In this document: piece by piece, positions 1 through 64,000 of the stretch
How positions within the stretch are numbered: position 1 is the stretch's first letter
Layout: the number at the start of each line of letters is the position of its first letter
Source: Planctomycetota bacterium
Lineage (GTDB): Bacteria; Planctomycetota; UBA1135; JACQFD01
Direction: 5' to 3'
NCBI GenBank assembly: GCA_016200225.1
Contig: JACQFD010000008.1
Location: forward strand, 16,433 to 80,432
Length of the DNA: 64,000 nucleotides
Made by a program: the position numbers and the translations under genes
Notes under the pieces: generated by a model
The model's database searches: none
Told to the model about the DNA's origin: nothing
The model's input: the letters and a program-made list of their open reading frames with translations, nothing else

Positions 1-396
1 GGCGGAGATCGTGACGCGAAAGGCCTTGCCCTCGAATTCGAATTCCTGCATTGCAACAATTCGGCGGACGCGGTTCACGAGGACGCGCGCGCCCTCGGCG
101 TCGGTGTGTGGGAGAAGTAACAAAACGCGGTCGTCGGTGAAGCGCCCGACGAAATCGCAACTTCGCGTTTCGCGCCGCAGAACCGATTGAAACCGTTCGA
201 GCACGAGGTCGCGCGCTTTGTAGCCGAAGTTTTTAGATAGATCGCTGAGCCGGTCGACGACGAACACTACAAAAGCCAGCGGCAGCCGGTAACGGCGCGC
301 GCGCGCGAACTCCACTTTCATCAAATGGTTCATCTGCGCGAAGCTGAAGAGCCCCGCTTCGGAGTCCGTGAAAGTGATGCTTTTGAATTCGCTCAT
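1..396 (-). CDS. GGDEF-fold protein with degenerate active site (3' end outside window)
   Basis: Hand translation from ATG at 396: MSEFKSITFTDSEAGLFSFAQMNHLMKVEFARARRYRLPLAFVVFVVDRL...RSCDFVGRFTDDRVLLLLPHTDAEGARVLVNRVR...FRVTISA. This follows the GGDEF pattern, with FTDDR at the GG(D/E)EF position. Not in the ORF track because it runs off the edge. Confidence 0.8.
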   Translation of the reverse strand, partial: MSEFKSITFTDSEAGLFSFAQMNHLMKVEFARARRYRLPLAFVVFVVDRLSDLSKNFGYKARDLVLERFQSVLRRETRSCDFVGRFTDDRVLLLLPHTDAEGARVLVNRVRRIVAMQEFEFEGKAFRVTISA

Positions 397-535
397 CCGA
401 TGTCAGTCCACAGGTGCGCCGGCCGTTTCGCGATAAGTCCCGGCGTTGGCGCCGCGATCGCTTCGTCGTATCGCAAGCTCGGAGTTGAGTGGCGACAGAT
501 CATTTATAACGTTTGAAATTGCTGTTTCCATGGAT

Positions 536-1666
536 CTATCGATCCTGCCGGCCGCGGTTTACTGCTGTCGTCGCCGGAATCTCGATGGAAACAGCACACG
601 TCTCGCAGGCCGCGGCGACGAGCGGTTCCGAATCGAAGGATCGTTCGAGCGCGAACACGCGCACGAGCACGCGGCGCCCCGGCAACACGTCGCTGAATCG
701 AAACACGCCGCCGTCATCGGTTGTCGCGCTACTGCGCGTTTCCGTCGCGCCCATCACGTTGTCGAGATCGACGACGACAACGCGGCAACGCTTCGCGGGC
801 CGGCCTTTGGTGTCGCGAACGACGCCTTCGAAAGCGCCGGCCGCGGGAAGCGAAAAGTGAAACGTTTCCGCCGAATCTTTAACAACGCCGTCGGGCGCGC
901 GGCTCGCGGAATCTTGCATTTTACCAAAACCGTCGTTCATCGATCCGCTGTTTTGTAAAATATACGGATCCAATTCCGCCGCGGCGGTCACATGGCCGGC
1001 TTTCCGAATTAGTAATGTCGTCGCGCGCCGCGGCGCGTGCGAAAATTCGAATTCGCCGCGGATATCCGTAAACACCGGCGCCGGCAGCGCGGACGCGGGA
1101 ACCGGTTCTTTACAAACAATCGAAACCTCCGCTCCCGTCACGGGCTCGCCGCCGTCGTCGACAGCGACGCCGCGAAACGGACCCGCGGGCGATAAGGTAC
1201 ATTCGACGGGCGCCGCCGGCCGCGCCCCCTTTAATTGTAATATTTGTATTTCGAATCCCGCGAGCGCGACGATCGCGGCCGTCGCGGCGGTTCCGGCGTT
1301 TTGGCCGCGCGCGATGCCGTCGGCGCCCGTTTCCAAACGTTCCAAACCCTCGGAATCTTTGATCATTACCGATGCGCCGCGCAGCGGTTGTTTTTGTAAA
1401 TTATAGATTCGGAATTCGAGCGGCGATCGCCGCGAATCGGGCCGTTTCGACTCGCGTCCCGCCACGGCGAACGGATTTTCGGTAATGTCGGCCTCTGCGG
1501 GCGCCGTCAGAATTTCCGCCCCGTCGCCGTGCGTATTTGTTTGAAAGAACGAAGCCGCCGCCTGACCGACGAGGCAGAACGCGAGCAGGATGGCGCTCCA
1601 GCGCGCAAGCCGGATGCGCAATGCCATCGCTTGAAAATGACCGGTTTCCCTTTTGTGTGAACGCAT
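536..1666 (-). CDS. Exported carboxypeptidase-regulatory-like (prealbumin-fold) repeat protein
   Basis: 376 aa ORF with a signal-like hydrophobic segment and repeated GxVxDxxGxPVxGAxV...TDxxGxFxF motifs. Confidence 0.7.
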   Translation of the reverse strand: MRSHKRETGHFQAMALRIRLARWSAILLAFCLVGQAAASFFQTNTHGDGAEILTAPAEADITENPFAVAGRESKRPDSRRSPLEFRIYNLQKQPLRGASVMIKDSEGLERLETGADGIARGQNAGTAATAAIVALAGFEIQILQLKGARPAAPVECTLSPAGPFRGVAVDDGGEPVTGAEVSIVCKEPVPASALPAPVFTDIRGEFEFSHAPRRATTLLIRKAGHVTAAAELDPYILQNSGSMNDGFGKMQDSASRAPDGVVKDSAETFHFSLPAAGAFEGVVRDTKGRPAKRCRVVVVDLDNVMGATETRSSATTDDGGVFRFSDVLPGRRVLVRVFALERSFDSEPLVAAACETCAVSIEIPATTAVNRGRQDR

Positions 1667-1687
1667 CTCTTACCCAATGATCCCCGC

Positions 1688-2671
1688 GTGAGTTCCCTCT
1701 CGACCTTTCCTGTTCGGGTGCCCGGCTCTCTCGACCTGAGCATAGCGCGTTTTTTGCTAACTCTGGCCGAGTTGCTGGACGCGGGACTGACGCCCGAGCG
1801 GGCCTTCGATCAGGAAGGATTACGCCGATTGGCGGGTCCGAAGGCGCCGGACGCGTGCGCCGCACTGCGATCGGGACGCCCCCTTTCAACGGCGCTCGCG
1901 ACGCTGGGATTCGAGCCGCGAGTTCTCGCGCGGGTCGAGGCCGCGGAAGCTTCCGGCCGCGTCGCCTCCGCGCTGCGTCGACTCGCGAACGAACATGGGC
2001 ATCGCGGCGAGCAGGCGCGCAAAACGGCCGCGAGTCTTTTGTATCCGATGTTTTTGATACATTTCGCGGCGGTTGCGCGCGGCATCGTCGTCGGCGTCGG
2101 CGCGGGAATGGCCGCGGGAATATTTGCAACATTACAAATCGCCGCGCCGTTCGATATTGTTATTTATTTGATATTTCTGGCATTTCGCAGCGCGACGCGC
2201 GGCGGGCGCGCGTTCGCGTTTTTTGATAAATTACCGTTCGCGAACGCGCTGCTCCGCGATCTTTCGCTCGCGCCGTTTTTGTGGTCGCTCGCGGATTTGT
2301 ATGAATCGGGAATGCCGCTCGACCGAGCGGTGACATCGGCGGCGCGCGGCGCGAACCCGGCGTTCGCGAATGCAATGATGGACGCGGCCGCCGGCGTGCG
2401 CGGCGGCAACGCGCTGCTTCCCGGCCTCGCGCGATCGCGGCTCGTCGACGACACGGTGCTCGCGGTTCTCCAGCCCGCCGAAACCACCGGCACGCTCGGC
2501 GAAGCCCTCCCGCGCGCGGCCGAGCTCGTGGACGCGCGCCTGCGGCGTTCGTTACAATTCACGGGCAACGCGCCCGGAAAAATCCTTTACGCGGGGGCCA
2601 TTCTCCTCGTCTTTTGGATCGTCTATCAATTTTATGGAAATTACTTTTCGTATCTGGACAAATATAAATAA
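1688..2671 (+). CDS. Type II secretion system F family (GspF/PilC-like) inner membrane protein
   Basis: Two internal repeats (LAELLDAGL...AEASGRV..AL..LA; LADLYESGMPL...AETTGTLGEAL), each followed by a TM helix. Confidence 0.85.
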   Translation: MSSLSTFPVRVPGSLDLSIARFLLTLAELLDAGLTPERAFDQEGLRRLAGPKAPDACAALRSGRPLSTALATLGFEPRVLARVEAAEASGRVASALRRLANEHGHRGEQARKTAASLLYPMFLIHFAAVARGIVVGVGAGMAAGIFATLQIAAPFDIVIYLIFLAFRSATRGGRAFAFFDKLPFANALLRDLSLAPFLWSLADLYESGMPLDRAVTSAARGANPAFANAMMDAAAGVRGGNALLPGLARSRLVDDTVLAVLQPAETTGTLGEALPRAAELVDARLRRSLQFTGNAPGKILYAGAILLVFWIVYQFYGNYFSYLDKYK

Positions 2672-2749
2672 CTTATTGTAATTCGCGCGCCGCCCGTCCG
2701 CGCCCGTGCAACGGCGCCGCGCGGGCCGGATAACGCACGCAGTCCCCCA

Positions 2750-4414
2750 ATGATCCAAACTCCATGCATTCTCTTCGCGCTCGCATCGTTTGCGCTCGCG
2801 GGCGGCGAACGGACGACACAAATCTATTCCCTCCGCGCGGTGAAAACGTCGGCGAACGCGGCCGACGCGAACCGCGCCTCCTTCGGGCGATTTATACGAT
2901 TGCCGAAGGAGGAGGCCGAACCACCGCTGCCATACTTCAATTCGACCGACGCGGGAGTTTTTAATTCCAGCGAAATTCTCGAAATATTACGATTCGCGAC
3001 GGCCGGTTCGGGCGACGCGCCGCAATTCGAAATTTACGAAGATTCGCTTCTGGCCACGGCGAGCGACGAGCAGCACAAATCTATCAAAAGCGCGATCGCC
3101 GAACTCGCCGCTCAGGTCGCGCCGGTCGAAGTGAATGTTACCGTTTTCGCGCTTCCGTACGGTTCGCCGGCGCCGCGCGGAGGACTGCTGCCCGCGGCGG
3201 ATATTAAGAATCTTCGCGAATCGTTAAAGAACGCGCGCGTCGCCTGGAGCGGAGTCGTCGGATCGGCGCCGAAACGGGCGTCGCACGGCGGCGTCATGTC
3301 TACAATTTCATTTGTAGCATCCTGGCATTCCGAAGTCGCCAAGAAAGCGAAGATTTCCGAACCGTGGTCGGGCGAAATTTCGGGCGGCATCGAAGCCGAC
3401 GTCGAAGCGACTCCGCTCCGCGGCGGCAGTTCCGTATTGTTAACATCCGTCGTCGGCATCACGACGCTCGCCGGAATGGAAAGATTCGAAACGCGCTGCC
3501 CGAATCTCGGCGATATTGATATTCCAAAAGTCGCGGGCGCGCGCTTCGCCACCAGTTCGGTCGTGCCCGCGGGCTCGGCGCTTTTGTTGCGGGCCGACGA
3601 CCCCGACGCGGGGACGATATTGGTATTATTCCAGCCGCGCCCCGCCGATCGAAAATTAAAAATTACCAATCCGCAGTCCAATTTGTTCATGGTCGCGAAC
3701 GCGCTCGGCGCGCAGTCGGGCCGCTGGCTCCCCGATCCGTTCGACGCCACGGCACCCCCCGCCGCCATGTCGCAACCCAACCTTTCGACATTGTTTAAAT
3801 CCGAAAGCGCGAAATTGCGCTGCGTTTCGGGGCCCGGCGGTTCCTTATTATTAATCGGCGACGAGCCTTCGATACAAAACGCGTTGGCGGGATTCAACGC
3901 CGCCGAGAACGACGAAATATACAATTCGCCGATCGAAATCCGCGTCGTGCGCGCGGCCGACTGGGCCGCGGCCGCGGCGCCAAATGCATCGATCGCCGCG
4001 ACAGCGACGCTTTCGGCGTCCGGACACCGAAGCGCAGGCGTCGTCGTTGGACGGGAAGAGACGTATGTCGAAGGCTACAATGTTAGCGTTGCCGAGGAGT
4101 CTTCCGTCGCAAGTCCCCGCGTGAAACTGTTATTTCGAGGATTACGCGCGCGTGCGCGTGTACTCGAGGCGGGCGAAGGAACGAGTACCATCGAACTCGA
4201 TGTTCAATATTCCGAATTCGGCCCCCGCGAACGTCAAATGCAACGATCGTCCGACGTCGGCGACCACGAACGCGTCGCACGACAGCACAGCGACATTCAT
4301 AAAGTATTCGAAGTTCCAAAAACCGGATTGTTAGTATTAGGCGAACTCGGCGCATCTGCAACCCCTAACGAAAAACTCTTCCTCGTCGTCGGCGCCGCAA
4401 CCGCGTCGAAATAA
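2750..4414 (+). CDS. Exported protein with two degenerate secretin-like C-terminal beta domains
   Basis: Signal peptide. Two repeats resemble the secretin domain (e.g. GREETYVEGYNVSVAEESSVASPRVKLLFRGLRARARV...EVPKTGLLVLG). Directly downstream of the GspF-like gene. Confidence 0.45.
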   Translation: MIQTPCILFALASFALAGGERTTQIYSLRAVKTSANAADANRASFGRFIRLPKEEAEPPLPYFNSTDAGVFNSSEILEILRFATAGSGDAPQFEIYEDSLLATASDEQHKSIKSAIAELAAQVAPVEVNVTVFALPYGSPAPRGGLLPAADIKNLRESLKNARVAWSGVVGSAPKRASHGGVMSTISFVASWHSEVAKKAKISEPWSGEISGGIEADVEATPLRGGSSVLLTSVVGITTLAGMERFETRCPNLGDIDIPKVAGARFATSSVVPAGSALLLRADDPDAGTILVLFQPRPADRKLKITNPQSNLFMVANALGAQSGRWLPDPFDATAPPAAMSQPNLSTLFKSESAKLRCVSGPGGSLLLIGDEPSIQNALAGFNAAENDEIYNSPIEIRVVRAADWAAAAAPNASIAATATLSASGHRSAGVVVGREETYVEGYNVSVAEESSVASPRVKLLFRGLRARARVLEAGEGTSTIELDVQYSEFGPRERQMQRSSDVGDHERVARQHSDIHKVFEVPKTGLLVLGELGASATPNEKLFLVVGAATASK

Positions 4415-4837
4415 GGGGACGGGTCCAATTATTTTTAATAGTAATATCAAATAGACCAATGCGGGCGGCGGGCTCCGCGGCGCGGCGCAGCGGCGATGCT
4501 CCGGCCACGCCCTGTCGCGACCAACCCGCCAGCGAGCACCACACGCTCGACGCGACGGGGCGTCGCCTTCGCCGCCGCCGCCTTGCACCACGGACCCGCC
4601 GCCTTCGCGGCTCTCGGCCACCTCGCCCGTCGCGCCATCGCCTCGCCGTCATCGATCCCGGCCACATGACACAAACACCCCCGTTCTTGTAATATTTATT
4701 ATCCCCCCGCTGTGCGCTCGATGGGTTGGGTCGCGACGAGCACTGTCCGAGCCGCCGACCCAATCCGTCGAGCGCACAACTCGCCGCCCGCGCAGGGCAC
4801 GCGGCGCGCGCAGCGCAAGCGCCACGCGGCGCCAAAG

Positions 4838-5860
4838 CTATCTCTCGGACAATAACGCGGTGACGATCGCGTCGATGTTTTCGAATGAGGAGTATCCGAC
4901 ATCGATCAGGCGAACTTTACCTTTTTTGTCGATGTACATCGTCATTGGATAACTTTGGGTGCCGGGGACTTGCTTGAAGATTTCGGGTGTTACAAGTCCG
5001 AGCGGGAATTGAATATTATTTTTTGTCGCGAATTTCTTAACTTTTGCCGCTTCCGCCGCGCCGTTGATGTGGTCGATCGAGTGTTCGTCGTTCAGGCCGA
5101 TCATGACGAATGCGTCGTTTTTGTGCTTGTTGACCAATTCGACAAAATTAGGAATCCCGACGACGCAGGGGAATTGCCATGTGCCCCAAATATGTATAAT
5201 CGCGACCTTTCCTTCATACAATTTCGAATTCATCGGCTTTCCGTCGATGCCCGTCGCTTCTAACTTAAAATCGAATCCGGCGCCTTTTTCGTCTTTTAAC
5301 TTTTCGAGCAATTCGGTTTTCTTGTCGCGAATTTGCTTGTCCCATTGGGCGCGCATGGAATCCGTTTTTTTCTTAGCTTCTGCGTCGGCCGCGTCCTTTT
5401 TCGATTGGTTGCGTTTCATGGCGTCGGCGATTTTCGAGTCGTTCGCGACCGAGGCCGTATCTTTATCATCGGCGAGTCCGTCGAAATCGTAAAATCCGTT
5501 GTCGATGGCATTCACGAGCGCGGCGACGGCATTTTCTTTGTTTCCGGCCATCGCTTCGGAGCGGCCGAGCGAATAGTAAATATTCGATTTCCGTTGCGGC
5601 GGCAATTCGGGCGCCGCGAGGACTTTCGCGTAGCCCGCGGCGGCGTCGGAATATCTTTTTTCGTAGTATGCTTTCCCGGCGTCGATCAGCCCTTTATACC
5701 ATTCCGGCGTCGCGGGCTTGCTTTGGGGAGCCGGCAAGCCCTTCGGCGCCGCGCCCTGCGAAGCCTGCCAGAAAATCGGAATTACTACGATTACGGAAAG
5801 AAACATGTGGGTTTCGTACCAATTAAAGACAAGGGATGAAATCGGCGTCCGGCGGTTCAT
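4838..5860 (-). CDS. TPR plus TlpA/redoxin-like thioredoxin-fold protein, atypical QxxC site
   Basis: N-terminal hydrophobic segment, TPR-like helices, then FKLEATGIDGK...GKVAIIHIWGTWQFPC...SYPMTMYIDKKGKVR. Confidence 0.8.
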   Translation of the reverse strand: MNRRTPISSLVFNWYETHMFLSVIVVIPIFWQASQGAAPKGLPAPQSKPATPEWYKGLIDAGKAYYEKRYSDAAAGYAKVLAAPELPPQRKSNIYYSLGRSEAMAGNKENAVAALVNAIDNGFYDFDGLADDKDTASVANDSKIADAMKRNQSKKDAADAEAKKKTDSMRAQWDKQIRDKKTELLEKLKDEKGAGFDFKLEATGIDGKPMNSKLYEGKVAIIHIWGTWQFPCVVGIPNFVELVNKHKNDAFVMIGLNDEHSIDHINGAAEAAKVKKFATKNNIQFPLGLVTPEIFKQVPGTQSYPMTMYIDKKGKVRLIDVGYSSFENIDAIVTALLSER

Positions 5861-6108
5861 ACGCGTTGGATGGATTCGAGTCCAATCGAAACAGGACTGT
5901 TTCCCGAAATCGCCGGACTTAGGCGTTAAATTCTCCGGAGAATCTCGAGTTGCGTAACATTTTATGCGCGAATGACGGATCCGAAGCCGCGGACGTCCAG
6001 AAATCTGGAGTTTTCAGTGAATACGATTAGGATGGTCGCCCCGTTGCGGTCTGGCATCCGATTCGCAACGAAACTGAACTCCGAAATCAACAAATCGAGC
6101 GAATATTC

Positions 6109-6573
6109 ATGGACCCAAGCGAGGCCCGCCGCGAATCATTACAATTGCACGACGAACTTCGTCGGGCGATGCGCGATGCATTGATTTTGTCGACGCGCGT
6201 AAAAAACGGCGAATTCGACGCGGGTCCGCAGCTTCGCGCATCGGTTCGCGATCTCGAACGCGCCGTCCGAAGCCATATCGACGTCGAAAATCACGATCTC
6301 GCGCCCGTTTTGAAAACGATCGATGCGTGGGGAAGCGTCCGCTGCGGCCAGCTTGAAAATGCACACAAACAGGAATTATTAGCAATTTACGACGCCGAGG
6401 CCGCTCTCCTCAAGGTTAACTTTAGCGATCGCCGATGCTGGAGCGAGTTCGCAATGGCGGTCCACGGTCTCGTGCGCGGCGTCTTGAAATGTCTGCGATT
6501 CGAGGAGACTCACCTGCTCGATCCGCACACGCTTCGCGATGACATTCTCGTCGTCGACAACATCGATGGCTGA
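6109..6573 (+). CDS. Hemerythrin/HHE cation-binding domain protein
   Basis: Helical 154 aa ORF with H...HxxxE...H...HxxxE-like spacing (LHDELR, SHIDVEN, AHKQE, RFEE). Confidence 0.65.
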   Translation: MDPSEARRESLQLHDELRRAMRDALILSTRVKNGEFDAGPQLRASVRDLERAVRSHIDVENHDLAPVLKTIDAWGSVRCGQLENAHKQELLAIYDAEAALLKVNFSDRRCWSEFAMAVHGLVRGVLKCLRFEETHLLDPHTLRDDILVVDNIDG

Positions 6574-6760
6574 CGGATGCACGCGATGAGGAGTGGCGCA
6601 GGGGCTGCGTTCTCCGTTTTCGAGCCTATGGGGGTGTGTAACGAACGCCCGCGCCCGCAGGTTTGCAAATCGCACCGCCCTTCGCACATCACTCCAAATC
6701 CAGCTCTCGTATTCGCAAACTCGTTATATATATTTTACAATCAACTTTTGACGCCAACGC

Positions 6761-8704
6761 ATGACCAACGAAACCACTCACAAGGTCCGATCGATTGAAC
6801 AGGTTGTGATCCGCCTCGCCGGCGATTCCGGCGACGGCATGCAGATCACCGGAAACGAATTTACAAAAACCAGCGCGATCGTCGGCAACGACCTCGCGAC
6901 GCTTCCCGATTTTCCGGCCGAGATCCGCGCCCCCGCCGGCACGCTGCCGGGCGTTTCGGGTTTCCAAATTCGCTTTGCATCGAAGGATATTCATACTCCG
7001 GGCGACGATCCCGACATTTTGGTCGCGATGAATCCGGCCGCGTTGAAAGTTAATCTTCCCGACATGCGCCCGGGAAAGACGATTATAATTAATACGGCGA
7101 TGTTCGTCGAAAAGGAGTTGCGCAAGGCGCTCTACGTCAAGGACGACGGGACGATCATCAATCCGCTCAACGATCATTCGCTTTCGAATTATCATGTCAT
7201 TCCGGTCGATTTAAATAAACTCGCGCTCGAGGGAACGAAGGAATTCGGGCTTTCGCCGAAGGAATCGCTTCGTTGTAAAAACTTCGTCGCGCTCGGAATG
7301 ATGTACTGGCTCTACAGCCGTCCGCTCGAACCGACGATCGCGTGGCTCCGTGATTACTTCAAAGGCGACAAAGTTAATTTTGCAAATGCAAATATCGCCG
7401 CGATGAAGACCGGTTATAATTATGCGGAGACGGCCGAACTCTTCGTCGAACAATATAAGATTCCCGCGGCGCATCTCCCGGCGGGGACGTACCGCAACGT
7501 CATGGGCAACCAGGCCGTCGCCCTCGCGATCGCCGCCGCCGCGAAGATTTCGGGCGTGCCCGTGTTTTATGGTAGTTATCCGATCACGCCCGCGTCGGAT
7601 ATTCTACATCAAATATCGAAATATAAGAATTACGGCGTTTATACATTTCAGGCCGAGGACGAAATCGCGGCGATCTGCTCCGCGATCGGCGCGAGTTTCG
7701 CCGGCATGATCGGCGTCACGGGGTCGAGCGGACCCGGCATCGCGTTGAAAGGCGAAGCCATGGGACTCGCGGTGATGACCGAGCTGCCGCTCGTGATCAT
7801 TGACGTTCAGCGCGGCGGACCGTCGACGGGACTTCCTACAAAAACGGAACAGGCCGATTTGTTGCAAGCGGTCCTCGGTCGCAACAGCGAAGCGCCGATG
7901 CCGGTCGTCGCGGCGAGTTCCCCCGCCGATTGTTTCGATCGGTTTCTCGAGGCGGTCCGCATCGCGACGAAATACATGACGCCCGTCGTTTTTCTGTCGG
8001 ACGGATATTTAGCGAACGGTTCGGAGCCGTGGCGGCTGCCCGATATCGATAAACTTCCGAAAATTGATATTAATTTTCGGACCGAGCGCGACGGTTTCCA
8101 ACCCTACCTTCGCGATCCGGGAACGCTCGCGCGCGTGTGGGCCAAACCCGGCACGCCCGGCCTCGAACACCGCATCGGCGGCATCGAAAAGCGCGACGGC
8201 GTCGGCTCGATTAATTATGACGCCGAAAATCACGATTCGATGGTTCGTTTACGTTGGCGGAAAATTTATAAAGTCGCCGACGATTGCGCGGCACCCCTCA
8301 TGGCCGGCCCCGAACGCGGTCCGCTGCTCGTCCTCGGCTGGGGCTCGACGCTCGGTTCGATCACGAGCGCGGTCGAAATGGCGCACGCGCACAAGATGCC
8401 GATCGCGCGATGCCATTTGCAACAAGTGTGGCCGTTCCCGTCGTCGCTCGGCGCCATTCTTTCTCGGTACGATCGTATATTAATTCCGGAAATGAATCTC
8501 GGCCAAATGTGGCGCCTTGTGCGTTCGGAATACGCCGTGCAAGCCTACAGTTTCGCGAAGGTTCAGGGCCGCCCGTTCACGACCGGCGAATTGTTTAGAA
8601 AGATCCAGCAAACGCTCGAACTGCCGGCGCACGGATCCTCGCATCCGCTCGATACAAAACTCGAACGCGCGTCCGAAGTCGCCGCGGACGTTTCGGGCGG
8701 CTGA
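6761..8704 (+). CDS. korA: 2-oxoacid:ferredoxin oxidoreductase alpha subunit (gamma-alpha fusion)
   Basis: VIRLAGDSGDGMQITG, SYPITPASDI, QAEDEIAA, DVQRGGPSTGLPTKTEQ motifs. Confidence 0.95.
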   Translation: MTNETTHKVRSIEQVVIRLAGDSGDGMQITGNEFTKTSAIVGNDLATLPDFPAEIRAPAGTLPGVSGFQIRFASKDIHTPGDDPDILVAMNPAALKVNLPDMRPGKTIIINTAMFVEKELRKALYVKDDGTIINPLNDHSLSNYHVIPVDLNKLALEGTKEFGLSPKESLRCKNFVALGMMYWLYSRPLEPTIAWLRDYFKGDKVNFANANIAAMKTGYNYAETAELFVEQYKIPAAHLPAGTYRNVMGNQAVALAIAAAAKISGVPVFYGSYPITPASDILHQISKYKNYGVYTFQAEDEIAAICSAIGASFAGMIGVTGSSGPGIALKGEAMGLAVMTELPLVIIDVQRGGPSTGLPTKTEQADLLQAVLGRNSEAPMPVVAASSPADCFDRFLEAVRIATKYMTPVVFLSDGYLANGSEPWRLPDIDKLPKIDINFRTERDGFQPYLRDPGTLARVWAKPGTPGLEHRIGGIEKRDGVGSINYDAENHDSMVRLRWRKIYKVADDCAAPLMAGPERGPLLVLGWGSTLGSITSAVEMAHAHKMPIARCHLQQVWPFPSSLGAILSRYDRILIPEMNLGQMWRLVRSEYAVQAYSFAKVQGRPFTTGELFRKIQQTLELPAHGSSHPLDTKLERASEVAADVSGG

Positions 8705-8768
8705 GGCCGCCCGATAAATAATAATTATCCAATCAATCAATAACAATAAAATCGAATACCAAAAAACC

Positions 8769-9776
8769 ATGATTTCGCCTCCCCTTACAAAAAACGATTT
8801 CAAGACCGACCAGGAAGTGCGCTGGTGCCCGGGCTGCGGCGACTATGCCATCCTGAATGCCGTGCAGACGGTTTTTCCGATGCTCGGGATTCCTAAAGAA
8901 AAGTTCGTGGTCGTCTCCGGCATCGGATGCTCGAGCCGCCTTCCTTATTATGTCAATACGTATGGATTTCACTCGATCCACGGCCGCGCGCCGGCGATCG
9001 CGACCGGAATCAAGATCGCAAATCCCGAATTGAGCGTTTGGATCGGCACCGGCGACGGCGATTCGCTTTCGATCGGCGGCAACCACCTCATCCACGCGAT
9101 GCGCCGCAATCTCGACGTTAAATTATTAATGTTTAACAATCGAATTTACGGTTTGACAAAGGGACAATTTTCACCGACGTCGGAAGTGGGCAAAGTTACA
9201 AAATCGACGCCGTACGGCGTGGTCGACCAGCCGTTCAATCCGATCGCGCTCGCGCTCGGCGCGGGCGCCACGTTCGTCGCGCGCTCCGTCGACATTATGA
9301 GTAAACATTTGATCGAAGTCTTGCAGCGCGCCGCGAATCATAAAGGATTCGCTTTCGTTGAAATTTACCAAAATTGCAACATTTTCAACGACGGCGCATT
9401 CGATCATCTCGTCGACGCGGGCATCCGCGACGAACATTTGATCGCGCTCGAACACGGCAAACCGCTCAAGTTCGGCAAAGCTAAGGATAAGGGAATCAAA
9501 CTGAACGGATTCAAGCCGGAAGTCGTGCCGCTCGCGAGCACGCCCGACAGCGAATTGTTAGTTTGGGACGAACACGATCCGTCGTCCGCGCTCCCGTTTT
9601 TCGTGAGCGCGATGCCAGAGGGCACGATGCCGCAGGGCATCGGCGTTTTCCGCGACGTGGATCGCCCGACGTTCGACGGCGAAATGGCCGCGCAGCACGC
9701 AAATGTCATGAAAAAATACGGCGCGGGCTCGCTCGAGAAATTATTGTATGAAGGCGATACCTGGAAGGTCGGCTGA
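8769..9776 (+). CDS. korB: 2-oxoacid:ferredoxin oxidoreductase beta subunit
   Basis: WCPGCGDY, SGIGCSSR, HGRAPA, TPP-binding GDGD...NNRIYGLTKGQ. Confidence 0.95.
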   Translation: MISPPLTKNDFKTDQEVRWCPGCGDYAILNAVQTVFPMLGIPKEKFVVVSGIGCSSRLPYYVNTYGFHSIHGRAPAIATGIKIANPELSVWIGTGDGDSLSIGGNHLIHAMRRNLDVKLLMFNNRIYGLTKGQFSPTSEVGKVTKSTPYGVVDQPFNPIALALGAGATFVARSVDIMSKHLIEVLQRAANHKGFAFVEIYQNCNIFNDGAFDHLVDAGIRDEHLIALEHGKPLKFGKAKDKGIKLNGFKPEVVPLASTPDSELLVWDEHDPSSALPFFVSAMPEGTMPQGIGVFRDVDRPTFDGEMAAQHANVMKKYGAGSLEKLLYEGDTWKVG

Positions 9777-9808
9777 AATAATAATTTAACTTTTCGGCCG
9801 ATCCATCC

Positions 9809-10300
9809 ATGAACGACGATTCGAACGAACGCAAGTCGTCGTTGTCGGCCGAGGATCTGGATGCAATCCGGGGAAAAGTTAAGTTCGAGGTCGTCTCCGA
9901 ACTCTCCGACATGTTGCGGGGAGCGGAACGACAGGGCGAATATTCGGCGTCGCGCGCGCGGTGGGGCATGCTCTGGATCGCCCTCGGTTCCGCGCTCGTC
10001 TCGTGCGCCGCGACGGCCGTGTTTTTACTTATATTACAAAACAACTCGCAGGCCGCGCTCCGCGACGCCGAGGAGCGAACGCGCGAATCTTTACAAAAGC
10101 CGCTGCGGGAAATCGAAAACCTGCGCCAGTCGATGGGACAGTTCGTTCGCGAAAATAATGGCGGCGGACGCGACGACAAACTCGGCGGCCGCGTCGACCA
10201 GCTTGCGAAGGAACTGAAGAACACCGAAGAGTCGCTTCAAAAACTGCGCGCCGAACTCGTCAACGCGCGCGTGATCAAGCCGGATTCGGAAGGCAAATAA
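9809..10300 (+). CDS. Hypothetical single-pass membrane protein with coiled coil
   Basis: 163 aa, one TM helix followed by a heptad-rich segment; co-oriented after korB. Confidence 0.6.
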   Translation: MNDDSNERKSSLSAEDLDAIRGKVKFEVVSELSDMLRGAERQGEYSASRARWGMLWIALGSALVSCAATAVFLLILQNNSQAALRDAEERTRESLQKPLREIENLRQSMGQFVRENNGGGRDDKLGGRVDQLAKELKNTEESLQKLRAELVNARVIKPDSEGK

Positions 10301-10437
10301 TCGTTCGCCGATTCGCGGGAGGATTTCCATGTTCGTTCATGGGACGGCCGGACTTTGTCATTTTGCAGTCTCCATGCCGCAGCGGATTTTCGCGGGATTA
10401 TTCTTAATATCACAACCCGAAAGAGAGGAAATCGACG

Positions 10438-12588
10438 ATGACGACGTCTTCAATTCTCGAATGGCCTCAAATCGAACAGCGGATTGCGCGTGCGACTCCG
10501 AAGTCGTTTCGCGAAAAGCCGGAGGGTTTTTTGTTAGGAACCAAAGCGGTCATCGGCGAACTACAGACTCAAGGAACCGAGATTTCGAGGGCCGCGCTCG
10601 ATCAATGGTGGAAACAATTGATATTGAAGCTTGGCGCGGGAAATATCGGAACGAAAGCAAACGCCGCGGAACTATTCCTCGATCTTGGAACGGGCCCGGC
10701 GGGATTCTCGCAATCCACACAAGACACGAATGCAATTATCTCTCGGCGCGAGTCCGCGAATTCGAGCGATATTCCCGGCCTGAGAGTCGATCAGCGGGTC
10801 TTTCTTTTTCCAAATGAATTTACTAATGAACACGACGCCCTCGACCGCGTTTCCAAACAATTCGTCGAAGACCCCGCGGTCGACGGCGTGCATCTGCTCG
10901 CGGGCGTCCGCGGGAGCGGAAAATCGACATTTCTGAATCGCGTCGCCTACTGGGCGAAAACATATGTTCCCACGAAACGAAACACCGCGCCGCTCCTCGT
11001 GCGCGTCGACCTCGGCTCGACGTTTGAGGAAAGAAAGTTCACGATCGATCTGGCATCGCAGATCTGTCAGGACGCCAAATTAAGATTACTGAAGGCCCCG
11101 TATTGTAATAATACATGGACTCGCTGGGCCGCGACGTCGATCGGGCACTTCGGCAGGTGGTGTTCCGTAAACATCGGCTGGGCCATCGGCGCCATTTTGG
11201 TCTCAATTGTATTTTCCGGAGCGTTGGCCATCGACGAAATCATGGGTAAGGCGGCTCCGGCCTCCAGCAAGGAGGTTCCCAGCAGCCCGCTCAGCAATTT
11301 GCCGACATCGAAGGGAATTCTATTCGTGCTCGGCTGCGTTTTGTTTATTGGATTCGCGTACTCGGCATGGAGCTCGCATGCAAACACCCGCTGGATGAAG
11401 AGATTCGGAAATAAACAAAATCTCCTCGCGGCCATGTTCTTTTTCGTGATTCCGCTTTTGTGTTGTTTTGTTACATTAGAATTATCGCATGTAATATTTC
11501 CATATGTAAAGCCCGCTTCGGCCGCGGCCGTGGGCAATGCCGTCTCGAACGCAAACGACCTCGATGTAAAAATAGACAGCGCGATCCACTTCGCGCTCTT
11601 TTCGCTTTCACTCGTCGCCGGAGTGGTGATTAGTTTCATATTTCTCCCGTCATGGTGGAACGATTATATTACCTATCGAAAATTGTTTTTGACGCTGCGC
11701 GCGCGCCAGGACGAGACGTCGCCCGATCTTCCGTACTTTACGAGTCTCACGACGCTCGTCCGAGCCGTGCTCCCCCACGGCAACGACTCGGACCGCATCG
11801 AAGACCTGAGCGTTCCTTTTCTTCAGGATCAGTTAAAAGATATATTAAAGAAATGCGTCAAGACGTTTGGCCACGTCGTGATCTTGCTCGACGACGTCGA
11901 CGTCCTTTCGAGCGACAAGTTCCCCGAATTCTTTAGAATCATCCGGCCGATTTCGAAGGTGACCGGCGTCCGATGTCTCGTCAGCGTCCCCGCGTATTTT
12001 TATTTTCAATTCAATTCGCACGTCATTAGCGATCTTCACTCGACCGTTCGCAATGTTTATTTTCTCGGCAACCCCGACATCTTTCACGGCGCGGAGGAGT
12101 TCTTCGTTTCGAAGAAGTTGACCGCGGCGGTCTGGACCGAATTCATAAGTAAACTTCTCGAATCGCGCCTCCGCGTCCGGGTCGTTCCGGCCATTGCGGG
12201 AGATCCCGTGCCGCGGCCCGGACCGATCGGGTTCACGATGGCTCCGTGGAGGGAATTGTTAAAAGATCCCAAATTCTTGAATAATACTATACCGGATTTT
12301 CTCAATTCCGTCGGACAGAGCCGGCGCGAATTGATACGCGAAATCGAACGGACGCTTCGTGAAACCGCCGACAGCGGCACGCGGACCGGCTATTCGCCGA
12401 TGCTGTCGACACAGGAGGCGTCGCGATCCAAATCCTCGGACGTCGCAAACAATAAGAAGACCGAGTATTTCCGCGTCGAAAAAGCGCTCACGACCGCCCA
12501 TCCGGGCCCGAAGGAACCCATCGACGTCGCGGTGGATCTAAAGAATCTGCCGTTGTCGTTGAATATTAATAGAAAACTGGCGTCGTAA
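10438..12588 (+). CDS. KAP family P-loop NTPase with membrane insert
   Basis: Walker A GVRGSGKS, several TM helices between Walker A and Walker B, Walker B VVILLDDVD. The TM insert inside the NTPase domain is the KAP hallmark. Confidence 0.75.
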   Translation: MTTSSILEWPQIEQRIARATPKSFREKPEGFLLGTKAVIGELQTQGTEISRAALDQWWKQLILKLGAGNIGTKANAAELFLDLGTGPAGFSQSTQDTNAIISRRESANSSDIPGLRVDQRVFLFPNEFTNEHDALDRVSKQFVEDPAVDGVHLLAGVRGSGKSTFLNRVAYWAKTYVPTKRNTAPLLVRVDLGSTFEERKFTIDLASQICQDAKLRLLKAPYCNNTWTRWAATSIGHFGRWCSVNIGWAIGAILVSIVFSGALAIDEIMGKAAPASSKEVPSSPLSNLPTSKGILFVLGCVLFIGFAYSAWSSHANTRWMKRFGNKQNLLAAMFFFVIPLLCCFVTLELSHVIFPYVKPASAAAVGNAVSNANDLDVKIDSAIHFALFSLSLVAGVVISFIFLPSWWNDYITYRKLFLTLRARQDETSPDLPYFTSLTTLVRAVLPHGNDSDRIEDLSVPFLQDQLKDILKKCVKTFGHVVILLDDVDVLSSDKFPEFFRIIRPISKVTGVRCLVSVPAYFYFQFNSHVISDLHSTVRNVYFLGNPDIFHGAEEFFVSKKLTAAVWTEFISKLLESRLRVRVVPAIAGDPVPRPGPIGFTMAPWRELLKDPKFLNNTIPDFLNSVGQSRRELIREIERTLRETADSGTRTGYSPMLSTQEASRSKSSDVANNKKTEYFRVEKALTTAHPGPKEPIDVAVDLKNLPLSLNINRKLAS

Positions 12589-12613
12589 TCCCCGCGACAT
12601 TACTCAAATAACC

Positions 12614-14182
12614 ATGAATCCGAACCACCCCTTTCACCCGATTATTTATGTCCGCGGTTTCGCCGCGAGTTCGACCGAGATCGAGGACACCGTCGCCGAT
12701 CCGTACATGGGATTCAATCTCGGTTCGACGAAAGCGCGCGCCGTCTGGACCGGAGATATCAAAAAATTCTTCTTCGAGTCGCCGCTCGTCCGCTTGATGA
12801 GCGATCATGAATATAATGATGTTTTCGTCGACGGCGAGGATCTCGTCGCCAAAGAAAATTCCGACGACGCGATTCCATACAAATCGATTATTATTTTTAG
12901 ATATTACGACGAAGCCTCCGAAACCTTCGGCACGGGCAACACGCCTCCGATCGAACATTTCGCGCGCAAACTCGACGAGTTGATCCTGCGCCTGCGCGAA
13001 AAGATCTGTGCGAATCCGGCGAACGGAGTCGATAAAAATACATTCAAGGCCTACCTCGTGGCGCACTCGATGGGCGGGCTCATCTGCCGCGCATTCTTAC
13101 AAAATCCCGCCCTCGGAAGCGCCGAAGCGCGCGCGGCGATCGACAAGTTCTTTACTTATGCGACGCCGCACAACGGCATCGATCTTCGCATCGTCCGCAA
13201 CGTGCCCGGATGGGCGTCGTTCGGCGATGTTAATAATTTCAACCGCGACCGGATGGCTCAATTTCTCGCGGTTCCTCCGGGCGACGACGTCTCTGTAGTT
13301 ACGAATTTTCCGCCCGAAAGAATCTTTAATTTAGTCGGGACCAATCCGCAGGACTATCGCGTGCTCGGCGGACTCTCGGCGTGGGCCGCGGGCGAGGCGA
13401 GCGACGGTCTCGTCCGCATCGAGAATGCTACAACTCACGGCCCGGGACCCGACGGAAAAGATATATCTTCTCCGCGCGCGTTCGTCAACCGGTCGCATTC
13501 GGGGCATTACGGAGTCGTCAATTCCGAGGAGGGCTATCAAAACCTCACGCGATTCCTCTTCGGCGCGATCCGCGTCGACGGAATTCTCGATATTGACGAT
13601 ATCACCCTCCCCGCGGAAGTGCAGAAGGCGCTCGACGCCGACAAGACCGTCCACGCTTCCTATCAATTTGAAACTGTAGTAAGTCTGCGGGGTTGCCAGT
13701 GGCAGATGCACCGGCGCACGGTTCGCGAACATTCCGCGATTTTCCGCGCGTACGAAGACCTGTTTCCGAAGGGTCCCGACGGCGCGCGAAAACCCGACCG
13801 GACGCAGAGTCCCCATTTATTCTCGGTGTTTCTCGATCCTAACAAAAGCGTTAAACAATCCGGATCCGTGAGTTTCGCGTTCGATTTAAACGTTCTCGTG
13901 CCCGATTACGAAGTCGACGGCATACTCTTCCTGAAGCGCCATTACGAAGGCGGATTCATTTATCGCGAATTGATACTTGTCGAAGCCGTTCCCGACGACG
14001 CGGCGAAGGGCGGCTGGCGGATCAAGTACGGTTATCAGGACGACAATCCGGGCCTGCCGGGCAAGGTCGCGGAAACGGAATTGTTACAAGACGGCTCGAT
14101 GGCGTTCACCATCGACGTCATTCAGGACCGGAGGCCCGGAATCAAGGCCACGCTGCGCATCGCGGCCCGACGGTGGACTTAA
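12614..14182 (+). CDS. Alpha/beta hydrolase (PGAP1-like esterase/lipase) with C-terminal beta domain
   Basis: IIYVRGF oxyanion region, nucleophile elbow AHSMGG, TYATPHNG, SDGLV, HSGH. Confidence 0.8.
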   Translation: MNPNHPFHPIIYVRGFAASSTEIEDTVADPYMGFNLGSTKARAVWTGDIKKFFFESPLVRLMSDHEYNDVFVDGEDLVAKENSDDAIPYKSIIIFRYYDEASETFGTGNTPPIEHFARKLDELILRLREKICANPANGVDKNTFKAYLVAHSMGGLICRAFLQNPALGSAEARAAIDKFFTYATPHNGIDLRIVRNVPGWASFGDVNNFNRDRMAQFLAVPPGDDVSVVTNFPPERIFNLVGTNPQDYRVLGGLSAWAAGEASDGLVRIENATTHGPGPDGKDISSPRAFVNRSHSGHYGVVNSEEGYQNLTRFLFGAIRVDGILDIDDITLPAEVQKALDADKTVHASYQFETVVSLRGCQWQMHRRTVREHSAIFRAYEDLFPKGPDGARKPDRTQSPHLFSVFLDPNKSVKQSGSVSFAFDLNVLVPDYEVDGILFLKRHYEGGFIYRELILVEAVPDDAAKGGWRIKYGYQDDNPGLPGKVAETELLQDGSMAFTIDVIQDRRPGIKATLRIAARRWT

Positions 14183-14194
14183 TATAAGTTATCG

Positions 14195-16132
14195 TTATTT
14201 CTTATCTACAAATACGATCGCGCCGACTTCGCCCTGCACGCCGGGGCCCGTCACTTTTATCTGGTAATCCCCGGGCTTGAGGTTCGGGAACACCGCCACA
14301 AAAAAGCAGTTGACGACGATCACCGGAATCGGCACCGACACCGCCGGCTGGCCGACCTCGGATTTTTCGAGCGTAACTGTAAGACTGACTCCGGTTCCGG
14401 GCGAAAAGCCCATGACGACGATGGTTCCGTTGTTGCCCAAAGCGTTCTTCGGCGGCACGGCGACGGTATTTGTAACTTCCGTCGATTTCGCGTTCCCGCC
14501 CGCGTTGTCGCCGGCGATGACGGGAATTGTATTGCCAATATTCGGGAGCTGCGTTTCGTTAAATACGTCAATAAACAACCCGCTTCCTTTGAATTCGCTT
14601 TGAATATCCTTGGCCGCTTTTACAAACGTCTTGTTCAAACTTGTGTTCACCGCCGTATTGAATGTGTCGAAGGGCCCACCCGAACCGGGCATCAACGAGA
14701 TCGGAAATGTAGAATTCGTCGTGCCGGGCGGCAGCGCCTGTTCGAACACACCGTTAGCTTCCGTGAGCTTCGCATACCGGAACCCGTTCATGGACTGGAC
14801 GAACGACGAATAATCCGCCGCGGTTGCCCCGGTTGCGCCTTCGTACGTCATGGCGCCGGATTTGAATTGATTCACGTGCGCGAATACAAAATTAATAAAA
14901 GTGCCTTCTCCGGACGTGAAACTCTTGTTCGCATCGCTAAGAATGGACGACACGGACGGTGCCTTGAATTTCGGCTGCTGCGATACAGGCCCCGGCACGA
15001 ACAGACTCACCGAGTCCGATGCAATGTTTGCGTTATGTTGAAATACCTGAACTTCGAACGGCCCCGCGGGGAGGCCAAGAAACGAACCCTGCCACGTGTT
15101 ATTCGTAACGGTCGTGTTAACGAGCGTTACAAATGAGGGACTCGACCCCGAGAGCGAGAACAGCTTCAGGTCGAGAGATTGATTGGGATTGCCGATGCCT
15201 CCCAGAAAAATGCCGCCGTTGCTCGAGTTATTATTAAATAAACCGTTCACACAAGTGGTGTGCACGATGGTCAGCAGCTCTTCAGGAAACTCGGCTTGAG
15301 CGAAGGCATAAGGATCGTATTGTTGCGAAACCGGAAACGTGTTCGTCACCGGATTGAATAGAAAAGCCGGCACGGCATCATTCTTCGTTTTCAACGCCGC
15401 CGCCAAAACCTTCTTCTGAATGGCGGTGAACTTTGTGAGCGGGGCCGCCGACGGAACTCCGTTTTCAAACGTATGCCAAGCGTCAAAAAACGACGACGAC
15501 ACATTGGACGCGTCGAGAAGGCAATCGTTCAGAATTGTAGTGCCCTCTTCCTGAACATTATTCGCGGAATCCAGATTTGCCTGAATGATGGCATTGCGCA
15601 GTGTGATCAAGCCATTTCCGAGATCATTCGTCGCGATGCCGCCGCCGGTCCCGCTCTTGGCGGCGTCGAGGAATTCGTTGATAACCGGCGTGGCATTATT
15701 GAATGCAGTCGCGGTGTTATTCTTAATAGTACTATTTTCAATTTTAATATCGTTCTTGAAATCCGTCAGCGCGATGCCGCCGGCCGACACCAGGACCGTA
15801 TACGAATGCGTCGCCGCGGGACACGTGCCGCCGCTCGTGAAGATCGTCACGTCCGTCAATCCGGGGGCGTTCGCGGTTAATACAAAGTCCTGCGTGAGTT
15901 GTCCCGACGCACTCTGCGGCGAAATGCTGACGATGTTCGAATTGGTAACCATCGCCGTGGCGTTGAACGTGCATTTGTTCACGCCAAAAATATGAATTTT
16001 CGACGTTCCACCTTTAGTAATATTAATTGTGGATCCGTCGGCCGGCGTTGTAAACGTCGCGAGCGCGGCGCCGGAAAGAACCGCGAGGGCAAGCGCGAGA
16101 GTGGGGACGATGTGGAGTGTGCGCGTGTTCAT
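14195..16132 (-). CDS. Secreted hypothetical protein with Ig-like terminal domains
   Basis: Start reassigned to ATG 16132 (MNTRTLHIVPTLALALAVLSGAALA = signal peptide). T/N/S/G-rich; C-terminus ends in VFPNLKPGDYQIKVTGP. Confidence 0.7.
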   Translation of the reverse strand: MNTRTLHIVPTLALALAVLSGAALATFTTPADGSTINITKGGTSKIHIFGVNKCTFNATAMVTNSNIVSISPQSASGQLTQDFVLTANAPGLTDVTIFTSGGTCPAATHSYTVLVSAGGIALTDFKNDIKIENSTIKNNTATAFNNATPVINEFLDAAKSGTGGGIATNDLGNGLITLRNAIIQANLDSANNVQEEGTTILNDCLLDASNVSSSFFDAWHTFENGVPSAAPLTKFTAIQKKVLAAALKTKNDAVPAFLFNPVTNTFPVSQQYDPYAFAQAEFPEELLTIVHTTCVNGLFNNNSSNGGIFLGGIGNPNQSLDLKLFSLSGSSPSFVTLVNTTVTNNTWQGSFLGLPAGPFEVQVFQHNANIASDSVSLFVPGPVSQQPKFKAPSVSSILSDANKSFTSGEGTFINFVFAHVNQFKSGAMTYEGATGATAADYSSFVQSMNGFRYAKLTEANGVFEQALPPGTTNSTFPISLMPGSGGPFDTFNTAVNTSLNKTFVKAAKDIQSEFKGSGLFIDVFNETQLPNIGNTIPVIAGDNAGGNAKSTEVTNTVAVPPKNALGNNGTIVVMGFSPGTGVSLTVTLEKSEVGQPAVSVPIPVIVVNCFFVAVFPNLKPGDYQIKVTGPGVQGEVGAIVFVDKK

Positions 16133-16202
16133 GCACTCCGGTATATCGACGAAGCGCGTTTTGCACAACGATTCGCGCGCGCGCGAGGGGTGGCGGGCCG
16201 AT

Positions 16203-16952
16203 TTACCCTCTGTCCGTATGCACAAAAACGAGATTCCCGTGCGCGGTCAAAACGCGCGCGGCCGGGAAGATTTCCATAAAAACGTCGCGAAATTGTAATG
16301 CCGCCGCCTGGCGCCGGACGCGGTTCGCGAGGCGATTGTATACAAGCGACCCGCCCGGCCGGAGGCGCGCAGCCGCCAACGCGAGGCATTCGCGCGTTTC
16401 GACGTGTTCGGGCGTTTCGTCGTCGATAAATATATCCATTAGAATCAAATCGTAAGTATCGGCGTCCGTACGAATAAATCGCAGCGCGTCGTCGTTTACA
16501 ATTTCGAGCCGCGGATCGGAGGCGCGTTCGAAATATTTCCGCGCGAGCTCGATCACGACGGGATCCACCTCGACGGCCCTTGCCGATCCGTTTATTGCTA
16601 ATTTTCGATCCAACAGTTGCATCGCGCTGCCCGCGCCGAATCCCAACATTAGGACGCGGGAGAGACTCCCGTCCGGAATTTCCATTTGTAAGAACGCGCT
16701 CCGGAGCACGTCGTGCAGTTCGCCGAAACTATAATTTACAGTCGCCGCGTCGAGTTTCGGTTTGCCGCGGTCAAGCACGACCTCGAGTACCGGGTTGTGC
16801 GCGCTCGACCGCCGTTCCAACACGACTTGCTGAAACCAACTTTGTAATATCTGGGAAAACCGCGGTCGGAGAAACACGCGGGGAGCGTACGCGCTTTCGG
16901 CTCGGTGCACAGCTCGATTTTGTCCGGGGACTCCATAGGGAAGCGACGTCAC
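16203..16952 (-). CDS. Class I SAM-dependent methyltransferase, spermidine-synthase-like
   Basis: VLMLGFGAGS, AVEVDPVVIELA, IVNDDALRFI, YDLILMDIF. Exact start uncertain. Confidence 0.85.
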   Translation of the reverse strand: MTSLPYGVPGQNRAVHRAESAYAPRVFLRPRFSQILQSWFQQVVLERRSSAHNPVLEVVLDRGKPKLDAATVNYSFGELHDVLRSAFLQMEIPDGSLSRVLMLGFGAGSAMQLLDRKLAINGSARAVEVDPVVIELARKYFERASDPRLEIVNDDALRFIRTDADTYDLILMDIFIDDETPEHVETRECLALAAARLRPGGSLVYNRLANRVRRQAAALQFRDVFMEIFPAARVLTAHGNLVFVHTDRG

Positions 16953-17114
16953 AACAGACGGAATCGCCGTCGGGCCGGGACCGATCGCAGCCGTGGCCGC
17001 GCTCCCCTTGCGCGATTTGGCATTCCATATTAGCGTTTCGAAAGTGCGGGGCGCGAAATCGGAAGTGCCTTTCGACGATCGAACGTCCGCGCGGAACTTT
17101 CGGAGAATCGTCCA

Positions 17115-20100
17115 ATGCGAAGATTATTTACCATCCTGGGTTTGTTATTATTCATTCTCGCGCCGGCAATTCGCGCGCAGTCGATTCAAATATTAAATAT
17201 CGGAAGTCCGTTTCAAGGGAAACTCGACACGCCGTCGCAAAGCGACCAGTGGATATTCTTCGTGCCGCAAGGAACGAAATCGACCCTCGCCGTTCAGGGT
17301 TCGCAGGGACTCGCTCCGTCCGTCGGAATTCAAGACTTGACGACCGGCGCCCCTCTCGACATCTCCAAGCTGACAAAGACAGACAAGAAAGGTAAGATTA
17401 CAATTTCGAATCTTACTTTTCCCGCGAGCGGCCCGTTCGCTCTGACGATCGCATCCGCGAACGCGACGTCCGGCCCGTACACCGGGACGTCGTCGATGTC
17501 GCTTCCAAAGTCGGCGGGTTCGATTCAAAAGACAACGGCCGTCAACGCGGGCGAAACCGCGATGATCGAATTCGTCGCGGTCGAGGGATCGAAATTCGGC
17601 GCCTCGATTTCGCCGAAGAACGCGAAAGGCCAGAGCGCCATGCCCGGCAGCGCGACGTTGACGGGATTCGCGGGAGACGTCGATTTGACAAATTCGACAA
17701 AAGTAAAGAATGGACACATTACCATTTCGAAGGTCGCGCTTCCGGACAACGGCCTTTATACTTTAAAGATTACGAATACCGGCGGCGCGGGCTCGTTTAA
17801 TATTAAAATTACGATTCAAAAGCCCGCGTTTGCCAAAAATACGCCGCCGGCCGCGGAGTCGGCGCACCCGTCCCCCGTACTCGACTCCCTTCCGCCGTCG
17901 ACGTCGGGTCCATCTGTAATATTAAAAGGATCCGCGTTCCACGGCCGCAGCCGCCTCCACGTCGACACTCCCCTGGGGCCGTTGGATGCGATCGCGGGCA
18001 CGAACAAGACATTTACGATTCCGGTCGATCTTCAGCCGAACGTACTCAATAAATTTTTCTTAACAGAACAACTTTCCGTCGGCATCGATCTGCCGCCCGT
18101 GCCGGCCGGCATCGTTCAGGATTCGCAACCGCCGGTGCTATTTGTAGATTTTCCGCTCGAAGGCACGATTCTCGCCGAACCGACGACGCCTGTTGCCGGA
18201 CGCGTCAGCGACGTTTTATCGGGATATCAGGGTCTCACCGTGACGGTCAATGGAATTCAGGCGACCGTAAACGTCGGCATTGGAACCAATGCAACATTTC
18301 TCGCGGAAAACGTGCCGCTCAACACCGACGGCACGCCGACAATTATTATTGCAACCGCGACCGACGCCGTCGGCAATTCGGCGGGAACGCCGCCGCGAAA
18401 TGTATTGTATGAAGCGCCGACCGGGCCATCGTTGCATACAGTTTCGGGAAATAACCAAACGGCGCCGGTCCATTCGTGGCTCATGAATCCGATCGTCGTC
18501 AAAGTTACAAAACTCGACGGTTCGGACTTTCCCGGTAAACTCATAACATTTACAGTCATCAAGAGCGACGGCCGTCTCAGCGCGACGGGGACCGACGCCG
18601 GATCGGTCGGTTTACAAGCATTCACGGACGCGAGCGGCAACGCGACGGTGTTTTGGAAAATGGGAGGCGACGCCGGATTCGGTAATGATCGCGTTCAGAT
18701 TTCCAGCACGGACATCAGCGGCACTCTTTACTTTTGCGCGTCCGCGACGCCGGGACCGGCAACGCAATTGAATGTCGCGTCCGGAAATAACCAAACCGGC
18801 GCCGTCAACGGCATCGCGCCCGAACCCCTCGCGGCGTGGGTGAGCGACAGTTGCAACGGCGTCGCGGGGGCCATGGTATCATTTACTGTAGTATCCGGTT
18901 CGGCGACGCTCGAAAGCAACGGCCAGAATTTCGGACCGCAACATACCGTTCAGGCGGACATTACGGGGCACGCGGCCATAAACTTACGATTTGGACAGGA
19001 CGCCGGGAAGTGTACAGTTGAAGCGACCTTCGCGGGCTATGCCGGTTCGCCGGCGACATTTGTAGCAACATCGCTGGCGCCCAATCCCGCGACGCCCACG
19101 TCGCTCTCGGGAATCGTCATGGACAACGCGTCGCAGCCGATTCAAAACGTGAAATGTATATTAACGATCGGCGGCGCGGCGCTGCCGTCGATTCTAACGA
19201 ATATCGACGGCGGATTCGCGTTCGCGAGCATTCCCGGCTCGGGTCCGGCAAAACTCCGCGTCGAGGGACAGCTCGCCGATCACATCGGCGGCGCTTCGGG
19301 AACGGCCGTGCTTCCCGGGAGCTTTCCCGCGTTGGAATATGAACTTGTTATTATTCCAAATGTAGCGAACACGATGCCGTCGCCGATCCTGCTGCCGCAG
19401 CTCAATCCTAATAATGCCCGCGTCTACGACGGCACGCAGGACGTCGTATTGACCGTCGAAGGGATCGCGGGATTGCAAATGATCATCAAAGCAGGTTCGA
19501 TGACGCGCGCCGACAACAGCGTTCCTGATATCAATAATCCTGAAATTGTTTCATTGAATCAGGTTCACCACGACGATGTCCCGATGCCCATGCCCGACGG
19601 CGCCGCGCCGCCGTTCGCGTGGACGCTCCAACCGGGTGGATCGCATTTCAATCCGCCCGTTCAAATAACGTATCCGAATATGTCAGGTCTGCCCGCGGGA
19701 GCGGTTACTAATTTTCTTAGTTTTAACCACGCCACCGGAAAATTCGAAATCGTCGGCGCCGGACACGTTGTAAACGATGGATCGGTCATTGTTACAGATC
19801 CGGGATCGGGGATTTCGACGGCGGGATGGGGTTGCAATTGTCCGCCGTATGCGGTTACGGGGAATTGCAAGGACTGCACACCAAAACCAAACGGTTGCGG
19901 AAGTTCCGATTGGATGACAAAGTTCCTGAACACGCCTCTGGGTCTTGGGGTTGATTTTACGCCGGCCTGCAACGCCCATGACATTTGTTATGGAACCTAT
20001 CCAGCCAGCAAATCGCAGTGCGACTTGGCATTCTATCAAAACCTGTTGGCAATTTGCGCAGCGACCTTTCCGAATGATCAAAGCAAAGCAGCGAAATGCA

Positions 20101-22223
20101 ATAATTTGGCGTACATTTATTATAAGGCGGTCGACAAGTTTGGCGGCGATCCATTCAAAAAAGCACAGGAGGAATCCAAGGCGTGTCAACAATCGCAGTC
20201 GTCGAACGTATTGGTAACGAAGACTGTATCAACTGTCGCCCCGCCGACAGCGCCATTCATCGATAAAGACAATGATCTGATGCCCGACGATTGGGAGGTC
20301 CTTGTTGGCCTCAACCCCAACAATCCATTGGACGCCGATTTAGATAACGACGGCGATGGGCTAACGAACTTGGAGGAGTACATTCACGGTACAAATCCAT
20401 TCATGATCGACTCCGACGGCGATGGTGTCGACGACAAGACTCAGGTCTTAAATAACCAGCCGTCCATGCCAATTGAACTGGACGAGTCGTGGACCGTGAG
20501 CGCCAATGGACAAAACGTATTAGTAGATTCAATCGGAACATATCGAATCACTAATATTTCGGCGTCTGACCAATTCGGCGCGACTGGTCCGGGTTCATCG
20601 CCGGACTTCAAGAGCGATAATTTCGTTCGGGTTACGGGTGTGAGCAATAAAGATGGAAATATGCGTTACGCATTCAGTCAACCGTTCCAAATTGCCAATG
20701 GGCAGGACTTTAATGTTTCACAATTAGTTTTTACGAATACCCCGCCTCCAATGCCCGTGTCGCTATCCTTGTCGGTGGATCTGCCGACGTTGACACAACT
20801 TGGACAGATTACAAATGCGCACACGGTTGCAAAGTTACAGGATGGATCCTTTCTGGATGTATCGCCGAGTACATCTTGGACCGAATATCAAACGAGCAGC
20901 CTGGCGATTGCAAAGATCGATTCTGAGGGTAAGGTCACGGCCGTCGCAAAAGGAACGGCGTATTTGACCGCACAGAACGGCGGCACGACTGCGGTCGCAA
21001 CCGTCACCGTCTCCCCCGGCGACCCGCTCACGACGCTCGTCGGTTTTGTACAATTAAACGATGGGACGCCTGTCAATAATGCAAAAGTAGTCATACCCGG
21101 TCCAAACTTGACGGCGTTTACCGCCGCGAATGGTAGTTTTGCAATTCCCGGTGTTCCAGCACTCACGGGCAATTTGTCGCTTTCGGCGTCCGCGACGATC
21201 GGACAGGATAGTTATTTCGGTACTCTGGCCAACATCGTTCCCATGCCCGGAAGTATCACCGACGTCGGCATCGTTACCATTGTCAAAGTCGATTGCGTTT
21301 TTGATACAAATTTTGGAACGCAGTTATCAATGAGCGACGATTCGTCCATCCTTGAATCGTTCAATCAGGGATTCACGTTTCCGTTTTTCGGCCAGACGCG
21401 CACGCAAATGTATGTTAATTCAAATGGGAACATAACATTTACTTCGTCCGACTCCACGTATAATCCGCAGCCGATTCCGGGTTACGTTGTCAACGGTCAG
21501 CCGCGGATTTCGATCGCATTCGTCGATTGGAATCCATCGGCCGGAGGCGCGGTATATTACAAACAACTTCCGGACCGCGCTATTGTGACATGGAAGAACA
21601 TGCCGCTTTATATTTTAGGCGGAAGCAGCACGTTTCAGATACAACTATTCGCGACCGGGCGAATTCATTTTCTTTACAATGGAATGACGGCGAACGGAAC
21701 GGGCACAGGCTTCAGCGGCGAAACGCTCGACATCTCCGTCGCCGTGTCGCCCGGCGGATCGCCGACGGTCAAGTCGGTTAATTATAATATTCAGAGTCCG
21801 TTCTCCGGCGGCAGTCCGACGGAGGCCGTATTTGAGAATTTTAATTCCGGCAATCATCTCGACCTCGACGCCAATTGTATGGTTTGGAATCCGAATGGCA
21901 CGGGGTTCGACGTCACGGTCGTGCCGCTCGTAAGCATGATCTACTCGGCCGTTTCGGGTACGGTCACGGACGAGGAGGGACGCGGAATCGAAGGCGCGGA
22001 AGTTACAATTGAGTCTTCGCGCGACGAAAATTTTATTAAGAAAACAACGTCAACATTCGGCGGCCGTTACCATTTCGACTCCATACCCGCTCCCGGTGGC
22101 GCCATGCTCACGGCCACGTTCGGCGGCAAGACCATCGGAACCGGAAGCGCCGCATTGTGGAGCACGCGAAATCACATTCAGATCCGGCCCAATGTGAGCG
22201 TGCCGACACCGAAACATCAGTAA
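17115..22223 (+). CDS. Giant secreted/surface protein: Ig-like (Big/invasin-type) repeats, PLA2-like domain, Ca-binding DxDxDG repeats, nidogen-like beta domain, carboxypeptidase-regulatory-like domains
   Basis: 1702 aa with signal peptide; SGNNQT Ig-repeat motifs; NGCG...ACNAHDICY...CD..F...C; DKDNDLMPDDWE/DLDNDGDGLTNLEEY/DSDGDGVDD; FTFPFFG...MYVNSNGNITF. Confidence 0.8.
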   Translation: MRRLFTILGLLLFILAPAIRAQSIQILNIGSPFQGKLDTPSQSDQWIFFVPQGTKSTLAVQGSQGLAPSVGIQDLTTGAPLDISKLTKTDKKGKITISNLTFPASGPFALTIASANATSGPYTGTSSMSLPKSAGSIQKTTAVNAGETAMIEFVAVEGSKFGASISPKNAKGQSAMPGSATLTGFAGDVDLTNSTKVKNGHITISKVALPDNGLYTLKITNTGGAGSFNIKITIQKPAFAKNTPPAAESAHPSPVLDSLPPSTSGPSVILKGSAFHGRSRLHVDTPLGPLDAIAGTNKTFTIPVDLQPNVLNKFFLTEQLSVGIDLPPVPAGIVQDSQPPVLFVDFPLEGTILAEPTTPVAGRVSDVLSGYQGLTVTVNGIQATVNVGIGTNATFLAENVPLNTDGTPTIIIATATDAVGNSAGTPPRNVLYEAPTGPSLHTVSGNNQTAPVHSWLMNPIVVKVTKLDGSDFPGKLITFTVIKSDGRLSATGTDAGSVGLQAFTDASGNATVFWKMGGDAGFGNDRVQISSTDISGTLYFCASATPGPATQLNVASGNNQTGAVNGIAPEPLAAWVSDSCNGVAGAMVSFTVVSGSATLESNGQNFGPQHTVQADITGHAAINLRFGQDAGKCTVEATFAGYAGSPATFVATSLAPNPATPTSLSGIVMDNASQPIQNVKCILTIGGAALPSILTNIDGGFAFASIPGSGPAKLRVEGQLADHIGGASGTAVLPGSFPALEYELVIIPNVANTMPSPILLPQLNPNNARVYDGTQDVVLTVEGIAGLQMIIKAGSMTRADNSVPDINNPEIVSLNQVHHDDVPMPMPDGAAPPFAWTLQPGGSHFNPPVQITYPNMSGLPAGAVTNFLSFNHATGKFEIVGAGHVVNDGSVIVTDPGSGISTAGWGCNCPPYAVTGNCKDCTPKPNGCGSSDWMTKFLNTPLGLGVDFTPACNAHDICYGTYPASKSQCDLAFYQNLLAICAATFPNDQSKAAKCNNLAYIYYKAVDKFGGDPFKKAQEESKACQQSQSSNVLVTKTVSTVAPPTAPFIDKDNDLMPDDWEVLVGLNPNNPLDADLDNDGDGLTNLEEYIHGTNPFMIDSDGDGVDDKTQVLNNQPSMPIELDESWTVSANGQNVLVDSIGTYRITNISASDQFGATGPGSSPDFKSDNFVRVTGVSNKDGNMRYAFSQPFQIANGQDFNVSQLVFTNTPPPMPVSLSLSVDLPTLTQLGQITNAHTVAKLQDGSFLDVSPSTSWTEYQTSSLAIAKIDSEGKVTAVAKGTAYLTAQNGGTTAVATVTVSPGDPLTTLVGFVQLNDGTPVNNAKVVIPGPNLTAFTAANGSFAIPGVPALTGNLSLSASATIGQDSYFGTLANIVPMPGSITDVGIVTIVKVDCVFDTNFGTQLSMSDDSSILESFNQGFTFPFFGQTRTQMYVNSNGNITFTSSDSTYNPQPIPGYVVNGQPRISIAFVDWNPSAGGAVYYKQLPDRAIVTWKNMPLYILGGSSTFQIQLFATGRIHFLYNGMTANGTGTGFSGETLDISVAVSPGGSPTVKSVNYNIQSPFSGGSPTEAVFENFNSGNHLDLDANCMVWNPNGTGFDVTVVPLVSMIYSAVSGTVTDEEGRGIEGAEVTIESSRDENFIKKTTSTFGGRYHFDSIPAPGGAMLTATFGGKTIGTGSAALWSTRNHIQIRPNVSVPTPKHQ

Positions 22224-22349
22224 AATTAGATAATACAATTCGGCGCGCACGTGCTTCCCGGCGGCGCGCCTCCGGAGCGGGCGATCTTCCCGTTTTCGAT
22301 TTTCGTACACCCATCCGTTGCCGCGCGGCGTCTCCGTATCAACGACACG

Positions 22350-25300
22350 ATGGCAACCGACTCGATCGACAAGAGCGCGCTTCTCGCGCATGACGCATTC
22401 GTGCGGGCGCTCGCGCGGCGTTTGTTGCAGAACGACGCCGATGCCGACGACGCCGCGCAGCATGTGTGGCATCGCGCGCTGACGGCGCCGCCGCGCGCGG
22501 CCGCATCGGCCCGTGCCTGGATCGCGGCGGTTCTTAACAATTACGTCCGCGACCTCCGCCGGAGCGCTGCGCGCCGAAAAGCGCGCGAAAACGCTGGATC
22601 GCGCGCCGAATCGCTGCCGGCCGTGGACGAGGTTCTCGCGCGCGAAGCGGCCCGCCGCCTCGTCGTCGAAACTGTTTTGAACCTCGACGAGCCGTGGCGG
22701 ACGACGCTTTTGTTGCATTACTTCGACGGCAAGTCGGCCCGCGAGATCGCCAATATTTGTAGTATCCCGCCAGAGACGGCGCGCGCTCGCATCCGCCGCG
22801 CGCTCGCGCTCGCGCGGCGGCGGCTCGATCTTCAGAGCAACGGCGATCGCGGCGCGTGGTGCGCAGGCGTCGCATTGCTTGCATTCGCGCAGCCGCCGGT
22901 TCCATTCATAACAATTCTGAACAGTTCCAAAAACGTCGCCGGAAAGCTGATCATGGCATCCACCAAAACGAAAATCGCCGCGTGCGTTGCATTTATATTA
23001 TGCGTCGCCGGCTCTATCTTTTATATAACAGATCGGCCGAACGTAAACGATCGAAGCCTCGCGCCCGAGGGACGCGCGGACGGCGCGTCCGCGGACGCCG
23101 GGGCGGAACCCGCGCGCGCCGACGAACCGTCCGGCGGCGTGGAGGACGGCCGGAGGATCGACGCTTCGCCGCGCGTCGCACAAAAACAACAAAACGGCCG
23201 CGGTTCGATTCGCGGCCGCATCGTGGAAGCGAACGGCGCGCCCGTTCCGAACGCGCACGTCGACCGCCTCGGCGCGTCGCTCGATTTCTTAACATTCGGA
23301 TTGGATACGTTCATCCACGGCGGCGGCGCGCCCGCTCCTGTGGGAATATTAGATTCGGCGACGACGGGACAGGACGGCCAATTTCAATTTTCGCGCGTCG
23401 CCGGGCACGAATCGTGGCTCCTCGGAGTCAATCTCGGCCGGCCGCGCGCAACCTTACGATTTCTCGACGCGGCCCCCGCCGACGACGCAACGGTCGACGT
23501 CGGCGACATCGTGCTCGACCGGGCGCGGCGCCTCGCGGGAAAATTACAATACGCCGACGGCGCGCCCGCGGCCGGCACGATCATTAAATTTACCAATCTG
23601 CCGCCGGCGATCGCGGAGGCCGGCCTCGAGTTTTTGACGCGCGGACGATCGTATATCGTCGACGCGCACTGGCTCGGCGCGCGCGAGCCGGGGTACGCTT
23701 CGCTCGCGTGGACGCCGCCGTCGTGGGTCGACTCGCTGATTCCGCTGCTGCCGATTCCCGAAACGAAAACGAACGGCGACGGATCGTTCGCGATCGACGG
23801 CGCGCCGGGGGGAAATTATTATGTTTACGCGGCGGCGCCCGGCCGCTGCCCCGCGCGATTCGGCCCCTTTTCGAGCGACGGCGATCTATCGTTAATATTA
23901 CCTAAACCCGCGCCGGTTCGCGGCGTCGCCGTCGACGAAAAAGGCGTTCCGGTCGCCGGCGCCGAAATCCGCCCCGGCGTGCCCTCGGCCAAATATAACG
24001 ATTCGCTCGCGTTTTTGTTAAATTCCGTCAAGTCGGGCGCCGACGGGAGTTTTACTGTTCCGGATCTCCCGGGAGAGTCGGCGCGATTCGCGGCGCGCGC
24101 GCCCGGCGCGGTCAGTTATAATATTTCTCCGATATTACAACTATCCGCGGAGCCCGTCCGCGTGGTCGTGCCGACGCCGGCGGCGCTCACCGTGCGCGTT
24201 CAGGACGACAAAGGAGAGCCCGTGGACGCGGCGCTCTCGATACTACAATTCAGCGGCGCGGCGAACGGCGTCGACTCGAAAGCCGGAGTCTTTCTCGACA
24301 GCCTGCCCGTCCTGTCGACCTATATAACAAAAGGCTCCGCGATCGACGAAAAGTCGCAACTCCTCGCAGAGTCCACGGCGCGCGTCTACGCTCTCGACGC
24401 GCAGCGGGCGATCGAGAAAGCCGCGATCACGCATCTCAAATCCGGCGAGTTGCGGCTCGAGTATTTCGGAAAGAGGCTCAATATCAATTCGCGCGCGAAA
24501 TACGATAGTTCGACGGATTTGTATCGTTTCGCGCTCGAAAAACTGAAAGTAAAGATCACCCGCGTCGAGACGGGCGTTTACAAGATCGAGGGACTCGGAC
24601 CCGGACAGTACCGGGTGCTCGCGCGCAATCCGGACTTCGCGCCCGCCTCGCTCGGAGTCACGCTCGCGAGCGGAGCTTCCGAGGAGCTTCGCTTCGCGCT
24701 CGAAGCGGCGCGGAAATATCAATTTTACATTTCGAGCGGCGAAGGCCCCGCCAGCCGTCCCGTCGCCGGCGCGCGCGTAACCCTGCGGCGCAACACCGGA
24801 ACCTCGCCGTTCGCCGCGCCCGTCGACGGCGCCGGCACGACCGACGCGTCGGGTAATTGTAACTTTTCATGGATCGGCGCGGGAGGATTTATCGTAAGCG
24901 TCGTCCATCCCGATTTCGCGCCGTATTATCAATCGGTCGCGCTCGGCGAATCCGGACAATTGTATATTACAATCAATCAGGGCGGCGCCTTGCGTGGGCG
25001 CGTGCTGTCGGGCGGCGCGCCCACGCCTTTGCCGATGGCGGTATTCTTACAATTGCGCGGCGGCGCGGGCCCCGAGGGTCCGTTCCGCGCGACCACGGAC
25101 GCGAATGGCAATTTTCATTGGAACCGCGTCCCGCCCGGCGATTATGACATCTTCGCGGGCGACCGCTTGATCGCGCTGCCGAATGGCGCGGGCGGCGTTC
25201 TCTCCGACTGGATCGCGACGCACTCGCGCGAGGCCGCCAGTTGTAGCGTCGTCGCCGGCGCGACGACCGAGGTGACGCTTGATTTATTACATCCCGAGCG

Positions 25301-26105
25301 CCCCGCGCTCCGCGGTAGAATTACGATCAACGGCGCGCCCGCCGCGCATTGTAACTTTTCCGCTTCCGGCGAATTCGGCGGTTCGCCACGATTTGCGACG
25401 GACGACCGCGGCGAATTCGATCTCGGCCCGGCAAGTCCGAATCATTATGAATTGACGGTCTTTCCGAAAAATAATATGAATTTTCCGCTGGGGACGCGCG
25501 GCGTGGAAGTCGTGCGCGGCGAATTGTTTTATTTAGATTGGAACATCGAGGCGGGCGGCATTCACGGATCCGTACAATTGGAAAGCGGCGCTGCCGCCGC
25601 CAATGCCACAGTTCTGTTCCGCGTGCGCGCGGCCGACGGCAGGGGCAAACCCGTCGTGCGCACGATGGAAGCCGACGCCGACGGAAAATTTACAAACGAC
25701 GCGCTCGCGCCCGGCGATTATTATGTATATGCGGTCTGCCAGGAACAGCGCACGCTTCCGGCCACTATTACAGTTTCACCGGGAGGTTCGGCGCGGGCCG
25801 ACTTATCGTTAAAACCGTCGCACCCCGTCCAGGGTGCGATCGACGCTCCAAACCTCGAAGGCGCCGTTTCCATAAAGTTACTATTGCGCCCGACCGACAA
25901 CCCCGACCCGTTCGCCATCCGCGAAACCGAAATCAACGCCGAATCGCTCGAATTCACCGTTCCGGGCCTCCGCCGCACACGTTTCGCCCCTCGCCTTCAG
26001 GTTTCCTTCGACGACGGGCGCGTTCTTCATTATAAAGCTCCCGAATTTAACGTTCCGCATCCGGCGGATCAAAAATTTATTATACATTTCGAGATTGAAG
26101 ACTAA
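22350..26105 (+). CDS. Membrane-tethered ECF sigma factor with large extracytoplasmic carboxypeptidase-regulatory-like repeat region
   Basis: Likely start ATG 22350. Sigma2 (FVRALARRLL..DADADDAAQHVW...WIAAVLNN) and sigma4 (LDEPWRTTLLLHYFDGKSAREIA...ETARARIRRAL), then TM segment(s) and repeats of GRxVxxxGxPVxGA. Confidence 0.85.
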   Translation: MATDSIDKSALLAHDAFVRALARRLLQNDADADDAAQHVWHRALTAPPRAAASARAWIAAVLNNYVRDLRRSAARRKARENAGSRAESLPAVDEVLAREAARRLVVETVLNLDEPWRTTLLLHYFDGKSAREIANICSIPPETARARIRRALALARRRLDLQSNGDRGAWCAGVALLAFAQPPVPFITILNSSKNVAGKLIMASTKTKIAACVAFILCVAGSIFYITDRPNVNDRSLAPEGRADGASADAGAEPARADEPSGGVEDGRRIDASPRVAQKQQNGRGSIRGRIVEANGAPVPNAHVDRLGASLDFLTFGLDTFIHGGGAPAPVGILDSATTGQDGQFQFSRVAGHESWLLGVNLGRPRATLRFLDAAPADDATVDVGDIVLDRARRLAGKLQYADGAPAAGTIIKFTNLPPAIAEAGLEFLTRGRSYIVDAHWLGAREPGYASLAWTPPSWVDSLIPLLPIPETKTNGDGSFAIDGAPGGNYYVYAAAPGRCPARFGPFSSDGDLSLILPKPAPVRGVAVDEKGVPVAGAEIRPGVPSAKYNDSLAFLLNSVKSGADGSFTVPDLPGESARFAARAPGAVSYNISPILQLSAEPVRVVVPTPAALTVRVQDDKGEPVDAALSILQFSGAANGVDSKAGVFLDSLPVLSTYITKGSAIDEKSQLLAESTARVYALDAQRAIEKAAITHLKSGELRLEYFGKRLNINSRAKYDSSTDLYRFALEKLKVKITRVETGVYKIEGLGPGQYRVLARNPDFAPASLGVTLASGASEELRFALEAARKYQFYISSGEGPASRPVAGARVTLRRNTGTSPFAAPVDGAGTTDASGNCNFSWIGAGGFIVSVVHPDFAPYYQSVALGESGQLYITINQGGALRGRVLSGGAPTPLPMAVFLQLRGGAGPEGPFRATTDANGNFHWNRVPPGDYDIFAGDRLIALPNGAGGVLSDWIATHSREAASCSVVAGATTEVTLDLLHPERPALRGRITINGAPAAHCNFSASGEFGGSPRFATDDRGEFDLGPASPNHYELTVFPKNNMNFPLGTRGVEVVRGELFYLDWNIEAGGIHGSVQLESGAAAANATVLFRVRAADGRGKPVVRTMEADADGKFTNDALAPGDYYVYAVCQEQRTLPATITVSPGGSARADLSLKPSHPVQGAIDAPNLEGAVSIKLLLRPTDNPDPFAIRETEINAESLEFTVPGLRRTRFAPRLQVSFDDGRVLHYKAPEFNVPHPADQKFIIHFEIED

Positions 26106-26157
26106 GTAAAAACAGCGACAGGACCACTTCTGTCCCGCTTTTCTCCCCCCAACCACA

Positions 26158-26394
26158 CCCCATTCCCGTCGATCGCCGGGCTCCGGTTCCGCGCGAGTTC
26201 CGCAGCCGGCTCGAATGCAAACGCTCTGCGTTTGCATTCGCCGGCGAGGACCTGCCGAGCGCCGGAACCGGTCCCGGCGATCGTCAAAAATACATATATT
26301 ATTATTAAAAAAATAATAAGTCCCCGCGGGCTGAGCGAAAAGCCCTCGCGGGCTGAGCGGAAGGCCCTCGCGGGCTGAGCGAAACATTCCCTTC
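26158..26394. repeat. Left copy (R-L) of a ~240 bp direct repeat: long hairpin, AT-rich spacer, 3 tandem 21-22 nt units, stub of aconitase 3' end
   Basis: Near-identical to 37128-37385 (offset 10970). Ends in GCGAAACATTCCCTTC versus GCGAAACATCCCTTC at the aconitase 3' end. Confidence 0.95.
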
Positions 26395-26428
26395 TTATGT
26401 AGAAGTGGACCTATCCCCTTTTTTCCGT

Positions 26429-29047
26429 TCAATTCGTAATGTCAACCTTCAATCCGCGCGACGTAACAATATCGTAAGTTGCCGTCGTGATGGCGCGCCC
26501 GTCGGCGACGCGCTCGACCCAAAGCGATTGAATGTAGAATGTCATTCCGACCAAACCGGGATCGTTGGGAATCGGCGTCGCGGCGTACGCATTTCCCTGT
26601 GCATCGCTATAAATATCAAATAACACAAAGGTCGTCGACATTGCCAGATCTACGTGAATCATTGCGCCGACGCCGAATGCGTCGCTGCCCGCGAAGTCGA
26701 TCACGTCGCCGCCGTAGCCGAGGCCGAGCGAGCTCGCCGGAGCGTTCGTGCATGTTAAATTAAAAGTCATATCATTAATTCTAGGCGAACGCGGCGCGCC
26801 CATGGCGAGGCGCCCCGAAGCGCCGCCCGAGCCGGTTCCGTAATGACTCATTCCAAACGGCTGCGAGCCGGCGTCGAAAATCACGGTGACGTTGTCATTC
26901 GTCGGATTCGCCGTGACGAAATCTACTTTTCCGCGCAACTTGAAATCGGCGCATGCAAGCCCGGCCGGGTTCAGTCCCGTCGAAACCGACGTCGCCGAGG
27001 CCGCTCCAAGCACGCGCCGGATCAACGCACTTCCACCCTCGCTCGTATTGATAAGTTCTCCGATTCCATCGCCCGTAATATCTGTAAGAATTACACCGGT
27101 TGGATTCGCGCCAGCGGGATGGATCGCGGGCGCGCCAAATCCGCCGCCGCCCGCGCCGATGTACAATGCAAGATCATTGGTAGTATACTCGGCCATGACA
27201 ATATCCATGACGCCGTCGCGATTCGCATCGCCCGTCGCGATGGCGACGGGTTTCATGCCCGGGGATAAGTTTAATGACGCAAGCGAGAAGACGCCCGCTC
27301 CCACGTTAATAAGTATATCCATATTGCTCGATCCCGCAAGAATGCCCTCCTCGGCGATGGCCAGATCCGGCAATCCGTCGCCGTTGAAGTCCTGAAGGAG
27401 GATCGCATTGACTTCATTAAAATATGCGTTGTAAACGGGGAGCGCGAATGAACCACCCCCATTGTTCATAATGATTCCGTATCCGGATCCGGTCGGAATC
27501 GGGCCGGCGCCGAGGTCGACATAACCAAAAACAAGATCCGGATCTCCGTCCATGTCGATATCTGAAATAACAATTGAATTCGGCTGGTGAATCAGTGGAA
27601 TCGTGCTAATACCTCCGGTCAATTGTGTGCCGGTTCCATGAATAATCGTCAGCGTGCTTCCGAGGAAATCGGCTGTTACAATATCGAGATTTCGATCGCC
27701 ATTGACGTCGGCGATCGCGAGCGCCCGGGGTCCATTTCCGACAACAGGTACCAATGGAGCCGAAAACCCTCCCGAGCCGTCGCCGAAACGAATCATAACA
27801 TTATTCGAGTTTTCGTTTACAACCGCAAAATCGGGAAAACCGTCCTCGTCGATATCCGCGGTCGCGACCGCGACAGGACTCAAGAATGCCGAAATGATTG
27901 TATCCGATACGACCGGGTCGAGTCCCTGGTTGAATAGTATATTAATGATCCCGTCGATCGCCGGCGTCTCGCCGCAAACGGCCGCGTCGGTCCTTTGATC
28001 GCCGTTCCAATCGGCGAGCGCAATTGCGCGGGGCCGCTGGTTTCCTATATGCATCTCATTCATCGAAAAACCGCCTGATCCGTTATTTTGATAGGCATCG
28101 AGCGTGGCGTCGGTCACCATCGCGCTCGCGTGGTGGCAACTAACAAATACATCCGCGAGGCCGTCGCCGTCGGCGTCGGCCGCCGAAAGCCGCATCGGCT
28201 CCACGTGCGTTGGAACATTATGGATGGCAATCAACAGACCCCCGCCGTTGTTCCCGATCACGCCAAATTGATCGCTCGCCGTTCCGTAACATACCAATAC
28301 TTCGGGCGCCCCGTCGCCCGTCGTGTCAGCCACGAAATGATCGACGGCCGGAAAAGGTAATATAAATATAAATTCCGGGCTGAAGGTCATCGCGGGTCCG
28401 CCTTTGCGCACGGCGACGGCGAGCGGCGCAAGACACACCAAATCGAGTTCGCCGTCGTGATCCAAATCCGCGACTCTTAGTTTTTCAACGCCGACTGCGG
28501 ACGCGTACACGGGCACACCCGCAAGAGTTCCGTTTCCAAAGCCTGTCCAAATCGCAGTGCCGGGGCCGATCCAAATCTCCGCGCAATCGAGATTGCCATT
28601 TTGATCGAAATCGCCCGCCCCGACGCCGCCGGAGGGCCCCGCAACGTGAGATATGCTAAACGTATTTGCTAACATTCCGGCTCCATCCCCGGTGAAAATA
28701 CAGATTTGGTAACCTCCCGACGCGACGGCATCGAGATTGCCATCATTATTATAATCGCCAATTGTAATAAATTGCGGCGTCATCGCGACGGCGGGCGGCG
28801 CAAACGATGGCGGCAGCAGAAGTCCCGTTCCCTGTCCAAGCCGTAACTCAAGCCGCGCCGCAGGCCCGTCGTGCGCCGTTAACAGATCCTCGATTCCATC
28901 ATTATTAAAATCGCCCGCCGCCGCATCCGCCGCGGAATTGTTAGGTCCCGTCCCGTAGGTTTCGGGCTGTGTGTACGTCTGCGCGAGGGCGCTGCCGGAA
29001 AGAACCGCGGAGAGAACGAGGAGGGCAGGGGCTGGGGTTATTCGCAT
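26429..29047 (-). CDS. FG-GAP/VCBS repeat (integrin-alpha-like beta-propeller) secreted protein 1
   Basis: Signal peptide from ATG 29047; more than ten GDFNxDGxxDL-type repeats; C-terminal IPNDPGLVG domain. Confidence 0.9.
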   Translation of the reverse strand: MRITPAPALLVLSAVLSGSALAQTYTQPETYGTGPNNSAADAAAGDFNNDGIEDLLTAHDGPAARLELRLGQGTGLLLPPSFAPPAVAMTPQFITIGDYNNDGNLDAVASGGYQICIFTGDGAGMLANTFSISHVAGPSGGVGAGDFDQNGNLDCAEIWIGPGTAIWTGFGNGTLAGVPVYASAVGVEKLRVADLDHDGELDLVCLAPLAVAVRKGGPAMTFSPEFIFILPFPAVDHFVADTTGDGAPEVLVCYGTASDQFGVIGNNGGGLLIAIHNVPTHVEPMRLSAADADGDGLADVFVSCHHASAMVTDATLDAYQNNGSGGFSMNEMHIGNQRPRAIALADWNGDQRTDAAVCGETPAIDGIINILFNQGLDPVVSDTIISAFLSPVAVATADIDEDGFPDFAVVNENSNNVMIRFGDGSGGFSAPLVPVVGNGPRALAIADVNGDRNLDIVTADFLGSTLTIIHGTGTQLTGGISTIPLIHQPNSIVISDIDMDGDPDLVFGYVDLGAGPIPTGSGYGIIMNNGGGSFALPVYNAYFNEVNAILLQDFNGDGLPDLAIAEEGILAGSSNMDILINVGAGVFSLASLNLSPGMKPVAIATGDANRDGVMDIVMAEYTTNDLALYIGAGGGGFGAPAIHPAGANPTGVILTDITGDGIGELINTSEGGSALIRRVLGAASATSVSTGLNPAGLACADFKLRGKVDFVTANPTNDNVTVIFDAGSQPFGMSHYGTGSGGASGRLAMGAPRSPRINDMTFNLTCTNAPASSLGLGYGGDVIDFAGSDAFGVGAMIHVDLAMSTTFVLFDIYSDAQGNAYAATPIPNDPGLVGMTFYIQSLWVERVADGRAITTATYDIVTSRGLKVDITN

Positions 29048-29168
29048 GGCAATGTACTTGTCGCCGTCCAGAGGGAACATCCATCACGCAATTAACCCCA
29101 AAAACGGAGTCGGGTCCACTTTTGCAGTCGCAGAAGTCGACCTGTCCCCCTTTTCGCCCCCTTTTCGC

Positions 29169-31787
29169 CTAATTCGTAATATCCACCTTCAATCCGCGCG
29201 ATGTGACAATATTGTAAACGGCATTCGTCGTTGCGCGCCCGTTCTCCGCGCGTTCGACCCAGATCGATTGAATATAAAATGTCATCCCGACGAGTCCGGG
29301 ATCATTGGGTATCGGAGTCGCGGCGTACGCGTTGCCCTGCGCATCGCTATAAATATCAAATAATACAAACGATGTCGAACTCATGAGATCGACATGGATC
29401 AGCGCGCCGACGCCAAATGCATCGCTGCCCGCGGAGTCGACCGCGTCGCCGCCAAATCCGACGCCGAGCGAGTTCGCGGGAGCGCCTGTGCAAGTTAAAT
29501 TATAATCCAGATCATTAATTCTCGGCGAACGGATCGCGCCCATCGCGAGCCGCCCCGAGGCGCCGCCCGTGCCGGTTCCGTAGTGACTGATTCCAAACGC
29601 TTGCGAACCGGCGTCAAGGAGAACGGTGGAATTATTACCAATCCTGTTGGCCGTCACAAAGTCTACTTTTCCCCGCGATTTGAAATCGGCGCAGGCGAGC
29701 GCGACGGGCCCTGCGTCGGTGGCAACCGACGTCGCCGTCGCCGCGCCGAGCACACGGCGGATCAATGCATTTCCGCCTTCGCATGTATTGATGCATTCAC
29801 CCATGCCGTCGCCCGTAATATCTGTAATGATCACCGCGCTCGGACCCGCGCCGGCCGGGTAATTCACCGGTGAAAATGGGAACACTCCGCCGCCGAGGCC
29901 CATAAACAAAGACAGTTCATTCGTGTCGTGTTCGGCGACTACAATATCCATGATGCCGTCGCGATTCACGTCTCCCGTCGCAATGGAAACGGCATGAATA
30001 CCCGACGAATCGGAGACTCCGGAAAGCATATATGCGCCGCCGCCCATGTTTATATATATGAGCAACTCCGACTTCACTGCCGCGATGCTCGTACAAACCG
30101 CCACGTCGGACAGTCCATCGCCGTCGAAATCCTGCAGAACGGCCGATTCGCAGGAAATGACCGACGCATAATAAACCGGCGCTCCGAAGACGCCGCCGCC
30201 GCCGTTTAAGATAACTCCAAATCCAGATAATGTCGTGCCGAAAAACGGTACAAACTCAAAATAAGTAAATATAAGATCCGGGTCGCCGTCCATGTCAAGA
30301 TCGGCCACCGCGATGGAATTTGGATGATATGCAACGGCAACCGACACGGAAGCGCCGAAACCGCCGGCGCCGTCGCCAAATATACAAGTAAGCGTGTGGC
30401 TCGCCCAGTCCGCGGTCACCAGGTCAAGATTATGATCACCATTCAAATCCGCGATGGCAAGCCCTCTGGGACCTCCGCCTGTTGCAACCATCGCCGGCGC
30501 GGAGAATCCGCCCGAACCGTTGCTCAAACGGACGGAAATATCATTGGTAGCTTCGTTCGCGATCGCGAAATCGGAGTGGCCATCTTCATTAAGATCTCCC
30601 GTCGCAACGGCGCTCGGACTGCCGCCGCCCGACGCTAACGAAACGGCGTTGACAGGATCGAGCCCTTGCCCAAATACGACTGCAAGGACGCCGACCGCGG
30701 CCAGCGTTTCGCCGCCAATGGTAGCATCGATTCTTCGATCGCCGTTCCAATCCGCGAGCGCGAGGGCGCGGGGCGTATGGCTGCCGATGAGCGTAGTATT
30801 TACAGAAAGTCCGCCCGCGCCGTCGTTTTGATACACATCGAGCGTCGCGTCGCCCACCATCCCGTTTTTGTGGTGACACGTTACAAATAAATCATTCATG
30901 CCGTCGCCGTCGGCGTCGGCCGCGGAGATTCGCATCGGCTCGAGGTTCGACGCATAATTATTGATTGCGACCAACGTTCCCGCGCCGTTGTTTCGAAGGA
31001 CGCTGAATTGGTTTGCCATAAATCCGTAGCATACGAATACTTCCGGGGCGCCGTCGCCCGTGAGATCGGCCGTTCCAAAATCCTCCGCCGGATTGGGTAA
31101 TATAAAGAACTGTTCGGCTCCAAATGTGAATGCGGGACCGCCGTTGCGAACGGAAATCGCCGCCGTGGCCATATCGACGAGATCATCTTCGCCGTCAACG
31201 TTTATGTCGGCGATTCTTAATTTTTGGACGTTGACTCCGGATCCGATAACCGGACCCAATGCCAAAGCGCCCGCGCCATTGCCGGCCCAGATCGCCGTGC
31301 CGGGGCCGATCCAAATCTCGCCGCAGTCCGGGTTTCCATCATGATCGAAATCGGCAGCCGCGACGCCTCCGGTGGCGATCCCCGCGTGGTTGGCGCAGAA
31401 AATACTAACGATCGACCCCGCACCGTTGCCTCGAAACAAACAAATCCCCGTTCCGCCGGACGCGATCGCATCCAGTTTTCCATCATTATCATAATCGCCA
31501 ATTGTTAGAAACGCCGGCGCCATCGCGGCCCCGGGAACCGCGAACGTCGGCGGCAGCAGCAGGCCCGTCCCCTTCCCAAGTCTCAATTCCAGGCGCGCCG
31601 CCGGCCCGTCGTGCGCCGTTAACAAATCCGCGATGCCATCATTATTAAAGTCCCCCGTCGCGGCGTCGGCGGCGGAATTGTTAGGTCCGGTGATATACGA
31701 ATCGGGCGACGTGAACGTCTGCGCAAGCGCGCGGCCGGATTGGATTGCGGGAAAAACCAAGAGCGCGGGGAGGATCAATTTTCGCAT
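29169..31787 (-). CDS. FG-GAP/VCBS repeat secreted protein 2 (tandem paralog of 26429-29047)
   Basis: Colinear with protein 1 over its whole length; same N-terminus (TGPNNSAADAA.GDFNNDGI.DLLTAHDGPAARLELRLG) and same C-terminus (VTSRGLKVDITN). Confidence 0.9.
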   Translation of the reverse strand: MRKLILPALLVFPAIQSGRALAQTFTSPDSYITGPNNSAADAATGDFNNDGIADLLTAHDGPAARLELRLGKGTGLLLPPTFAVPGAAMAPAFLTIGDYDNDGKLDAIASGGTGICLFRGNGAGSIVSIFCANHAGIATGGVAAADFDHDGNPDCGEIWIGPGTAIWAGNGAGALALGPVIGSGVNVQKLRIADINVDGEDDLVDMATAAISVRNGGPAFTFGAEQFFILPNPAEDFGTADLTGDGAPEVFVCYGFMANQFSVLRNNGAGTLVAINNYASNLEPMRISAADADGDGMNDLFVTCHHKNGMVGDATLDVYQNDGAGGLSVNTTLIGSHTPRALALADWNGDRRIDATIGGETLAAVGVLAVVFGQGLDPVNAVSLASGGGSPSAVATGDLNEDGHSDFAIANEATNDISVRLSNGSGGFSAPAMVATGGGPRGLAIADLNGDHNLDLVTADWASHTLTCIFGDGAGGFGASVSVAVAYHPNSIAVADLDMDGDPDLIFTYFEFVPFFGTTLSGFGVILNGGGGVFGAPVYYASVISCESAVLQDFDGDGLSDVAVCTSIAAVKSELLIYINMGGGAYMLSGVSDSSGIHAVSIATGDVNRDGIMDIVVAEHDTNELSLFMGLGGGVFPFSPVNYPAGAGPSAVIITDITGDGMGECINTCEGGNALIRRVLGAATATSVATDAGPVALACADFKSRGKVDFVTANRIGNNSTVLLDAGSQAFGISHYGTGTGGASGRLAMGAIRSPRINDLDYNLTCTGAPANSLGVGFGGDAVDSAGSDAFGVGALIHVDLMSSTSFVLFDIYSDAQGNAYAATPIPNDPGLVGMTFYIQSIWVERAENGRATTNAVYNIVTSRGLKVDITN

Positions 31788-31987
31788 GGCATCTCTCCCA
31801 TCGCCGCCCGGACTTCCGGTCCATCAAGCGAATGGACCCTGGAATCGCCGAACCGGTGGCGTTTGATTTTTGTGGCAAGTCGAAGTCCGCACACCTCGGA
31901 TCGAAAAATCAAAATACGCGCACCGCGGCGCAATGGTTGACCGTCAAACCGTTCTTGCCCATGATCCGTGTCTTGCCAGTGCAAGTC

Positions 31988-32572
31988 ATGGCTCAGCCAA
32001 ATTCAGATACTAATTCCAGCGAACATTTGCCTCCCGCGGACGACGAACCATCCGCGGAACGATTGTGGGGAATTGTATATAATCAACTTCGCGCGGCGGC
32101 ACAATTACAATTAAACAATGAACGCGCGTCGCACACTCTCTCCGCGACGGCGATGGTCCATGAGGCCTATCTGAAACTGGAACAGCAACGCGCCGTCGAC
32201 TGGAAAAATCGCGCGCACTTCTACGCCGCGGCCGTCGAAGCGATGCGTCGATTGTTAATCGATCACGCGCGCCACAAGGCGGCGAAAAAACGCGGCGGCG
32301 CCGAAGCACGCAAGGCGGCACTCGAACTCTCGAGTCTTCCAGATCTTGGCTCCGAGGAACAATCCGCGGGATTCTTGATCCTCGATGAAGCGATTCTCCG
32401 CCTTGGGGAGTTGGATGCACAGGCCGCAGCCGTCGTTCGATTGCGGTACTTCGCCGGTCTGACGATTGAACAGACGGCGGAGACTCTTGGCATCTCGTCG
32501 CCGACGGTGAAACGCATCTGGTCCTTCGCAAGAGGCTGGCTCAAAGAACACATCGAATCGGGGCGAATTTAA
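31988..32572 (+). CDS. ECF sigma factor, TIGR02999-type (kinase-associated)
   Basis: Likely start ATG 31988. VYNQLRAAA...HTLSATAMVHEAYLKL...HFYAAAVEAMRRLLIDHAR...KRGG...LRYFAGLTIEQTAE. Confidence 0.9.
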   Translation: MAQPNSDTNSSEHLPPADDEPSAERLWGIVYNQLRAAAQLQLNNERASHTLSATAMVHEAYLKLEQQRAVDWKNRAHFYAAAVEAMRRLLIDHARHKAAKKRGGAEARKAALELSSLPDLGSEEQSAGFLILDEAILRLGELDAQAAAVVRLRYFAGLTIEQTAETLGISSPTVKRIWSFARGWLKEHIESGRI

Positions 32573-32596
32573 TATATTTAATATTCGAGGCCGTTC

Positions 32597-35500
32597 ATGA
32601 ACTCCGATCGCGAAATCCAACTGCGGCGAATTTTTAATATCGCTTTTGAATTGCCCATTTCAGAGCGGAGCCTGTATCTCGATAAGGAGTGTCGCGGAGA
32701 TGCGGAGTTGCGGCGCCGGCTCGATGCAATGCTGGCGGCGGCCGGAGAGGGCGTCTTTCTCGCGGATCCAACGCATTCCGGCGCGACGTCGACTCTCGCG
32801 ACACCGCTCAGCGAGTGTCCGGGCACGCGCATCGGAAATTATAAATTATTACAACAAATCGGAGAAGGAGGATTCGGAACTGTATTCATGGCCGAGCAGG
32901 AGACTCCGGTCCGCCGGCGCGTTGCGTTGAAAGTTATCAAACTTGGAATGGACACGCGGCATGTGATCGCGCGCTTCGAGGCGGAGCGGCAGGCGCTTGC
33001 CATGATGGATCATCCGAATATTGCGCGCGTCCTCGACGCCGGCGCCACGGAAAGCGGGCGGCCGTATTTTGTAATGGAACTCGTCAAGGGCGTCCCCATT
33101 ACGGAATATTGCGATCGCAATCATTTAACGGCGCGCGAGCGGCTGGAATTAATGATTCCCGTCTGCCAGGCCGTACAACACGCACATCACAAGGGCATCA
33201 TTCACCGCGACATCAAACCCGCGAATATTTTAGTAACTTTGCACGACGGCAAACCCGTGCCCAAAGTGATCGACTTCGGCATCGCCAAAGCTACAGAACA
33301 CCGATTGACGGCGAAGACGCTCTTTACTGAACACAATGCGTTCATCGGCACTCCCATGTACATGAGTCCCGAGCAGGCGGAGTTAAGCGGACTCGACGTC
33401 GACGCGCGCACCGATGTGTATTCGTTGGGTGTGCTTCTGTATGAATTGCTAACAGGCACGACTCCGTTTCGAAAAGAGGATCTACTCGCGGCGGGTTATC
33501 TTGAAATGCAAAGAATCATTCGCGAAGTGGAGCCGCAGAAACCCAGCACGCGGGTTAGTACACTTGGAGATTCGCTTACAAACGTTGCCGGCCTGCGCAG
33601 AGTCGAGCCGGGGAAACTTGGACTACTTCTTCGCGGCGACATGGACTGGATTGTCATGCGGTGCCTTGAGAAGGACCGCACACGCCGTTACGACACTCCA
33701 ACGAGTCTTGCCGACGATTTGCGGCGTCATCTTGCGGGCGAAGCCGTCGTCGCCGCGCCCCCCAGTGTTAACTATCGAATGCGCAAGTTCATCGCGCGCA
33801 ATCGACGTGTCGTGATCGCCATCAGCGTGATCGCGGCAGTCTTGATATTAGGATTGATCGGCACGAGCACAGGAATGGCGTGGGCGCTGAGCGAAAAGGA
33901 CATCGCGGTTATTGCAAACGCCAACGCACGCAAGGCCGAGTCGATCGCCACCGAGAAAAGTAAAGAAGCGGAAGTACAGCGGAAGAGGGCGGAATATGGT
34001 GTTTACGTTGCTAACATTCAGGCGGCAGACGCGGCTGCGAAGATTGGGGATAGTAGTACATTGAGAGTATTGTTGGATCGATGCAGTCCTGAGTTTCGGG
34101 GGTGGGAGTGGAAGTATCTACAAGCCGCGAGCGACCAGAGCCTGAGCACCATCAGTCTTTTCAAGGCAAACACGAGGATTGTTCCCACTCCGGATCCTAC
34201 GAAAATACTCGCGCTTTGCGGTGGAAATCAGACCATATCATTAGTTTCAACCGAGGACTTTCATACACTATATACGTTGAGTCTGCGCAAAGGCACAACT
34301 CTCTCATGGAAGGGCGATAGTAATGAAAATCCGGAGATTGAAATTTCCCACGATGGCAAACGCTTATGGGCGCATCGTTGGTCCTCGAATACAGGCCCCA
34401 CCCACTTATATGATTTTGCCACAGGACGCGAGATCACCGCATTCCAAAGCGCAGAATTGTCCGCGGAAGAGGCGGTCTTCAGCCCCGATTCGCGTTTTCT
34501 TGCCACGACGGATTGGTTATTAACAATTGCCTCGCTTTGGCGATCGGAAGATGGAAGTCGCGTCGCATCGCCCGACTTTGCACCTGAAAAACCGCGCGGG
34601 AGTGCGTTCTCGGCCGATTCTTCCATCTGGATCGTGGGTACAACCGATGGAATACTACATTTATTTGACTCGGCTCGAGGCGAGCCAATTCGGCAAATTC
34701 AAGCGAGCCGTTACGGTATTGATTTCATGAGTTCAAGTCCGAACGGAAACTACTTTTTCACGGGCTTCGGTAATGGCTCGTTCGCCGTTTGGGATTCGCA
34801 CAATTTCTCAATTGTGTGTCAAGGAACTAATTATACTGGAGTTAGACCTGGAGACTTCTGGAATCGGACGTTGATCGTATGGACGCCAGAGACTGACGGA
34901 TTTGCAAGATTGCTTGCACCGGCAGACTCACGCATGACATTGTTTGAATTGCCTTCCGGGAAAGCAGTTGATCATGCGTGGAAACTCAATGCATTGGAAT
35001 CGCTTCAATTTGCGCCTGACAATGATACATTTGCTGCGATCGAGCACGGCGGGACAAGTCGTTCACAGGCTTTGATGCACACGGCCGGTGAACTCGAGAA
35101 AGAAATGAGTGGTATGCAGTCTTCACTATCCTGCATGTGTCTTAGTCCAGATTCTAAGTATCTGCTCTGCGGTACAGTGGACGGCACGATCCGAATTTGG
35201 GACAGACGGGGCACTCAAGTCCGCACACTCTTGGGACACGCGACTGGAATTGAATCACTTTTTTATCTCGGCGACGGCAAGTCACTGATCTCCTGTGACT
35301 GGAACGGTACTATTAAAATTTGGGATCCCGCCGCAGGCGCTCCGGTGAATCTTGAATTTAGCGAGGATGACGACGGTGAGATCTTTACGGATTTGAAATT
35401 CACTTCGAATGGCAGTCGAATTTTGGGAGGACAGTCTGATGTCGTTCAGATTTGGGATACTCTCTACGGAAAGCAGATTGCAAAATATGATACTTGGATC

Positions 35501-37093
35501 TGGTTTGAGGATCCGGACGGTATCCGTAACAATCGAGAGTTCTTAACTATTAGCGGAGATGGGAATCGGATTGCGGCTGGAAATACAAGACTTGGTGCAG
35601 ATGTACTCGATGCCGACACCGGTTACCCACTCGCGCGACTTCACTGGCCCGGTGTCAAACCACGTCTTCCGCTTGACGGTGGGCGCCCCTTTGTAGTTCT
35701 CAGCGGTGACCTCTCCCGTGTCGCGTTGTGGTTCTCCAGTCAATATGAGTCCGATGATGGAAAGGCGACCGGTGGTATCACTATTTATAGCACATCGGAT
35801 GGAACTACAATCCGGTCGTTTCCAGATATTAATATTCGATTTCCGGACAATCCAGACTTCGCGCAGAGGGGGTCGACGAGTGTTGCTCTCGACGGCAGTG
35901 GCGCCAGACTGTTCTTTACAAACGGCAGAAGCATGCACGCCCTTGATGTTGCTACAGGCCAAGATCTGTACGCGTCTTTTCTTCAAGACAATAATGCACA
36001 ATTTTCAAATTGCGAGTCGCTTAGCTTCGAACCCAACCGCGAATGGATGGCGACAACTCACTATGATGAACCTGCTCGAATCTGGGACATGGGAAGACTG
36101 CAACTTGTAGGTAAATTGTTGCATTCCAAATCCATTTTTGGAAACTTAGAGATGAGTCCCGATGGAAACCGATGCTTGGGTCAATCGAGCGGCAGGTTTC
36201 GACTTTGGGATGCGTTGACGGGAACCGAATTATTGTCATTTCCGGACTTTCGGAGCGAGTTTGTTTCCGCGCGATTCGATACAAGCGGCGGGCGAGTTGT
36301 TATTCAGCCAGATCTGGGCACACGCCAAATCTTCGACAGCGTCCCCTTCTCCGAGCGCCGACGCCAACAACAGTCCTACGACGCTGCAATTCCCGACGGC
36401 CGCCGTGCGTGCTCCGCTGCATTAGTAGCATCAGGAAACCGGATTCGGCTCGCTACAGATGCTATTCGCGCCGACAAGTCCTTGTCGACCACCGTTCGCG
36501 CCGCCGCGCTCGATACACTTCGAGATATCTGTAGTGAACGGCGGGCGCGCATTCGGGCGCTTTTCGACGAACATGTTTTCGAAGCGCAAGTACAACAAGC
36601 GATCCACAACGATACAAAACTCGACATCGGCGAGAAGGCCGACCTCTCCGAAATTGCAAAGTTCCGCGGCGATTCTCCCGTATTCTTAAAAAACGCCGCT
36701 CTCGCGAGACTCTCCAAGCGCGACTCGACACCCGAACAATTCCAAATCGCGCTCAATGCCGCCCGCCAAGCCGCTACGTCACTTCCCGACGACGAGATGG
36801 CGCTTACCTCGCTCGGCCTCGCTTACTATTCCACAGGCAATTTCGCGGATGCGATTGTTTCACTTGAAAAAAGCGACGTGCGCCGGAACACGAAACATTA
36901 CTACAAATCCGCAATGAACCTTGCCGCACTCGCGATGTCACAATTCAAAATGGGCAAAACCGACGAAGCCCGCACTTTGTTCGCGCAACTACAAAAATTG
37001 TTTGAAGATCCCGCAAGTATCCCATATCTCGATCTCGCGAAGGCGCTTTTTACCGAAGCTCAAATCCTCATCCATCCAGAATCTCAAAAGTAG
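32597..37093 (+). CDS. Ser/Thr protein kinase with TM segment, WD40 repeats and C-terminal TPR
   Basis: [38 protein letters not shown]; WD40 repeats ([20 protein letters not shown]); TPR-like C-terminus. Confidence 0.95.
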
Positions 37094-37127
37094 CATCAAG
37101 GCACACATCCTCGCGACCGCCAACCTC

Positions 37128-37385
37128 CCCCATTCCCGTCGATCGCCGGGCTCCGGTTCCGCGCGAGTTCCGCAGCCGGCTTGAATGCAAACGCTCTGCG
37201 TTTGCATTCGCCGGCGAGGACCTGCCGAGCGCCGGAACCGGTCCCGGCGATCGTCAAAAATATATATATTATTATTAAAAAAATAATAAGCCCCCGCGGG
37301 CTGAGCGAAAAGCCCCCGCGGGCCGAGCGAAGAACCCTCGCGGGCTGAGCGAAAAGCCCCCGCGGGCCTAGCGAAACATCCCTTC
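37128..37385. repeat. Right copy (R-R) of the ~240 bp direct repeat, 4 tandem units, overlapping the aconitase stop codon
   Basis: Matches 26158-26394. The last unit GGCCTAGCGAAACAT contains the TAG stop of the aconitase-family gene on the minus strand. Confidence 0.95.
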
Positions 37386-39347
37386 GCGATACTCCGAAAT
37401 CCGCCCCTTCACCGCCGACGCCGCGACGCTCATCGGCGATGCTAAATATAATTTTCCGGGACCGGATCGTCCTTGAAAATTACGATTGATCGCGGAAACG
37501 GTGACTTGTTCCCGCGTTTCCGACACGCCGGGGCCGCATCCAATGCACGCGCCGCAGCCGGGATGTATCAATTTGACGCCCATGCGCTCGAACATTTGTG
37601 TATATCCTTTTTCCTTCGCGTAGCGTTCGACGGTTTCGCTTCCGTACTGAATATAAAAATGAACGCCGGGCGCGAGCCGCCGTCCCGCGCGCTCGGCATC
37701 CGCGATGACGGTGGCGTACGCGTCGATGTCGTCGAATTTGCCAGCCGTGCAGGAACCGCCGTACGCGATGTCAATTTTAGTATCCGGCAATTGTGATATT
37801 AATTTTCCATACGTCGGATCGCCGGGCTCGGCGACGCGCGGTTCGATCGCGTCCAGTTCGATGCGATGGACGCCGCCGTCGTAGTGCGCGTCCGCGTCGG
37901 GCCGCACGGCGCGGCGTTTCATCGGCTCGATTTGCGCAGGCGACAGTTTTCTCATGTTCGCGATCCACTCGAACGTCCGTTCGTCGGCCTCGCAAACGCC
38001 GCCCGCCGCCGAACACTCGGTGGCCATGTTCGTGAGCGTCGCGCGCTCGTCCATCGTTAAATTTAATAATCCGGGCCCGCCGAATTCCATCACGCGGTCG
38101 AGCGTGTCCTCGTTTCGCGCGTATTTGTCGAGAATATGTAATATAACATCTTTTGCCATCACGTTGGGCCGGAGTTTTCCGAACAATTCGAAACGGATCG
38201 ATCCGGGCACGCGCACGAACGTGTGTCCGGCATGCGCGAGCCCGGCGTACTCCGTGGCGCCGACGCCCCAACTGAGCGCGTTGCTGCCGCCGCCCATGCA
38301 GGTGTGGCTATCTGTAGCCTGTACAAAATCGCCGGGATTCACAAACTGTTCGCGCGCGACTTGATGACAAATTCCGGGCGAAATGCCGCCGACCGCCGAA
38401 TAATCGCGGCAGCCGGTGTGCCGCTGGAATTCTTTTTGTAAATCGCGCAATGTTTGTATCTGCGCGGCGAACTTCATCATCTTCGCGACGCCGTCGGCAT
38501 AAAGTAAATGATCCTCGAACACCGCGAAATTCCCAGGATTCTTTAACTTATAATCCGCGCCGTACTCCTGACCTAGAAAATAGTGCACTTGCGCCGTCGT
38601 GAATTCGTGGCTGTAACCCGAATCGACGCCGACGAGCACCGAGTCGCCCGGTTTCAAGCAGGCTTTCGCGCCGGCGTCCGCGAGCTGCCCGGGCAGCAGG
38701 TGATTCACGAGTACTTTTTCGGCCATGGTCATCGGCCGCGCCGAATTGTTAATTTTCGGTAATTGTATCTTTCCGGCCGCGAGCGCTTTTGTAAACGGGA
38801 ACAGCCCCCCCTCGCGCAACACAATTTGCGATATCGGATCGTACGGTTTCAAAAACTCGCCGACGGGCACGCGTTCGCCGTTTTGTAAACGTTCGAGAAT
38901 CGCGTGGCCGGCCATCAACTGTCCCTGTTGAATATTGTTACGTTCGTGAATCGGCGCGAAGCTCGCAGCGATCACGATGCGGATCCCGCACCATTTTTCG
39001 CACTGCACGGCCGTCTCACGCGAACTCCCGGTTCCTTTGCGATGGCCGGACACGATCGCCTCAAAATTGCCGTCCATCAGAGCGCGCGTTCCGAAAACGC
39101 GTTCCCCTTTTTCGTCGAGCAGCCCCGCGTACGCGTCGAGCGCGATGTCCTGCGGCCTATAACGAAAACAGACCCACGCGGGCGTCATCACGTCGGTGTT
39201 GATGTCGTCGAGCAGGTCCTCGACGCGCACGTCGCGCATTTTTAAATTTAACTTTCCGGCGAGTTGAGCGCGGATCAATTCCGGATCTTTTGTTAAGAAA
39301 AGAATGCGCTTGCCGGACGCGAGCGTGATAAAATCGGGATGCCGCAT
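37368..39347 (-). CDS. Aconitase-family [4Fe-4S] hydratase; LeuD-like swivel domain fused N-terminal to a LeuC-like domain
   Basis: DDINTD, GSSRE swivel motifs first, then DSHTC, GGSCT, GCGACIG (cluster Cys) and INRNFQGRSG, ASP..VAASA. Start 39347 or 39380. Confidence 0.9.
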   Translation of the reverse strand: MRHPDFITLASGKRILFLTKDPELIRAQLAGKLNLKMRDVRVEDLLDDINTDVMTPAWVCFRYRPQDIALDAYAGLLDEKGERVFGTRALMDGNFEAIVSGHRKGTGSSRETAVQCEKWCGIRIVIAASFAPIHERNNIQQGQLMAGHAILERLQNGERVPVGEFLKPYDPISQIVLREGGLFPFTKALAAGKIQLPKINNSARPMTMAEKVLVNHLLPGQLADAGAKACLKPGDSVLVGVDSGYSHEFTTAQVHYFLGQEYGADYKLKNPGNFAVFEDHLLYADGVAKMMKFAAQIQTLRDLQKEFQRHTGCRDYSAVGGISPGICHQVAREQFVNPGDFVQATDSHTCMGGGSNALSWGVGATEYAGLAHAGHTFVRVPGSIRFELFGKLRPNVMAKDVILHILDKYARNEDTLDRVMEFGGPGLLNLTMDERATLTNMATECSAAGGVCEADERTFEWIANMRKLSPAQIEPMKRRAVRPDADAHYDGGVHRIELDAIEPRVAEPGDPTYGKLISQLPDTKIDIAYGGSCTAGKFDDIDAYATVIADAERAGRRLAPGVHFYIQYGSETVERYAKEKGYTQMFERMGVKLIHPGCGACIGCGPGVSETREQVTVSAINRNFQGRSGPGKLYLASPMSVAASAVKGRISEYREGMFR

Positions 39348-39420
39348 GCGAGGATCATCGTACGCCGAAACCCTAATCACAACATTTCGTCAAACACGAC
39401 GAATCTGCGATTCCCCATTC

Positions 39421-40395
39421 GTGCCGTCGATTCCTTTTCTGCCGCATCCGTGCCTCCGCGGCGCGCACGCGCAGACGCTTTTCGGGACAATGGGAGCCGG
39501 TGATTTGGTGCCGGCCGCGCGCGAACACCGCGTCGAACTCGAAGACGGCGACTCGATGGTGCTCCACGAGGACCCGCCCACGAGTGGTACGATCGCCTCG
39601 CGCGCCGCGCTTTTAGTGCATGGACTTACGGGCGATCACGCGGCCGGATACATGGTCCGCGTCGCCGCGCGCCTTCGCGAGCGCGGATACACGACGTTTC
39701 GCGCCGATTTGCGCGGCGCGGGGCGTTCCGCCTCAATGTGTAGAAAGTTTTATCATAGCGGCGTCAGTTCCGACGTCGCCGCGGCCGTCCGGTTCATATC
39801 TAAAAGATCCGGACGTCTGCCGATCGACCTCGTGGGGTTCTCGCTCGGCGGAAATATTATATTAAAATACGCGGCCGAGCGTCTTTACAAAAAAGACGGG
39901 CCCGGAATTCATATCAATAAGATCGCCACCGTGAGCGCGCCCGCCGATCTGGCGCGGAGTTTTTCGAAACTGAGCCGCGGCTTCGGACGCTTTTACAATC
40001 GTTATTTTACAAAACACGTCGTGCGCACGCTCGACAACCATTTAAAACTCGTCCCGGGCGCCGCGGTCGCGCGTTTCGCGCGCAAACCGCGCACGATGCT
40101 CGAAATCGTCGAAGGCTACACCGCTCCCGTGCACGGATTTTCGAGCGCGCTCGATTATTACGAAAAGTGTTCGTCGGCGCCGCACTTGGCGAATATCGAG
40201 ATTCCAACGCTTGCTATTATTTCGCGCGACGACCCTTTGGTCGACTCCACCGCGTACGAAGATTTCCGCGGCACCACCATCCGCGTACTCTTAACAGAAG
40301 CCGGCGGCCACATGGGATTCTTCGCCAAATCCGGATCGGATCCCGATCGAAGATGGATGGACTGGCGAATTGTAGAGTGGTTGACGGAAGCGTGA
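39421..40395 (+). CDS. YheT-like alpha/beta fold hydrolase
   Basis: HAQT, LLVHGLTG, GFSLGG nucleophile elbow, DDPLV, GGHMGF. GTG start at 39421 chosen to avoid overlap with the divergent gene. Confidence 0.9.
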   Translation: MPSIPFLPHPCLRGAHAQTLFGTMGAGDLVPAAREHRVELEDGDSMVLHEDPPTSGTIASRAALLVHGLTGDHAAGYMVRVAARLRERGYTTFRADLRGAGRSASMCRKFYHSGVSSDVAAAVRFISKRSGRLPIDLVGFSLGGNIILKYAAERLYKKDGPGIHINKIATVSAPADLARSFSKLSRGFGRFYNRYFTKHVVRTLDNHLKLVPGAAVARFARKPRTMLEIVEGYTAPVHGFSSALDYYEKCSSAPHLANIEIPTLAIISRDDPLVDSTAYEDFRGTTIRVLLTEAGGHMGFFAKSGSDPDRRWMDWRIVEWLTEA

Positions 40396-40407
40396 TGTAG
40401 TTTAACA

Positions 40408-40442
40408 AACCGGCCGCCGGGATTCTCCCGCGGCGGCCGGTT
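40408..40442. terminator. GC-rich hairpin between convergent genes, likely bidirectional terminator
   Basis: AACCGGCCGCCG...CGGCGGCCGGTT perfect 12 bp stem. Confidence 0.65.
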
Positions 40443-40462
40443 CGATGCCGAAAACATTAGAT

Positions 40463-41500
40463 TTATAACTTCACGTTTTCCTTATGTTTGTCGCAGGCTT
40501 TTTTGGCTTTCTGACAGGCGGCGCACTCGGATTTGTAGCCGGGCATGCCCTGATCGACCAATTCCTGCGCGTGTTTCTTCGCCGTATCGGCGATTTTGGT
40601 GCCGGGGCAGGATTTGATCAATTCGGCGTAGACCGCGACGGCTTTTGTGTATTCTTTCGCGGTCTCGAATTCGTGCGCTTTTTCGTACTTCTCGCCGCCG
40701 GAAAGCTCGGATTTAAATTTAGCGTTCGATTCGAGCGATTTTAAGAATTCGGCCGCGTCTTTCGTCGTCGGAAACGGCGGCGCGGCTTTGGCGACGGTCT
40801 GTACGAGGCGAACGGCTTCATAAATAAAACCGTCATCGTTGGCTTTCTTCGCGGATGTTAACGATGAATCCGCCTCGCTTTCGAGAAATTTAGTAAATCG
40901 CTCCGTCCACGCTTTGTCCGCGCCGGAGATTTTCTTAATATCCGCGTACGCTTGCGAAAGTTTGCGCGCGCGGAGCGAAGCCATCACGGGCGCGAACTTT
41001 TCGGGAACGACGCGGCCTTTCTTCGCGCTCGCGAGCGCCGCCATGACTTTCTGTTCCGCCTCGGCGGCGCCGCCGGAAAATATAAGATTTCCGCCCGGAT
41101 CGAGCGCCGCGCCCGTCGGAAAGAACTCCACTTTCAACGCGACGTCGAAATCTTTATTTTTAATAATAACGATCGGGTACGTCGGCTTGAATTTTTGTAC
41201 AAATTGATCGACAAGCTTCGGATCCTCGTCGGTCACCGCGATGACGACCAAACCGTCGGCTTCCTTCTTTTCAGACGTGGTGTTGAGACCGGGGACCCCG
41301 GCCTGGCAGGGTCCTCACCACGTTCGAAAAATATCGAGATAAACGGCCTTGCCTTTCAATTCCGAAAGCGTTAGCGGCGGCGAATTATACCATTTTACCG
41401 CGTCGAATTCGGGGGGCGGCGCGCCGAGTTTTGCCTGCGCGGATGCGGCGGGAGCGAGCGCGCCCGCGACGGTGAGAATCGCGATTGTGATGTTTCGCAT
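40463..41500 (-). CDS. Selenocysteine-containing TlpA/redoxin-like protein (UxxC) with C-terminal helical/TPR-like region, 345 aa
   Basis: ORFs 41315-41500 and 40463-41251 are in one frame, separated only by TGA at 41315-41317. Readthrough gives signal peptide...GKAVYLDIFRTW-U-GPCQAGVPGLN...GLVVIAVTDED...FFPTGAALDPGG. Confidence 0.85.
41286..41304 (-). promoter_or_regulatory. Putative bacterial SECIS hairpin
   Basis: +11 to +29 after the UGA: AGGCCGGG-GUC-CCCGGUCU, an 8 bp stem (one G-U) with a G-first apical loop at +19. Confidence 0.65.
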
Positions 41501-41532
41501 ATTAGTAATAATAACGTTGGTGAACGAGAAAA

Positions 41533-41949
41533 TTATGATTTTCGCCTGCGGTAGACGGCTTTCATAATAGTGAAAAAGCCGCCGTCCGGCGTCGGGAGTT
41601 CGATCGTAAATAACAATTCGTCGGGCGTAATTTCGCGCGTCGTTTCCTTTAATTTAGAAACGCCCATGGCCGATTGCATCTCGCCGACAAACGTCATCGT
41701 TTTCGCGCGTTCGTCGAGCGTGCCGGTCATGTTGAGGATCGACGTCGACATCGAATCGACCCAGCAATGCACATATTTTTGCTGCATCATATCAAATCCG
41801 GCGACGCCGTGGCCCGTGAAGGGGCGGCCCGCCATGTCGCCGCGAAAGTCCATCACTTGCCAAAGTCCCCCGCCGGTCATGCGAATGTTCATTTCGCCCG
41901 CCCCGATCATTCTGCACCGGAATCCGCGAAAATATGCGAGACAAATCAC
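41533..41949 (-). pseudogene. DUF1579 family copy A, 5'-degenerate or truncated
   Basis: GGLWQVMDFRGDMAGRPFTGHG...WVDSM matches the DUF1579 gene at 47069. The upstream in-frame sequence (..GPHGDLQS*ISEV..) is interrupted by a stop and has no signal peptide. Confidence 0.6.
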
Positions 41950-42132
41950 TTCGGAAATTCAGCTTTGGAGGTCCCCATGCGGCCCGATCGTCGAGGGCTT
42001 CTGGAACCGTTGCCCGGCTGTGCCTTCCGGAGAGTTTGAATGATTCATGGGGTCGATTTCGCACGATCATCGTTCTTGACAATTCTAGCCGCATTGAAAT
42101 ATAAATTCTAATCCTGCAACACCCGAAAATTC

Positions 42133-43692
42133 ATGTCACTATCAAGAATTCTACTAATCATTTCGTGCGTCGTTCTTCTACTCATGAGCGGAAACGCGGT
42201 GGATGCCGCGGTTTTCAGTCCATTTAAACCCGTCGCTGTATTTATATCAAATCAGGTTGGCACGGGCAAGGCCGAGTTGTTTTCAACCAATATTATTGGA
42301 TCACCAGATTTAAATTTATCCGACAATCTCGTAACCGGCGGAAACGTCTCGTCGTTTACGTGGTCTCCGAACCGAAAATCGGTCGGGTTTATCGCCGACA
42401 AGATCACGGATGGTGTTCCCGAATTATTTATAGTTTCCGTGACAGGGAGCGCACTGGTTCGAGTATCTGCGCCCCTTGCCGCCGGCGAGTCCGTGACTCT
42501 TTTTGTATGGTCGCCGAAATCAAATAAGATCGCGTACGCAGTCTCCTCGGCCGGTCACATTTCCGTCCACGTCGTGAATCCCGACGGTTCCGCAAACGTG
42601 AAAGTAGGACAGACGCAATCTGTCAATTCGATCACTGCCGCGAAAGTTGCATTTTCGCCGAAGAGCGATAAATTAATGTTCATGGTCGATAACGATACAT
42701 CGGGAGAGACAGATGTGTTTGTTTGCAACGCCGACGGTTCGAATATTCTTAATATCTCCTCCCCAATGGTCGTCGGCGGCACGTCAGGGGCCGCCGCGTG
42801 GTCCCCGGATTCGAAATTCATCGCATACGTTGCGGACAAACTAATTGATGACAAGTCGGAATTATTCATTTGCAAGCCCGACGGCACCGGAACGCTAAAA
42901 ATGAACGGAACGCTTGTCGCGAATGGTAATATTTCAAGTTTTGCGTTTTCGCCAAATGCGAAAAGCATCGTGTATCGGGCCGATGAAGTGACGGACAATA
43001 TCTTCGAATTGTTTGCGACCAACGTGGACGGAAGCGGAAAGGTAAAGATCTCGCCCGCGCTTTCGGCGACACAGGACGTCGCGAATGTTATCAAATGGTC
43101 GCCGAAAGGCGATCACGTCGCTTATTTTGTCACCGATACGGTTGCTGCAAACCCAACGGGTATATTCGTAGCGAAGCGCGACGGTTCGCAGAATATACAA
43201 ATCAGCCCGCCTGCCAACAAGGCCAAGAGCATCGGCGGAATTGTATGGACAAAGGACTCGAAATCGATCATTTACGAAGCGGATCAGAACGTACTGGGGC
43301 AGCTGGAGTTATTCAGGGCGGCCCGCGACGGCTCGAAGATGACCGATCTCGTGGCAGGCCTTGTGACAACTGGGAGCACGTCTGGATTTAATATATCGCC
43401 AAAGACCGATCGCGTCGCGTTCGCGGCCAGCGAAACGTCGACGGGTCCTGTTGAAGGCTACGTCGTCCGCGCGGACGGCACAAACCTTACAAAAATTTCG
43501 ATTCCGCCGGGTGCGAACAAACTTGTTAAAGCACCGTTCTTCGCGTCAAAGCAAAATCGGATTATTTACAAAGAAGACAATTTGACGGACGGAACCAGCC
43601 TATTGTTTATTTCCAATGCGACGGGAAGCATGATCGAGCTCCTTTCATTCCAAGCGGGATCGGGCTCCGTCGTAAGTTTCGAAGTCGAATAA
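42133..43692 (+). CDS. Secreted TolB/PD40-like beta-propeller protein
   Basis: Signal peptide; about 8 repeats of WSP.(S)K.(I)AY.AD......ELF....DG. Confidence 0.85.
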   Translation: MSLSRILLIISCVVLLLMSGNAVDAAVFSPFKPVAVFISNQVGTGKAELFSTNIIGSPDLNLSDNLVTGGNVSSFTWSPNRKSVGFIADKITDGVPELFIVSVTGSALVRVSAPLAAGESVTLFVWSPKSNKIAYAVSSAGHISVHVVNPDGSANVKVGQTQSVNSITAAKVAFSPKSDKLMFMVDNDTSGETDVFVCNADGSNILNISSPMVVGGTSGAAAWSPDSKFIAYVADKLIDDKSELFICKPDGTGTLKMNGTLVANGNISSFAFSPNAKSIVYRADEVTDNIFELFATNVDGSGKVKISPALSATQDVANVIKWSPKGDHVAYFVTDTVAANPTGIFVAKRDGSQNIQISPPANKAKSIGGIVWTKDSKSIIYEADQNVLGQLELFRAARDGSKMTDLVAGLVTTGSTSGFNISPKTDRVAFAASETSTGPVEGYVVRADGTNLTKISIPPGANKLVKAPFFASKQNRIIYKEDNLTDGTSLLFISNATGSMIELLSFQAGSGSVVSFEVE

Positions 43693-43700
43693 CTGGGACC

Positions 43701-43736
43701 GAGAGGCGGCGGGGACGCGGCCCCGCCGTCGTTCTC
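43701..43736. terminator. Hairpin between convergent ORFs
   Basis: GGCGGCGGGG-ACGCGG-CCCCGCCGTC stem-loop. Confidence 0.55.
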
Positions 43737-43763
43737 ATCAATCATTATTGTCTTTATCGTTAG

Positions 43764-44136
43764 CTACTTCCGCCGCGTGTAATCGATCTGTAGCATTTTA
43801 TTCTCGACGCCGAGGTCGATCTCGCTGAGCGTCATCGTTCCCGCGTCGTTCCCGTGATATTGAAAGACGTTTTTGTAATATACGACTTTATTGTTACGCA
43901 TCGGATCGGGCGCCGAAGCATAAGTCGTCATCGTATTGGTCGCCGCGTCATAGGATCCCTCGTACACCGCGCCGATCGGATTCATCGAATCGACGCAGCA
44001 ATGCACATATTTTTGCTGCATCATATCAAATCCGGCGACGCCGTGGCCCGTGAAGGGGCGGCCCGCCATGTCGCCGCGAAAGTCCATCACTTGCCAAAGT
44101 CCCCCGCCGGTCATGCGAATGTTCATTTCGCCCGCC
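43764..44136 (-). pseudogene. DUF1579 copy B, chimeric fragment (middle of copy A joined to 3' half of copy C)
   Basis: 43983-44136 = 41749-41902 (154 bp, 1 mismatch). 43764-43994 = 47069-47299 (231 bp, 3 synonymous mismatches seen). The two tracts overlap in CATCGAATCGAC. Confidence 0.9.
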
Positions 44137-44145
44137 AGTGGATAC

Positions 44146-46869
44146 CTATTGTACGGTGATTGAAAGGGCGCGTGAACTTACAAGCTGAGAGTCGCCCGCG
44201 CCACAGTTTTCGCCGATCGAAGCGTCCTCGAGAAATATGAATTCGATGTATCTTACGATTCCATGAAGGTTCGGATCATTTGGAATCGCGATGGGCAGGA
44301 ACCCCTGGCCGAATCGATTACAATTCAGCGGACAGGCCGCGAGCCCCGACGAGGCAAAAGGATCCACATATAATAATAGATTAACGAAGAAAAAGTCGGC
44401 GCCGTTTGGATTTGACACATCGCCCAGAATCGCCGCGCCGGCCGCGCCGCGCGGAGCATTGGTTACGTATACGCCAAAAAGTGAATTCCCAACCGTTGGA
44501 AGCGACGCCACGGAGACTCCCATGACTCCGAAACAGCCGGGTGTTGCCGTGCCGATTGGCGATGTGCCGGAGTAGATTGTTTGTATATTCATTAAACTAT
44601 AAATCGTCGACGATCCAAAAAACGCGGCGTCGACGCGGCCGTCGGAATCGAGGTCGCCAAGCGCTGGATAATCCGTAACCAGTGGAGTGGAAATAATACT
44701 TGGAAAGGTGATCGATCCGGATCCATCATTAAGGAATGGCGCGATGACATGCGCTCCGGGAAATCCGATCATCGCATCATTTGAACCGTCTCGATTCAGG
44801 TCGACGCAGAGCAAGCTGCTAATTCCATATGTAACAGCGGGAATTTTTACTGGCGGGCCCGCGAGACCTAATCCGGTATTATAATAAACAAAGAGCTGGA
44901 TCGGATCGACGTTCTGCGCCGACATTAGAAGTAAATCGAACTGCGCGTCGCCATTCAAGTCTACCAATGTAATCGACTGAGGATAGGCCACCGCCGGATC
45001 GACGACCTGTGGAGGCAAAAACGTGCCATTCCCATTGCCGATATAGTAAGAAGTTAAAAAATTGATAATGTCCGCGACTCCATCATTATTGATGTCGCCG
45101 ACGTCAATTTTGAGCGGAGTCGTGGCCGTCGACGCCGGAAGCGACGCCCCCTGCGCAAATGCACCGACGCCATTATTAATATATATTTCGGTGGCCTTTC
45201 GCGCGATGACGAAATCCGGGGAGCCGTCGCCGTTCAAGTCGGACACATGGGTCTCGGCACCTGCGCTGGTTGAAAGGTTTTGATGTGGCTGAATTGTCTG
45301 GGATAATTGAAATGTCCCGCCAGCGCCCCCATGATAGATATTAACAATTTTCTTATCATTCGCCGGAATTATCATATCCAATACACCGTCCAAATTCAAA
45401 TCGGCAACGGCCACGTCGCCAATTCCGGCTGAAGTGAATACTGAAAAATCGGATGTGAATAGAAATCCCCCGACACCGTCGCCATTCAGGATCGTTACTT
45501 TGCTTGCGTTTGCGCACACGTCGTCCAATTTTCCGTCGCCATTGATATCCACAAGTTTTGATATGTAACAAGAACTTGGCGCGGCAAAACTCTGGAAGGC
45601 CGTGAAAAATCCACCCAAGCCGTTGCCCCGCTTGATACCAACCCGATCAATATTAGATTCGGCAAAGACCACGTCCTGTTTGCCGTCGCCGTCGAAATCG
45701 GCCGCGCGCGCACAGACCGATTCAATGAGTGAATCGACGAATACAGGATTCACGGCGCCGCCGTTCCCGTCCCCAATTGTCAGCGTACATCCGCCCGTTG
45801 CAAGATATGTGAGCGGATTTGCCGCGATGAAATCCGCTTTTCCGTCAGCATTATAATCTCCAAGGTCGAGACAATCCGGTGATGCGCCCGAATTGGAATT
45901 AATAATCGTTGGAAACTGACCCTGCCCGTTACCGAGGGCAATTGTAAGGATATGGTTCGGAATCGCCGATATTAAATATATATTCGGTCCCCTCCAGAAA
46001 AAGACAGAATACCCGGAGTAACTGCATCCGACGACCAGGTCTTCATTTCCGTCGAAATTTGCGTCGAGGATCCGCACATTCGACGGCCCAAGCTCGGTTA
46101 TAACTACAAAAAATGGCGGAAATACGCCCGGAGAACTAGCGAGAGAGACTTGAGCTGTCTTGGCGGCAATGTATGGAAGCGGACCTGACGAGGGCGAGGG
46201 AACGAAGCCGACGGATTGGTATTTATTCGTTACGACAAGATCCGGAAGTCCATCGTGATTCAGGTCTCCGGTCGCCGCGTCGGAAGGATAGTAGCCGGCA
46301 AAGAGCTTGGTTGAACTGGTGAACGCGCCAGTGTTATTCGCGAAGGCAATACTAATATCCTGGGTCGATGCCTGCAGGTGGGTTGTCACAACATCGATGA
46401 AACCATCCAGATTCAGGTCGGCCGCCGTGATACTTGACGTGTTTCCGAGAATGATTGGATACGAGGCGCCTTGTGGAAAACCTCCGAGTCCATTTCCTAA
46501 GAATACCGTAAATGCTCCCGATTGGCCGCCCGCGCAAAGGATATCAAGTTTTCCATCTTGATTCATATCGGCCACGGCGATCGGGCCAGGTCCCGTGCTG
46601 ACACTAATATACTTCACGTCAAAGGGCTGGCCGTTTAATTGATTTAAGAGAATCGCGATTGAACCGGTTGGCGTCGATGTTACCAATGTTACGGCGGAAT
46701 CGGGCGCTCCGTCCTGATTGAAGTCCGCCACGACCATCCCGGCGGGACTATTGGAAAGCAGTACACAATCATCCTTAAAGATCCCCTGCGCGTTCGCGCG
46801 CGATAATAACAATACAAAGAGACTAATGAATACGCCCGTCCACGCTGATTGAGTCAAAAGCTGCCGCAT
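44146..46869 (-). CDS. FG-GAP/VCBS repeat secreted protein 3
   Basis: Signal peptide from ATG 46869; ADFNQDGAPD-type repeats; C-terminal ...AIPNDPNLHG...VSSRALSITVQ domain. Confidence 0.9.
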   Translation of the reverse strand: MRQLLTQSAWTGVFISLFVLLLSRANAQGIFKDDCVLLSNSPAGMVVADFNQDGAPDSAVTLVTSTPTGSIAILLNQLNGQPFDVKYISVSTGPGPIAVADMNQDGKLDILCAGGQSGAFTVFLGNGLGGFPQGASYPIILGNTSSITAADLNLDGFIDVVTTHLQASTQDISIAFANNTGAFTSSTKLFAGYYPSDAATGDLNHDGLPDLVVTNKYQSVGFVPSPSSGPLPYIAAKTAQVSLASSPGVFPPFFVVITELGPSNVRILDANFDGNEDLVVGCSYSGYSVFFWRGPNIYLISAIPNHILTIALGNGQGQFPTIINSNSGASPDCLDLGDYNADGKADFIAANPLTYLATGGCTLTIGDGNGGAVNPVFVDSLIESVCARAADFDGDGKQDVVFAESNIDRVGIKRGNGLGGFFTAFQSFAAPSSCYISKLVDINGDGKLDDVCANASKVTILNGDGVGGFLFTSDFSVFTSAGIGDVAVADLNLDGVLDMIIPANDKKIVNIYHGGAGGTFQLSQTIQPHQNLSTSAGAETHVSDLNGDGSPDFVIARKATEIYINNGVGAFAQGASLPASTATTPLKIDVGDINNDGVADIINFLTSYYIGNGNGTFLPPQVVDPAVAYPQSITLVDLNGDAQFDLLLMSAQNVDPIQLFVYYNTGLGLAGPPVKIPAVTYGISSLLCVDLNRDGSNDAMIGFPGAHVIAPFLNDGSGSITFPSIISTPLVTDYPALGDLDSDGRVDAAFFGSSTIYSLMNIQTIYSGTSPIGTATPGCFGVMGVSVASLPTVGNSLFGVYVTNAPRGAAGAAILGDVSNPNGADFFFVNLLLYVDPFASSGLAACPLNCNRFGQGFLPIAIPNDPNLHGIVRYIEFIFLEDASIGENCGAGDSQLVSSRALSITVQ

Positions 46870-47068
46870 CGAATTCGTCCATTGGTTAGCAAACCGACAA
46901 ATGGAACCGGGACACCCTACCCGGGAACGCCTCCCCACGGGGGCCTAAAATAAATTTGCAATGCAGCGCGCCGTTGTCGGGAACGCGGAGAGCCGTTGCC
47001 AGCCGCGCGACCCGAAACCGGTTCGCGCGGCCTTTCAGGCGGCCAGAAACGCAATAATAAATCGAATC

Positions 47069-47695
47069 CTATTTCCGCCGCGTGTAATCGATCTGTAGCA
47101 TTTTATTCTCGACGCCGAGGTCGATCTCGCTGAGCGTCATCGTTCCCGCGTCGTTCCCGTGATATTGAAAAACGTTTTTGTAATATACGACTTTATTGTT
47201 ACGCATCGGATCGGGCGCCGAAGCGTAAGTCGTCATCGTATTGGTCGCCGCGTCATAGGATCCCTCGTACACCGCGCCGATCGGATTCATCGAATCGACC
47301 CAGTATGTTACAAATTTTCCCTTGACCGGATCATAACCATTCAGTCCGTGGCCGGTGAACGGCGTTCCCATGAAATCGCCGCTGAACTCGACCACCTGCC
47401 AGAATCCGCCGGCGGAAGTTTTTCGCGTCTCCATGGCCTTGCTCACCATTTCGGGCGCCGACGGATCGGGGCGCATTTTAATAACTGCGTCCCAGACTCC
47501 GTCGTTTTGTTGTATCATCGCGTGTTGCGGACCCGGCTTCGGCATCGCCGCATCCATGCTCATCGCCATCGACGCGTCCATCGTTGCCATCGCGCCGGAC
47601 GATTTCTTGTCGTTAGTCCCAGACTTGCATGCTACAAATACAAGAAGCCCCGCGGAAATAACGACTGCTTTCAAGGAAGTGTTTTTATTCATCAT
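47069..47695 (-). CDS. DUF1579 family lipoprotein, copy C (intact)
   Basis: Lipobox-like LLVFVA-C; PKPGPQH, GVWD, GGFW, FTGHG..GYDP.K.KFV.YWVDSM. Confidence 0.85.
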   Translation of the reverse strand: MMNKNTSLKAVVISAGLLVFVACKSGTNDKKSSGAMATMDASMAMSMDAAMPKPGPQHAMIQQNDGVWDAVIKMRPDPSAPEMVSKAMETRKTSAGGFWQVVEFSGDFMGTPFTGHGLNGYDPVKGKFVTYWVDSMNPIGAVYEGSYDAATNTMTTYASAPDPMRNNKVVYYKNVFQYHGNDAGTMTLSEIDLGVENKMLQIDYTRRK

Positions 47696-47986
47696 TGGGT
47701 TTACGTAATATAACAAACAGGGTTTTCAGGCGGCCATCGCCCCGCCAATACGGGGCGATCGCGGAACGTCCGGAAATGAATAGCCCGAAATTACGTGTCA
47801 TTCGTCCTCAATACCAACAAAATCGCCCTCTAAAACCCGCATTACTCATGAAGTCTATGAAGATGGCCGACAGTGTGTCGCCAAATGTAAGGCGCGACGA
47901 CGGCGCGACCGAGCACGGTCTCGCCGGAGGAGCAACGCAACAGTTGGCGGCACAATGTGTGGCCAGATTCGTGGAATTCATGAATA

Positions 47987-48640
47987 ATGCGGGTTAACAT
48001 GCCTTCCGCCGCGACCGCAATTCTTTGGGATCTCGACGGCACGCTCGTCGACAGCGAACCGCTGCACCGGCGCGCGATTCTGGAGGCGCTCGCCGCGCGC
48101 GGCGCCGATCCGACAGCGCTCGATCCGCGCGATTTTGTCGGGCGCGGCGAGCGCGATTTCTGGCTTTTTTGTAAAGATCGATTCTCTCTCGCCGAACCGG
48201 TGGAGGCGCTCGTCGATCATAAAGATTCGATTTATACAGAAATGGTCCGCGTCGAATTGCAAGTAATGCCGGGCGCGATCGATTGCCTCGAACAATTCGC
48301 CGCGGCGCGCAAACCCATGGCGATCGCCTCCGGTTCGTCCCCACGAGCGATCGCCGCGGCGGTCTCCGCCGTCGGCCTTGGTCACTACTTCCGCGAACTC
48401 GTATCGTCGCTCGACCCGGCCGTCCGTCGCAGCAAACCGCACCCGGATGTTTTCCTCGAAGCGGCGCGCCGACTCGGCGTAGACCCGCGGGAATGTTTGG
48501 TCATCGAAGACGCACAATGGGGAGTGCGCGCAGCCGTTGCGGCGGGAATGCGCGTCATTGTCGTTCCTAACAGTTGGACCCGCGATCATGATTTTTCGGG
48601 GGCCGAAAAAGTATTAAAGTCGCTGGCGGAATTAAAGTAA
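47987..48640 (+). CDS. HAD-superfamily phosphatase (beta-PGM/CbbY-like)
   Basis: DLDGTLVDSE, ASGS, KPHPDVF, EDAQWG motifs I-IV. Start may be 47999. Confidence 0.95.
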   Translation: MRVNMPSAATAILWDLDGTLVDSEPLHRRAILEALAARGADPTALDPRDFVGRGERDFWLFCKDRFSLAEPVEALVDHKDSIYTEMVRVELQVMPGAIDCLEQFAAARKPMAIASGSSPRAIAAAVSAVGLGHYFRELVSSLDPAVRRSKPHPDVFLEAARRLGVDPRECLVIEDAQWGVRAAVAAGMRVIVVPNSWTRDHDFSGAEKVLKSLAELK

Positions 48641-48782
48641 ACGTTGGATCGGCCAATCATTGACAACAATATTAACGATTGGCTTTTGTTGTTAAGGAAA
48701 TGCAGTTATATCGGCAAGAGCGTGCGGCAAACCCCGACGCGACCCACACGCCAGCGCGTGGCACACGCCTGGCGGTGGCCTT

Positions 48783-49014
48783 TCAGAGTTTTACGCGGAG
48801 ACGCGGAGCCAGAAGGAGACGCGGAGGACAGAGAGAACGCGGAGAAAACCGAGAATACAATTGTAAGTTTTGGTTTTCTCCGCGTCTCCGCGTGCAGGTC
48901 TTCTCTCCGCGTCTCCGCGTGGATTTTCGGTTCCGAAACGTTACAATTGAATTGCGCGCGGGTGCGGGCTCTCCGCGTCTCCTCTCCCCTCCGCGTCTCC
49001 GCGTGAAATTCTGA
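48783..49014. mobile_element. MITE/REP-cluster-like 232 bp element with 26 bp imperfect terminal inverted repeats
   Basis: Left TCAGAGTTTTACGCGGAGACGCGGAG versus reverse complement of the right end TCAGAATTTCACGCGGAGACGCGGAG (24/26). Multiple internal (C)TCCGCGT units. Lies between convergent genes. Confidence 0.55.
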
Positions 49015-49059
49015 GTGAAGTGGACCCGCCCCGCGTTTATTAGCCTTATTGTTTACTTA

Positions 49060-49464
49060 TCAATCCGCCGCGATCGCTTCAATTTCTACTTTTGCCCCTT
49101 TTTCCAACAAATCGGCGACTTGAACCAATGTCATTGCGGGGTACGTCTTCCCCATGACATCGCGATAAACTTTTCCAATGTCGGCCAGCCTCGAACTGTA
49201 TTCATTTTTGTTTGTGACATAAATGACGAGTCTTACGATCGCCGAAGGCTCCGCGCCGCCCGCGCGCGCGACGGTCGCGACGTTTTCGAGTGCTTTTTTA
49301 AATTGTAAAACGAAATCGTCCGAAACGATTTGTTGTTTTTCGTTCCAGCCGACTTGTCCGGCGATATATAGAATCTTCTCCGCGCCGGTCACGGCGATTC
49401 CATTATTATATCCGCTCGGGCGAGGCCAGCCCGGGACATTCACGGGTTCGATGCGGGCGGTCAT
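49060..49464 (-). CDS. RidA/YjgF/YER057c family protein
   Basis: PRPSGYNNG, LYIAGQVG, YPAMTLVQV..L...AKVEIEAIA. ATG overlaps the upstream TGA (ATGA). Confidence 0.9.
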   Translation of the reverse strand: MTARIEPVNVPGWPRPSGYNNGIAVTGAEKILYIAGQVGWNEKQQIVSDDFVLQFKKALENVATVARAGGAEPSAIVRLVIYVTNKNEYSSRLADIGKVYRDVMGKTYPAMTLVQVADLLEKGAKVEIEAIAAD

Positions 49465-50231
49465 GCCGTTGTTTCTCCGCCGTCGATCAGTAAACATTGT
49501 CCGTTGACGCCCGATGCGGAATCGCCGGCAAGATACAATACCGTCGAGGCGACTTCTTCGGGCGAGTACATTCGGTTTTGCGGCGAAAATGATTTGTAAC
49601 TTTCAAGGATCGCGTCGACCGGTTTGCCGGTGCGCGAGGCGACCTGCGCGGCGGCGGCGCGCGTCGAGTCGGCGTCGAGAAAACCGGGCGCGACGAGATT
49701 GGCTGTGATGCCCTCGGACGCGACTTCGATCGCCAGCGACCGCGCCATTCCTAATAATCCATGTTTCGCGGCGGCGTAGGCCGAACAATAACGAAAGCCG
49801 CGGCGCGACGCGGTTGAACCGATATAAATGATCCGTCCGAGGCGGGCGGCGCGCATGCCGGGCAGCACGGCGCGCGACATGTAAAATGCGGATGTTAAAT
49901 TTAATGAAAGCATGCGCGCGAACGCCGCGTCGTCGGTCGCGTCGAGCCGGGAGGTGTGCGCTCCGCCCGCCGCATGGCACAAAACGCCGGCCGTTCCGTG
50001 TTCGCGCTTCGCCGCGTCGACCGCGCGCGCCACGTCCGCCGGATTGGTAACATCCGCGGCGATCGCGATCGCGGAGGGAGCGCCCGCGCGGCGGCATGCA
50101 TCGGCAACGGCTTCGATCTCCGATTTCGTGCGCGCGATGCAGGCAACGCGATCCCCGGCCGCCGCGAATGCGAGCGCGCAGGCGCGGCCGACGCCGCGAC
50201 CGGCGCCCGTGACAAGAACATTGCGATTCAC
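49461..50231 (-). CDS. Short-chain dehydrogenase/reductase
   Basis: TGAGRGVG, YAAAKHG (YxxxK), NLVAPGF. Confidence 0.95.
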   Translation of the reverse strand: MNRNVLVTGAGRGVGRACALAFAAAGDRVACIARTKSEIEAVADACRRAGAPSAIAIAADVTNPADVARAVDAAKREHGTAGVLCHAAGGAHTSRLDATDDAAFARMLSLNLTSAFYMSRAVLPGMRAARLGRIIYIGSTASRRGFRYCSAYAAAKHGLLGMARSLAIEVASEGITANLVAPGFLDADSTRAAAAQVASRTGKPVDAILESYKSFSPQNRMYSPEEVASTVLYLAGDSASGVNGQCLLIDGGETTA

Positions 50232-50286
50232 GCCGCGACGTTCGCGCGCGCCCGTTCAAACTTCAAGAAGAAATCCACCAAATGAA

Positions 50287-50309
50287 GCGGGGCGCGTATT
50301 GCGCCCCGC
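50287..50309 (-). terminator. Hairpin, possible terminator/attenuator upstream of the SDR
   Basis: GCGGGGCGC-5 nt loop-GCGCCCCGC followed by TTCATTT on the minus strand. Confidence 0.45.
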
Positions 50310-50816
50310 GGAACTTGTCGCAGTAGCAATTCTACTACTGCAAACCAAACTTACTTTTGCGAAACCGGCCTCGGAGCCCTTTCGCGGGCGTCCATCGGCG
50401 GAATGCAAACAACTGAATTTTCTGTAGTGGGTTCATTTGAGGAACCGACGGCAGAAGTTACACGCCCAAATGAGCCCACTACTGAAATTTCCGCGCTCGA
50501 GAGTCGGCGAATTCGCCGACGATTGCGCTCACCGCGCTCCCGGCGCCGTCGCGCTCGCCGAGGGGCGAATGCGCTTGTTAAAATCGGTGCCATATCCATT
50601 TATGTTAGAGATAACGAAACTGTTGACTTGTTACTTGTGACTGTTACTTGTGTAATTCCACATTTCGACCGTTCAAGGCTGGAGCTTGAAAGAATTTCCT
50701 GTTCGAAAATTCCTCCGGCCGCGGCGACTCCATGAGTCTGGGCGCCGTTCGTCAAGAATGCATGAACGGTCCGTGAATTAAATTCGAACGGGAATCGCCC
50801 GCGTTTTTATTCTGAG

Positions 50817-51758
50817 TTAACCTTTGTCTTTGTCCTTATCCTTGTCTTTGTCGGAAGCGCCGCCGTCGTCCTTTTCTTTGTCTTTTTCTTTGTCTTTCGA
50901 TTTGGATACGGGCGCCTTCTTCGAATGTTTGTCCGAACCAGATTTCTTATCTTCATCCTCGTCGGGATTCGGTAGCGGCGGCTCTTCGCCCTTGTCGACG
51001 GCTTCGACAATGGTCTTGGCCTTCACCCAATCATCATAATTCTTCAGGAATGCGGACTCTTCCTCGTCGGGATAGAGATGTTTCGCTTTTTTGGCAATAA
51101 TCGCTTTGTACTTATCCTCGCCCCAGCCCTGGTCGACCGGAAAGCGATCCATCATGTGCTGCGCTTTTTCGATCGCCGCCTTTTTGTTTTTTAATTGTAA
51201 TTTTTTCAGCGCTTCGGCGGCGGCTTTTGCGTCCGCTTCGCGCTCTCCGTCGCGATTGGCCGCGCGTTTTTGTAGTTCGCCGAGCCGTTCCTCGGCTTCC
51301 GCGTCGCGTTGCGCCTTCGCCTCTTCATATAGTTTCTGCTCGAGCTCGCGAACCTCGAGTTCGCTCACGCGCGCGAGCGTGGCGACGGATTGAATATCTT
51401 TATAAGGAACGAACAAATAATTTTGTCCTGGACGCGAAAACCAGATCCGTACTCCCGCGTCTTTTTCGTCCTTGTCGGCGATCGAAAAGTTAAATCCCTC
51501 GGCGTGCTCGGCGTAGCGATGGTTCTTTACAATTCCCACGAGCTTCTGGCCATTGTTTAAGTTGATCTGGACGCGGTCGTGGTAGACGTCGTCGGCGCCG
51601 CGCGACGCCGGCCGCGATTCGCGCGATTCGGCCGCGGGTTTGCTGGCGCTCTTCTGGTCGCCGGAACCGCCGCCCACGAGCGCTAGAGCCGCGGTGGCGC
51701 ACAGAAATTGACCGAATGGCAGGGATAACATGTTTGTCGACAAGGCTTTCAATCGCAT
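50817..51758 (-). CDS. Hypothetical exported protein with helical core and K/D-rich tail
   Basis: Signal-like segment (FLCATAALALVGGG), charged coiled coil, DKDKDKDKG C-terminus. Start 51758 or 51731. Confidence 0.65.
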   Translation of the reverse strand: MRLKALSTNMLSLPFGQFLCATAALALVGGGSGDQKSASKPAAESRESRPASRGADDVYHDRVQINLNNGQKLVGIVKNHRYAEHAEGFNFSIADKDEKDAGVRIWFSRPGQNYLFVPYKDIQSVATLARVSELEVRELEQKLYEEAKAQRDAEAEERLGELQKRAANRDGEREADAKAAAEALKKLQLKNKKAAIEKAQHMMDRFPVDQGWGEDKYKAIIAKKAKHLYPDEEESAFLKNYDDWVKAKTIVEAVDKGEEPPLPNPDEDEDKKSGSDKHSKKAPVSKSKDKEKDKEKDDGGASDKDKDKDKDKG

Positions 51759-51926
51759 GGCGTTTCGATCTTCGGCGCGAAAACAAAGCGCCGGATCTCC
51801 TCTTCCTTCGTCGCGAATCCGTTCAATCTTTAGCGTTCTCCGACGGTTATGCGCCGCGGCGCCCTTTGGTAACAACACGAGCCCTCCGGAAGGGGCCGGC
51901 GGGCTCGTTGAATTTTAAGTTTCGAA

Positions 51927-52172
51927 TTATTCCATTCCCGCGACCGGCGAAGGCATCGGCGCAACGGCGCGATGGTCCTCTTCCGGCGTCAATTCGATCA
52001 ATCCCTGTTGCATTTCGAGAAATGCAATTTTGATGGGATTCTTCTCTCGCGTGTCAATGAGCGGAATGGCTCCTTTGATCAATTCGCGCACGCGCTTTTG
52101 TAGTAAAGCCGTTTTGTGGAACGATCCGCCAACGAAATCCTGAAGCGAAGTGGGTAGTGAAGAATCAGTCAC
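51927..52172 (-). CDS. rpoZ: RNA polymerase omega subunit (planctomycete type)
   Basis: GTG start 52172; GGSFHKTALLQKRVRELIKGAIPLID...IAFLEMQQGLIEL resembles the omega consensus. Confidence 0.7.
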   Translation of the reverse strand: MTDSSLPTSLQDFVGGSFHKTALLQKRVRELIKGAIPLIDTREKNPIKIAFLEMQQGLIELTPEEDHRAVAPMPSPVAGME

Positions 52173-52369
52173 GTTTTTTTTTCGGTTTTTGGGGGCGGCG
52201 GCGATGAATTCGTATCGCAGGGACCGGCGCGAGGCCGGGAGCGCCCGGAGAATCGAGCGAAGTAGTGTGCGCTGAAGGGGATGTTTGTTCAAGGGTGTGC
52301 GTCGCGGCGCATGGTCTAATCTTGCGCGCAAACGCCCCTGAATCGGCGTCGCCCCCAAACATTCAACGC

Positions 52370-54328
52370 ATGATCGCGAAGTCGCACAGCCCCGCAACCA
52401 TCACGCAATTCATGACGCGCAACCTGGCGCGCGTCGAAAAGCCCGCTCAATACGTCGGCGGCGAATTGAATCAAATCCGAAAAGACCCGGCCGCCCTTTC
52501 GGTTCGCTCGGCGTTTCTGTATCCGGATGTTTACGAAATCGGGATGAGCCATCTCGGGCTGCGGATTCTTTATCATATTATTAACGAAAGACCGGCGTGG
52601 TCGGCCGAACGCGCGTTTCACCCAGGCGCCGACATGGAGACCGCGATGCGCGAAGCGGGCGTGCCGCTCTGGTCGCTGGAGACGCGGACGCCGTTATGTC
52701 AATTCGATATTGTAGGATTCACGCTACAATACGAAATGTCGTATACGAATATCGTATGCTGCCTCGATCTCGGCGGCATTCCGATCCGGCGCGAAGACCG
52801 TTCGCTCGAACATCCCATCGTCATCGCCGGCGGCGCGGGCGCGCTCAATCCGGAAGTGATCGCGGACTTTATCGATTTATTCGTTCTCGGCGACGGCGAG
52901 GACGCGATTGTACAATTCTTCGAAGCCTACGAAAGCGAACGCGGCAAACACGCGACGCGCCGCGAATTATTAAGAGCGCTCGTCGAGAAATGTAAATTCT
53001 TATACGCGCCCGAATTTTGGGAACCAAGTTATCTGGACGACGGCCGCATTCGCGAATATAAGGCTCTCGACGGCGTCGCGCCGTCGCGCCGCTCGGTCGT
53101 GTACGATTTGGAAAACGCGCCGTTTCCTACAAAACCCGTCATCGCGCACACGCAGACCGTCCACGATCGCATTACAATTGAGATCATGCGCGGCTGCGTG
53201 CAGGGATGTAAATTCTGCCAGGCCGGTTACGAAAAACGTCCGCAGCGATTCCGTTCGAAGGAGAAAGTGCTCGAGATCGCGCGCGAATCTTATATCAATA
53301 CCGGCCACGACGAAATCGGGCTCACGTCGCTCTCTTCGTCCGACCACCCCGAACTCGGCGGAATGATGGATTTGTTAAATGCGGAATTCGGCGAACGCCG
53401 CGTCAACCTTTCGCTGCCGTCGCTGCGCGTGAACGAGCAGGTGATGGAACTGCCGAAACGTATCAAAAGCGTCCGCAAAAGCGGCCTCACGCTCGCGCCC
53501 GAAGTGGCGTCGAACCGCCTGCGCCGGATTATAAATAAAAATATTTTGAACGAAGATTTATATAATGGCGCCGAGGAGGCCTGGAAGAACGGCTGGAAAA
53601 CGATCAAACTCTATTTTATGATCGGAATTCCGGGCGAAATCGAGAGCGATCTTCGCGAAATCGTTACGATGGCCGAGACGGTGTCGCGATTACGACAAAA
53701 AGCCGGCCGCGGCGGCGCCGGAAAAGTAAACGCCGCCGTTTCGACATTTGTACCAAAGCCGCACACGCCGTTTCAATGGCATGGACAAATGCCGCTCGAA
53801 CAGGTGCGGCAACATCAGCGACAATTGTATCATTGGAAAAACGACCGCGCTGTAGAATTAAAAATGCACGATTCGGAACGATCGGTGATCGAAGGCGTGC
53901 TCTCGCGCGCCGACCGGCGGCTCGGGCGCGCGATCGAAACCGCGTGGCGGATGGGCTGCCACCTCGACGCGTGGGATCCGTATTTTCAGTATGATTTGTG
54001 GCTGCGCGCGTTCGCGGAAAGCGGCATCGATCCGATCTGGTATGCGAATCGTCCGCGCAAAAAAGATGAAGTCTTCGCGTGGGATCACATCGACGGCGGC
54101 GTGAATAAGTTATTTCAATGGATCGAATATGAAAAAAGCATCGCGCAGGTCGAAACGCCCGAATGCCAGGTGGGCGGCTGCGGCGACTGCGGCGTCGGCG
54201 CGCGCAATTGCGTTTCGATCAAGGCGGTCACCGGTTATTTTGGATATTCCATGCCGGCCGAGAAAGCTAAATTTAAGGAACCGAAGTGGGACCACGCCGC
54301 GGACGCCGCGGAACTCGCGAAATCGTAG
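52370..54328 (+). CDS. Radical SAM protein, TIGR03960-like (B12-binding-like domain plus radical SAM)
   Basis: VEKPAQYVGGELN, PDVYEIGMSHLG, IMRGCVQGCKFCQAG (CxxxCxxC), TLAPE, KLYFMIGIP. Confidence 0.9.
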   Translation: MIAKSHSPATITQFMTRNLARVEKPAQYVGGELNQIRKDPAALSVRSAFLYPDVYEIGMSHLGLRILYHIINERPAWSAERAFHPGADMETAMREAGVPLWSLETRTPLCQFDIVGFTLQYEMSYTNIVCCLDLGGIPIRREDRSLEHPIVIAGGAGALNPEVIADFIDLFVLGDGEDAIVQFFEAYESERGKHATRRELLRALVEKCKFLYAPEFWEPSYLDDGRIREYKALDGVAPSRRSVVYDLENAPFPTKPVIAHTQTVHDRITIEIMRGCVQGCKFCQAGYEKRPQRFRSKEKVLEIARESYINTGHDEIGLTSLSSSDHPELGGMMDLLNAEFGERRVNLSLPSLRVNEQVMELPKRIKSVRKSGLTLAPEVASNRLRRIINKNILNEDLYNGAEEAWKNGWKTIKLYFMIGIPGEIESDLREIVTMAETVSRLRQKAGRGGAGKVNAAVSTFVPKPHTPFQWHGQMPLEQVRQHQRQLYHWKNDRAVELKMHDSERSVIEGVLSRADRRLGRAIETAWRMGCHLDAWDPYFQYDLWLRAFAESGIDPIWYANRPRKKDEVFAWDHIDGGVNKLFQWIEYEKSIAQVETPECQVGGCGDCGVGARNCVSIKAVTGYFGYSMPAEKAKFKEPKWDHAADAAELAKS

Positions 54329-54355
54329 TTTTCGAACAGTAAATATAATTTTCGC

Positions 54356-55804
54356 GTGGATCTGAGAGCGCAAATTCTGCAACGGGAGCTCGAAGCTTCC
54401 TCGCTCGAACCGCCGGCGGCCGAACGCGAGCGGCTGCGCGGCGCGGTTGTAAATTATACCGAAGAATTCCTCGGGCGGATCCGCGAGGCAAAGGCGTTTT
54501 CCGACCCAGAGGCGGACGCCGCGGATATTCTTAAACTAACGATCGACGGCGCGCCGCGTCCAATCGCGGACGTTCTGCGCGCGATCGGCGCGTACATCGA
54601 CGGCCCCGGGCTCAATCCGGCGTCCGGCGGCCACCTCGGTTACATTCCCGGCGGCGGAATTTACATTTCCGCGCTCGGCGACTACCTCGCGGATATAACC
54701 AATCGCTTCGCGGGCATTTTTTACGCGGGGCCGGGCGCCGTTCGGATCGAGAACCAACTGATCCGCTGGATGGCCGATCTATTGGGGATGCCGGCGGAGG
54801 CCGCGGGCAATCTCACCTCCGGGGGAAGTCTTGCTAATTTGATCGGCATCGTGACGGCGCGCGATGCTAAGAATGTTCGCGCGCGCGACGTCGAAAGTTC
54901 GGCGATTTATTGTACGTCGCAGGCGCATCATTCGGTGGACAAGGCGATCCGAATCGCGGGATTGCGCGAATGTAAAATTCGCAATATCGAACTCGACGAT
55001 CGTTATCGAATGCGCGCCGACGCGCTCGAACGCGCGATCGCGGAAGATAAAGAAAACGGCGTCCTCCCTTTCGTCATCATCGCGTCCGCGGGCACGACCG
55101 ACGTCGGCGCGGTCGATCCGCTCGAAGCGATTTCCAGGATCGCGCGGCGCCACGATTGCTGGTTTCACGTCGACGCCGCCTACGGCGGATTCTTTATATT
55201 AACGAAAGAAGGCAAAACGAAACTCCGCGGCATCGAACTCGCCGATTCGGTGGCAATCGATCCGCACAAGGGTTTATTCTTACCATACGGACTCGGCGTC
55301 GCGATCGTCCGCGACCGCAAACATCTGCACGCGGCGCATTATTATCTTGCAAATTATATGCAGGACGCGCGCGGCGCCACCGGGGAGGCCTCCCCCGCCG
55401 AACTCTCGCCCGAATTGACGAAACATTTCCGCGGCATGCGCCTCTGGCTGCCCTTGCAATTGTTAGGAGTCGCGCCGTTCCGCGCGTGTCTCGAGGAAAA
55501 ATTGTTACTTGCGAAATATTTTTATCGACGCATCCGCGAAATCGGTTTCGAAACGCGCGTCGAGCCGGAATTGTCGGTCGTGACGTATCGTTATATTCCC
55601 AAAAACGGCGACGCGAATGAATTTAACCAAAGACTCATCCGCGAAATCGTGAAGGACGGCCGCGTATTCATTTCGTCGACCATGCTCGACGGCAAATTCA
55701 CGCTGCGTTTCGCGTGTCTCGCGTTTCGCACGCATCTGGAGACGGTGGATTTATTACTTTCAATGCTGGAAGAGAAAGTAAATTCAATCGCGGCGGGAAA
55801 ATAA
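54356..55804 (+). CDS. Group II PLP-dependent decarboxylase (aromatic amino acid/glutamate decarboxylase family)
   Basis: TSGGSLAN, AGTTDVGAVD, HVDAAYGG, DPHK (PLP lysine). GTG start. Confidence 0.9.
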   Translation: MDLRAQILQRELEASSLEPPAAERERLRGAVVNYTEEFLGRIREAKAFSDPEADAADILKLTIDGAPRPIADVLRAIGAYIDGPGLNPASGGHLGYIPGGGIYISALGDYLADITNRFAGIFYAGPGAVRIENQLIRWMADLLGMPAEAAGNLTSGGSLANLIGIVTARDAKNVRARDVESSAIYCTSQAHHSVDKAIRIAGLRECKIRNIELDDRYRMRADALERAIAEDKENGVLPFVIIASAGTTDVGAVDPLEAISRIARRHDCWFHVDAAYGGFFILTKEGKTKLRGIELADSVAIDPHKGLFLPYGLGVAIVRDRKHLHAAHYYLANYMQDARGATGEASPAELSPELTKHFRGMRLWLPLQLLGVAPFRACLEEKLLLAKYFYRRIREIGFETRVEPELSVVTYRYIPKNGDANEFNQRLIREIVKDGRVFISSTMLDGKFTLRFACLAFRTHLETVDLLLSMLEEKVNSIAAGK

Positions 55805-56605
55805 ATATATTATTTCTGGCGGCGCGCCGTCCGGGACGCGCTCGACGGCGAAACCCCATCCCCCTCCGACTTTGTAAAGGCGCGACTTCACATTCCAGCC
55901 GGACGCCTCGTTCAATATCGTCCGGGCGTGCGCGGGCGAAATCGCATCCGAGGCCTGAACGACGGATTTATTGTAATGTTCCACGAGCGTCGCGACCGCG
56001 ACGCGTCCGCCCTGCGTTAGGATTTCGCGAATGCAAAAGCGGTGGAACGGATGTAATGAATTCCATTCGCTCGCGTTCGTCTTCAATTCGACGGGTGGCG
56101 GGCCGGCCTCGGAAATCGACCAATTTGATATATTAGATGCGTCCGCGGAATCCGGCGCATTGTCCTTCGACAGCGCCAGACAAAGATTCCGCAGTTCCGC
56201 GTGCAGCGCGGGACGATCCGCCGCCGGAAGGATTCGAAATGAATATAAAACTTCGCCGCGAATCTTAATATCGTCTCCACCGGTTTCGCCCGCGCGCCGA
56301 AGGACGAATCGCGCGAGGCGAACGGGAAATGGTAGATTTTCGTCGCAGGGTTTCAGTAGTTGTATCCGTTTATTTGTATCCAGCGCGGCGTTGTGCAATA
56401 TTCCGATCCATTCCTGAATGTCGGTTTCGCCGGGAAATCCCTCCGTCGATTTTCGTTTCGCCGGAACCTCCCGATTCGCGGCTCCGGGGCTTCGATTCGT
56501 ATTCTCGGAATCATTCATATCAAATCGCGACGGTTCCGCGCCTTCGGAGTCCGATGTTAAAAACATGGCGTACGGGTGCGTGTCGTCGCTGTCGGAGTTT
56601 ATCAT
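55784..56605 (-). CDS. Hypothetical protein
   Basis: 273 aa ORF with plausible composition; no recognised motif; start uncertain. Confidence 0.45.
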   Translation of the reverse strand: MINSDSDDTHPYAMFLTSDSEGAEPSRFDMNDSENTNRSPGAANREVPAKRKSTEGFPGETDIQEWIGILHNAALDTNKRIQLLKPCDENLPFPVRLARFVLRRAGETGGDDIKIRGEVLYSFRILPAADRPALHAELRNLCLALSKDNAPDSADASNISNWSISEAGPPPVELKTNASEWNSLHPFHRFCIREILTQGGRVAVATLVEHYNKSVVQASDAISPAHARTILNEASGWNVKSRLYKVGGGWGFAVERVPDGAPPEIIYLFSRRD

Positions 56606-56964
56606 GATCGGACATTCACTAAAAAGGAATGCCGCCGTCGTGTGTTGTCATTCTTTACACACGCCGCGGGACGGTGTTACCAATGGAATGAGCGAATCGG
56701 GCCGATTGTTAATTGTTTCGTCGAGCCGCCCACCACGACGGAGTGGCGGCGCGCGCGCATGCGGGTTTTTTCCGCCGCCGGAGCGGCCTCGCGACTGGAG
56801 GCGCGAGAACAGACCGCCGGGACATTGGAACTGTTGTCGGATAGACTCGAGGAAGCGCTGTCGAGACCGAGCCGAATGAAAGGCAAAATTCGCGACCGAA
56901 AACACGAATTCCCGGTCGATAGAAATCGGACTCGCAACAAATAAACATAATTAAAATTCATCCA

Positions 56965-58833
56965 ATGCGCATTCGAAGTCTTTTTCCGCCCGGACCGATC
57001 GACCCGCGCCGCATGCGAACGCGCGCGTCGTTCGTTGCGCGGCGGCTTAATTTAATTCACGTCTGGCGATGGGTGTGGCTCGCGGGACTCGTCGGATGCG
57101 TCGCGGGATTGGGCGCGCTGCTTTTCCAATGGTTGACGGAACAGTGCATCGAAGTGTTCTGGGGCCGCGTCATCGGTTACACGCCGCCCGGCGCGGGCGG
57201 CGAGCCCTTTCCGTACGCGGCCGCGGCAGGCCCGCCGTCCGCGTTATTCTTAATTCTCGCCCCCGCCGTCGGGGGCGCGATCTCGGCTTTTTTAGTATAT
57301 CGATTCGCCCCCGAGGCGCAGGGCCATGGAACCGACGCCGCCATTCGCGCATATCACAAAAACAACGGGCGGATCGATCCCAAGGTTCCGATCGTTAAAT
57401 TATTCGCTTCGGCGGCGACGCTCGGCTCGGGCGGAAGCGCCGGCCGCGAGGGGCCCATTGCACAAATCGGCGCGGGATTCGGAAGCCTTCTCGGGCGGAT
57501 CTTGAATGCATCCGATCGCGACCGAAGAATACTAATGGCCTCCGGACTCGGCGCGGGAATCGGCGCGATTTTTCGCGCGCCCTTCGCGGCGGCGCTGTTC
57601 GCCTCGGAAGTTTTATATAGCGAGCCGGACATGGAACCCGACGTCGTGCTACCCGCGCTGCTTTCGACGATCACTTCGTATTGTATCTATTGTTCCGTGC
57701 ATGGATTCGGCCATCTCTTCACCGGAACGGAGGGATTTGCATTCTCGCATCCGCTTGAATTGTTACCATACGCGGCCCTCGGTGTCATCGTCGCATGCGC
57801 GGCGATTCTTTATGTAAAAGTTTTTTACGGCGTCCACGGATTTTTCAAAAAACTTAATATTACCAATTATGTCAAACCGATCATCGGCGCGGGATTGACG
57901 GGCGCTCTCGGTCTCGCCGCATGGAAGATCGCCGGGAGCACGAGCGTCCTCGCGATCATGGGATCGGGCTACGGAACGCTCCAGCAGGCGGTGCGTTCGT
58001 CGGCGGGCGCGGGTCCGACAATTATTATATTACTTATCGTCGCCTTCGGAAAAATTGTAACGACGGCCCTCACGATCGGCTCGGGCGGCAGCGGCGGCAT
58101 TTTCGGTCCCGCGATGGTCATCGGCGGCTGTCTCGGCGCGGCGGTCGGGGCGATTGCCCACGATTGGATGCCGACGATCGTCGTCGACGCGGGTCCGTTC
58201 GCAATTGTAGGAATGGCCGGATTTTTCGCCGGCGCCGCGAACGCGCCAATATCCACGGTCATCATGGTCGCGGATCTGACGGGCAATTACGGTTTATTGT
58301 TACCTTCGATGGTCGTCGTTTCATTAAGTTATCTGATCGCGAAGCGCTGGACGATTTATCGCGAACAGGTCCCGACCCGCACGGACTCCGACGCGCATCG
58401 CAACGAAATCATGATCGACGTCCTCGATAGTCTTATGATTACGGATATTCTGATTCCGGTCCGGTCGATCGACGCAGTCTCGATCAATGCAAGCATTGCG
58501 GAACTGCGCGGCGCGGCCGCCGCAAGCCGCCAGTCGTTGATTCCCGTTCTTTCGGACGGAAATAAACTATCGGGCCATTTTGAAACGCAACGATTGAAAC
58601 ATCTGCTCGCGAATCCGGAGTACTCCGGCGCCGCCGCGCTCGACGCCGGGATCCGACGCGACATTCCGTGTCTTTCGACGCGCGACACATTACAAAAAGC
58701 ATTTATAGCATTCGCCGAACATGACTATAATGAACTGCCGGTTCTATCCAATGAAACGACGCGCGAACTCGCGGGATTCATAACGCGCAAGTCCGTGATC
58801 GCGTCGTACCTCGGCCGCAGGACGAAACATTAA
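56965..58833 (+). CDS. ClC/EriC chloride channel family protein with CBS pair
   Basis: GSAGREGP, GSGGIFGP, GNYGLL motifs; multiple TMs; two C-terminal CBS-like domains. Confidence 0.92.
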   Translation: MRIRSLFPPGPIDPRRMRTRASFVARRLNLIHVWRWVWLAGLVGCVAGLGALLFQWLTEQCIEVFWGRVIGYTPPGAGGEPFPYAAAAGPPSALFLILAPAVGGAISAFLVYRFAPEAQGHGTDAAIRAYHKNNGRIDPKVPIVKLFASAATLGSGGSAGREGPIAQIGAGFGSLLGRILNASDRDRRILMASGLGAGIGAIFRAPFAAALFASEVLYSEPDMEPDVVLPALLSTITSYCIYCSVHGFGHLFTGTEGFAFSHPLELLPYAALGVIVACAAILYVKVFYGVHGFFKKLNITNYVKPIIGAGLTGALGLAAWKIAGSTSVLAIMGSGYGTLQQAVRSSAGAGPTIIILLIVAFGKIVTTALTIGSGGSGGIFGPAMVIGGCLGAAVGAIAHDWMPTIVVDAGPFAIVGMAGFFAGAANAPISTVIMVADLTGNYGLLLPSMVVVSLSYLIAKRWTIYREQVPTRTDSDAHRNEIMIDVLDSLMITDILIPVRSIDAVSINASIAELRGAAAASRQSLIPVLSDGNKLSGHFETQRLKHLLANPEYSGAAALDAGIRRDIPCLSTRDTLQKAFIAFAEHDYNELPVLSNETTRELAGFITRKSVIASYLGRRTKH

Positions 58834-59006
58834 CGATTGAGGGGCGCGGACGGCGTCCGAGTCGCGCACATTCCCCAGACCGGTGTCGCAATCCGCGTTC
58901 GCCTGGACGGCGCGTCGTCCGTTCCCGACGCCGAAGCGTCAGTTTCGCGATCGTTCCGCCGGAAATCCCCTGCGCCGACGCCCACCGCAACCGGTACATT
59001 CACGCC

Positions 59007-61244
59007 ATGCGTGAATTCACCGTTTTCGCAGGCGTTTGCCTTGCGCTTGCCACGTCCGCGGCGCCGTTTGCCGCCGCACAGGAAAATCAAACGCCGCCCG
59101 CGGCCGCCAACCGGCCGCGCGGGTTCACGGCCAAATCCGCTCAGACCGAGATCGCGGCCGAGTCGCGGTTCTTGGAAATTCCGTCGGCCGCCGAGTGCAG
59201 ACACTTCTTGAATATATTAACCGAAGACCCGCATCCGGCGGGCTCGGACGCGAACAAAGTGCTCGCGGAATTCGTGAAAGCGCGATTCTTACAATACGGT
59301 TTCGAGGCCGAACTGGTTCCTTACGAAGTATTGTTAAATGCGCCCGACCCTAAGAAAAAAATCGAACTCACGCTGCTCGAACCCGAAAAGTATGAAGCGA
59401 AACTCGCGGAAGCGGGCGTTCCGTGGGACAAGGATTCATACACATCGGCGGCGCTCGGCCATTTTAACGGATATTCGCCGGGCGGCGATGTCACCGCCGA
59501 CGTCGTTTATGCCAATTACGGCCTGCCCGAGGATTATGATAAACTCGAGGCGCTCGGCATCGACATCCGCGGAAAAATTGTTATTGTTCGATATGGTAAT
59601 TGTTTCCGCGGCGTGAAAGTCCGCGAAGCCGAGCTGCGCCGCGCGGCCGCCGTGATTATTTATAGCGACCCCTTCGACGACGGATTCGCGAAGGGCGACG
59701 TCGTTCCGCGCGGACCGTGGCGTCCCGAAACCGCCATCCAGCGCGGATCGGTCGGTTATATGTTCATGCAGCCGGGCGACCCGCTCACGCCGGGTTGGGC
59801 TTCGTCGAAGGGCGCGCGCCGCATCGATCAGGAGGCTGTCACCGGCGCCGCGACCAACGGAGGCGTGATTCCAGGGATTCCCAGTATTCCGATTTCCTAC
59901 GCCGACGCGACGCCGATTCTTAAGAATCTCGCGGGACCGAACGTCCCCGAGGGATGGCAGGGAAGTTTACCGTTCGCGTACCACGTCGGGCCGGGACCGT
60001 CGCGCGTACACTTAAAAATGGATATAATTTGGGAAAATAAGTTAATTTACAATGTCATCGCGAAGTGGAAGGGCACGGAGCGCCCCGACGAGTGGGTCGT
60101 GCTGGGAAATCACCGCGACGCGTGGGTGCACGGCGCCGTCGATCCCAATTCGGGCACCGCGTCGATGCTCGAATGCGCGCGCGCTTTAGGTAAATTAAAG
60201 GAAGCGGGATTGAAACCGAAGCGCACGATAATATTAGCTTCGTGGGACGCGGAGGAATACGGCCTCGTCGGCTCGACGGAGTGGTGCGAGGAGATCCGCG
60301 ACGCGTTGGAAAAGAAAACCATGAGCATCGTCGCTTATATCAATTGCGACGCGGGCGTCGCGGGGCCGAAGTTTCACGCGGGCGGCGCGCCGTCGCTCTC
60401 GCGATTCGTGCGCGAGTGCGCCGGAGCGGTCGAGGATCCGCGCGAACGCCGGTCGATTCTCGAAGTCTGGAGCGAACAACGTAAAACTAAGAATCCGACC
60501 GCCGAATCTTATTCCGGCAACGACGGCGAACTCCCGCGCGTCGGCGATCTCGGCTCCGGCTCGGATTATACTGCTTTTCAACATCATCTCGGCATTCCTT
60601 CGATCGACGTCGGATTCGACGGCCCCTACGGAGTTTACCATTCCGTCCTCGACGATTTTTTCTGGATGGAACATTTCGGCGATCCCGATTTCACGAGCCA
60701 CCGCGCGCTCGCGCGCTACCTCGGAATCCTATTATTAAGATCGTCGAATTGTGATTTACTGCCAATCCACGCCGAGGCGCAGGCCACAGCGTTTACGGGA
60801 TTCTTAAACGATTTCGCGAAACAAAACGCCGCGATATTTCCCGCGAACTCCGACAAAGCGAAGGCGCTCGACGAGGCGAAGGCGGCCGCCGCGCGCGTGG
60901 GCGCCGTCGCGCGCACGCTCGAGGGCGAAGGCGAGCGGGCGCTCGAGGCCGCCGACGACAAGGGCCTCGAATCGACGAACGCACGATTATTAAGATTCGA
61001 GCGCGAATTGTTATCGAAGGACGGACTGCGCGGGCGCCCGTTTTATAAACATCTCTATTCGGCGCCGGGCGTGCACGCGGGCTACGCCGCGTCGACGCTG
61101 CCGGGACTCCGCGAGGCCATCGCGGAGGGACCGACCGACGACCGCCGGATCATCGCGGAATTGAAGCGAATTTCGGAAGCGCTCACGGGCGCGGCCGACA
61201 CGCTCGAAGGCAAGAAGGCGCCCGCGCCGCCGGCCAATAAGTAA
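59007..61244 (+). CDS. M28 family metallopeptidase (glutamate carboxypeptidase II/NAALADase-like, PA plus TfR dimerisation domains)
   Basis: Signal peptide; PHPAGS, YANYG, GNHRDAW, DPNSGT, WDAEEYG, GSGSDY, YHS. Confidence 0.95.
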   Translation: MREFTVFAGVCLALATSAAPFAAAQENQTPPAAANRPRGFTAKSAQTEIAAESRFLEIPSAAECRHFLNILTEDPHPAGSDANKVLAEFVKARFLQYGFEAELVPYEVLLNAPDPKKKIELTLLEPEKYEAKLAEAGVPWDKDSYTSAALGHFNGYSPGGDVTADVVYANYGLPEDYDKLEALGIDIRGKIVIVRYGNCFRGVKVREAELRRAAAVIIYSDPFDDGFAKGDVVPRGPWRPETAIQRGSVGYMFMQPGDPLTPGWASSKGARRIDQEAVTGAATNGGVIPGIPSIPISYADATPILKNLAGPNVPEGWQGSLPFAYHVGPGPSRVHLKMDIIWENKLIYNVIAKWKGTERPDEWVVLGNHRDAWVHGAVDPNSGTASMLECARALGKLKEAGLKPKRTIILASWDAEEYGLVGSTEWCEEIRDALEKKTMSIVAYINCDAGVAGPKFHAGGAPSLSRFVRECAGAVEDPRERRSILEVWSEQRKTKNPTAESYSGNDGELPRVGDLGSGSDYTAFQHHLGIPSIDVGFDGPYGVYHSVLDDFFWMEHFGDPDFTSHRALARYLGILLLRSSNCDLLPIHAEAQATAFTGFLNDFAKQNAAIFPANSDKAKALDEAKAAAARVGAVARTLEGEGERALEAADDKGLESTNARLLRFERELLSKDGLRGRPFYKHLYSAPGVHAGYAASTLPGLREAIAEGPTDDRRIIAELKRISEALTGAADTLEGKKAPAPPANK

Positions 61245-61292
61245 ACCGCGAACGAATAAATTTAACGATAAAGCGTCGAATCGTATCATTGC

Positions 61293-62381
61293 ATGGAAGC
61301 CAGGGCGCGAATTCCGATTGTTTATAAAATCGGTTTCGCGCTCATTCTTACCATTGCGCTCGCCGAACTCGCGCTGCGCGCGGTCGATTGGAAACAGGGG
61401 CGCGACGCGGACTTCTATTTTCCAAAACACGGAATGGAGGATTCGTATTATATCCCCCATCCGTACATGGGTTATGCGCTGAAACCCGGATTCACCGGAG
61501 GACTCACGGTCGGACATATTAATAATCTCGGCATGCGGGGCGCCGACATGGAGGTTCAAAAACCGATAGGCGTCGTGCGCGTGCTCTGCCTCGGCGGATC
61601 GACCACATACGGAACGCACGTCTCGTCGGAATATAATACATATCCGAAGCAGCTCGAAGTGGCGCTCGGCGAAACGGCGGCGCCGGGCGTTCGTTTTGAA
61701 GTCGGCAATTGCGGCGTGCCCGGTTACAATTCCATCGAAAATTTAATACAATTGGAATTGAAGCTTCTCGACTTGAAGCCCGAGGCGATCGTATTGTATG
61801 AAGGCGCGAACGACGCGCCCCCGATTCTCGCCGCCGGATTTCGCGCCGACTACGCGCACGTGCGCCAGAGCTGGCGATCTGTTGAAATTACGCGTTTTGA
61901 ACAATTCCTGCTGCGCTGGTCGCGCATTTTCGCGTGGGCGACGCGCGGAACCGCGCCCGAGGAACAGGAGAATTCGCTGAGCCATTATGTATTCGTTCCG
62001 GATTTCCGCGGATTTCACGTCCGCACGGATACTAAGATTCCTGACGAGGGCATCGCGGCTTTTTCGCGGAATATTCGCAATATGGTCGCGCTCGCGCGTA
62101 CGCGCTCGTGTACCCCGATTTTATGTACATTCGCGACGTGCCGTTCGAAACAGGCGCCCGGCGAGCACACGATGCTCGACACCATCGCGCGGCTCAACGA
62201 CGAGACGCGCGCGATCGCCGCGGAGACGCATTCGCCGCTCGTTGACGTCGCGGCGAACCTGAACGATAAGAGTGAGCTTTTTGCCGACTGGATGCACATG
62301 AACGACCTCGGCTCGCTGCGCCACGGACAACTCGTCGCCGCCGTCGCGCGGCCGGCGCTGCTCCCCGCCGGCGGAAAGTAG
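61293..62381 (+). CDS. Membrane-anchored SGNH/GDSL hydrolase
   Basis: N-terminal TM; LGGSTTYG (block I), NCGVPG, GAND, DWMHMN. Confidence 0.85.
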   Translation: MEARARIPIVYKIGFALILTIALAELALRAVDWKQGRDADFYFPKHGMEDSYYIPHPYMGYALKPGFTGGLTVGHINNLGMRGADMEVQKPIGVVRVLCLGGSTTYGTHVSSEYNTYPKQLEVALGETAAPGVRFEVGNCGVPGYNSIENLIQLELKLLDLKPEAIVLYEGANDAPPILAAGFRADYAHVRQSWRSVEITRFEQFLLRWSRIFAWATRGTAPEEQENSLSHYVFVPDFRGFHVRTDTKIPDEGIAAFSRNIRNMVALARTRSCTPILCTFATCRSKQAPGEHTMLDTIARLNDETRAIAAETHSPLVDVAANLNDKSELFADWMHMNDLGSLRHGQLVAAVARPALLPAGGK

Positions 62382-62424
62382 TATATTTAATAATACAGCC
62401 GTCGATTCATTTGTAATTCCGAAC

Positions 62425-64000
62425 ATGCGCATATTTAAACGATACGCCGCCTATCTATGGCGCGAGCGCGTGTGGCTGCTTTTCGGCACGCTTTGTTTAA
62501 TTCCGTCGTCGCTGCTCAATTTGATATTGCCGCTTTTGTTAAAAGAGCGCGTGATCGACAATCTCGGAAAAATTCCGGTCTCCGAGTTTTTGTTAGGCGC
62601 GCTCGGAATTTATCTCGCGCTCGCCGCCGGCAGAGGCGTACTCCGATTCGGTATGCGCTGGTTTTTGGTGACGTCGTCGCGCCGGATGGAGGCGAATCTT
62701 CGCAACGACTTTTTCCGCCATCTCGAATCGCTGTCGTTTCCGTATTTTAATAAAACAAAAACCGGCGATTTGATATCGCGCGCCACGCAGGACATCGAAG
62801 CGATTCGAATGTTTCTCGGACCCGGTTATATGTATATTGTCGACGCGCTCGTGCAAATTCCGATCGCGATTTTTGTATTGATCCGCGTGCAGCCCGTGCT
62901 GCTGCTCGGCATGGGCGCGTCGCTCGCGGTTCTCGCGATTTCGGTAAAGCAGCTCACGCCGAAGTTAAGTAAACACAGCGAACGCGTGCAGGCGTCGATC
63001 GGTAAATTAAGCGATAAAGCGAACGAACTTTTCGCGGGAACGCGCGTGATCAAGGCGTTCGCGCGCGAGGAAAATGCAAAAGAACAATTCGACGCCGTTT
63101 CGCTGGATTACAAAAGCCACAGCATGCGCCTCATTTCGGTCGGCGCGCTTTCCAACGTATTTTTCGCGGGCGCGAAGGATCTCACGCTCTTTACGTTATT
63201 CGCGATCGGAAGTGTATTATATATGTCCGGCCGCGTGAGCGTCGGCACACTTTATCTTTTTACCGATTACACCGCGCGGCTCTACTGGCCCGTTTTCGTG
63301 CTCGGCTGGATGGTGAGCATGTATCCGCGCGCACGCGCCGCGGCGATCCGCCTCAACGAAGTATTTGATACAAAACCCGAAATCGCCGACGGCCCGCTGC
63401 GCGATCTTCCGGAAGTGCGCGGCGCCGTCGAATTTCGTAATTTAACGTTCACTTACGACGAAAAACGCCCGCCGGTTCTAAAGGATCTTAGTTTTAGGAT
63501 CGAAGCGGGCCAGACGGTCGCCGTCGTCGGCCGCACGAGTTGCGGCAAGACCACGCTCGCGTCGCTGCTCGGGCGGTTTTTCGAAGTGGAGAAAGGCATG
63601 ATCTTTCTCGACGGAATTGATATTAACGATATGACGGCGCGGCGGCTCCGCGATGCGCTCGGTTACGTTCCCCAGGATCATTTCCTGTTCAGCGATACGA
63701 TCGTCGAGAATATCGCATTCAACGCCAACGCGATCGACGTCGAACGCGCAAAATGGGCGGCCAGGGCGGCATGTTTACAAACGGATTTGTCGACGTTTCC
63801 GAAAGGAATCGACACCGAAATCGGCGAACGCGGCGTGACGCTCTCCGGCGGCCAGCGCCAGCGCGTCTGCATTGCCCGCGCGCTTTATAAGAATCCGAAA
63901 ATACTCATTCTCGACGATTCGCTTTCCGCGGTCGACACGTCGACGGAGGACGCGCTCGTGCGGAATCTTAAAGATGCGTCGCGGACGCGCACGACCATAC
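62425..64000 (+). CDS. ABC exporter, fused permease/ATPase (MdlA-like), 3' end outside window
   Basis: Hand translation from ATG 62425: TM domain with LRNDFFRHL...TGDLISRATQD; Walker A GRTSCGKTT; LSGGQRQR; ILILDD. Confidence 0.93.
   Translation, partial: MRIFKRYAAYLWRERVWLLFGTLCLIPSSLLNLILPLLLKERVIDNLGKIPVSEFLLGALGIYLALAAGRGVLRFGMRWFLVTSSRRMEANLRNDFFRHLESLSFPYFNKTKTGDLISRATQDIEAIRMFLGPGYMYIVDALVQIPIAIFVLIRVQPVLLLGMGASLAVLAISVKQLTPKLSKHSERVQASIGKLSDKANELFAGTRVIKAFAREENAKEQFDAVSLDYKSHSMRLISVGALSNVFFAGAKDLTLFTLFAIGSVLYMSGRVSVGTLYLFTDYTARLYWPVFVLGWMVSMYPRARAAAIRLNEVFDTKPEIADGPLRDLPEVRGAVEFRNLTFTYDEKRPPVLKDLSFRIEAGQTVAVVGRTSCGKTTLASLLGRFFEVEKGMIFLDGIDINDMTARRLRDALGYVPQDHFLFSDTIVENIAFNANAIDVERAKWAARAACLQTDLSTFPKGIDTEIGERGVTLSGGQRQRVCIARALYKNPKILILDDSLSAVDTSTEDALVRNLKDASRTRTTI

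Follow-up and report, generated by a model that had tools for sequence, protein, structure and literature searches.

A stretch of 64,000 nucleotides from a Planctomycetota bacterium (here called the window) carries two loci at which near-identical direct repeats lie around genes for FG-GAP and PD40 proteins. The host is a groundwater planctomycete with a large genome. The preliminary description saw one design at both loci, with an anchor gene 3' end, cargo, a second copy of that end and further cargo, and tentatively attributed it to cassette arrays growing by an undescribed, recombinase-free mechanism. Do the two loci share an origin, and how did the genes between the repeats arrive? The repeats reported there are real, and the two loci are two different structures. 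At a probability of roughly 55%, both structures are instances, or look-alikes, of a process recurring elsewhere in the genome, in which islets arise by Campbell-type integration and accretion at gene 3' ends. The features of both loci are listed in Table 1.

Table 1. Positions in the window of the genes and repeats at locus 1 (upper eight rows) and locus 2 (lower seven rows); GC percentiles refer to the genome.
Feature	Position	Strand	Remarks
Sigma-70 r2/r4 fused to CarboxypepD_reg repeats, 1284 aa	22251..26105	+	Pfam; left flank, converges on copy A; GC 0.63, 99th percentile
Repeat copy A	26158..26395	+	Hairpin 26168-26284, AT tract ~26285-26320, three 22-nt units 26321-26386, aconitase-derived 17 nt 26378-26395
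FG-GAP/VCBS repeat protein, 883 aa, cargo	26429..29080	-	Pfam; GC 43rd percentile
FG-GAP/VCBS repeat protein, 872 aa	29169..31787	-	Pfam; tandem paralogue of the 26429..29080 gene, ~71-80% nt identity
ECF sigma factor (Sigma70_ECF), cargo	31745..32572	+	Pfam
Ser/Thr protein kinase with WD40 and TPR regions, 1498 aa, cargo	32597..37093	+	Pfam
Repeat copy B, four 22-nt units	37128..37387	+	Last unit extends over the aconitase-family gene's stop codon and final codons
Aconitase-family hydratase, 670 aa, "anchor"	37368..39380	-	Pfam; C-terminus ...EGMFR native by homologue C-termini
dufA, DUF1579	41533..41949	-	Contig lacks ~146 nt between 41902 and 41903
Repeat common to dufA and dufB, copy in dufA	41749..41902	-	Exact run kept, 141 nt
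PD40/DPPIV_N beta-propeller, 519 aa, between dufA and dufB	42133..43692	+	Pfam; GC 1.5-2.6th percentile
dufB, recombinant DUF1579	43764..44126	-	Contig lacks ~121 nt after 44136
FG-GAP/VCBS repeat protein (FG-GAP930), 930 aa, between dufC and dufB	44146..46938	-	Pfam; GC 2-4th percentile
dufC, full-length DUF1579, N-terminal hydrophobic leader	47069..47716	-	215 aa by ORF call, 208 aa in database record
HAD hydrolase	47987..48640	+	Conserved neighbour of DUF1579 pair in same-genus genome

At locus 2 (41.5-47.7 kb), the segment 41749-41902 matched 43983-44136 at 99%, and 43764-~43998 matched 47069-~47303 at 98-99%, the latter match ending exactly at the stop codon. The genes dufA and dufB had been read as DUF1579 3' ends, a reading that did not survive: the locus is a cluster of three complete DUF1579 genes rather than gene-end stubs, and both genes are full length (~161-162 aa). 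They look truncated only because the k=141 assembly dropped 146 and 121 nt, and the joins between 41902 and 41903 and between 44136 and 44137 were absent from read-derived contigs. In dufA, the authentic start codon and roughly 39 initial codons (116 coding nt) fall within the lost part. The exact repeat that dufA and dufB really share is 257 nt long and reaches the start codon, the sequence of the missing segment being covered except for its middle 55 nt, and the true start of dufB lies 14 nt past the stop of FG-GAP930.

The middle gene, dufB, is a true homologous recombinant of the outer genes dufA and dufC. Its 3' 232 nt duplicate the last 232 nt of dufC and its 5' part matches dufA, with a crossover in GTCGATTCGATG near 43983-43998 that was supported by reads through a 61-nt junction contig of depth 10.8. 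In the related genome G001, the HAD, dufC-like and dufA-like genes lie side by side, and no propeller gene separates them. Both propeller genes at this locus are low in GC (about the 2nd-4th percentile, a value that varies with the genome window size). An exact-protein look-up of FG-GAP930 returned no record, and a scan of JGI metagenomes with the HAD protein found distant relatives only.

The assembly signature responsible for the false fragments was visible in the MAG, where exact repeats >142 nt were absent and terminal exact runs spiked at 140-141 nt. Four internal joins had no read support; two of them lie in the window and the other two at an islet on contig C40, whose anchor gene was short by ~34-41 aa when compared with its orthologues. 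Exact runs stayed below 141 nt at the islets on contigs C17, C15 and C22, in the dufB/dufC repeat and at locus 1, and these were thus resolved by the k=141 graph. Where they exceed 141 nt (dufA/dufB, C40 and C12), the assembly is compatible with an integrated block as well as with a separate circle and an empty site. As a practical lesson, this artefact silently removes 55-146 nt at repeats and makes false gene fragments, and repeat-based inference from such assemblies needs read support.

Locus 1 is built differently. The segments 26158-26384 and 37128-37354 are 96% identical over 227 nt, and shifting the alignment by one 22-nt unit extends the match by 17 nt into the aconitase 3' end (26378-26395 vs 37370-37387). 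As copy A holds these 17 nt of the aconitase end, it is a segmental copy of the aconitase-proximal copy B. The repeat is a mosaic of a 117-nt hairpin (dG -120 kcal/mol and z -7.3 in copy A), an AT tract and 22-nt GC-rich mini-palindromes, and its copies A and B bracket 10.7 kb; all four flank junctions were present in Logan contigs. Although it had been described as the aconitase 3' end, only 17 nt of the repeat come from that gene; for the most part it is an intergenic element dispersed through the genome, whose hairpin family has ~22-25 copies here and none in 30 relatives. The hairpin copies carry compensatory changes in both stems. Elsewhere in the genome, convergent genes flank the mosaic, which follows a stop codon immediately on its 3' side; in 16 of 19 copies, 0-9 nt separate the end of the unit array from the stop of a convergent ORF. 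A scan of 20-52 kb against Rfam gave no match at E<=1. The flanks of aconitase homologues on 80 public contigs showed no synteny downstream of the gene, and locus 1 is consequently not polarisable.

The idea of a design common to both loci therefore stood only in part: the layout recurs genome-wide, but joining locus 1 with locus 2 is weak, because the REP/BIME-like element of locus 1 is absent at all other islets and because what were taken for "anchor 3' ends" at locus 2 are whole paralogues that the k=141 artefact shortened. The FG-GAP family occupies 63-97 places in the genome, so that the occurrence of FG-GAP genes at both loci counts for little alone. Likewise, the AT-richness attributed to the propeller cargo was found at locus 2 (PD40 and FG-GAP930) but not at locus 1, where the FG-GAP genes lie at the genome median.

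A genome-wide search for direct repeats overlapping stop codons, which the preliminary description had proposed, yielded more examples on contigs C40, C17, C12, C15 and C22. The recurrent layout consists of a resident gene, AT-rich cargo starting from its stop codon, and then a 120-250-nt copy of the gene 3' end; it was found at at least five further loci (gltX, tRNA-Leu, a GT2 gene and others), where the cargo is rich in FG-GAP, SBBP and PD40 proteins and its GC lies at the 0.4-16th percentile. Of 15 two-copy local repeats, at least 7 had an edge at a stop codon, whereas random intervals gave 0.75%. Repeats at both ends of the insert, including the 3' end of an intact gene, were present at C40, C17, C15, C22 and dufC/dufB; at C12 the whole tRNA-Leu gene and its flanks are duplicated, and at locus 1 the gene portion of the repeat is only 17 nt.

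The islet on C17 is a two-unit array with three repeat copies. Every copy begins at the anchor's stop, and the outer repeat edge is the identical nucleotide for both units. The site is empty in two relatives, G001 and G003, in which the anchor gene directly adjoins a 496-aa gene, whereas 5.1 kb is inserted here, consisting of an FG-GAP pair, R1, an AAA_14/DUF4143 gene and then R0. The adjacent DUF1579 pair of G001 likewise fits an empty site. At gltX, the distal copy derives from this lineage's own gltX and is decaying, and the region downstream of the gene differs in content among relatives. We also considered the cargo of C40 and C17 as copies of one mobile element, which was rejected, as the two are not similar at the DNA level and only one gene shows aa identity, of 30%.

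As stated in the preliminary description, no integrase or transposase is visible around the two loci: Pfam detected no recombinase domain in the large ORFs of 22-50 kb, and PF00589, PF00239 and PF01797 had no match on the window's contig. IntI was absent, with no PF00589 match on contig C26 and none in the window's large ORFs. No integrase was found in, or within 10 kb of, any islet. The further step to a "recombinase-free" and "undescribed" mechanism did not follow, since the genome encodes elsewhere eight tyrosine (PF00589) and two serine (PF00239) recombinases that may act in trans, and att-flanked islands, CIMEs and their accretion show this layout. Tyrosine and serine recombinases do occur on C25, a comparable island. 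A single Y1_Tnp (RAYT-like) gene (C29:35109-35444) was rejected as the mobiliser of the hairpin family, as the palindromes flanking it are unrelated to the locus-1 mosaic. Circular forms, empty-site forms and skip joints were not seen in k=31 Logan contigs, which drop rare variants.

Campbell-type integration followed by accretion at gene 3' ends, in the manner of CIMEs, is the most likely mechanism for these islets. A circular DNA with a copy of the target's 3' end would integrate by a single crossover inside that 3' end, leaving the target gene intact together with a displaced 3' fragment, and repeated use of the same site would build arrays. The crossover could be made by recombinases in trans or by host homologous recombination, and subsequent gene conversion may hold nearby copies near-identical. 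Several observations weigh against this mechanism. Integrases of several specificities would be required for seven different targets whose islets lack one; at 120-330 nt, the repeats far exceed typical att identity, given as about 40 nt in the tycheposon preprint (bioRxiv 10.1101/2020.12.28.424599); circular and empty-site forms did not turn up in the Logan contigs, though rare variants are lost there; most of the locus-1 repeat is outside the gene; and the middle copy at locus 2 is a whole recombinant gene that unequal crossing-over also explains.

Part of this evidence would fit a dedicated, previously undescribed route, independent of recombinases and guided by homology or hairpins, that adds surface-protein cassettes at stop codons and duplicates the anchor 3' end. 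At least six loci with different anchors have no recombinase nearby, the repeat lengths are within the range that RecA-type recombination uses efficiently, the two C17 units share their outer edge, the coincidence of edges with stop codons is far above chance, and beta-propeller proteins are enriched in the cargo. We nevertheless regard this route as unlikely, as the hairpin element occurs at locus 1 only, recombinases exist in trans and on the comparable island C25, and the pattern is indistinguishable from ordinary single-crossover integration or decayed att-flanked islands. The corresponding broad statement is similarly doubtful, namely that the lineage repeatedly captures AT-rich beta-propeller cassettes through one homology-guided crossover, independent of recombinases, in the terminal 120-250 nt of resident genes, with the joint no more than 4 nt from the stop codon, and that the arrays make the cell surface more diverse with neither integrases nor attC.

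Ordinary paralogue and segmental evolution without insertion is decidedly unlikely as the general explanation. Tandem duplication, unequal crossing-over and gene conversion would produce mosaics, and deletions would leave 3' fragments of redundant copies. The gene dufB is exactly the hybrid (5' part from dufA, 3' part from dufC) expected from unequal crossing-over of a tandem dufC-dufA pair such as that in G001, the FG-GAP genes form a widely dispersed family, and tandem paralogues on C20 and C29 keep conserved 3' ends. However, the flanks of dufB match those of neither dufA nor dufC, by which simple unequal crossing-over was also rejected as the whole history of this gene; moreover, the C17 site is empty in relatives, the cargo is low in GC, and 3' fragments of single-copy housekeeping genes (gltX, the tRNA-Leu flank) adjoin unrelated cargo. 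Faulty assembly of a strain-mixed metagenome is highly improbable as the source of the entire pattern: the k=141 signature, the four unsupported joins (those at locus 2 included) and the residues missing from the C40 anchor speak for it, whereas repeat unitigs have ~2x depth against 1x for all flanks and cargo, SNPs distinguish the repeat copies, the runs shorter than 141 nt were resolved, and contigs from two runs cover the dufB crossover and the outer junctions (all four at locus 1, and L-R1 and cargo-R2 at both C40 and C17).

If the islets integrate without recombinases of their own, they would represent a route by which a large-genome planctomycete expands its very large FG-GAP, SBBP and PD40 families, and island accretion at gene ends would extend to long coding-sequence repeats and many targets.

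Among known systems, REP/BIME/REPIN elements of proteobacteria resemble locus 1, whose repeat is extragenic, lies at the 3' ends of convergent genes, combines a long hairpin bearing compensatory changes with arrays of short GC-rich palindromes, and occurs in tens of copies in one genome only. REPIN-RAYT systems have a cognate RAYT gene flanked by the same REPs, whereas the sole Y1 (RAYT-like) gene here is bordered by different palindromes. To our knowledge, an AT tract with a one-sided 22-nt array abutting stop codons is not among the described BIME layouts. The hairpin arms could serve as TIRs of a MITE, but the alignments showed neither a consistent TSD nor a parent element. Integron cassettes share the idea of an array, with promoterless or short cargo units at one site; here IntI is absent, the repeats are direct copies of a neighbouring gene end and not attC, and the cargo units have their own AT-rich upstream regions. 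Paralogous genes such as tufA/tufB evolve in concert by gene conversion or unequal crossing-over, and dufB is likewise a mosaic of two paralogues, with two near-identical blocks that change over abruptly within a short conserved stretch and with identity confined to coding sequence, although unrelated genes lie between the DUF1579 paralogues and their flanks share no homology.

The tycheposons of Prochlorococcus carry tyrosine recombinases and use partial tRNAs of ~40 nt (bioRxiv 10.1101/2020.12.28.424599). As in these and the tRNA-seeded islands of Prochlorococcus, cargo piles up beside a gene, partial gene copies are scattered in the island, newcomers displace older units outward, and C12 sits at tRNA-Leu; unlike in tycheposons, the targets are mostly protein-coding 3' ends, and C12 duplicates a whole tRNA with its flanks and lacks a recombinase. 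There are precedents for att duplication, for CIMEs and for accretion at the 3' ends of genes (PMC5704250; bioRxiv 10.1101/2020.12.28.424599). In both att-flanked islands and the present islets, direct repeats bracket the insert, an intact resident gene ends in one of them, units lack integration genes, and internal repeat copies part successive units (C17). The present islets differ in that a cognate integrase was found for none of the approximately seven targets, in repeats of 120-330 nt instead of tens of nt, and in units of only 1.3-11 kb with mostly beta-propeller genes.

The comparison of the metagenome-assembled genome (MAG; 5.3 Mb in 40 contigs, 93.5% complete) with itself identified 15 two-copy direct repeats of at least 100 nt and at least 90% identity, located 0.5-20 kb apart. 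In at least seven of these pairs, a repeat edge lay no further than 4 nt from the stop codon of the covering open frame, while the corresponding value for random intervals was 0.75%. These results demonstrated that the arrangement proposed in the preliminary description, a resident gene (anchor) whose copied 3' end encloses additional DNA (cargo), is real and recurrent. The three repeat pairs described in the window, positions 16433-80432 of contig C26, were all present in the sequence, and further such loci, here called islets, were found on five other contigs. At C15:107392/108680, C29:46822/47374, C31:60059/61743 and C25:8869/17530, additional direct repeats present in two copies likewise have an edge no more than 7 nt from a stop codon.

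Repeat pairs, islets, recombinase genes and assembly joins in the studied genome (bare coordinates are window positions)
Feature	Coordinates	Repeat	Anchor	Cargo or remarks
Locus 1 pair	26158-26384 vs 37128-37354	96% over 227 nt		
dufA/dufB pair	41749-41902 vs 43983-44136	99%		
dufB/dufC pair	43764-~43998 vs 47069-~47303	98-99%		
C40 islet	C40	true length ~192 nt, 99.4%	GT2 glycosyltransferase	FG-GAP protein; weak TSP3-like match (below curated cut-off)
C17 islet	C17	122 nt, 97.5%	175-aa gene	FG-GAP protein; distant homologue of C40's second gene
C12 islet	C12	>=238 nt, 99.6%	whole tRNA-Leu(GAG) with flanks	two DUF7948/SBBP propeller proteins
C15 islet	C15	~250 nt, 94%	gltX	PD40-like, CarboxypepD_reg-like and one unknown protein
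C22 islet	C22	142 nt, 96%	glycosylase-like (by eye, C-terminal sequence)	DUF5700 peptidase-like protein; unknowns
Recombinase-bearing island	C25:6170-21106			14.6 kb; tyrosine and serine recombinase
Y1 (RAYT/IS200-like) transposase gene, the genome's only one	C29:34467-35444			own flanking palindromes; 54-nt tandem units; neither related to the hairpin family
Artefact joins, window	41902|41903, 44136|44137			
Artefact joins, C40	81025|81026, 84766|84767			
Artefact joins, C12	near 127130, 132901			

The cargo GC content at the genome-wide islets lay in the 0.4-16th percentile. At C17, where all junctions were read-supported, 5.1 kb occupies the place at which two relatives, G001 (same genus) and G003, join the anchor to a 496-aa gene beginning 56-123 nt after it. 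The order is an FG-GAP pair, the repeat copy R1, an AAA_14/DUF4143 gene and a third copy, R0 (52 nt), adjoining the native spacer; C17 is an array of two units, and its three repeat copies have a common outer edge. The edge of the C17 repeat lies at a Tyr codon directly before the stop codon, not at the stop itself. The distal gltX fragment at C15 kept lineage-specific residues and had lost orthologue-conserved ones, indicating that it is derived from the genome's own gltX and is decaying. Three repeats start on the plus strand with TA(C/T)TT(T/C) (gene strand ...AAGTA), at C40:80855/84596, C17:13339/17047 and window 43764/47069, and this edge may be due to chance (Lys before stop) or be a target motif.

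The genes between and around the window repeats encode a sigma-70/CarboxypepD_reg fusion, two tandem FG-GAP proteins, an ECF sigma factor, a Ser/Thr kinase with WD40 and TPR regions, an aconitase-family protein (public homologues of which come mainly from Planctomycetota MAGs), an alpha/beta hydrolase, the DUF1579 proteins DufA, DufB and DufC, a PD40 protein, a third FG-GAP protein and a HAD hydrolase. The domain search detected no recombinase domain among them. The sigma factor and the kinase adjoin each other (31745-37093), and homologous pairs adjoin DUF1579 genes in several relatives (L113, L116 and L118). An ORF of 262 aa at 40463-41251 had no Pfam match.

The groundwater-metagenome runs X1 and X2 contained 97% of the words sampled from 41.4-47.8 kb. 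As these runs may be the data behind the MAG, they were usable as an assembly test, but not as an independent sample. The whole assembly contained no exact repeat longer than 142 nt, and terminal exact runs accumulated at 140-141 nt, mainly at contig ends, a pattern characteristic of a de Bruijn assembly with k=141. Where a contig crosses a repeat, sequence had been dropped at four internal pairs (dufA/dufB, C40, C12 and C6/C28), the MAG lacking 55-146 nt without any mark and retaining exactly 141 nt of each repeat, as in both copies of the dufA/dufB pair. At C40, the reads indicated 55 and 122 missing nt, and orthologues of the anchor have approximately 34-41 additional residues at the deletion point.

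The apparent loss of 5' sequence from dufA and dufB is not genuine. The 60-mers over the two window joins occurred in no listed run, and a 257-nt repeat unitig continued 116 nt beyond 41902/44136 into sequence absent from the MAG. The read contigs for the PD40 and FG-GAP930 genes carried 60 and 35 different nucleotides ahead of 41903 and 44137, respectively, both reading ATGAACATGCTGCTGCCGCAACCCGG..., a start codon, on the gene strand. A homologue of 159 aa (MDITPKPGPAH...), 62% identical to dufB over the aligned 63% of the homologue, fits the restored lengths of 161-162 aa. The observation first presented was confirmed in part: the repeats stood, while the truncations were an assembly artefact.

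The dufB gene is a chimera, with 44136-43983 corresponding to dufA and 43994-43764 to dufC. The switch lies inside a 12-nt stretch common to the three genes and was covered by a 61-nt Logan (read-derived) contig at single-copy depth, and the identity to dufC ends at the stop codon. Stretches common to the DUF1579 genes showed about twice the read depth of their flanks. Unequal crossing-over in a tandem dufC-dufA pair would also explain dufB, and the HAD, dufC-like and dufA-like genes are adjacent in G001 with no propeller genes between them; however, the flanks of dufB do not fit a simple form of this model. A second dispersed palindromic repeat of ~157 nt (47834-47990; at least 13 copies, 77-99% identity, matching both strands) was observed between the divergent dufC and HAD genes, in a region of ~5-fold read depth.

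The locus-1 repeat, located between convergent genes, consists of a 117-nt hairpin (dG -120 kcal/mol, z -7.3), an AT tract, three or four 22-nt GC-rich units and 17 nt of gene. The last part, GAAGGGA(A)TGTTTCGCT, matches after a one-unit register shift and encodes EGMFR, the native C-terminal residues of the aconitase-family protein; as homologues finish ...PGMF(R/A)... at the equivalent position, these codons are part of the gene. Both strands of the genome contained only ~10 matches to the 17 nt with two or fewer edits, making a chance match at this exact spot very unlikely. The hairpin family has about 22-25 copies (74-96% identity), several at contig ends, and was not detected in the 30 relatives searched, including the same-genus genome. 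Alignments showed a conserved mosaic of C-rich module, hairpin, AT tract and an array of 22-24-nt units, with compensatory changes in the apical and basal stems. A convergent ORF of at least 150 aa has its stop codon 0-9 nt from the array end in 16 of 19 copies. The palindromes flanking the Y1 gene differ from this family. A GGAGACGCGGAG-type motif flanks a copy of the hairpin family on C21, and such motifs also occur in an inverted repeat at 48783-49014 (44-nt arms, 84% complementary). Read-derived contigs contained each of the four flank junctions of the locus-1 copies, whose longest common exact stretch was below 141 nt, so that the assembly could resolve them. We read the repeat as a REP/BIME-like element and, because it carries gene sequence, the 26.2 kb copy as a segmental duplicate of the one next to the aconitase-family gene. 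The intervening 10.7 kb had ordinary GC (20th percentile), its FG-GAP genes lying at the median.

Eight genes for tyrosine recombinases, two for serine recombinases and one for a Y1 transposase are present in the genome. Except for the C25 island, the genome-wide search found none of these genes within 10 kb of an islet or anywhere on C26. Direct repeats of 330 nt (94.5%) enclose the C25 island; they comprise only ~8 nt of an adjacent tRNA-like 3' end (by eye) plus downstream flank, and two more copies lie on C17 and C37. The recombinase-free, previously undescribed mechanism initially suggested is unproven, and ten tyrosine and serine recombinases are encoded elsewhere in the genome.

The islet layout is an intact resident gene, an insert starting from its stop codon and a displaced 3'-end copy, with internal copies between successive units. 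A circle integrating by one crossover inside the target 3' end would leave an intact gene and a displaced copy, and reuse of the site would add further units; we infer that the islets probably arose by such single-crossover integration and accretion. Neither circles nor empty-site forms appeared in the k=31 contigs of the runs, contigs of a kind that would drop such rare forms. The two window loci fit this pattern only loosely, as most of the locus-1 repeat is not part of the gene, its REP/BIME-like element occurs at none of the other islets, and dufB, the middle copy of locus 2, is a complete gene of recombinant origin. Integration of this type and accretion by site reuse have been described for tandems of ICEs, IMEs and CIMEs (PMC5704250) and for tRNA-seeded islands (bioRxiv 10.1101/2020.12.28.424599). 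The layout is alike in these systems, whereas the repeat length of 120-330 nt, the many different targets and the lack of integrases in cis are unusual in the islets, a combination that makes both host homologous recombination and trans-acting enzymes possible.

What the first reader, a model, noticed from the sequence alone, without database searches (positions are those of the whole stretch)
40463..41500. Hidden selenoprotein: exported TlpA-like oxidoreductase with UGPC and a SECIS-like hairpin
The ORF track splits this gene in two. The single in-frame TGA falls exactly on the first Cys of a thioredoxin CxxC motif (RTW-TGA-GPC), and the 63 nt up to the next annotated start continue as good redoxin sequence. 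An 8 bp hairpin with a G-first GUC loop lies at +11 to +29, as in bacterial SECIS elements. A signal peptide implies an extracytoplasmic selenoenzyme, fused to a C-terminal helical region ending in CxxCxxxxxxCxxH, a possible metal site.
Basis: partly seen in the sequence, partly recalled or inferred. Interest (0 to 1): 0.75.

Follow-up and report, generated by a model that had tools for sequence, protein, structure and literature searches.

The report
Exported selenocysteine TlpA-like redoxin gene
What gene finders split into two small genes is one gene for an exported thioredoxin-type redox enzyme with selenocysteine (encoded by UGA) in its active site; this kind of selenoprotein is already known, but its relatives carry an unusual three-helix RNA signal after the UGA.

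Summary
Window 41500..40463 (minus strand) is one 345-codon gene. Its only in-frame TGA (41317..41315) replaces the first Cys of a thioredoxin motif (FRTW-U-GPC).

The genome has tRNA-Sec, selA, selB and selD, and it uses TGA as an ordinary stop elsewhere. More than 60 orthologues and paralogues in Planctomycetota MAGs keep TGA at this codon. A few carry TGC or TGT, including a 61%-identical syntenic orthologue nested inside the window's own clade.

The 8-bp hairpin with a GUC loop is real (41304..41286). It meets all four published bacterial SECIS criteria. Its apical loop is the same as in the genome's own selD SECIS. It is absent from the Cys orthologue.

The N-terminal domain is a ResA/TlpA fold. 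The C-terminal 190 residues are a confident TPR-like helical domain with no known relative, ending in an invariant CxxCx6CxxH.

The class (TlpA-like UxxC selenoproteins) is already catalogued, so this is a new member of a known kind.

A side finding is new to me. Most relatives lack a canonical SECIS. Instead they carry a conserved three-helix element whose SelB-type hairpin lies 73 nt after the UGA. The window's clade replaced it with the simple hairpin.

The parts
40463..41500 (-). Complete gene: 345 codons plus TAA stop, read through one UGA (Sec62)
   Evidence: Full-length homologues at 33-63% identity. AlphaFold2 mean pLDDT 93.4 over the joined protein.
41438..41500 (-). Predicted Sec-type signal peptide (res 1-21, MRNITIAILTVAGALAPAASA, AxA site before Q22)
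   Evidence: Inspection of the sequence. The same layout is seen in all orthologues. pLDDT about 50 for residues 1-20. No signal-peptide predictor was run.
41033..41422 (-). TlpA/ResA-like thioredoxin-fold (Redoxin) domain, res about 27-156
   Evidence: Pfam Redoxin 47 bits (cut-off 26.6) and AhpC-TSA 38 bits. Foldseek matches ResA, DsbE and the DipZ C-terminal domain at E 1e-8, with TM normalised to target about 0.8.
41306..41317 (-). Active-site motif U62-G-P-C65; the Sec codon TGA is at 41317..41315
   Evidence: TGA at the same codon in more than 60 homologues, and TGC/TGT in Cys forms. Contigs of two samples are identical across it.
41286..41304 (-). Proximal SECIS hairpin: stem 41304-41297 / 41293-41286 (8 bp), loop GUC 41296-41294, 18 nt after the UGA
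   Evidence: -12.5 kcal/mol; it is the first element once the ribosome-covered bases are left out. Nucleotide-identical in L020. Register-slipped GUCCGG-GGUC-CCGGAU in same-genus L024. Absent in the Cys orthologue L021. Same G-GUC-C apical loop as the genome's selD SECIS.
41226..41244 (-). Decayed remnant of the family's distal hairpin P3 (UCAUCGC-GGUGA-CCGACGA; 5 of 7 pairs possible)
   Evidence: Pair probability 0.32 against 0.9-1.0 in relatives.
40541..41023 (-). C-terminal all-helical, TPR-like domain (res about 160-320), with no known family
   Evidence: AlphaFold2 pLDDT 95. Best PDB matches E >= 0.19, TM <= 0.3 (BamD, YbgF TPR). No Pfam family.
40484..40525 (-). Invariant C326-x2-C329-x6-C336-x2-H339 knuckle near the C-terminus (...VKL end)
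   Evidence: Invariant in 29 of 29 sequences. Metal binding is inferred, not tested.
40406..40444 (-). Strong GC hairpin followed by UUUGUU, about 20 nt after the stop: likely intrinsic terminator shared with the convergent hydrolase gene
   Evidence: -33.8 kcal/mol, z -3.6. The consensus scan did not list it.

Best explanation
This is one gene for a selenoprotein. An N-terminal signal peptide sends it across the cytoplasmic membrane. A TlpA/ResA-type thioredoxin-fold domain carries the redox pair Sec62-Gly-Pro-Cys65. A C-terminal TPR-like helical domain ends in a Cys3His knuckle.

During translation the UGA at 41317..41315 is read as selenocysteine by Sec-tRNA(Sec) delivered by SelB. SelB is recruited by the hairpin 41304..41286 (8 bp, GUC loop, 18 nt after the UGA), which sits just outside the ribosome when the UGA is in the A site.

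Outside the cytoplasm the enzyme most likely acts as a thiol-disulfide reductase or isomerase. Sec is the attacking nucleophile and Cys65 the resolving residue. The enzyme is probably kept reduced through the genome's DsbD/CcdA-type membrane protein. The helical domain and knuckle probably serve partner, substrate or metal binding.

Shown: the single frame, the Sec/Cys alternation, the complete Sec machinery, a model-compliant hairpin, and the fold. Inferred: export, SelB binding to this particular hairpin, the direction of the redox reaction, and the role of the C-terminal domain.
For: - Single frame with one TGA at the CxxC position.
- tRNA-Sec, selA, selB and selD are all above curated cut-offs, and selD is itself Sec-encoded.
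- TGA is a normal stop in this genome: it ends 625 of 1,896 long frames.
- Orthologues L020, L022-L037, L039, L041, L043, L086-L090, L110, L111, L113, and paralogous subfamilies, keep TGA at the same codon. L021, L040 and L042 have TGC.
- The tree places Cys-form L021 inside the window's 100/100 clade, which is nested among Sec forms.
- The hairpin passes the four bSECIS criteria quoted in PMC13188914: loop 3-9 nt, stem 4-16 bp, G among the first two loop bases, spacing 16-37 nt, energy <= -7.5 kcal/mol.
- The apical loop is the same as in selD, and close to the GGUC loops of five other Sec redoxin genes in the genome.
- Redoxin Pfam hit and ResA-like fold.
- DsbD_TM is present in the genome.
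- Identical contigs in two samples.
Against: - There is no direct evidence of selenium incorporation or expression.
- The hairpin is only modestly better than synonymous recodings (p about 0.03-0.05). Much of its pairing comes from Gly/Pro codons.
- A competing hairpin (GGACCCUG/CGGGGUCC, starting right after the UGA) is the unconstrained minimum-energy fold.
- Most relatives use a different RNA element, so which hairpin SelB binds is not settled.
- All NCBIfam equivalogs (ResA, TlpA, WAxxUGC) score far below cut-off.
- Export rests on inspection only.
Confidence: 0.88

Rival explanations
1. The gene is a genuine selenoprotein, but the proximal hairpin is not the SelB site. Sec insertion would instead use the weakened distal hairpin (41244..41226) inherited from the family's three-helix element, or both hairpins together.
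For: In all other Sec members a perfectly conserved hairpin lies at +73..+91. The window keeps 5 of its 7 pairs and a GGUGA loop. The proximal hairpin has only modest statistical support.
Against: The closing helix P1 that brings the distal hairpin near the UGA is lost here (pair-probability sum 0.6 against 7-10 in relatives), and the distal hairpin has probability 0.32. L020 has remodelled it further. The proximal hairpin is nucleotide-identical in L020, is compensated in L024, is missing in the Cys form, and has the selD-type loop.
Confidence: 0.08
2. The gene is a pseudogene: a nonsense mutation, or a sequencing or assembly error, in an ordinary Cys-type TlpA-like gene.
For: TGA and TGC differ by one base. 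Public gene calls split the gene.
Against: The same TGA is found in more than 60 homologues down to 23% identity and in 110 of 339 genomes of the order. Both halves are conserved as protein. Contigs of two samples are identical. The full Sec machinery is present.
Confidence: 0.01
3. UGA is decoded here as something other than Sec: a genome-wide reassignment to Trp or Gly, or Cys carried on tRNA-Sec when selenium is scarce.
For: The frame is open under any code that reads TGA. Cys at UGA under selenium limitation is known in other systems (from my knowledge, not checked here).
Against: TGA ends a third of the long frames in this genome, including the convergent neighbour gene. The position aligns with Cys, never Trp or Gly, in homologues. 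Facultative Cys insertion would supplement Sec decoding, not replace it.
Confidence: 0.03

Closest known systems
'Thiol-disulfide isomerase-like protein' selenoprotein family (TlpA-like, cd02966, UxxC), predicted from ocean metagenomes and listed in the 2026 review (PMC13188914, PMC2398784)
   Same: Thioredoxin-fold TlpA-like domain with Sec as the first residue of UxxC. Cys homologues exist. Known only from sequence.
   Different: I could not test the CDD assignment or similarity to the listed exemplar. This protein adds a roughly 190-residue TPR-like domain and a Cys3His knuckle that the listing does not mention.
ResA / TlpA / CcmG(DsbE) extracytoplasmic thiol-disulfide oxidoreductases (Cys enzymes)
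   Same: Fold (TM about 0.8 to ResA 1st9/2h1b, DsbE 3gl3, DipZ-C 2hyx), a W-x-G-P-C type motif, N-terminal export or anchor signal, and a DsbD/CcdA-type partner present in the genome.
   Different: Sec replaces the nucleophilic Cys. Scores are far below the NCBIfam equivalog cut-offs (ResA 62 against 170; TlpA 35 against 230). It has an extra C-terminal domain. It is not linked to cytochrome c maturation or cox genes.
Planctomycete P1 'thiol-disulfide isomerase-like thioredoxin' selenoprotein candidates (Kim et al. 2016, PMC4807772, S9 Table)
   Same: Same phylum, same kind of split gene, with Cys in the closest hits.
   Different: Those two candidates were reported with no SECIS found by bSECISearch. 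The window gene does have a model-compliant hairpin, and it is most of its relatives that lack one. Sequence relationship was not tested.
NCBIfam NF041054, ResA-like WAxxUGC motif-containing selenoprotein
   Same: ResA-like exported Sec redoxin.
   Different: The motif is FRTW-U-GPC, not WAxxUGC. Score 42.8 against cut-off 300. Not a member.
Bacterial SECIS consensus (bSECISearch model) and the E. coli fdhF SECIS
   Same: A single hairpin just after the UGA, with a G/U-containing apical loop at 16-37 nt spacing. The window hairpin meets all four criteria.
   Different: The lower stem that includes the UGA (41323-41316 / 41282-41275) is not conserved in L020. Relatives carry a three-helix element that fails the spacing rule.

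Membership tests
Bacterial selenoprotein (Sec encoded by UGA) | In-frame UGA aligned with Cys (or Sec) in homologues | tested here: met
   TGA in more than 60 homologues; TGC/TGT in L021, L040, L042 and outgroups
Bacterial selenoprotein (Sec encoded by UGA) | selA, selB, selC and selD present in the genome | tested here: met
   all above curated cut-offs; ARAGORN calls tRNA-SeC (tca)
Bacterial selenoprotein (Sec encoded by UGA) | SECIS hairpin downstream of the UGA (published model: loop 3-9 nt, stem 4-16 bp, G in the first two loop bases, spacing 16-37 nt, <= -7.5 kcal/mol) | tested here: met
   8 bp, loop GUC, spacing 18, -12.5 kcal/mol. This used my own simple re-implementation; bSECISearch itself was not run.
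Bacterial selenoprotein (Sec encoded by UGA) | Selenium found in the protein | not testable with these tools
   Needs 75Se labelling or mass spectrometry
TlpA/ResA-like redoxin (Pfam Redoxin PF08534; TlpA-like thioredoxin fold) | Domain score above the curated threshold | tested here: met
   47 bits against 26.6
TlpA/ResA-like redoxin (Pfam Redoxin PF08534; TlpA-like thioredoxin fold) | Thioredoxin fold with the ResA-type insertion | tested here: met
   pLDDT 93; ResA and DsbE matches at TM normalised to target about 0.8
TlpA/ResA-like redoxin (Pfam Redoxin PF08534; TlpA-like thioredoxin fold) | Extracytoplasmic location | tested here: inconclusive
   Signal-peptide-like N-terminus by inspection only
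NCBIfam equivalogs ResA (NF002854), TlpA (NF047696), WAxxUGC_long (NF041054) | Score above the curated cut-off | tested here: not met
   62 of 170, 35 of 230, 43 of 300
'Thiol-disulfide isomerase-like protein' selenoprotein family (cd02966, UxxC) | UxxC motif in a TlpA-like domain | tested here: met
'Thiol-disulfide isomerase-like protein' selenoprotein family (cd02966, UxxC) | CDD cd02966 assignment, and similarity to the listed exemplar MGB1650493.1 | not tested

The most novel reading that the evidence does not exclude
In most members of this Planctomycetota redoxin family, the Sec-insertion signal is not the textbook hairpin next to the UGA. This includes a paralogue in the same genome (C29:131713-131807) and genes in 110 of 339 genomes of the order. 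The signal is a three-helix element. A closing helix P1 (+17..+24 paired with +62..+69) encloses a variable hairpin P2. Two nucleotides later comes an almost invariant 7-bp hairpin P3 (UCAUCGG-NGUNA-CCGAUGA, +73..+91). The loop of P3 matches the loops of canonical SECIS hairpins in the same genome. With P1 closed, P3 lies about 23 nt from the UGA by the path through the junction, so SelB could bind it. That would make this a bacterial SECIS class with an inserted stem, invisible to bSECISearch. The window's clade would then record its replacement by a simple proximal hairpin, with L024 and L030 as intermediates.
Probability: 0.5. Interest if true: 0.7.

Novelty: new member of a known kind. Interest (0 to 1): 0.45.

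Why it matters
For annotation: this gene and dozens of relatives are cut in two in public records, and this genome alone has at least ten redoxin-fold genes with an in-frame TGA. Selenium use in groundwater Planctomycetota is therefore under-counted.

For biology: an exported Sec-containing TlpA-like enzyme with a dedicated helical domain and a Cys3His knuckle points to selenium-based redox chemistry outside the cytoplasm whose substrate is unknown.

For recoding: the family offers a natural comparison between a canonical hairpin (this gene) and a conserved three-helix element at 73 nt (its relatives and a paralogue), both served by the same SelB. Reviews admit that some bacterial SECIS elements fail the consensus model but do not describe them, and this pair makes the question directly testable.

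Tried and rejected
- Rfam scan of 40300-41700 at E <= 10: only chance-level hits and no SECIS family.
- Whole-region fold z-score: not significant (-0.99). Support for the hairpin had to come from comparison with relatives.
- Lower stem ACGUGGUG/CACCACGU that includes the UGA: not conserved in L020, so I dropped it as part of the element.
- Hairpin starting directly after the UGA (GGACCCUG-CCAGGC-CGGGGUCC): it lies inside the ribosome footprint and its pairing follows from the Gly-Pro...Gly codons, with mixed and uncompensated third positions in relatives. I rejected it as the SECIS.
- P2 as the SelB site in relatives: its apical loops vary (AAGUG, GAAUG, ACGA, AGAA, CAUAA) and mostly fail the G rule. 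I judged it less likely than P3.
- Naive genome-wide scan for TGA plus hairpin plus redox-like motif: 534 hits, mostly off-frame noise in a 57% GC genome. I replaced it with a read-through Pfam Redoxin search.
- Metagenome scan: only 12 loci.
- Fold search and Pfam for the C-terminal domain: nothing significant.
- Consensus promoter and terminator scan: nothing above shuffles.
- One fixed register for P1 does not fit every subfamily (one has a 2-nt bulge), so I used an alignment-free pair-probability test instead.

Full report
**1. The observation**

On the minus strand, the ORF listing gives a 61-aa ORF (41500..41315) and a 262-aa ORF (41251..40463, TTG start) in the same frame. Translating 41500..40463 with TGA=U gives 345 residues and one TGA, at codon 62 (window 41317..41315), in the context F-R-T-W-U-G-P-C. 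The 63 nt between the TGA and the second ORF's start encode GPCQAGVPGLNTTSEKKEADG.

Pfam places Redoxin (47 bits, cut-off 26.6) and AhpC-TSA (38 bits) on residues about 29-141, spanning the TGA. That is +11..+29 counted from the base after the UGA.

The N-terminus MRNITIAILTVAGALAPAASA|QA looks like a Sec signal peptide by inspection. The tail holds C326-x2-C329-x6-C336-x2-H339.

**2. Is the UGA a selenocysteine codon?**

The window is contig C26 of a 5.3-Mb, 93.5%-complete assembly from a groundwater metagenome.

The genome holds the whole Sec machinery:
- tRNA-Sec: Rfam 73 bits against cut-off 47; ARAGORN calls SeC, anticodon tca
- selA: 505 bits
- selB: 310 bits
- selD: 336 bits, itself with one in-frame TGA in the motif CSG-U-AAK

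TGA is an ordinary stop here. It ends 625 of 1,896 open frames of 400 or more codons.

Homologues decide the matter.
- A syntenic 60%-identical orthologue (L020; the same hydrolase and aconitase neighbours) has TGA at the same codon.
- A syntenic 61%-identical orthologue (L021) has TGC.
- Two 35%-identical homologues have TGA.
- In a scan of species-representative genomes, 57 loci came back, nearly all from Planctomycetota MAGs. Every member of the window's subfamily (VFRTW-U-GPC; L024-L037, L039, L041, L043) has TGA. So does every member of a second subfamily (EKWATW-U-GPC). L040 and L042 have TGC, and outgroups from other phyla have TGC or TGT.
- Among 60 relatives of the genome, 27 of 29 matches carry the TGA.
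- Contigs from two samples are identical to the window across the codon.

A maximum-likelihood tree puts win, L020, L024 and Cys-form L021 in a 100/100 clade, sister to L025 and L026 (same family) and nested among Sec forms. The Cys form is therefore derived. A nonsense mutation, a sequencing error or a reassigned code are all excluded in practice.

**3. The SECIS of this gene**

The published bacterial model is quoted in PMC13188914, section 5. It asks for a 3-9 nt apical loop on a 4-16 bp stem, a G among the first two loop bases (usually followed by G or U), 16-37 nt between the UGA and the loop, and an energy of -7.5 kcal/mol or lower.

I re-implemented this model simply, with no bulges:

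| Sequence | Stem | Loop | Spacing | Energy | Result |
|---|---|---|---|---|---|
| Window | 8 bp | GUC | 18 nt | -12.5 kcal/mol | pass |
| L020 | identical nucleotides | GUC | 18 nt | -12.5 kcal/mol | pass |
| L024 (same genus) | GUCCGG / CCGGAU, slipped register | GGUC | 17 nt | -8.2 kcal/mol | pass |
| L021 (Cys orthologue) | nothing comparable | - | - | - | fail |

When the bases covered by a ribosome paused at the UGA are left out, this hairpin is the first element of the minimum-energy fold in win, L020 and L024.

The genome's own selD SECIS is CGCAG-GUC-CUGCG, with the same G-GUC-C apex at spacing 30. Five other Sec redoxin genes of the genome have GGUC loops at spacing 22-31.

The statistics are modest. 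3% (win) and 4.5% (L020) of synonymous recodings do as well, and 18 of 366 in-frame positions of this ORF meet the model. I put the chance that this hairpin is the SelB site at about 0.75-0.8.

**4. The protein**

AlphaFold2 on a 29-sequence alignment gives mean pLDDT 93.4 and pTM 0.84. Residues about 27-156 match ResA, a B. anthracis thiol-disulfide oxidoreductase, DsbE and the DipZ C-terminal domain, at E about 1e-8 and TM about 0.8 normalised to the target.

All NCBIfam equivalogs are far below cut-off: ResA 62 of 170, the selenoprotein model WAxxUGC_long 43 of 300, and TlpA 35 of 230. This explains why annotation pipelines do not rescue the gene.

Residues 160-345 fold confidently (pLDDT 95) into nine helices. 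They have no significant match in the PDB (best E 0.19, TM 0.3 or lower, faint TPR proteins such as BamD and YbgF) and no Pfam family. The CxxCx6CxxH knuckle, the G268-G269 pair and the PPFP motif are conserved.

The genome has one DsbD/CcdA-type membrane reductant conduit.

My reading is an exported Sec-dependent thiol-disulfide reductase or isomerase whose helical domain selects a partner. The knuckle may bind a metal or act as a relay. Only the fold and the motif are shown; the rest is inference from what is established for ResA, TlpA and CcmG.

Synteny beyond the closest relatives is not conserved. The gene stands alone, followed by a strong terminator-like hairpin.

**5. What is already known**

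[quoted passage not shown] Kim et al. 2016 listed two 'thiol-disulfide isomerase-like thioredoxin' Sec candidates in a planctomycete, both marked as having no SECIS by bSECISearch (PMC4807772, S9 Table).

Earlier notes of this scan describe several similar genes. These are leads only and I did not use them as evidence. The window gene is therefore a new member of a known kind.

**6. Side finding: a different recoding element in the relatives**

*P3.* Outside the window's small clade, all Sec forms carry a 7-bp hairpin UCAUCGG-NGUNA-CCGAUGA at +73..+91 from the U of the UGA. It is encoded by (V/I)-I-G-V-T-D-E.
- On 43 distinct sequences it is paired in 100% of cells, and 3 of its 7 pairs show compensatory double changes. 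One example is Gly to Ser (GGC to AGC) together with a synonymous ACC to ACU. Another is UCGUUGG/CCAACGA.
- RNAalifold finds it unaided.
- Cys homologues with the same IGVTDE peptide mostly use other codons and break it.

*P1.* A closing helix pairs +17..+24 with +62..+69.
- It is paired in 85% of cells, with four covarying pairs.
- It is predicted in 79 of 79 distinct sequences from the order, against 31% of codon-order shuffles.
- It encloses a variable hairpin, P2.

*Supporting constraint.* Synonymous-shuffle z-scores for +24..+66 average -1.9 and -2.2 in the two Sec subfamilies, against 0.08 in the Cys outgroups. Synonymous codon identity is also raised downstream of the UGA.

*Spread.* The pattern W-UGA-GPC, then 61 nt, then P3 occurs in 110 of 339 genomes of the order (62 of 147 genera). 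The reversed control pattern gives no hits. The spacing is fixed at 73 nt, except for two cases at 67 nt where P2 is shorter and the junction is kept.

*Relation to the canonical model.* These genes mostly fail the bSECIS model, which fits the 'no SECIS' entries of Kim et al.

*Same genome.* A paralogue in the window's own genome (C29:131713-131807) has the full element, with a 12-bp P1 and P3 = UCGUUGG-CGUGA-CCAACGA. The same SelB must therefore serve both designs. P3's loops (CGUGA, GGUCA) match loops of canonical-spacing SECIS hairpins in this genome: CGUGAUC in two peroxiredoxin-type genes, and GGUC in five others.

*Geometry.* With P1 closed, the path from the UGA to the P3 loop is 14 + 2 + 7 = 23 nt.

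*Reading.* I think P3 is the SelB-binding hairpin of an 'inserted-stem' SECIS (probability about 0.5). The window's clade lost P1 and weakened P3 (GAU to GAC, GGC to GCG; pair probabilities 0.6 and 0.32) after gaining the proximal hairpin around the same Val codon. L030 has the full three-helix element plus a 4-bp proximal hairpin. L024 has the proximal hairpin plus a 4-bp P3 remnant. They look like intermediates. None of this is tested.

**7. Verdict**

The finding is real and correctly interpreted. Its class is known and the gene itself is canonical. Its value is in annotation, in a new C-terminal domain, and as the canonical counterpart of an unusual family-wide recoding element.

Noticed in passing
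Loci L022-L043, L044-L074, L086-L095, L110-L113; own genome C29:131713-131807: A conserved three-helix RNA element follows the Sec UGA of related redoxin genes: closing helix P1, variable hairpin P2, and a near-invariant 7-bp hairpin P3 with an NGUNA loop at +73..+91. It shows compensatory changes, occurs in 110 of 339 genomes of the order, and there is no canonical SECIS at normal spacing.
   Followed up: yes
Own genome: C14:41076-41474, C14:41574-41963, C14:51098-51490, C15:55805-56182, C13:68341-68772, C29:42160-42537, C29:131605-131985, C10:20546-20902, C37:59273-59656: Nine further Redoxin-domain genes of this genome have an in-frame TGA at the redox position. They include two adjacent peroxiredoxin-type genes (TPG-U) and one with two TGAs three codons apart (V-U-L-T-U, a UxxU motif). 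Most have GGUC-loop hairpins 22-31 nt downstream.
   Followed up: partly
Own genome C9:90537-91454 (L017): selD is itself Sec-encoded (CSG-U-AAK). Its SECIS is CGCAG-GUC-CUGCG, 30 nt after the UGA. It lies next to selA (C9:91510-92859).
   Followed up: partly
L021 (Logan SRR8569140 contig), 254-256: A syntenic orthologue, 61% identical and nested inside the window's clade, has TGC (Cys) and lacks the proximal hairpin. This is a recent Sec-to-Cys replacement.
   Followed up: yes
L060, L053: Two members of the second subfamily sit in MAGs labelled Proteobacteria and Bacillota, although their genes cluster tightly with Planctomycetota sequences. This is probably mis-binning, or possibly transfer.
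   Followed up: no
window 41533-41949 (-): The ORF just upstream on the same strand (138 aa) is the subject of another note of this scan (a DUF1579-type repeat region, 41533-47695). It is not conserved next to the redoxin gene in L020 or L021.
   Followed up: no
window 40406-40444: A very stable GC-rich palindrome (-33.8 kcal/mol, z -3.6) lies between the convergent redoxin and alpha/beta-hydrolase genes. It is a likely bidirectional terminator that the consensus scan missed.
   Followed up: partly

Follow-up and report, generated by a model that had tools for sequence, protein, structure and literature searches.

Gene conversion and concerted evolution are known among bacterial paralogs, for example the tuf genes and duplicated loci. 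The paralogs considered here carry DUF1579 domains (PF07617), a family for which we know of no ligand or function and which none of the papers we found mentions. Many of the best database matches to DUF1579 are two-domain fusions (~350-365 aa), so that the tandem pair is a recurrent unit. In the Planctomycetota locus described here, a third DUF1579 gene (B) lies between two paralogs (A and C) and combines parts of both. We find that B, although real, is an ordinary recombinant paralog situated between two secreted beta-propeller genes, and that the cargo-slot appearance of the locus, with its degenerate copies, shared internal boundary and same-strand cargo, is largely an assembly artifact. 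Our overall reading, which we hold to be probable, is that the hybrid most likely arose by one A/C recombination and that the truncations and the boundary at GGCGGGCGAAATG are artifacts of assembly with k=141.

The source genome is a MAG of 5.3 Mb in 40 contigs from a groundwater metagenome, and the window, meaning the whole stretch of DNA that was analyzed, comprises 64,000 nt of one contig (C26:16433-80432). Pfam searches assigned nine ORFs within 39304-48640 to an alpha/beta hydrolase, a TlpA-like protein (two ORFs), the DUF1579 genes, an FG-GAP protein, a PD40 protein, and a HAD hydrolase. These nine ORFs include no integrase or recombinase gene, and a repeat search found no inverted-repeat pair at the ends of the cargo, the FG-GAP and PD40 genes. 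Evidence from sequencing runs consists of assembled contigs (Logan, k=31), independent of the MAG assembly, from four public groundwater runs (X1-X4); X1 and X2 together contain 97% of the 31-mers of the region. The features of the locus are as follows.

47069-47716, minus strand: C, full-length DUF1579 gene (PF07617 profile positions 1-155 of 155, E 5e-36)
47695, minus strand: probable start of C (208 aa)
47069-47303, minus strand: c2, the 3' part of C from WVDSM to the stop codon, duplicated in B
44146-46938, minus strand: FG-GAP/VCBS secreted beta-propeller gene (Pfam FG-GAP_3, E 2e-67)
44136/44137: assembly artifact junction, ~120 nt missing (TAGAC and 115 nt of coding sequence at the 5' end)
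43764-44126, minus strand: B as written in the MAG, hybrid DUF1579 gene (PF07617, E 1e-24)
43983-43998, minus strand: recombination junction, within 16 nt common to A and C
42133-43692, plus strand: PD40/WD40-like secreted beta-propeller gene (Pfam PD40)
41902/41903: assembly artifact junction, ~145 nt missing (30 nt upstream and 115 nt of coding sequence at the 5' end)
41533-41949, minus strand: A, DUF1579 ORF (PF07617, E 6e-27; gene portion as in the MAG, 41533-41902)
41762-41902 and, as second copy, 43996-44136, minus strand: exact A/B repeat, 141 nt in the MAG (exact-repeat comparison)

Alignment and BLAST resolve B into two parts. Positions 43983-44136 match A (41749-41902) at 153 of 154 nt, and positions 43764-43998 match C (47069-47303) at 231 of 235 nt. 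The A-derived and C-derived parts overlap by 12 nt (CATCGAATCGAC) in the codons for WVDSM, where A and C share 16 nt (CTGGGTCGATTCGATG) coding for the same residues, and B contains a single A-to-C switch inside this 16-nt identity. The description of B in the initial annotation, as 154 nt of A joined to the 3' end of C through a 12-nt overlap, is therefore borne out. In its 3' part, B has three synonymous differences from C (AAA>AAG, GTT>GTC, TAC>TAT). The sole non-synonymous change in B falls at the junction, where TGG>TGC at 43995 replaces Trp with Cys. This residue (W139) is one of only two that are invariant in a 66-sequence DUF1579 alignment; it belongs to the conserved W-x-D-S motif and is present in both C and A. 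Once the 5' end of B is restored from read contigs (see below), identity with A begins at the first base of the ATG and reaches WVDSM (~269 nt, 256 exact), and identity with C extends from WVDSM to TAG (~231 nt).

Independent contigs establish that the junction in B is neither collapsed nor chimeric. A 61-nt unitig (43965-44025) spans it at depths of 10.8 in X1 and 10.4 in X2, against a genome depth of ~13-16, and its k-mers combine C-specific with A-specific bases. The junction is also present in X3 and X4, in contigs of 110 and 151 nt, so that independent contigs of all four runs carry it. Assembler collapse at this point was rejected because k-mers reach across both parental parts at about single-copy depth, in keeping with the initial view that the junction was not simple assembler collapse. 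Depth elsewhere in X1 is equal among the unique segments (14.2, 14.6, 12.9 and 16.2), and it is double (29.2) in the A-type core, a 257-nt Logan contig; the c2 core contig has a depth of 22.7 vs ~14 in its flanks. Breaks in the Logan contigs fall at the repeat edges, as expected, and the raised depths of the A-type and C-type cores fit a single genome in which each repeat is present twice. B and C cease to be similar at the stop codon, and the stop-codon boundaries of C and B each lie inside one read contig (L044 and L029, respectively), so the reported divergence of the two genes immediately after the stop codon is a property of the DNA and not of the MAG.

PF07617 scores are 124 bits for C, 95 for A and 87 for B (cut-off 25.2). 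Logan contigs cover C with 0 mismatches, and C is probably a lipoprotein with a signal peptide ending ...LLVFVAC. An AlphaFold model of C (pLDDT 86) consists of a helix followed by a 10-stranded barrel, and the structures closest to it are the OssO/OlmO spirocyclases and nitrobindin. Target TM-scores for the matching PDB entries 7sfp, 3wje and 2a13 are 0.76-0.86, but sequence identity is 10-13% and PDB searches by sequence returned no match. DUF1579 is thus predicted to be a nitrobindin-like 10-stranded beta-barrel of the calycin-type fold. On this model the junction in B maps to the end of strand 5, and B would be a half-barrel swap, in which A supplies the N-terminal helix together with strands 1-5 and C supplies strands 6-10. 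A clean predicted swap of this kind between DUF1579 paralogs, with an invariant Trp mutated at the junction, is of modest interest for how Planctomycetota paralog families diversify.

As written in the MAG, A and B cover only PF07617 positions 35/38 to 155, and the initial annotation regarded A as degenerate and GGCGGGCGAAATG as an upstream boundary common to A and B. This boundary and the degenerate forms exist only in this assembly and are artifacts. No independent contig from X1-X4 spans 41902/41903 or 44136/44137, and the window's two junction words were found in no indexed run. A double-depth 257-nt repeat contig extends 115 nt past the boundary at 41903, into sequence that is absent from the entire MAG. 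This extension encodes ...IAPGAPSLEW/AGEMNIRM and is homologous to intact A-type N-termini, namely PGAPPVEWKGEV in a genome of the same genus (G001; PGAPPVEW) and PGAPALEWRGQM in P0002 (PGAPALEW). The contig carrying the PD40 gene (L029) begins with AGGGCCGGGTTGCGGCAGCAGCATGTTCAT, followed by 30 nt and then by window position 41903, and the contig carrying the FG-GAP gene (L044) ends with ...CAATAGGTATCCACTTAGAC followed by ATGAACATGCTGCTGCCGCAACCCGGCCCT; both contigs terminate in this one 30-mer. The common 30-mer opens at ATG and encodes MNMLLPQPGP, the counterpart in G001 being MNMFPTPGP, and it has no exact match among JGI metagenome contigs. The 115 nt amount to 38 codons ahead of the Trp, one more than in the relatives, a fit indicating that, in each copy, the pieces make up a single complete gene of ~162 aa. 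In the reads, A is accordingly a complete gene of ~162 aa with no signal peptide (A-type, cytoplasmic type), and B is ~162 aa and starts MNMLLPQPGP. Intact A orthologues have 162 aa in G001 and 159 aa in P0002.

Repeat lengths across the MAG point to the source of the fault. Within the window, A and B share an exact repeat of 141 nt, which runs in both copies from a copy-specific SNP to the abrupt end. The lengths of maximal exact repeats in the MAG peak at 140 and 141 nt, with 17 and 20 cases, and none exceeds 142 nt. Most of the 140-141-nt repeats are contig-end overlaps, and overlaps of exactly this length are the signature of k=141 de Bruijn assembly. Several further repeats internal to MAG contigs are exactly 141-142 nt and have the same shape, and at the two that were tested the read contigs contain letters missing from the MAG: 55 at C40:80884/84625, and 5+34 at C12:126990/132761. 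Natural deletions cannot follow an assembler's k, which argues for an artifact and against a variant. The k=141 assembly clipped repeats to k and dropped the adjoining sequence. This resembles the errors that MEGAHIT-style de Bruijn assembly (k=141) makes where a repeat is longer than k, both in the contig ends that overlap by exactly 140-141 nt and in the internal repeats cut to exactly 141 nt with loss of adjoining sequence. Of the schemes tried for the two false joins (MEGAHIT graph operations, overlap merging and scaffolding), none accounts for the further 30 nt and 5 nt of unique sequence that the window lacks, which is where the argument is weakest.

The failure to derive the false junctions, together with the fact that assemblers normally write a junction only where reads support it, is what speaks for a second explanation, in which the truncated forms are genuine DNA (a strain variant or a programmed deletion) coexisting with the intact forms. 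We consider this very unlikely. In each copy, the distance between the copy-specific SNP and the boundary equals k, at exactly 141 nt, and two other MAG repeats of 141/142 nt show a like loss. Read contigs from X1 and X2 run unbranched through both sites, the junction words are missing from the indexed runs, and two independent deletions would need one common endpoint. Since contigs rather than raw reads were inspected, a minor truncated variant may be present in the population. Since further repeats of this genome are affected in the same way, sharp repeat edges and truncated genes in such MAGs call for caution and need to be checked against reads.

With both 5' ends restored, the minus-strand order is C (c1+c2), a terminator region, the FG-GAP gene, a 14-nt spacer, complete B (a1+c2), 71 nt, the end of the PD40 gene on the opposite strand, ~260 nt, and complete A (a1+a2). 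A GC-rich hairpin is visible inside the 71 nt between B and the PD40 end; a terminator scan did not flag it. Through the repeat graph, a single molecule can follow only one path, namely C, FG-GAP, B, PD40, A; the exact repeat (256 nt) exceeds the read length, and the linkage of each copy to its flanks accordingly comes from graph logic and depth rather than from spanning reads. The gene order that had been read from the MAG is thus supported, but the placement of PD40 on the minus strand is not: 42133-43692 is a plus-strand gene that converges with B and diverges from A. A path of two molecules, a C-FG-A chromosome plus a separate ~2.3 kb circle or excisable unit composed of B and PD40, would use the same graph edges (junction-repeat-PD40-c2 for the circle), given a 256-nt repeat longer than the reads. 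All segments, however, have equal depth in two samples, the unit contains no replication or recombinase gene, and a circle kept at 1:1 with no replicon function is improbable in itself; we regard this arrangement as extremely unlikely.

The two genes that separate the paralogs are ordinary secreted beta-propeller genes. The FG-GAP protein has 907 aa from the ATG at 46869 (907-930 aa depending on the start); the ATG form is on record and a form with a GTG start is not. It has at least 25 paralogs in this genome, itself included, and in L044 its stop codon lies 14 nt ahead of the intact start of B. The PD40 gene, supported by L029, encodes a secreted protein of 519 aa whose sole paralog is a 41% identical pseudogene on another MAG contig (C29), and no syntenic homologue was found in 40 relatives. 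There is no relationship between the FG-GAP and PD40 segments, which lie on opposite strands. It had been proposed that a unit with identical boundaries occurs twice at this locus around unrelated cargo. The cargo is indeed unrelated and the boundary at the stop codon is real, but the upstream boundary is an artifact and the cargo genes do not share a strand, so that the unit as such is not supported.

A survey of 185,579 species genomes located A-type relatives at four loci, G001 included. In G001, C-type and intact A-type genes are adjacent, with no cargo, and the same is true of a Logan contig from another sample (L028), whose A-type protein is 74% identical. The C-A spacer in these two relatives is 91-116 nt long and contains a terminator and no gene, and the pair adjoins a HAD hydrolase gene, as at this locus. 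Loci in two genomes of the same family (G002 and G003) are too weakly syntenic for comparison. Neither of the two informative relatives, G001 and L028, has a B gene or a different cargo at the C-A slot. A fixed C-A arrangement free of cargo, which the initial annotation had named as evidence against a variable slot, is thus found in part, in two informative relatives.

These observations bear directly on the proposal that two haplotypes, C-FG-A and C-PD-A, occupied a variable slot and were joined by an A/C crossover that produced B. A variant of it invokes homology-facilitated illegitimate recombination after DNA uptake, at the 16-nt microhomology. This is the only model in which a single event, one crossover, yields c1c2-FG-a1c2-PD-a1a2 with unrelated interiors, and the few differences between copies are synonymous, as expected of allelic variation. 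Yet neither single-cargo haplotype is present in any of the four runs, C and A adjoin each other with no cargo in both G001 and L028, one of the two supposedly identical boundaries is an artifact, and the cargo genes are on opposite strands. Two independent insertions would, moreover, each have to erase the spacer up to the ORF end. Concatenation of slot alleles is possible, but it is unneeded and without direct support, and we judge this origin of B unlikely. More doubtful still is the stronger form of the idea, in which the C-A spacer would be a hotspot for precise stop-to-start insertion of secreted beta-propeller genes and the array would represent two alleles that crossed over.

The confinement of identity to the ORF would fit a different history, in which an older triplication (C-B-A), the product of an earlier unequal crossover, later received the FG-GAP and PD40 genes in its spacers while gene conversion kept the ORF identical, the 5' half of B converting with A and its 3' half with C as the flanks diverged. 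In support of this, the one non-synonymous difference is found at the junction, the point at which conversion tracts from the two parents would stop, and ~14 nt upstream of both starts are weakly similar with two indels (a manual alignment, with no statistics). B is missing, however, from both G001 and L028, and conversion should also have preserved spacer remnants contiguous with the ORF, yet identity stops at ATG and TAG. For the same reason, triplication too needs both insertions to abut the ORF. We therefore consider an older triplication rather unlikely.

Our preferred view is that C (lipoprotein type) and A (cytoplasmic type) form a conserved ancestral tandem pair from which B was derived. 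B would have copied its first ~269 nt, from the ATG, from A and its last ~231 nt, to the TAG, from C. A single switch within the only 16 nt of parental identity points to one event joining A and C, either a non-allelic recombination guided by microhomology or a template switch, and gene conversion with both parents may have held B near-identical since; both the mechanism and the timing of this event are inferred. After plain unequal crossover the intervening segment should be present twice, and since the FG-GAP and PD40 interiors are unrelated, simple tandem duplication was rejected. Import of a foreign FG-DUF1579-PD block was likewise rejected, B being 98-100% identical to A and C. Counting against our preferred view is the fact that parental identity ends exactly at ATG and TAG, which no simple model predicts. 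Three routes to the present arrangement remain: haplotype crossover, C-B-A triplication followed by insertions, whether or not gene conversion came later, and templated insertion, in which an A/C copy would have been inserted between two convergent genes, FG-GAP and PD40. Every one of these routes needs foreign DNA that abuts the B ORF exactly.

Among described systems, two resemble the locus in part. In chimeric paralogs that arise by unequal crossover or non-allelic recombination between tandem gene copies, as here, the parental paralogs are in direct orientation on one replicon, a single switch falls in the longest shared identity, and both parents are retained; B differs from them in being flanked by unrelated segments rather than by two copies of the parental spacer, and in identity whose limits coincide exactly with the start and stop codons. 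Gene conversion of bacterial paralogs shares with the locus a near-identity confined to coding sequence, with unrelated flanks and few, synonymous differences, but here each half of B has its own partner and the relatives contain no older B. An integron-like cassette array or variable slot differs, in that the true limits of the repeated sequence are the ATG and TAG of an ORF and there is no shared recombination site. Silent-cassette antigenic variation differs as well, since in the reads A and B both start at ATG and have a complete N-terminus.

Exact internal repeats of precisely 141-142 nt, close to the k of 141 at which the planctomycete MAG was assembled, were found at several sites across its contigs. 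They include the following pairs:

C40:80884-81025 and 84625-84766
C12:126990-127130 and 132761-132901
C6:37502-37642 and C40:52228-52368
C6:67093-67233 and C28:23282-23422
C36:1-141 and 2457-2597

At both of the two repeats tested, read contigs assembled independently from public runs contain 39-55 nt that are missing from the MAG. The pattern is a systematic fault of the k=141 assembly, and further genes in the MAG may be truncated by it.

Other repeats were also observed. A dispersed family of ~300 nt, present genome-wide in dozens of copies with 90-94% identity, may represent a MITE-like or REP-like element. Within the window, a 240-nt direct repeat (26146-26384 and 37117-37354; 95% identity, copies 11 kb apart) bounds a block containing two diverged duplicated segments. 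Examples of the family and the two segments are:

C14:100-420, family copy
C29:220160-220540, family copy
C31:119556-119859, family copy
C20:265258-265570, family copy
window 26431-27243 and 29171-29986, duplicated segment, 77% identity
window 27960-28999 and 30700-31739, duplicated segment, 71% identity

Both beta-propeller genes lying among the DUF1579 genes have paralogs in this genome. The sole PD40 paralog (C29:146163-147662; 41% identity) carries two in-frame TAA stops and is therefore probably a pseudogene. The C-terminal domain of the FG-GAP protein (~200 aa; window 44146-44740) is common to more than 20 FG-GAP paralogs of ~860-990 aa each.

The nearby TlpA/thioredoxin-like gene (window 40463-41500, minus strand) is seen as two ORFs (40463-41251 and 41315-41500); its orthologue in the same-genus relative G001 is a single ORF with WCPPC. 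Comparison of window 39304-40395 and 37368-39380 with L025 showed that gene order near the DUF1579 pair is unlike that of G001. Relative to G001, the pair has the TlpA-like gene on its opposite side, and its distance to the kor operon is ~30 kb greater, differences that suggest rearrangements and accessory insertions around the pair. Many of the DUF1579 relatives among the database matches are two-domain fusions of ~350-365 aa (P0012-P0017, P0019, P0020 and P0024), and the adjoining C/A gene pair may be a split form of a two-barrel protein.
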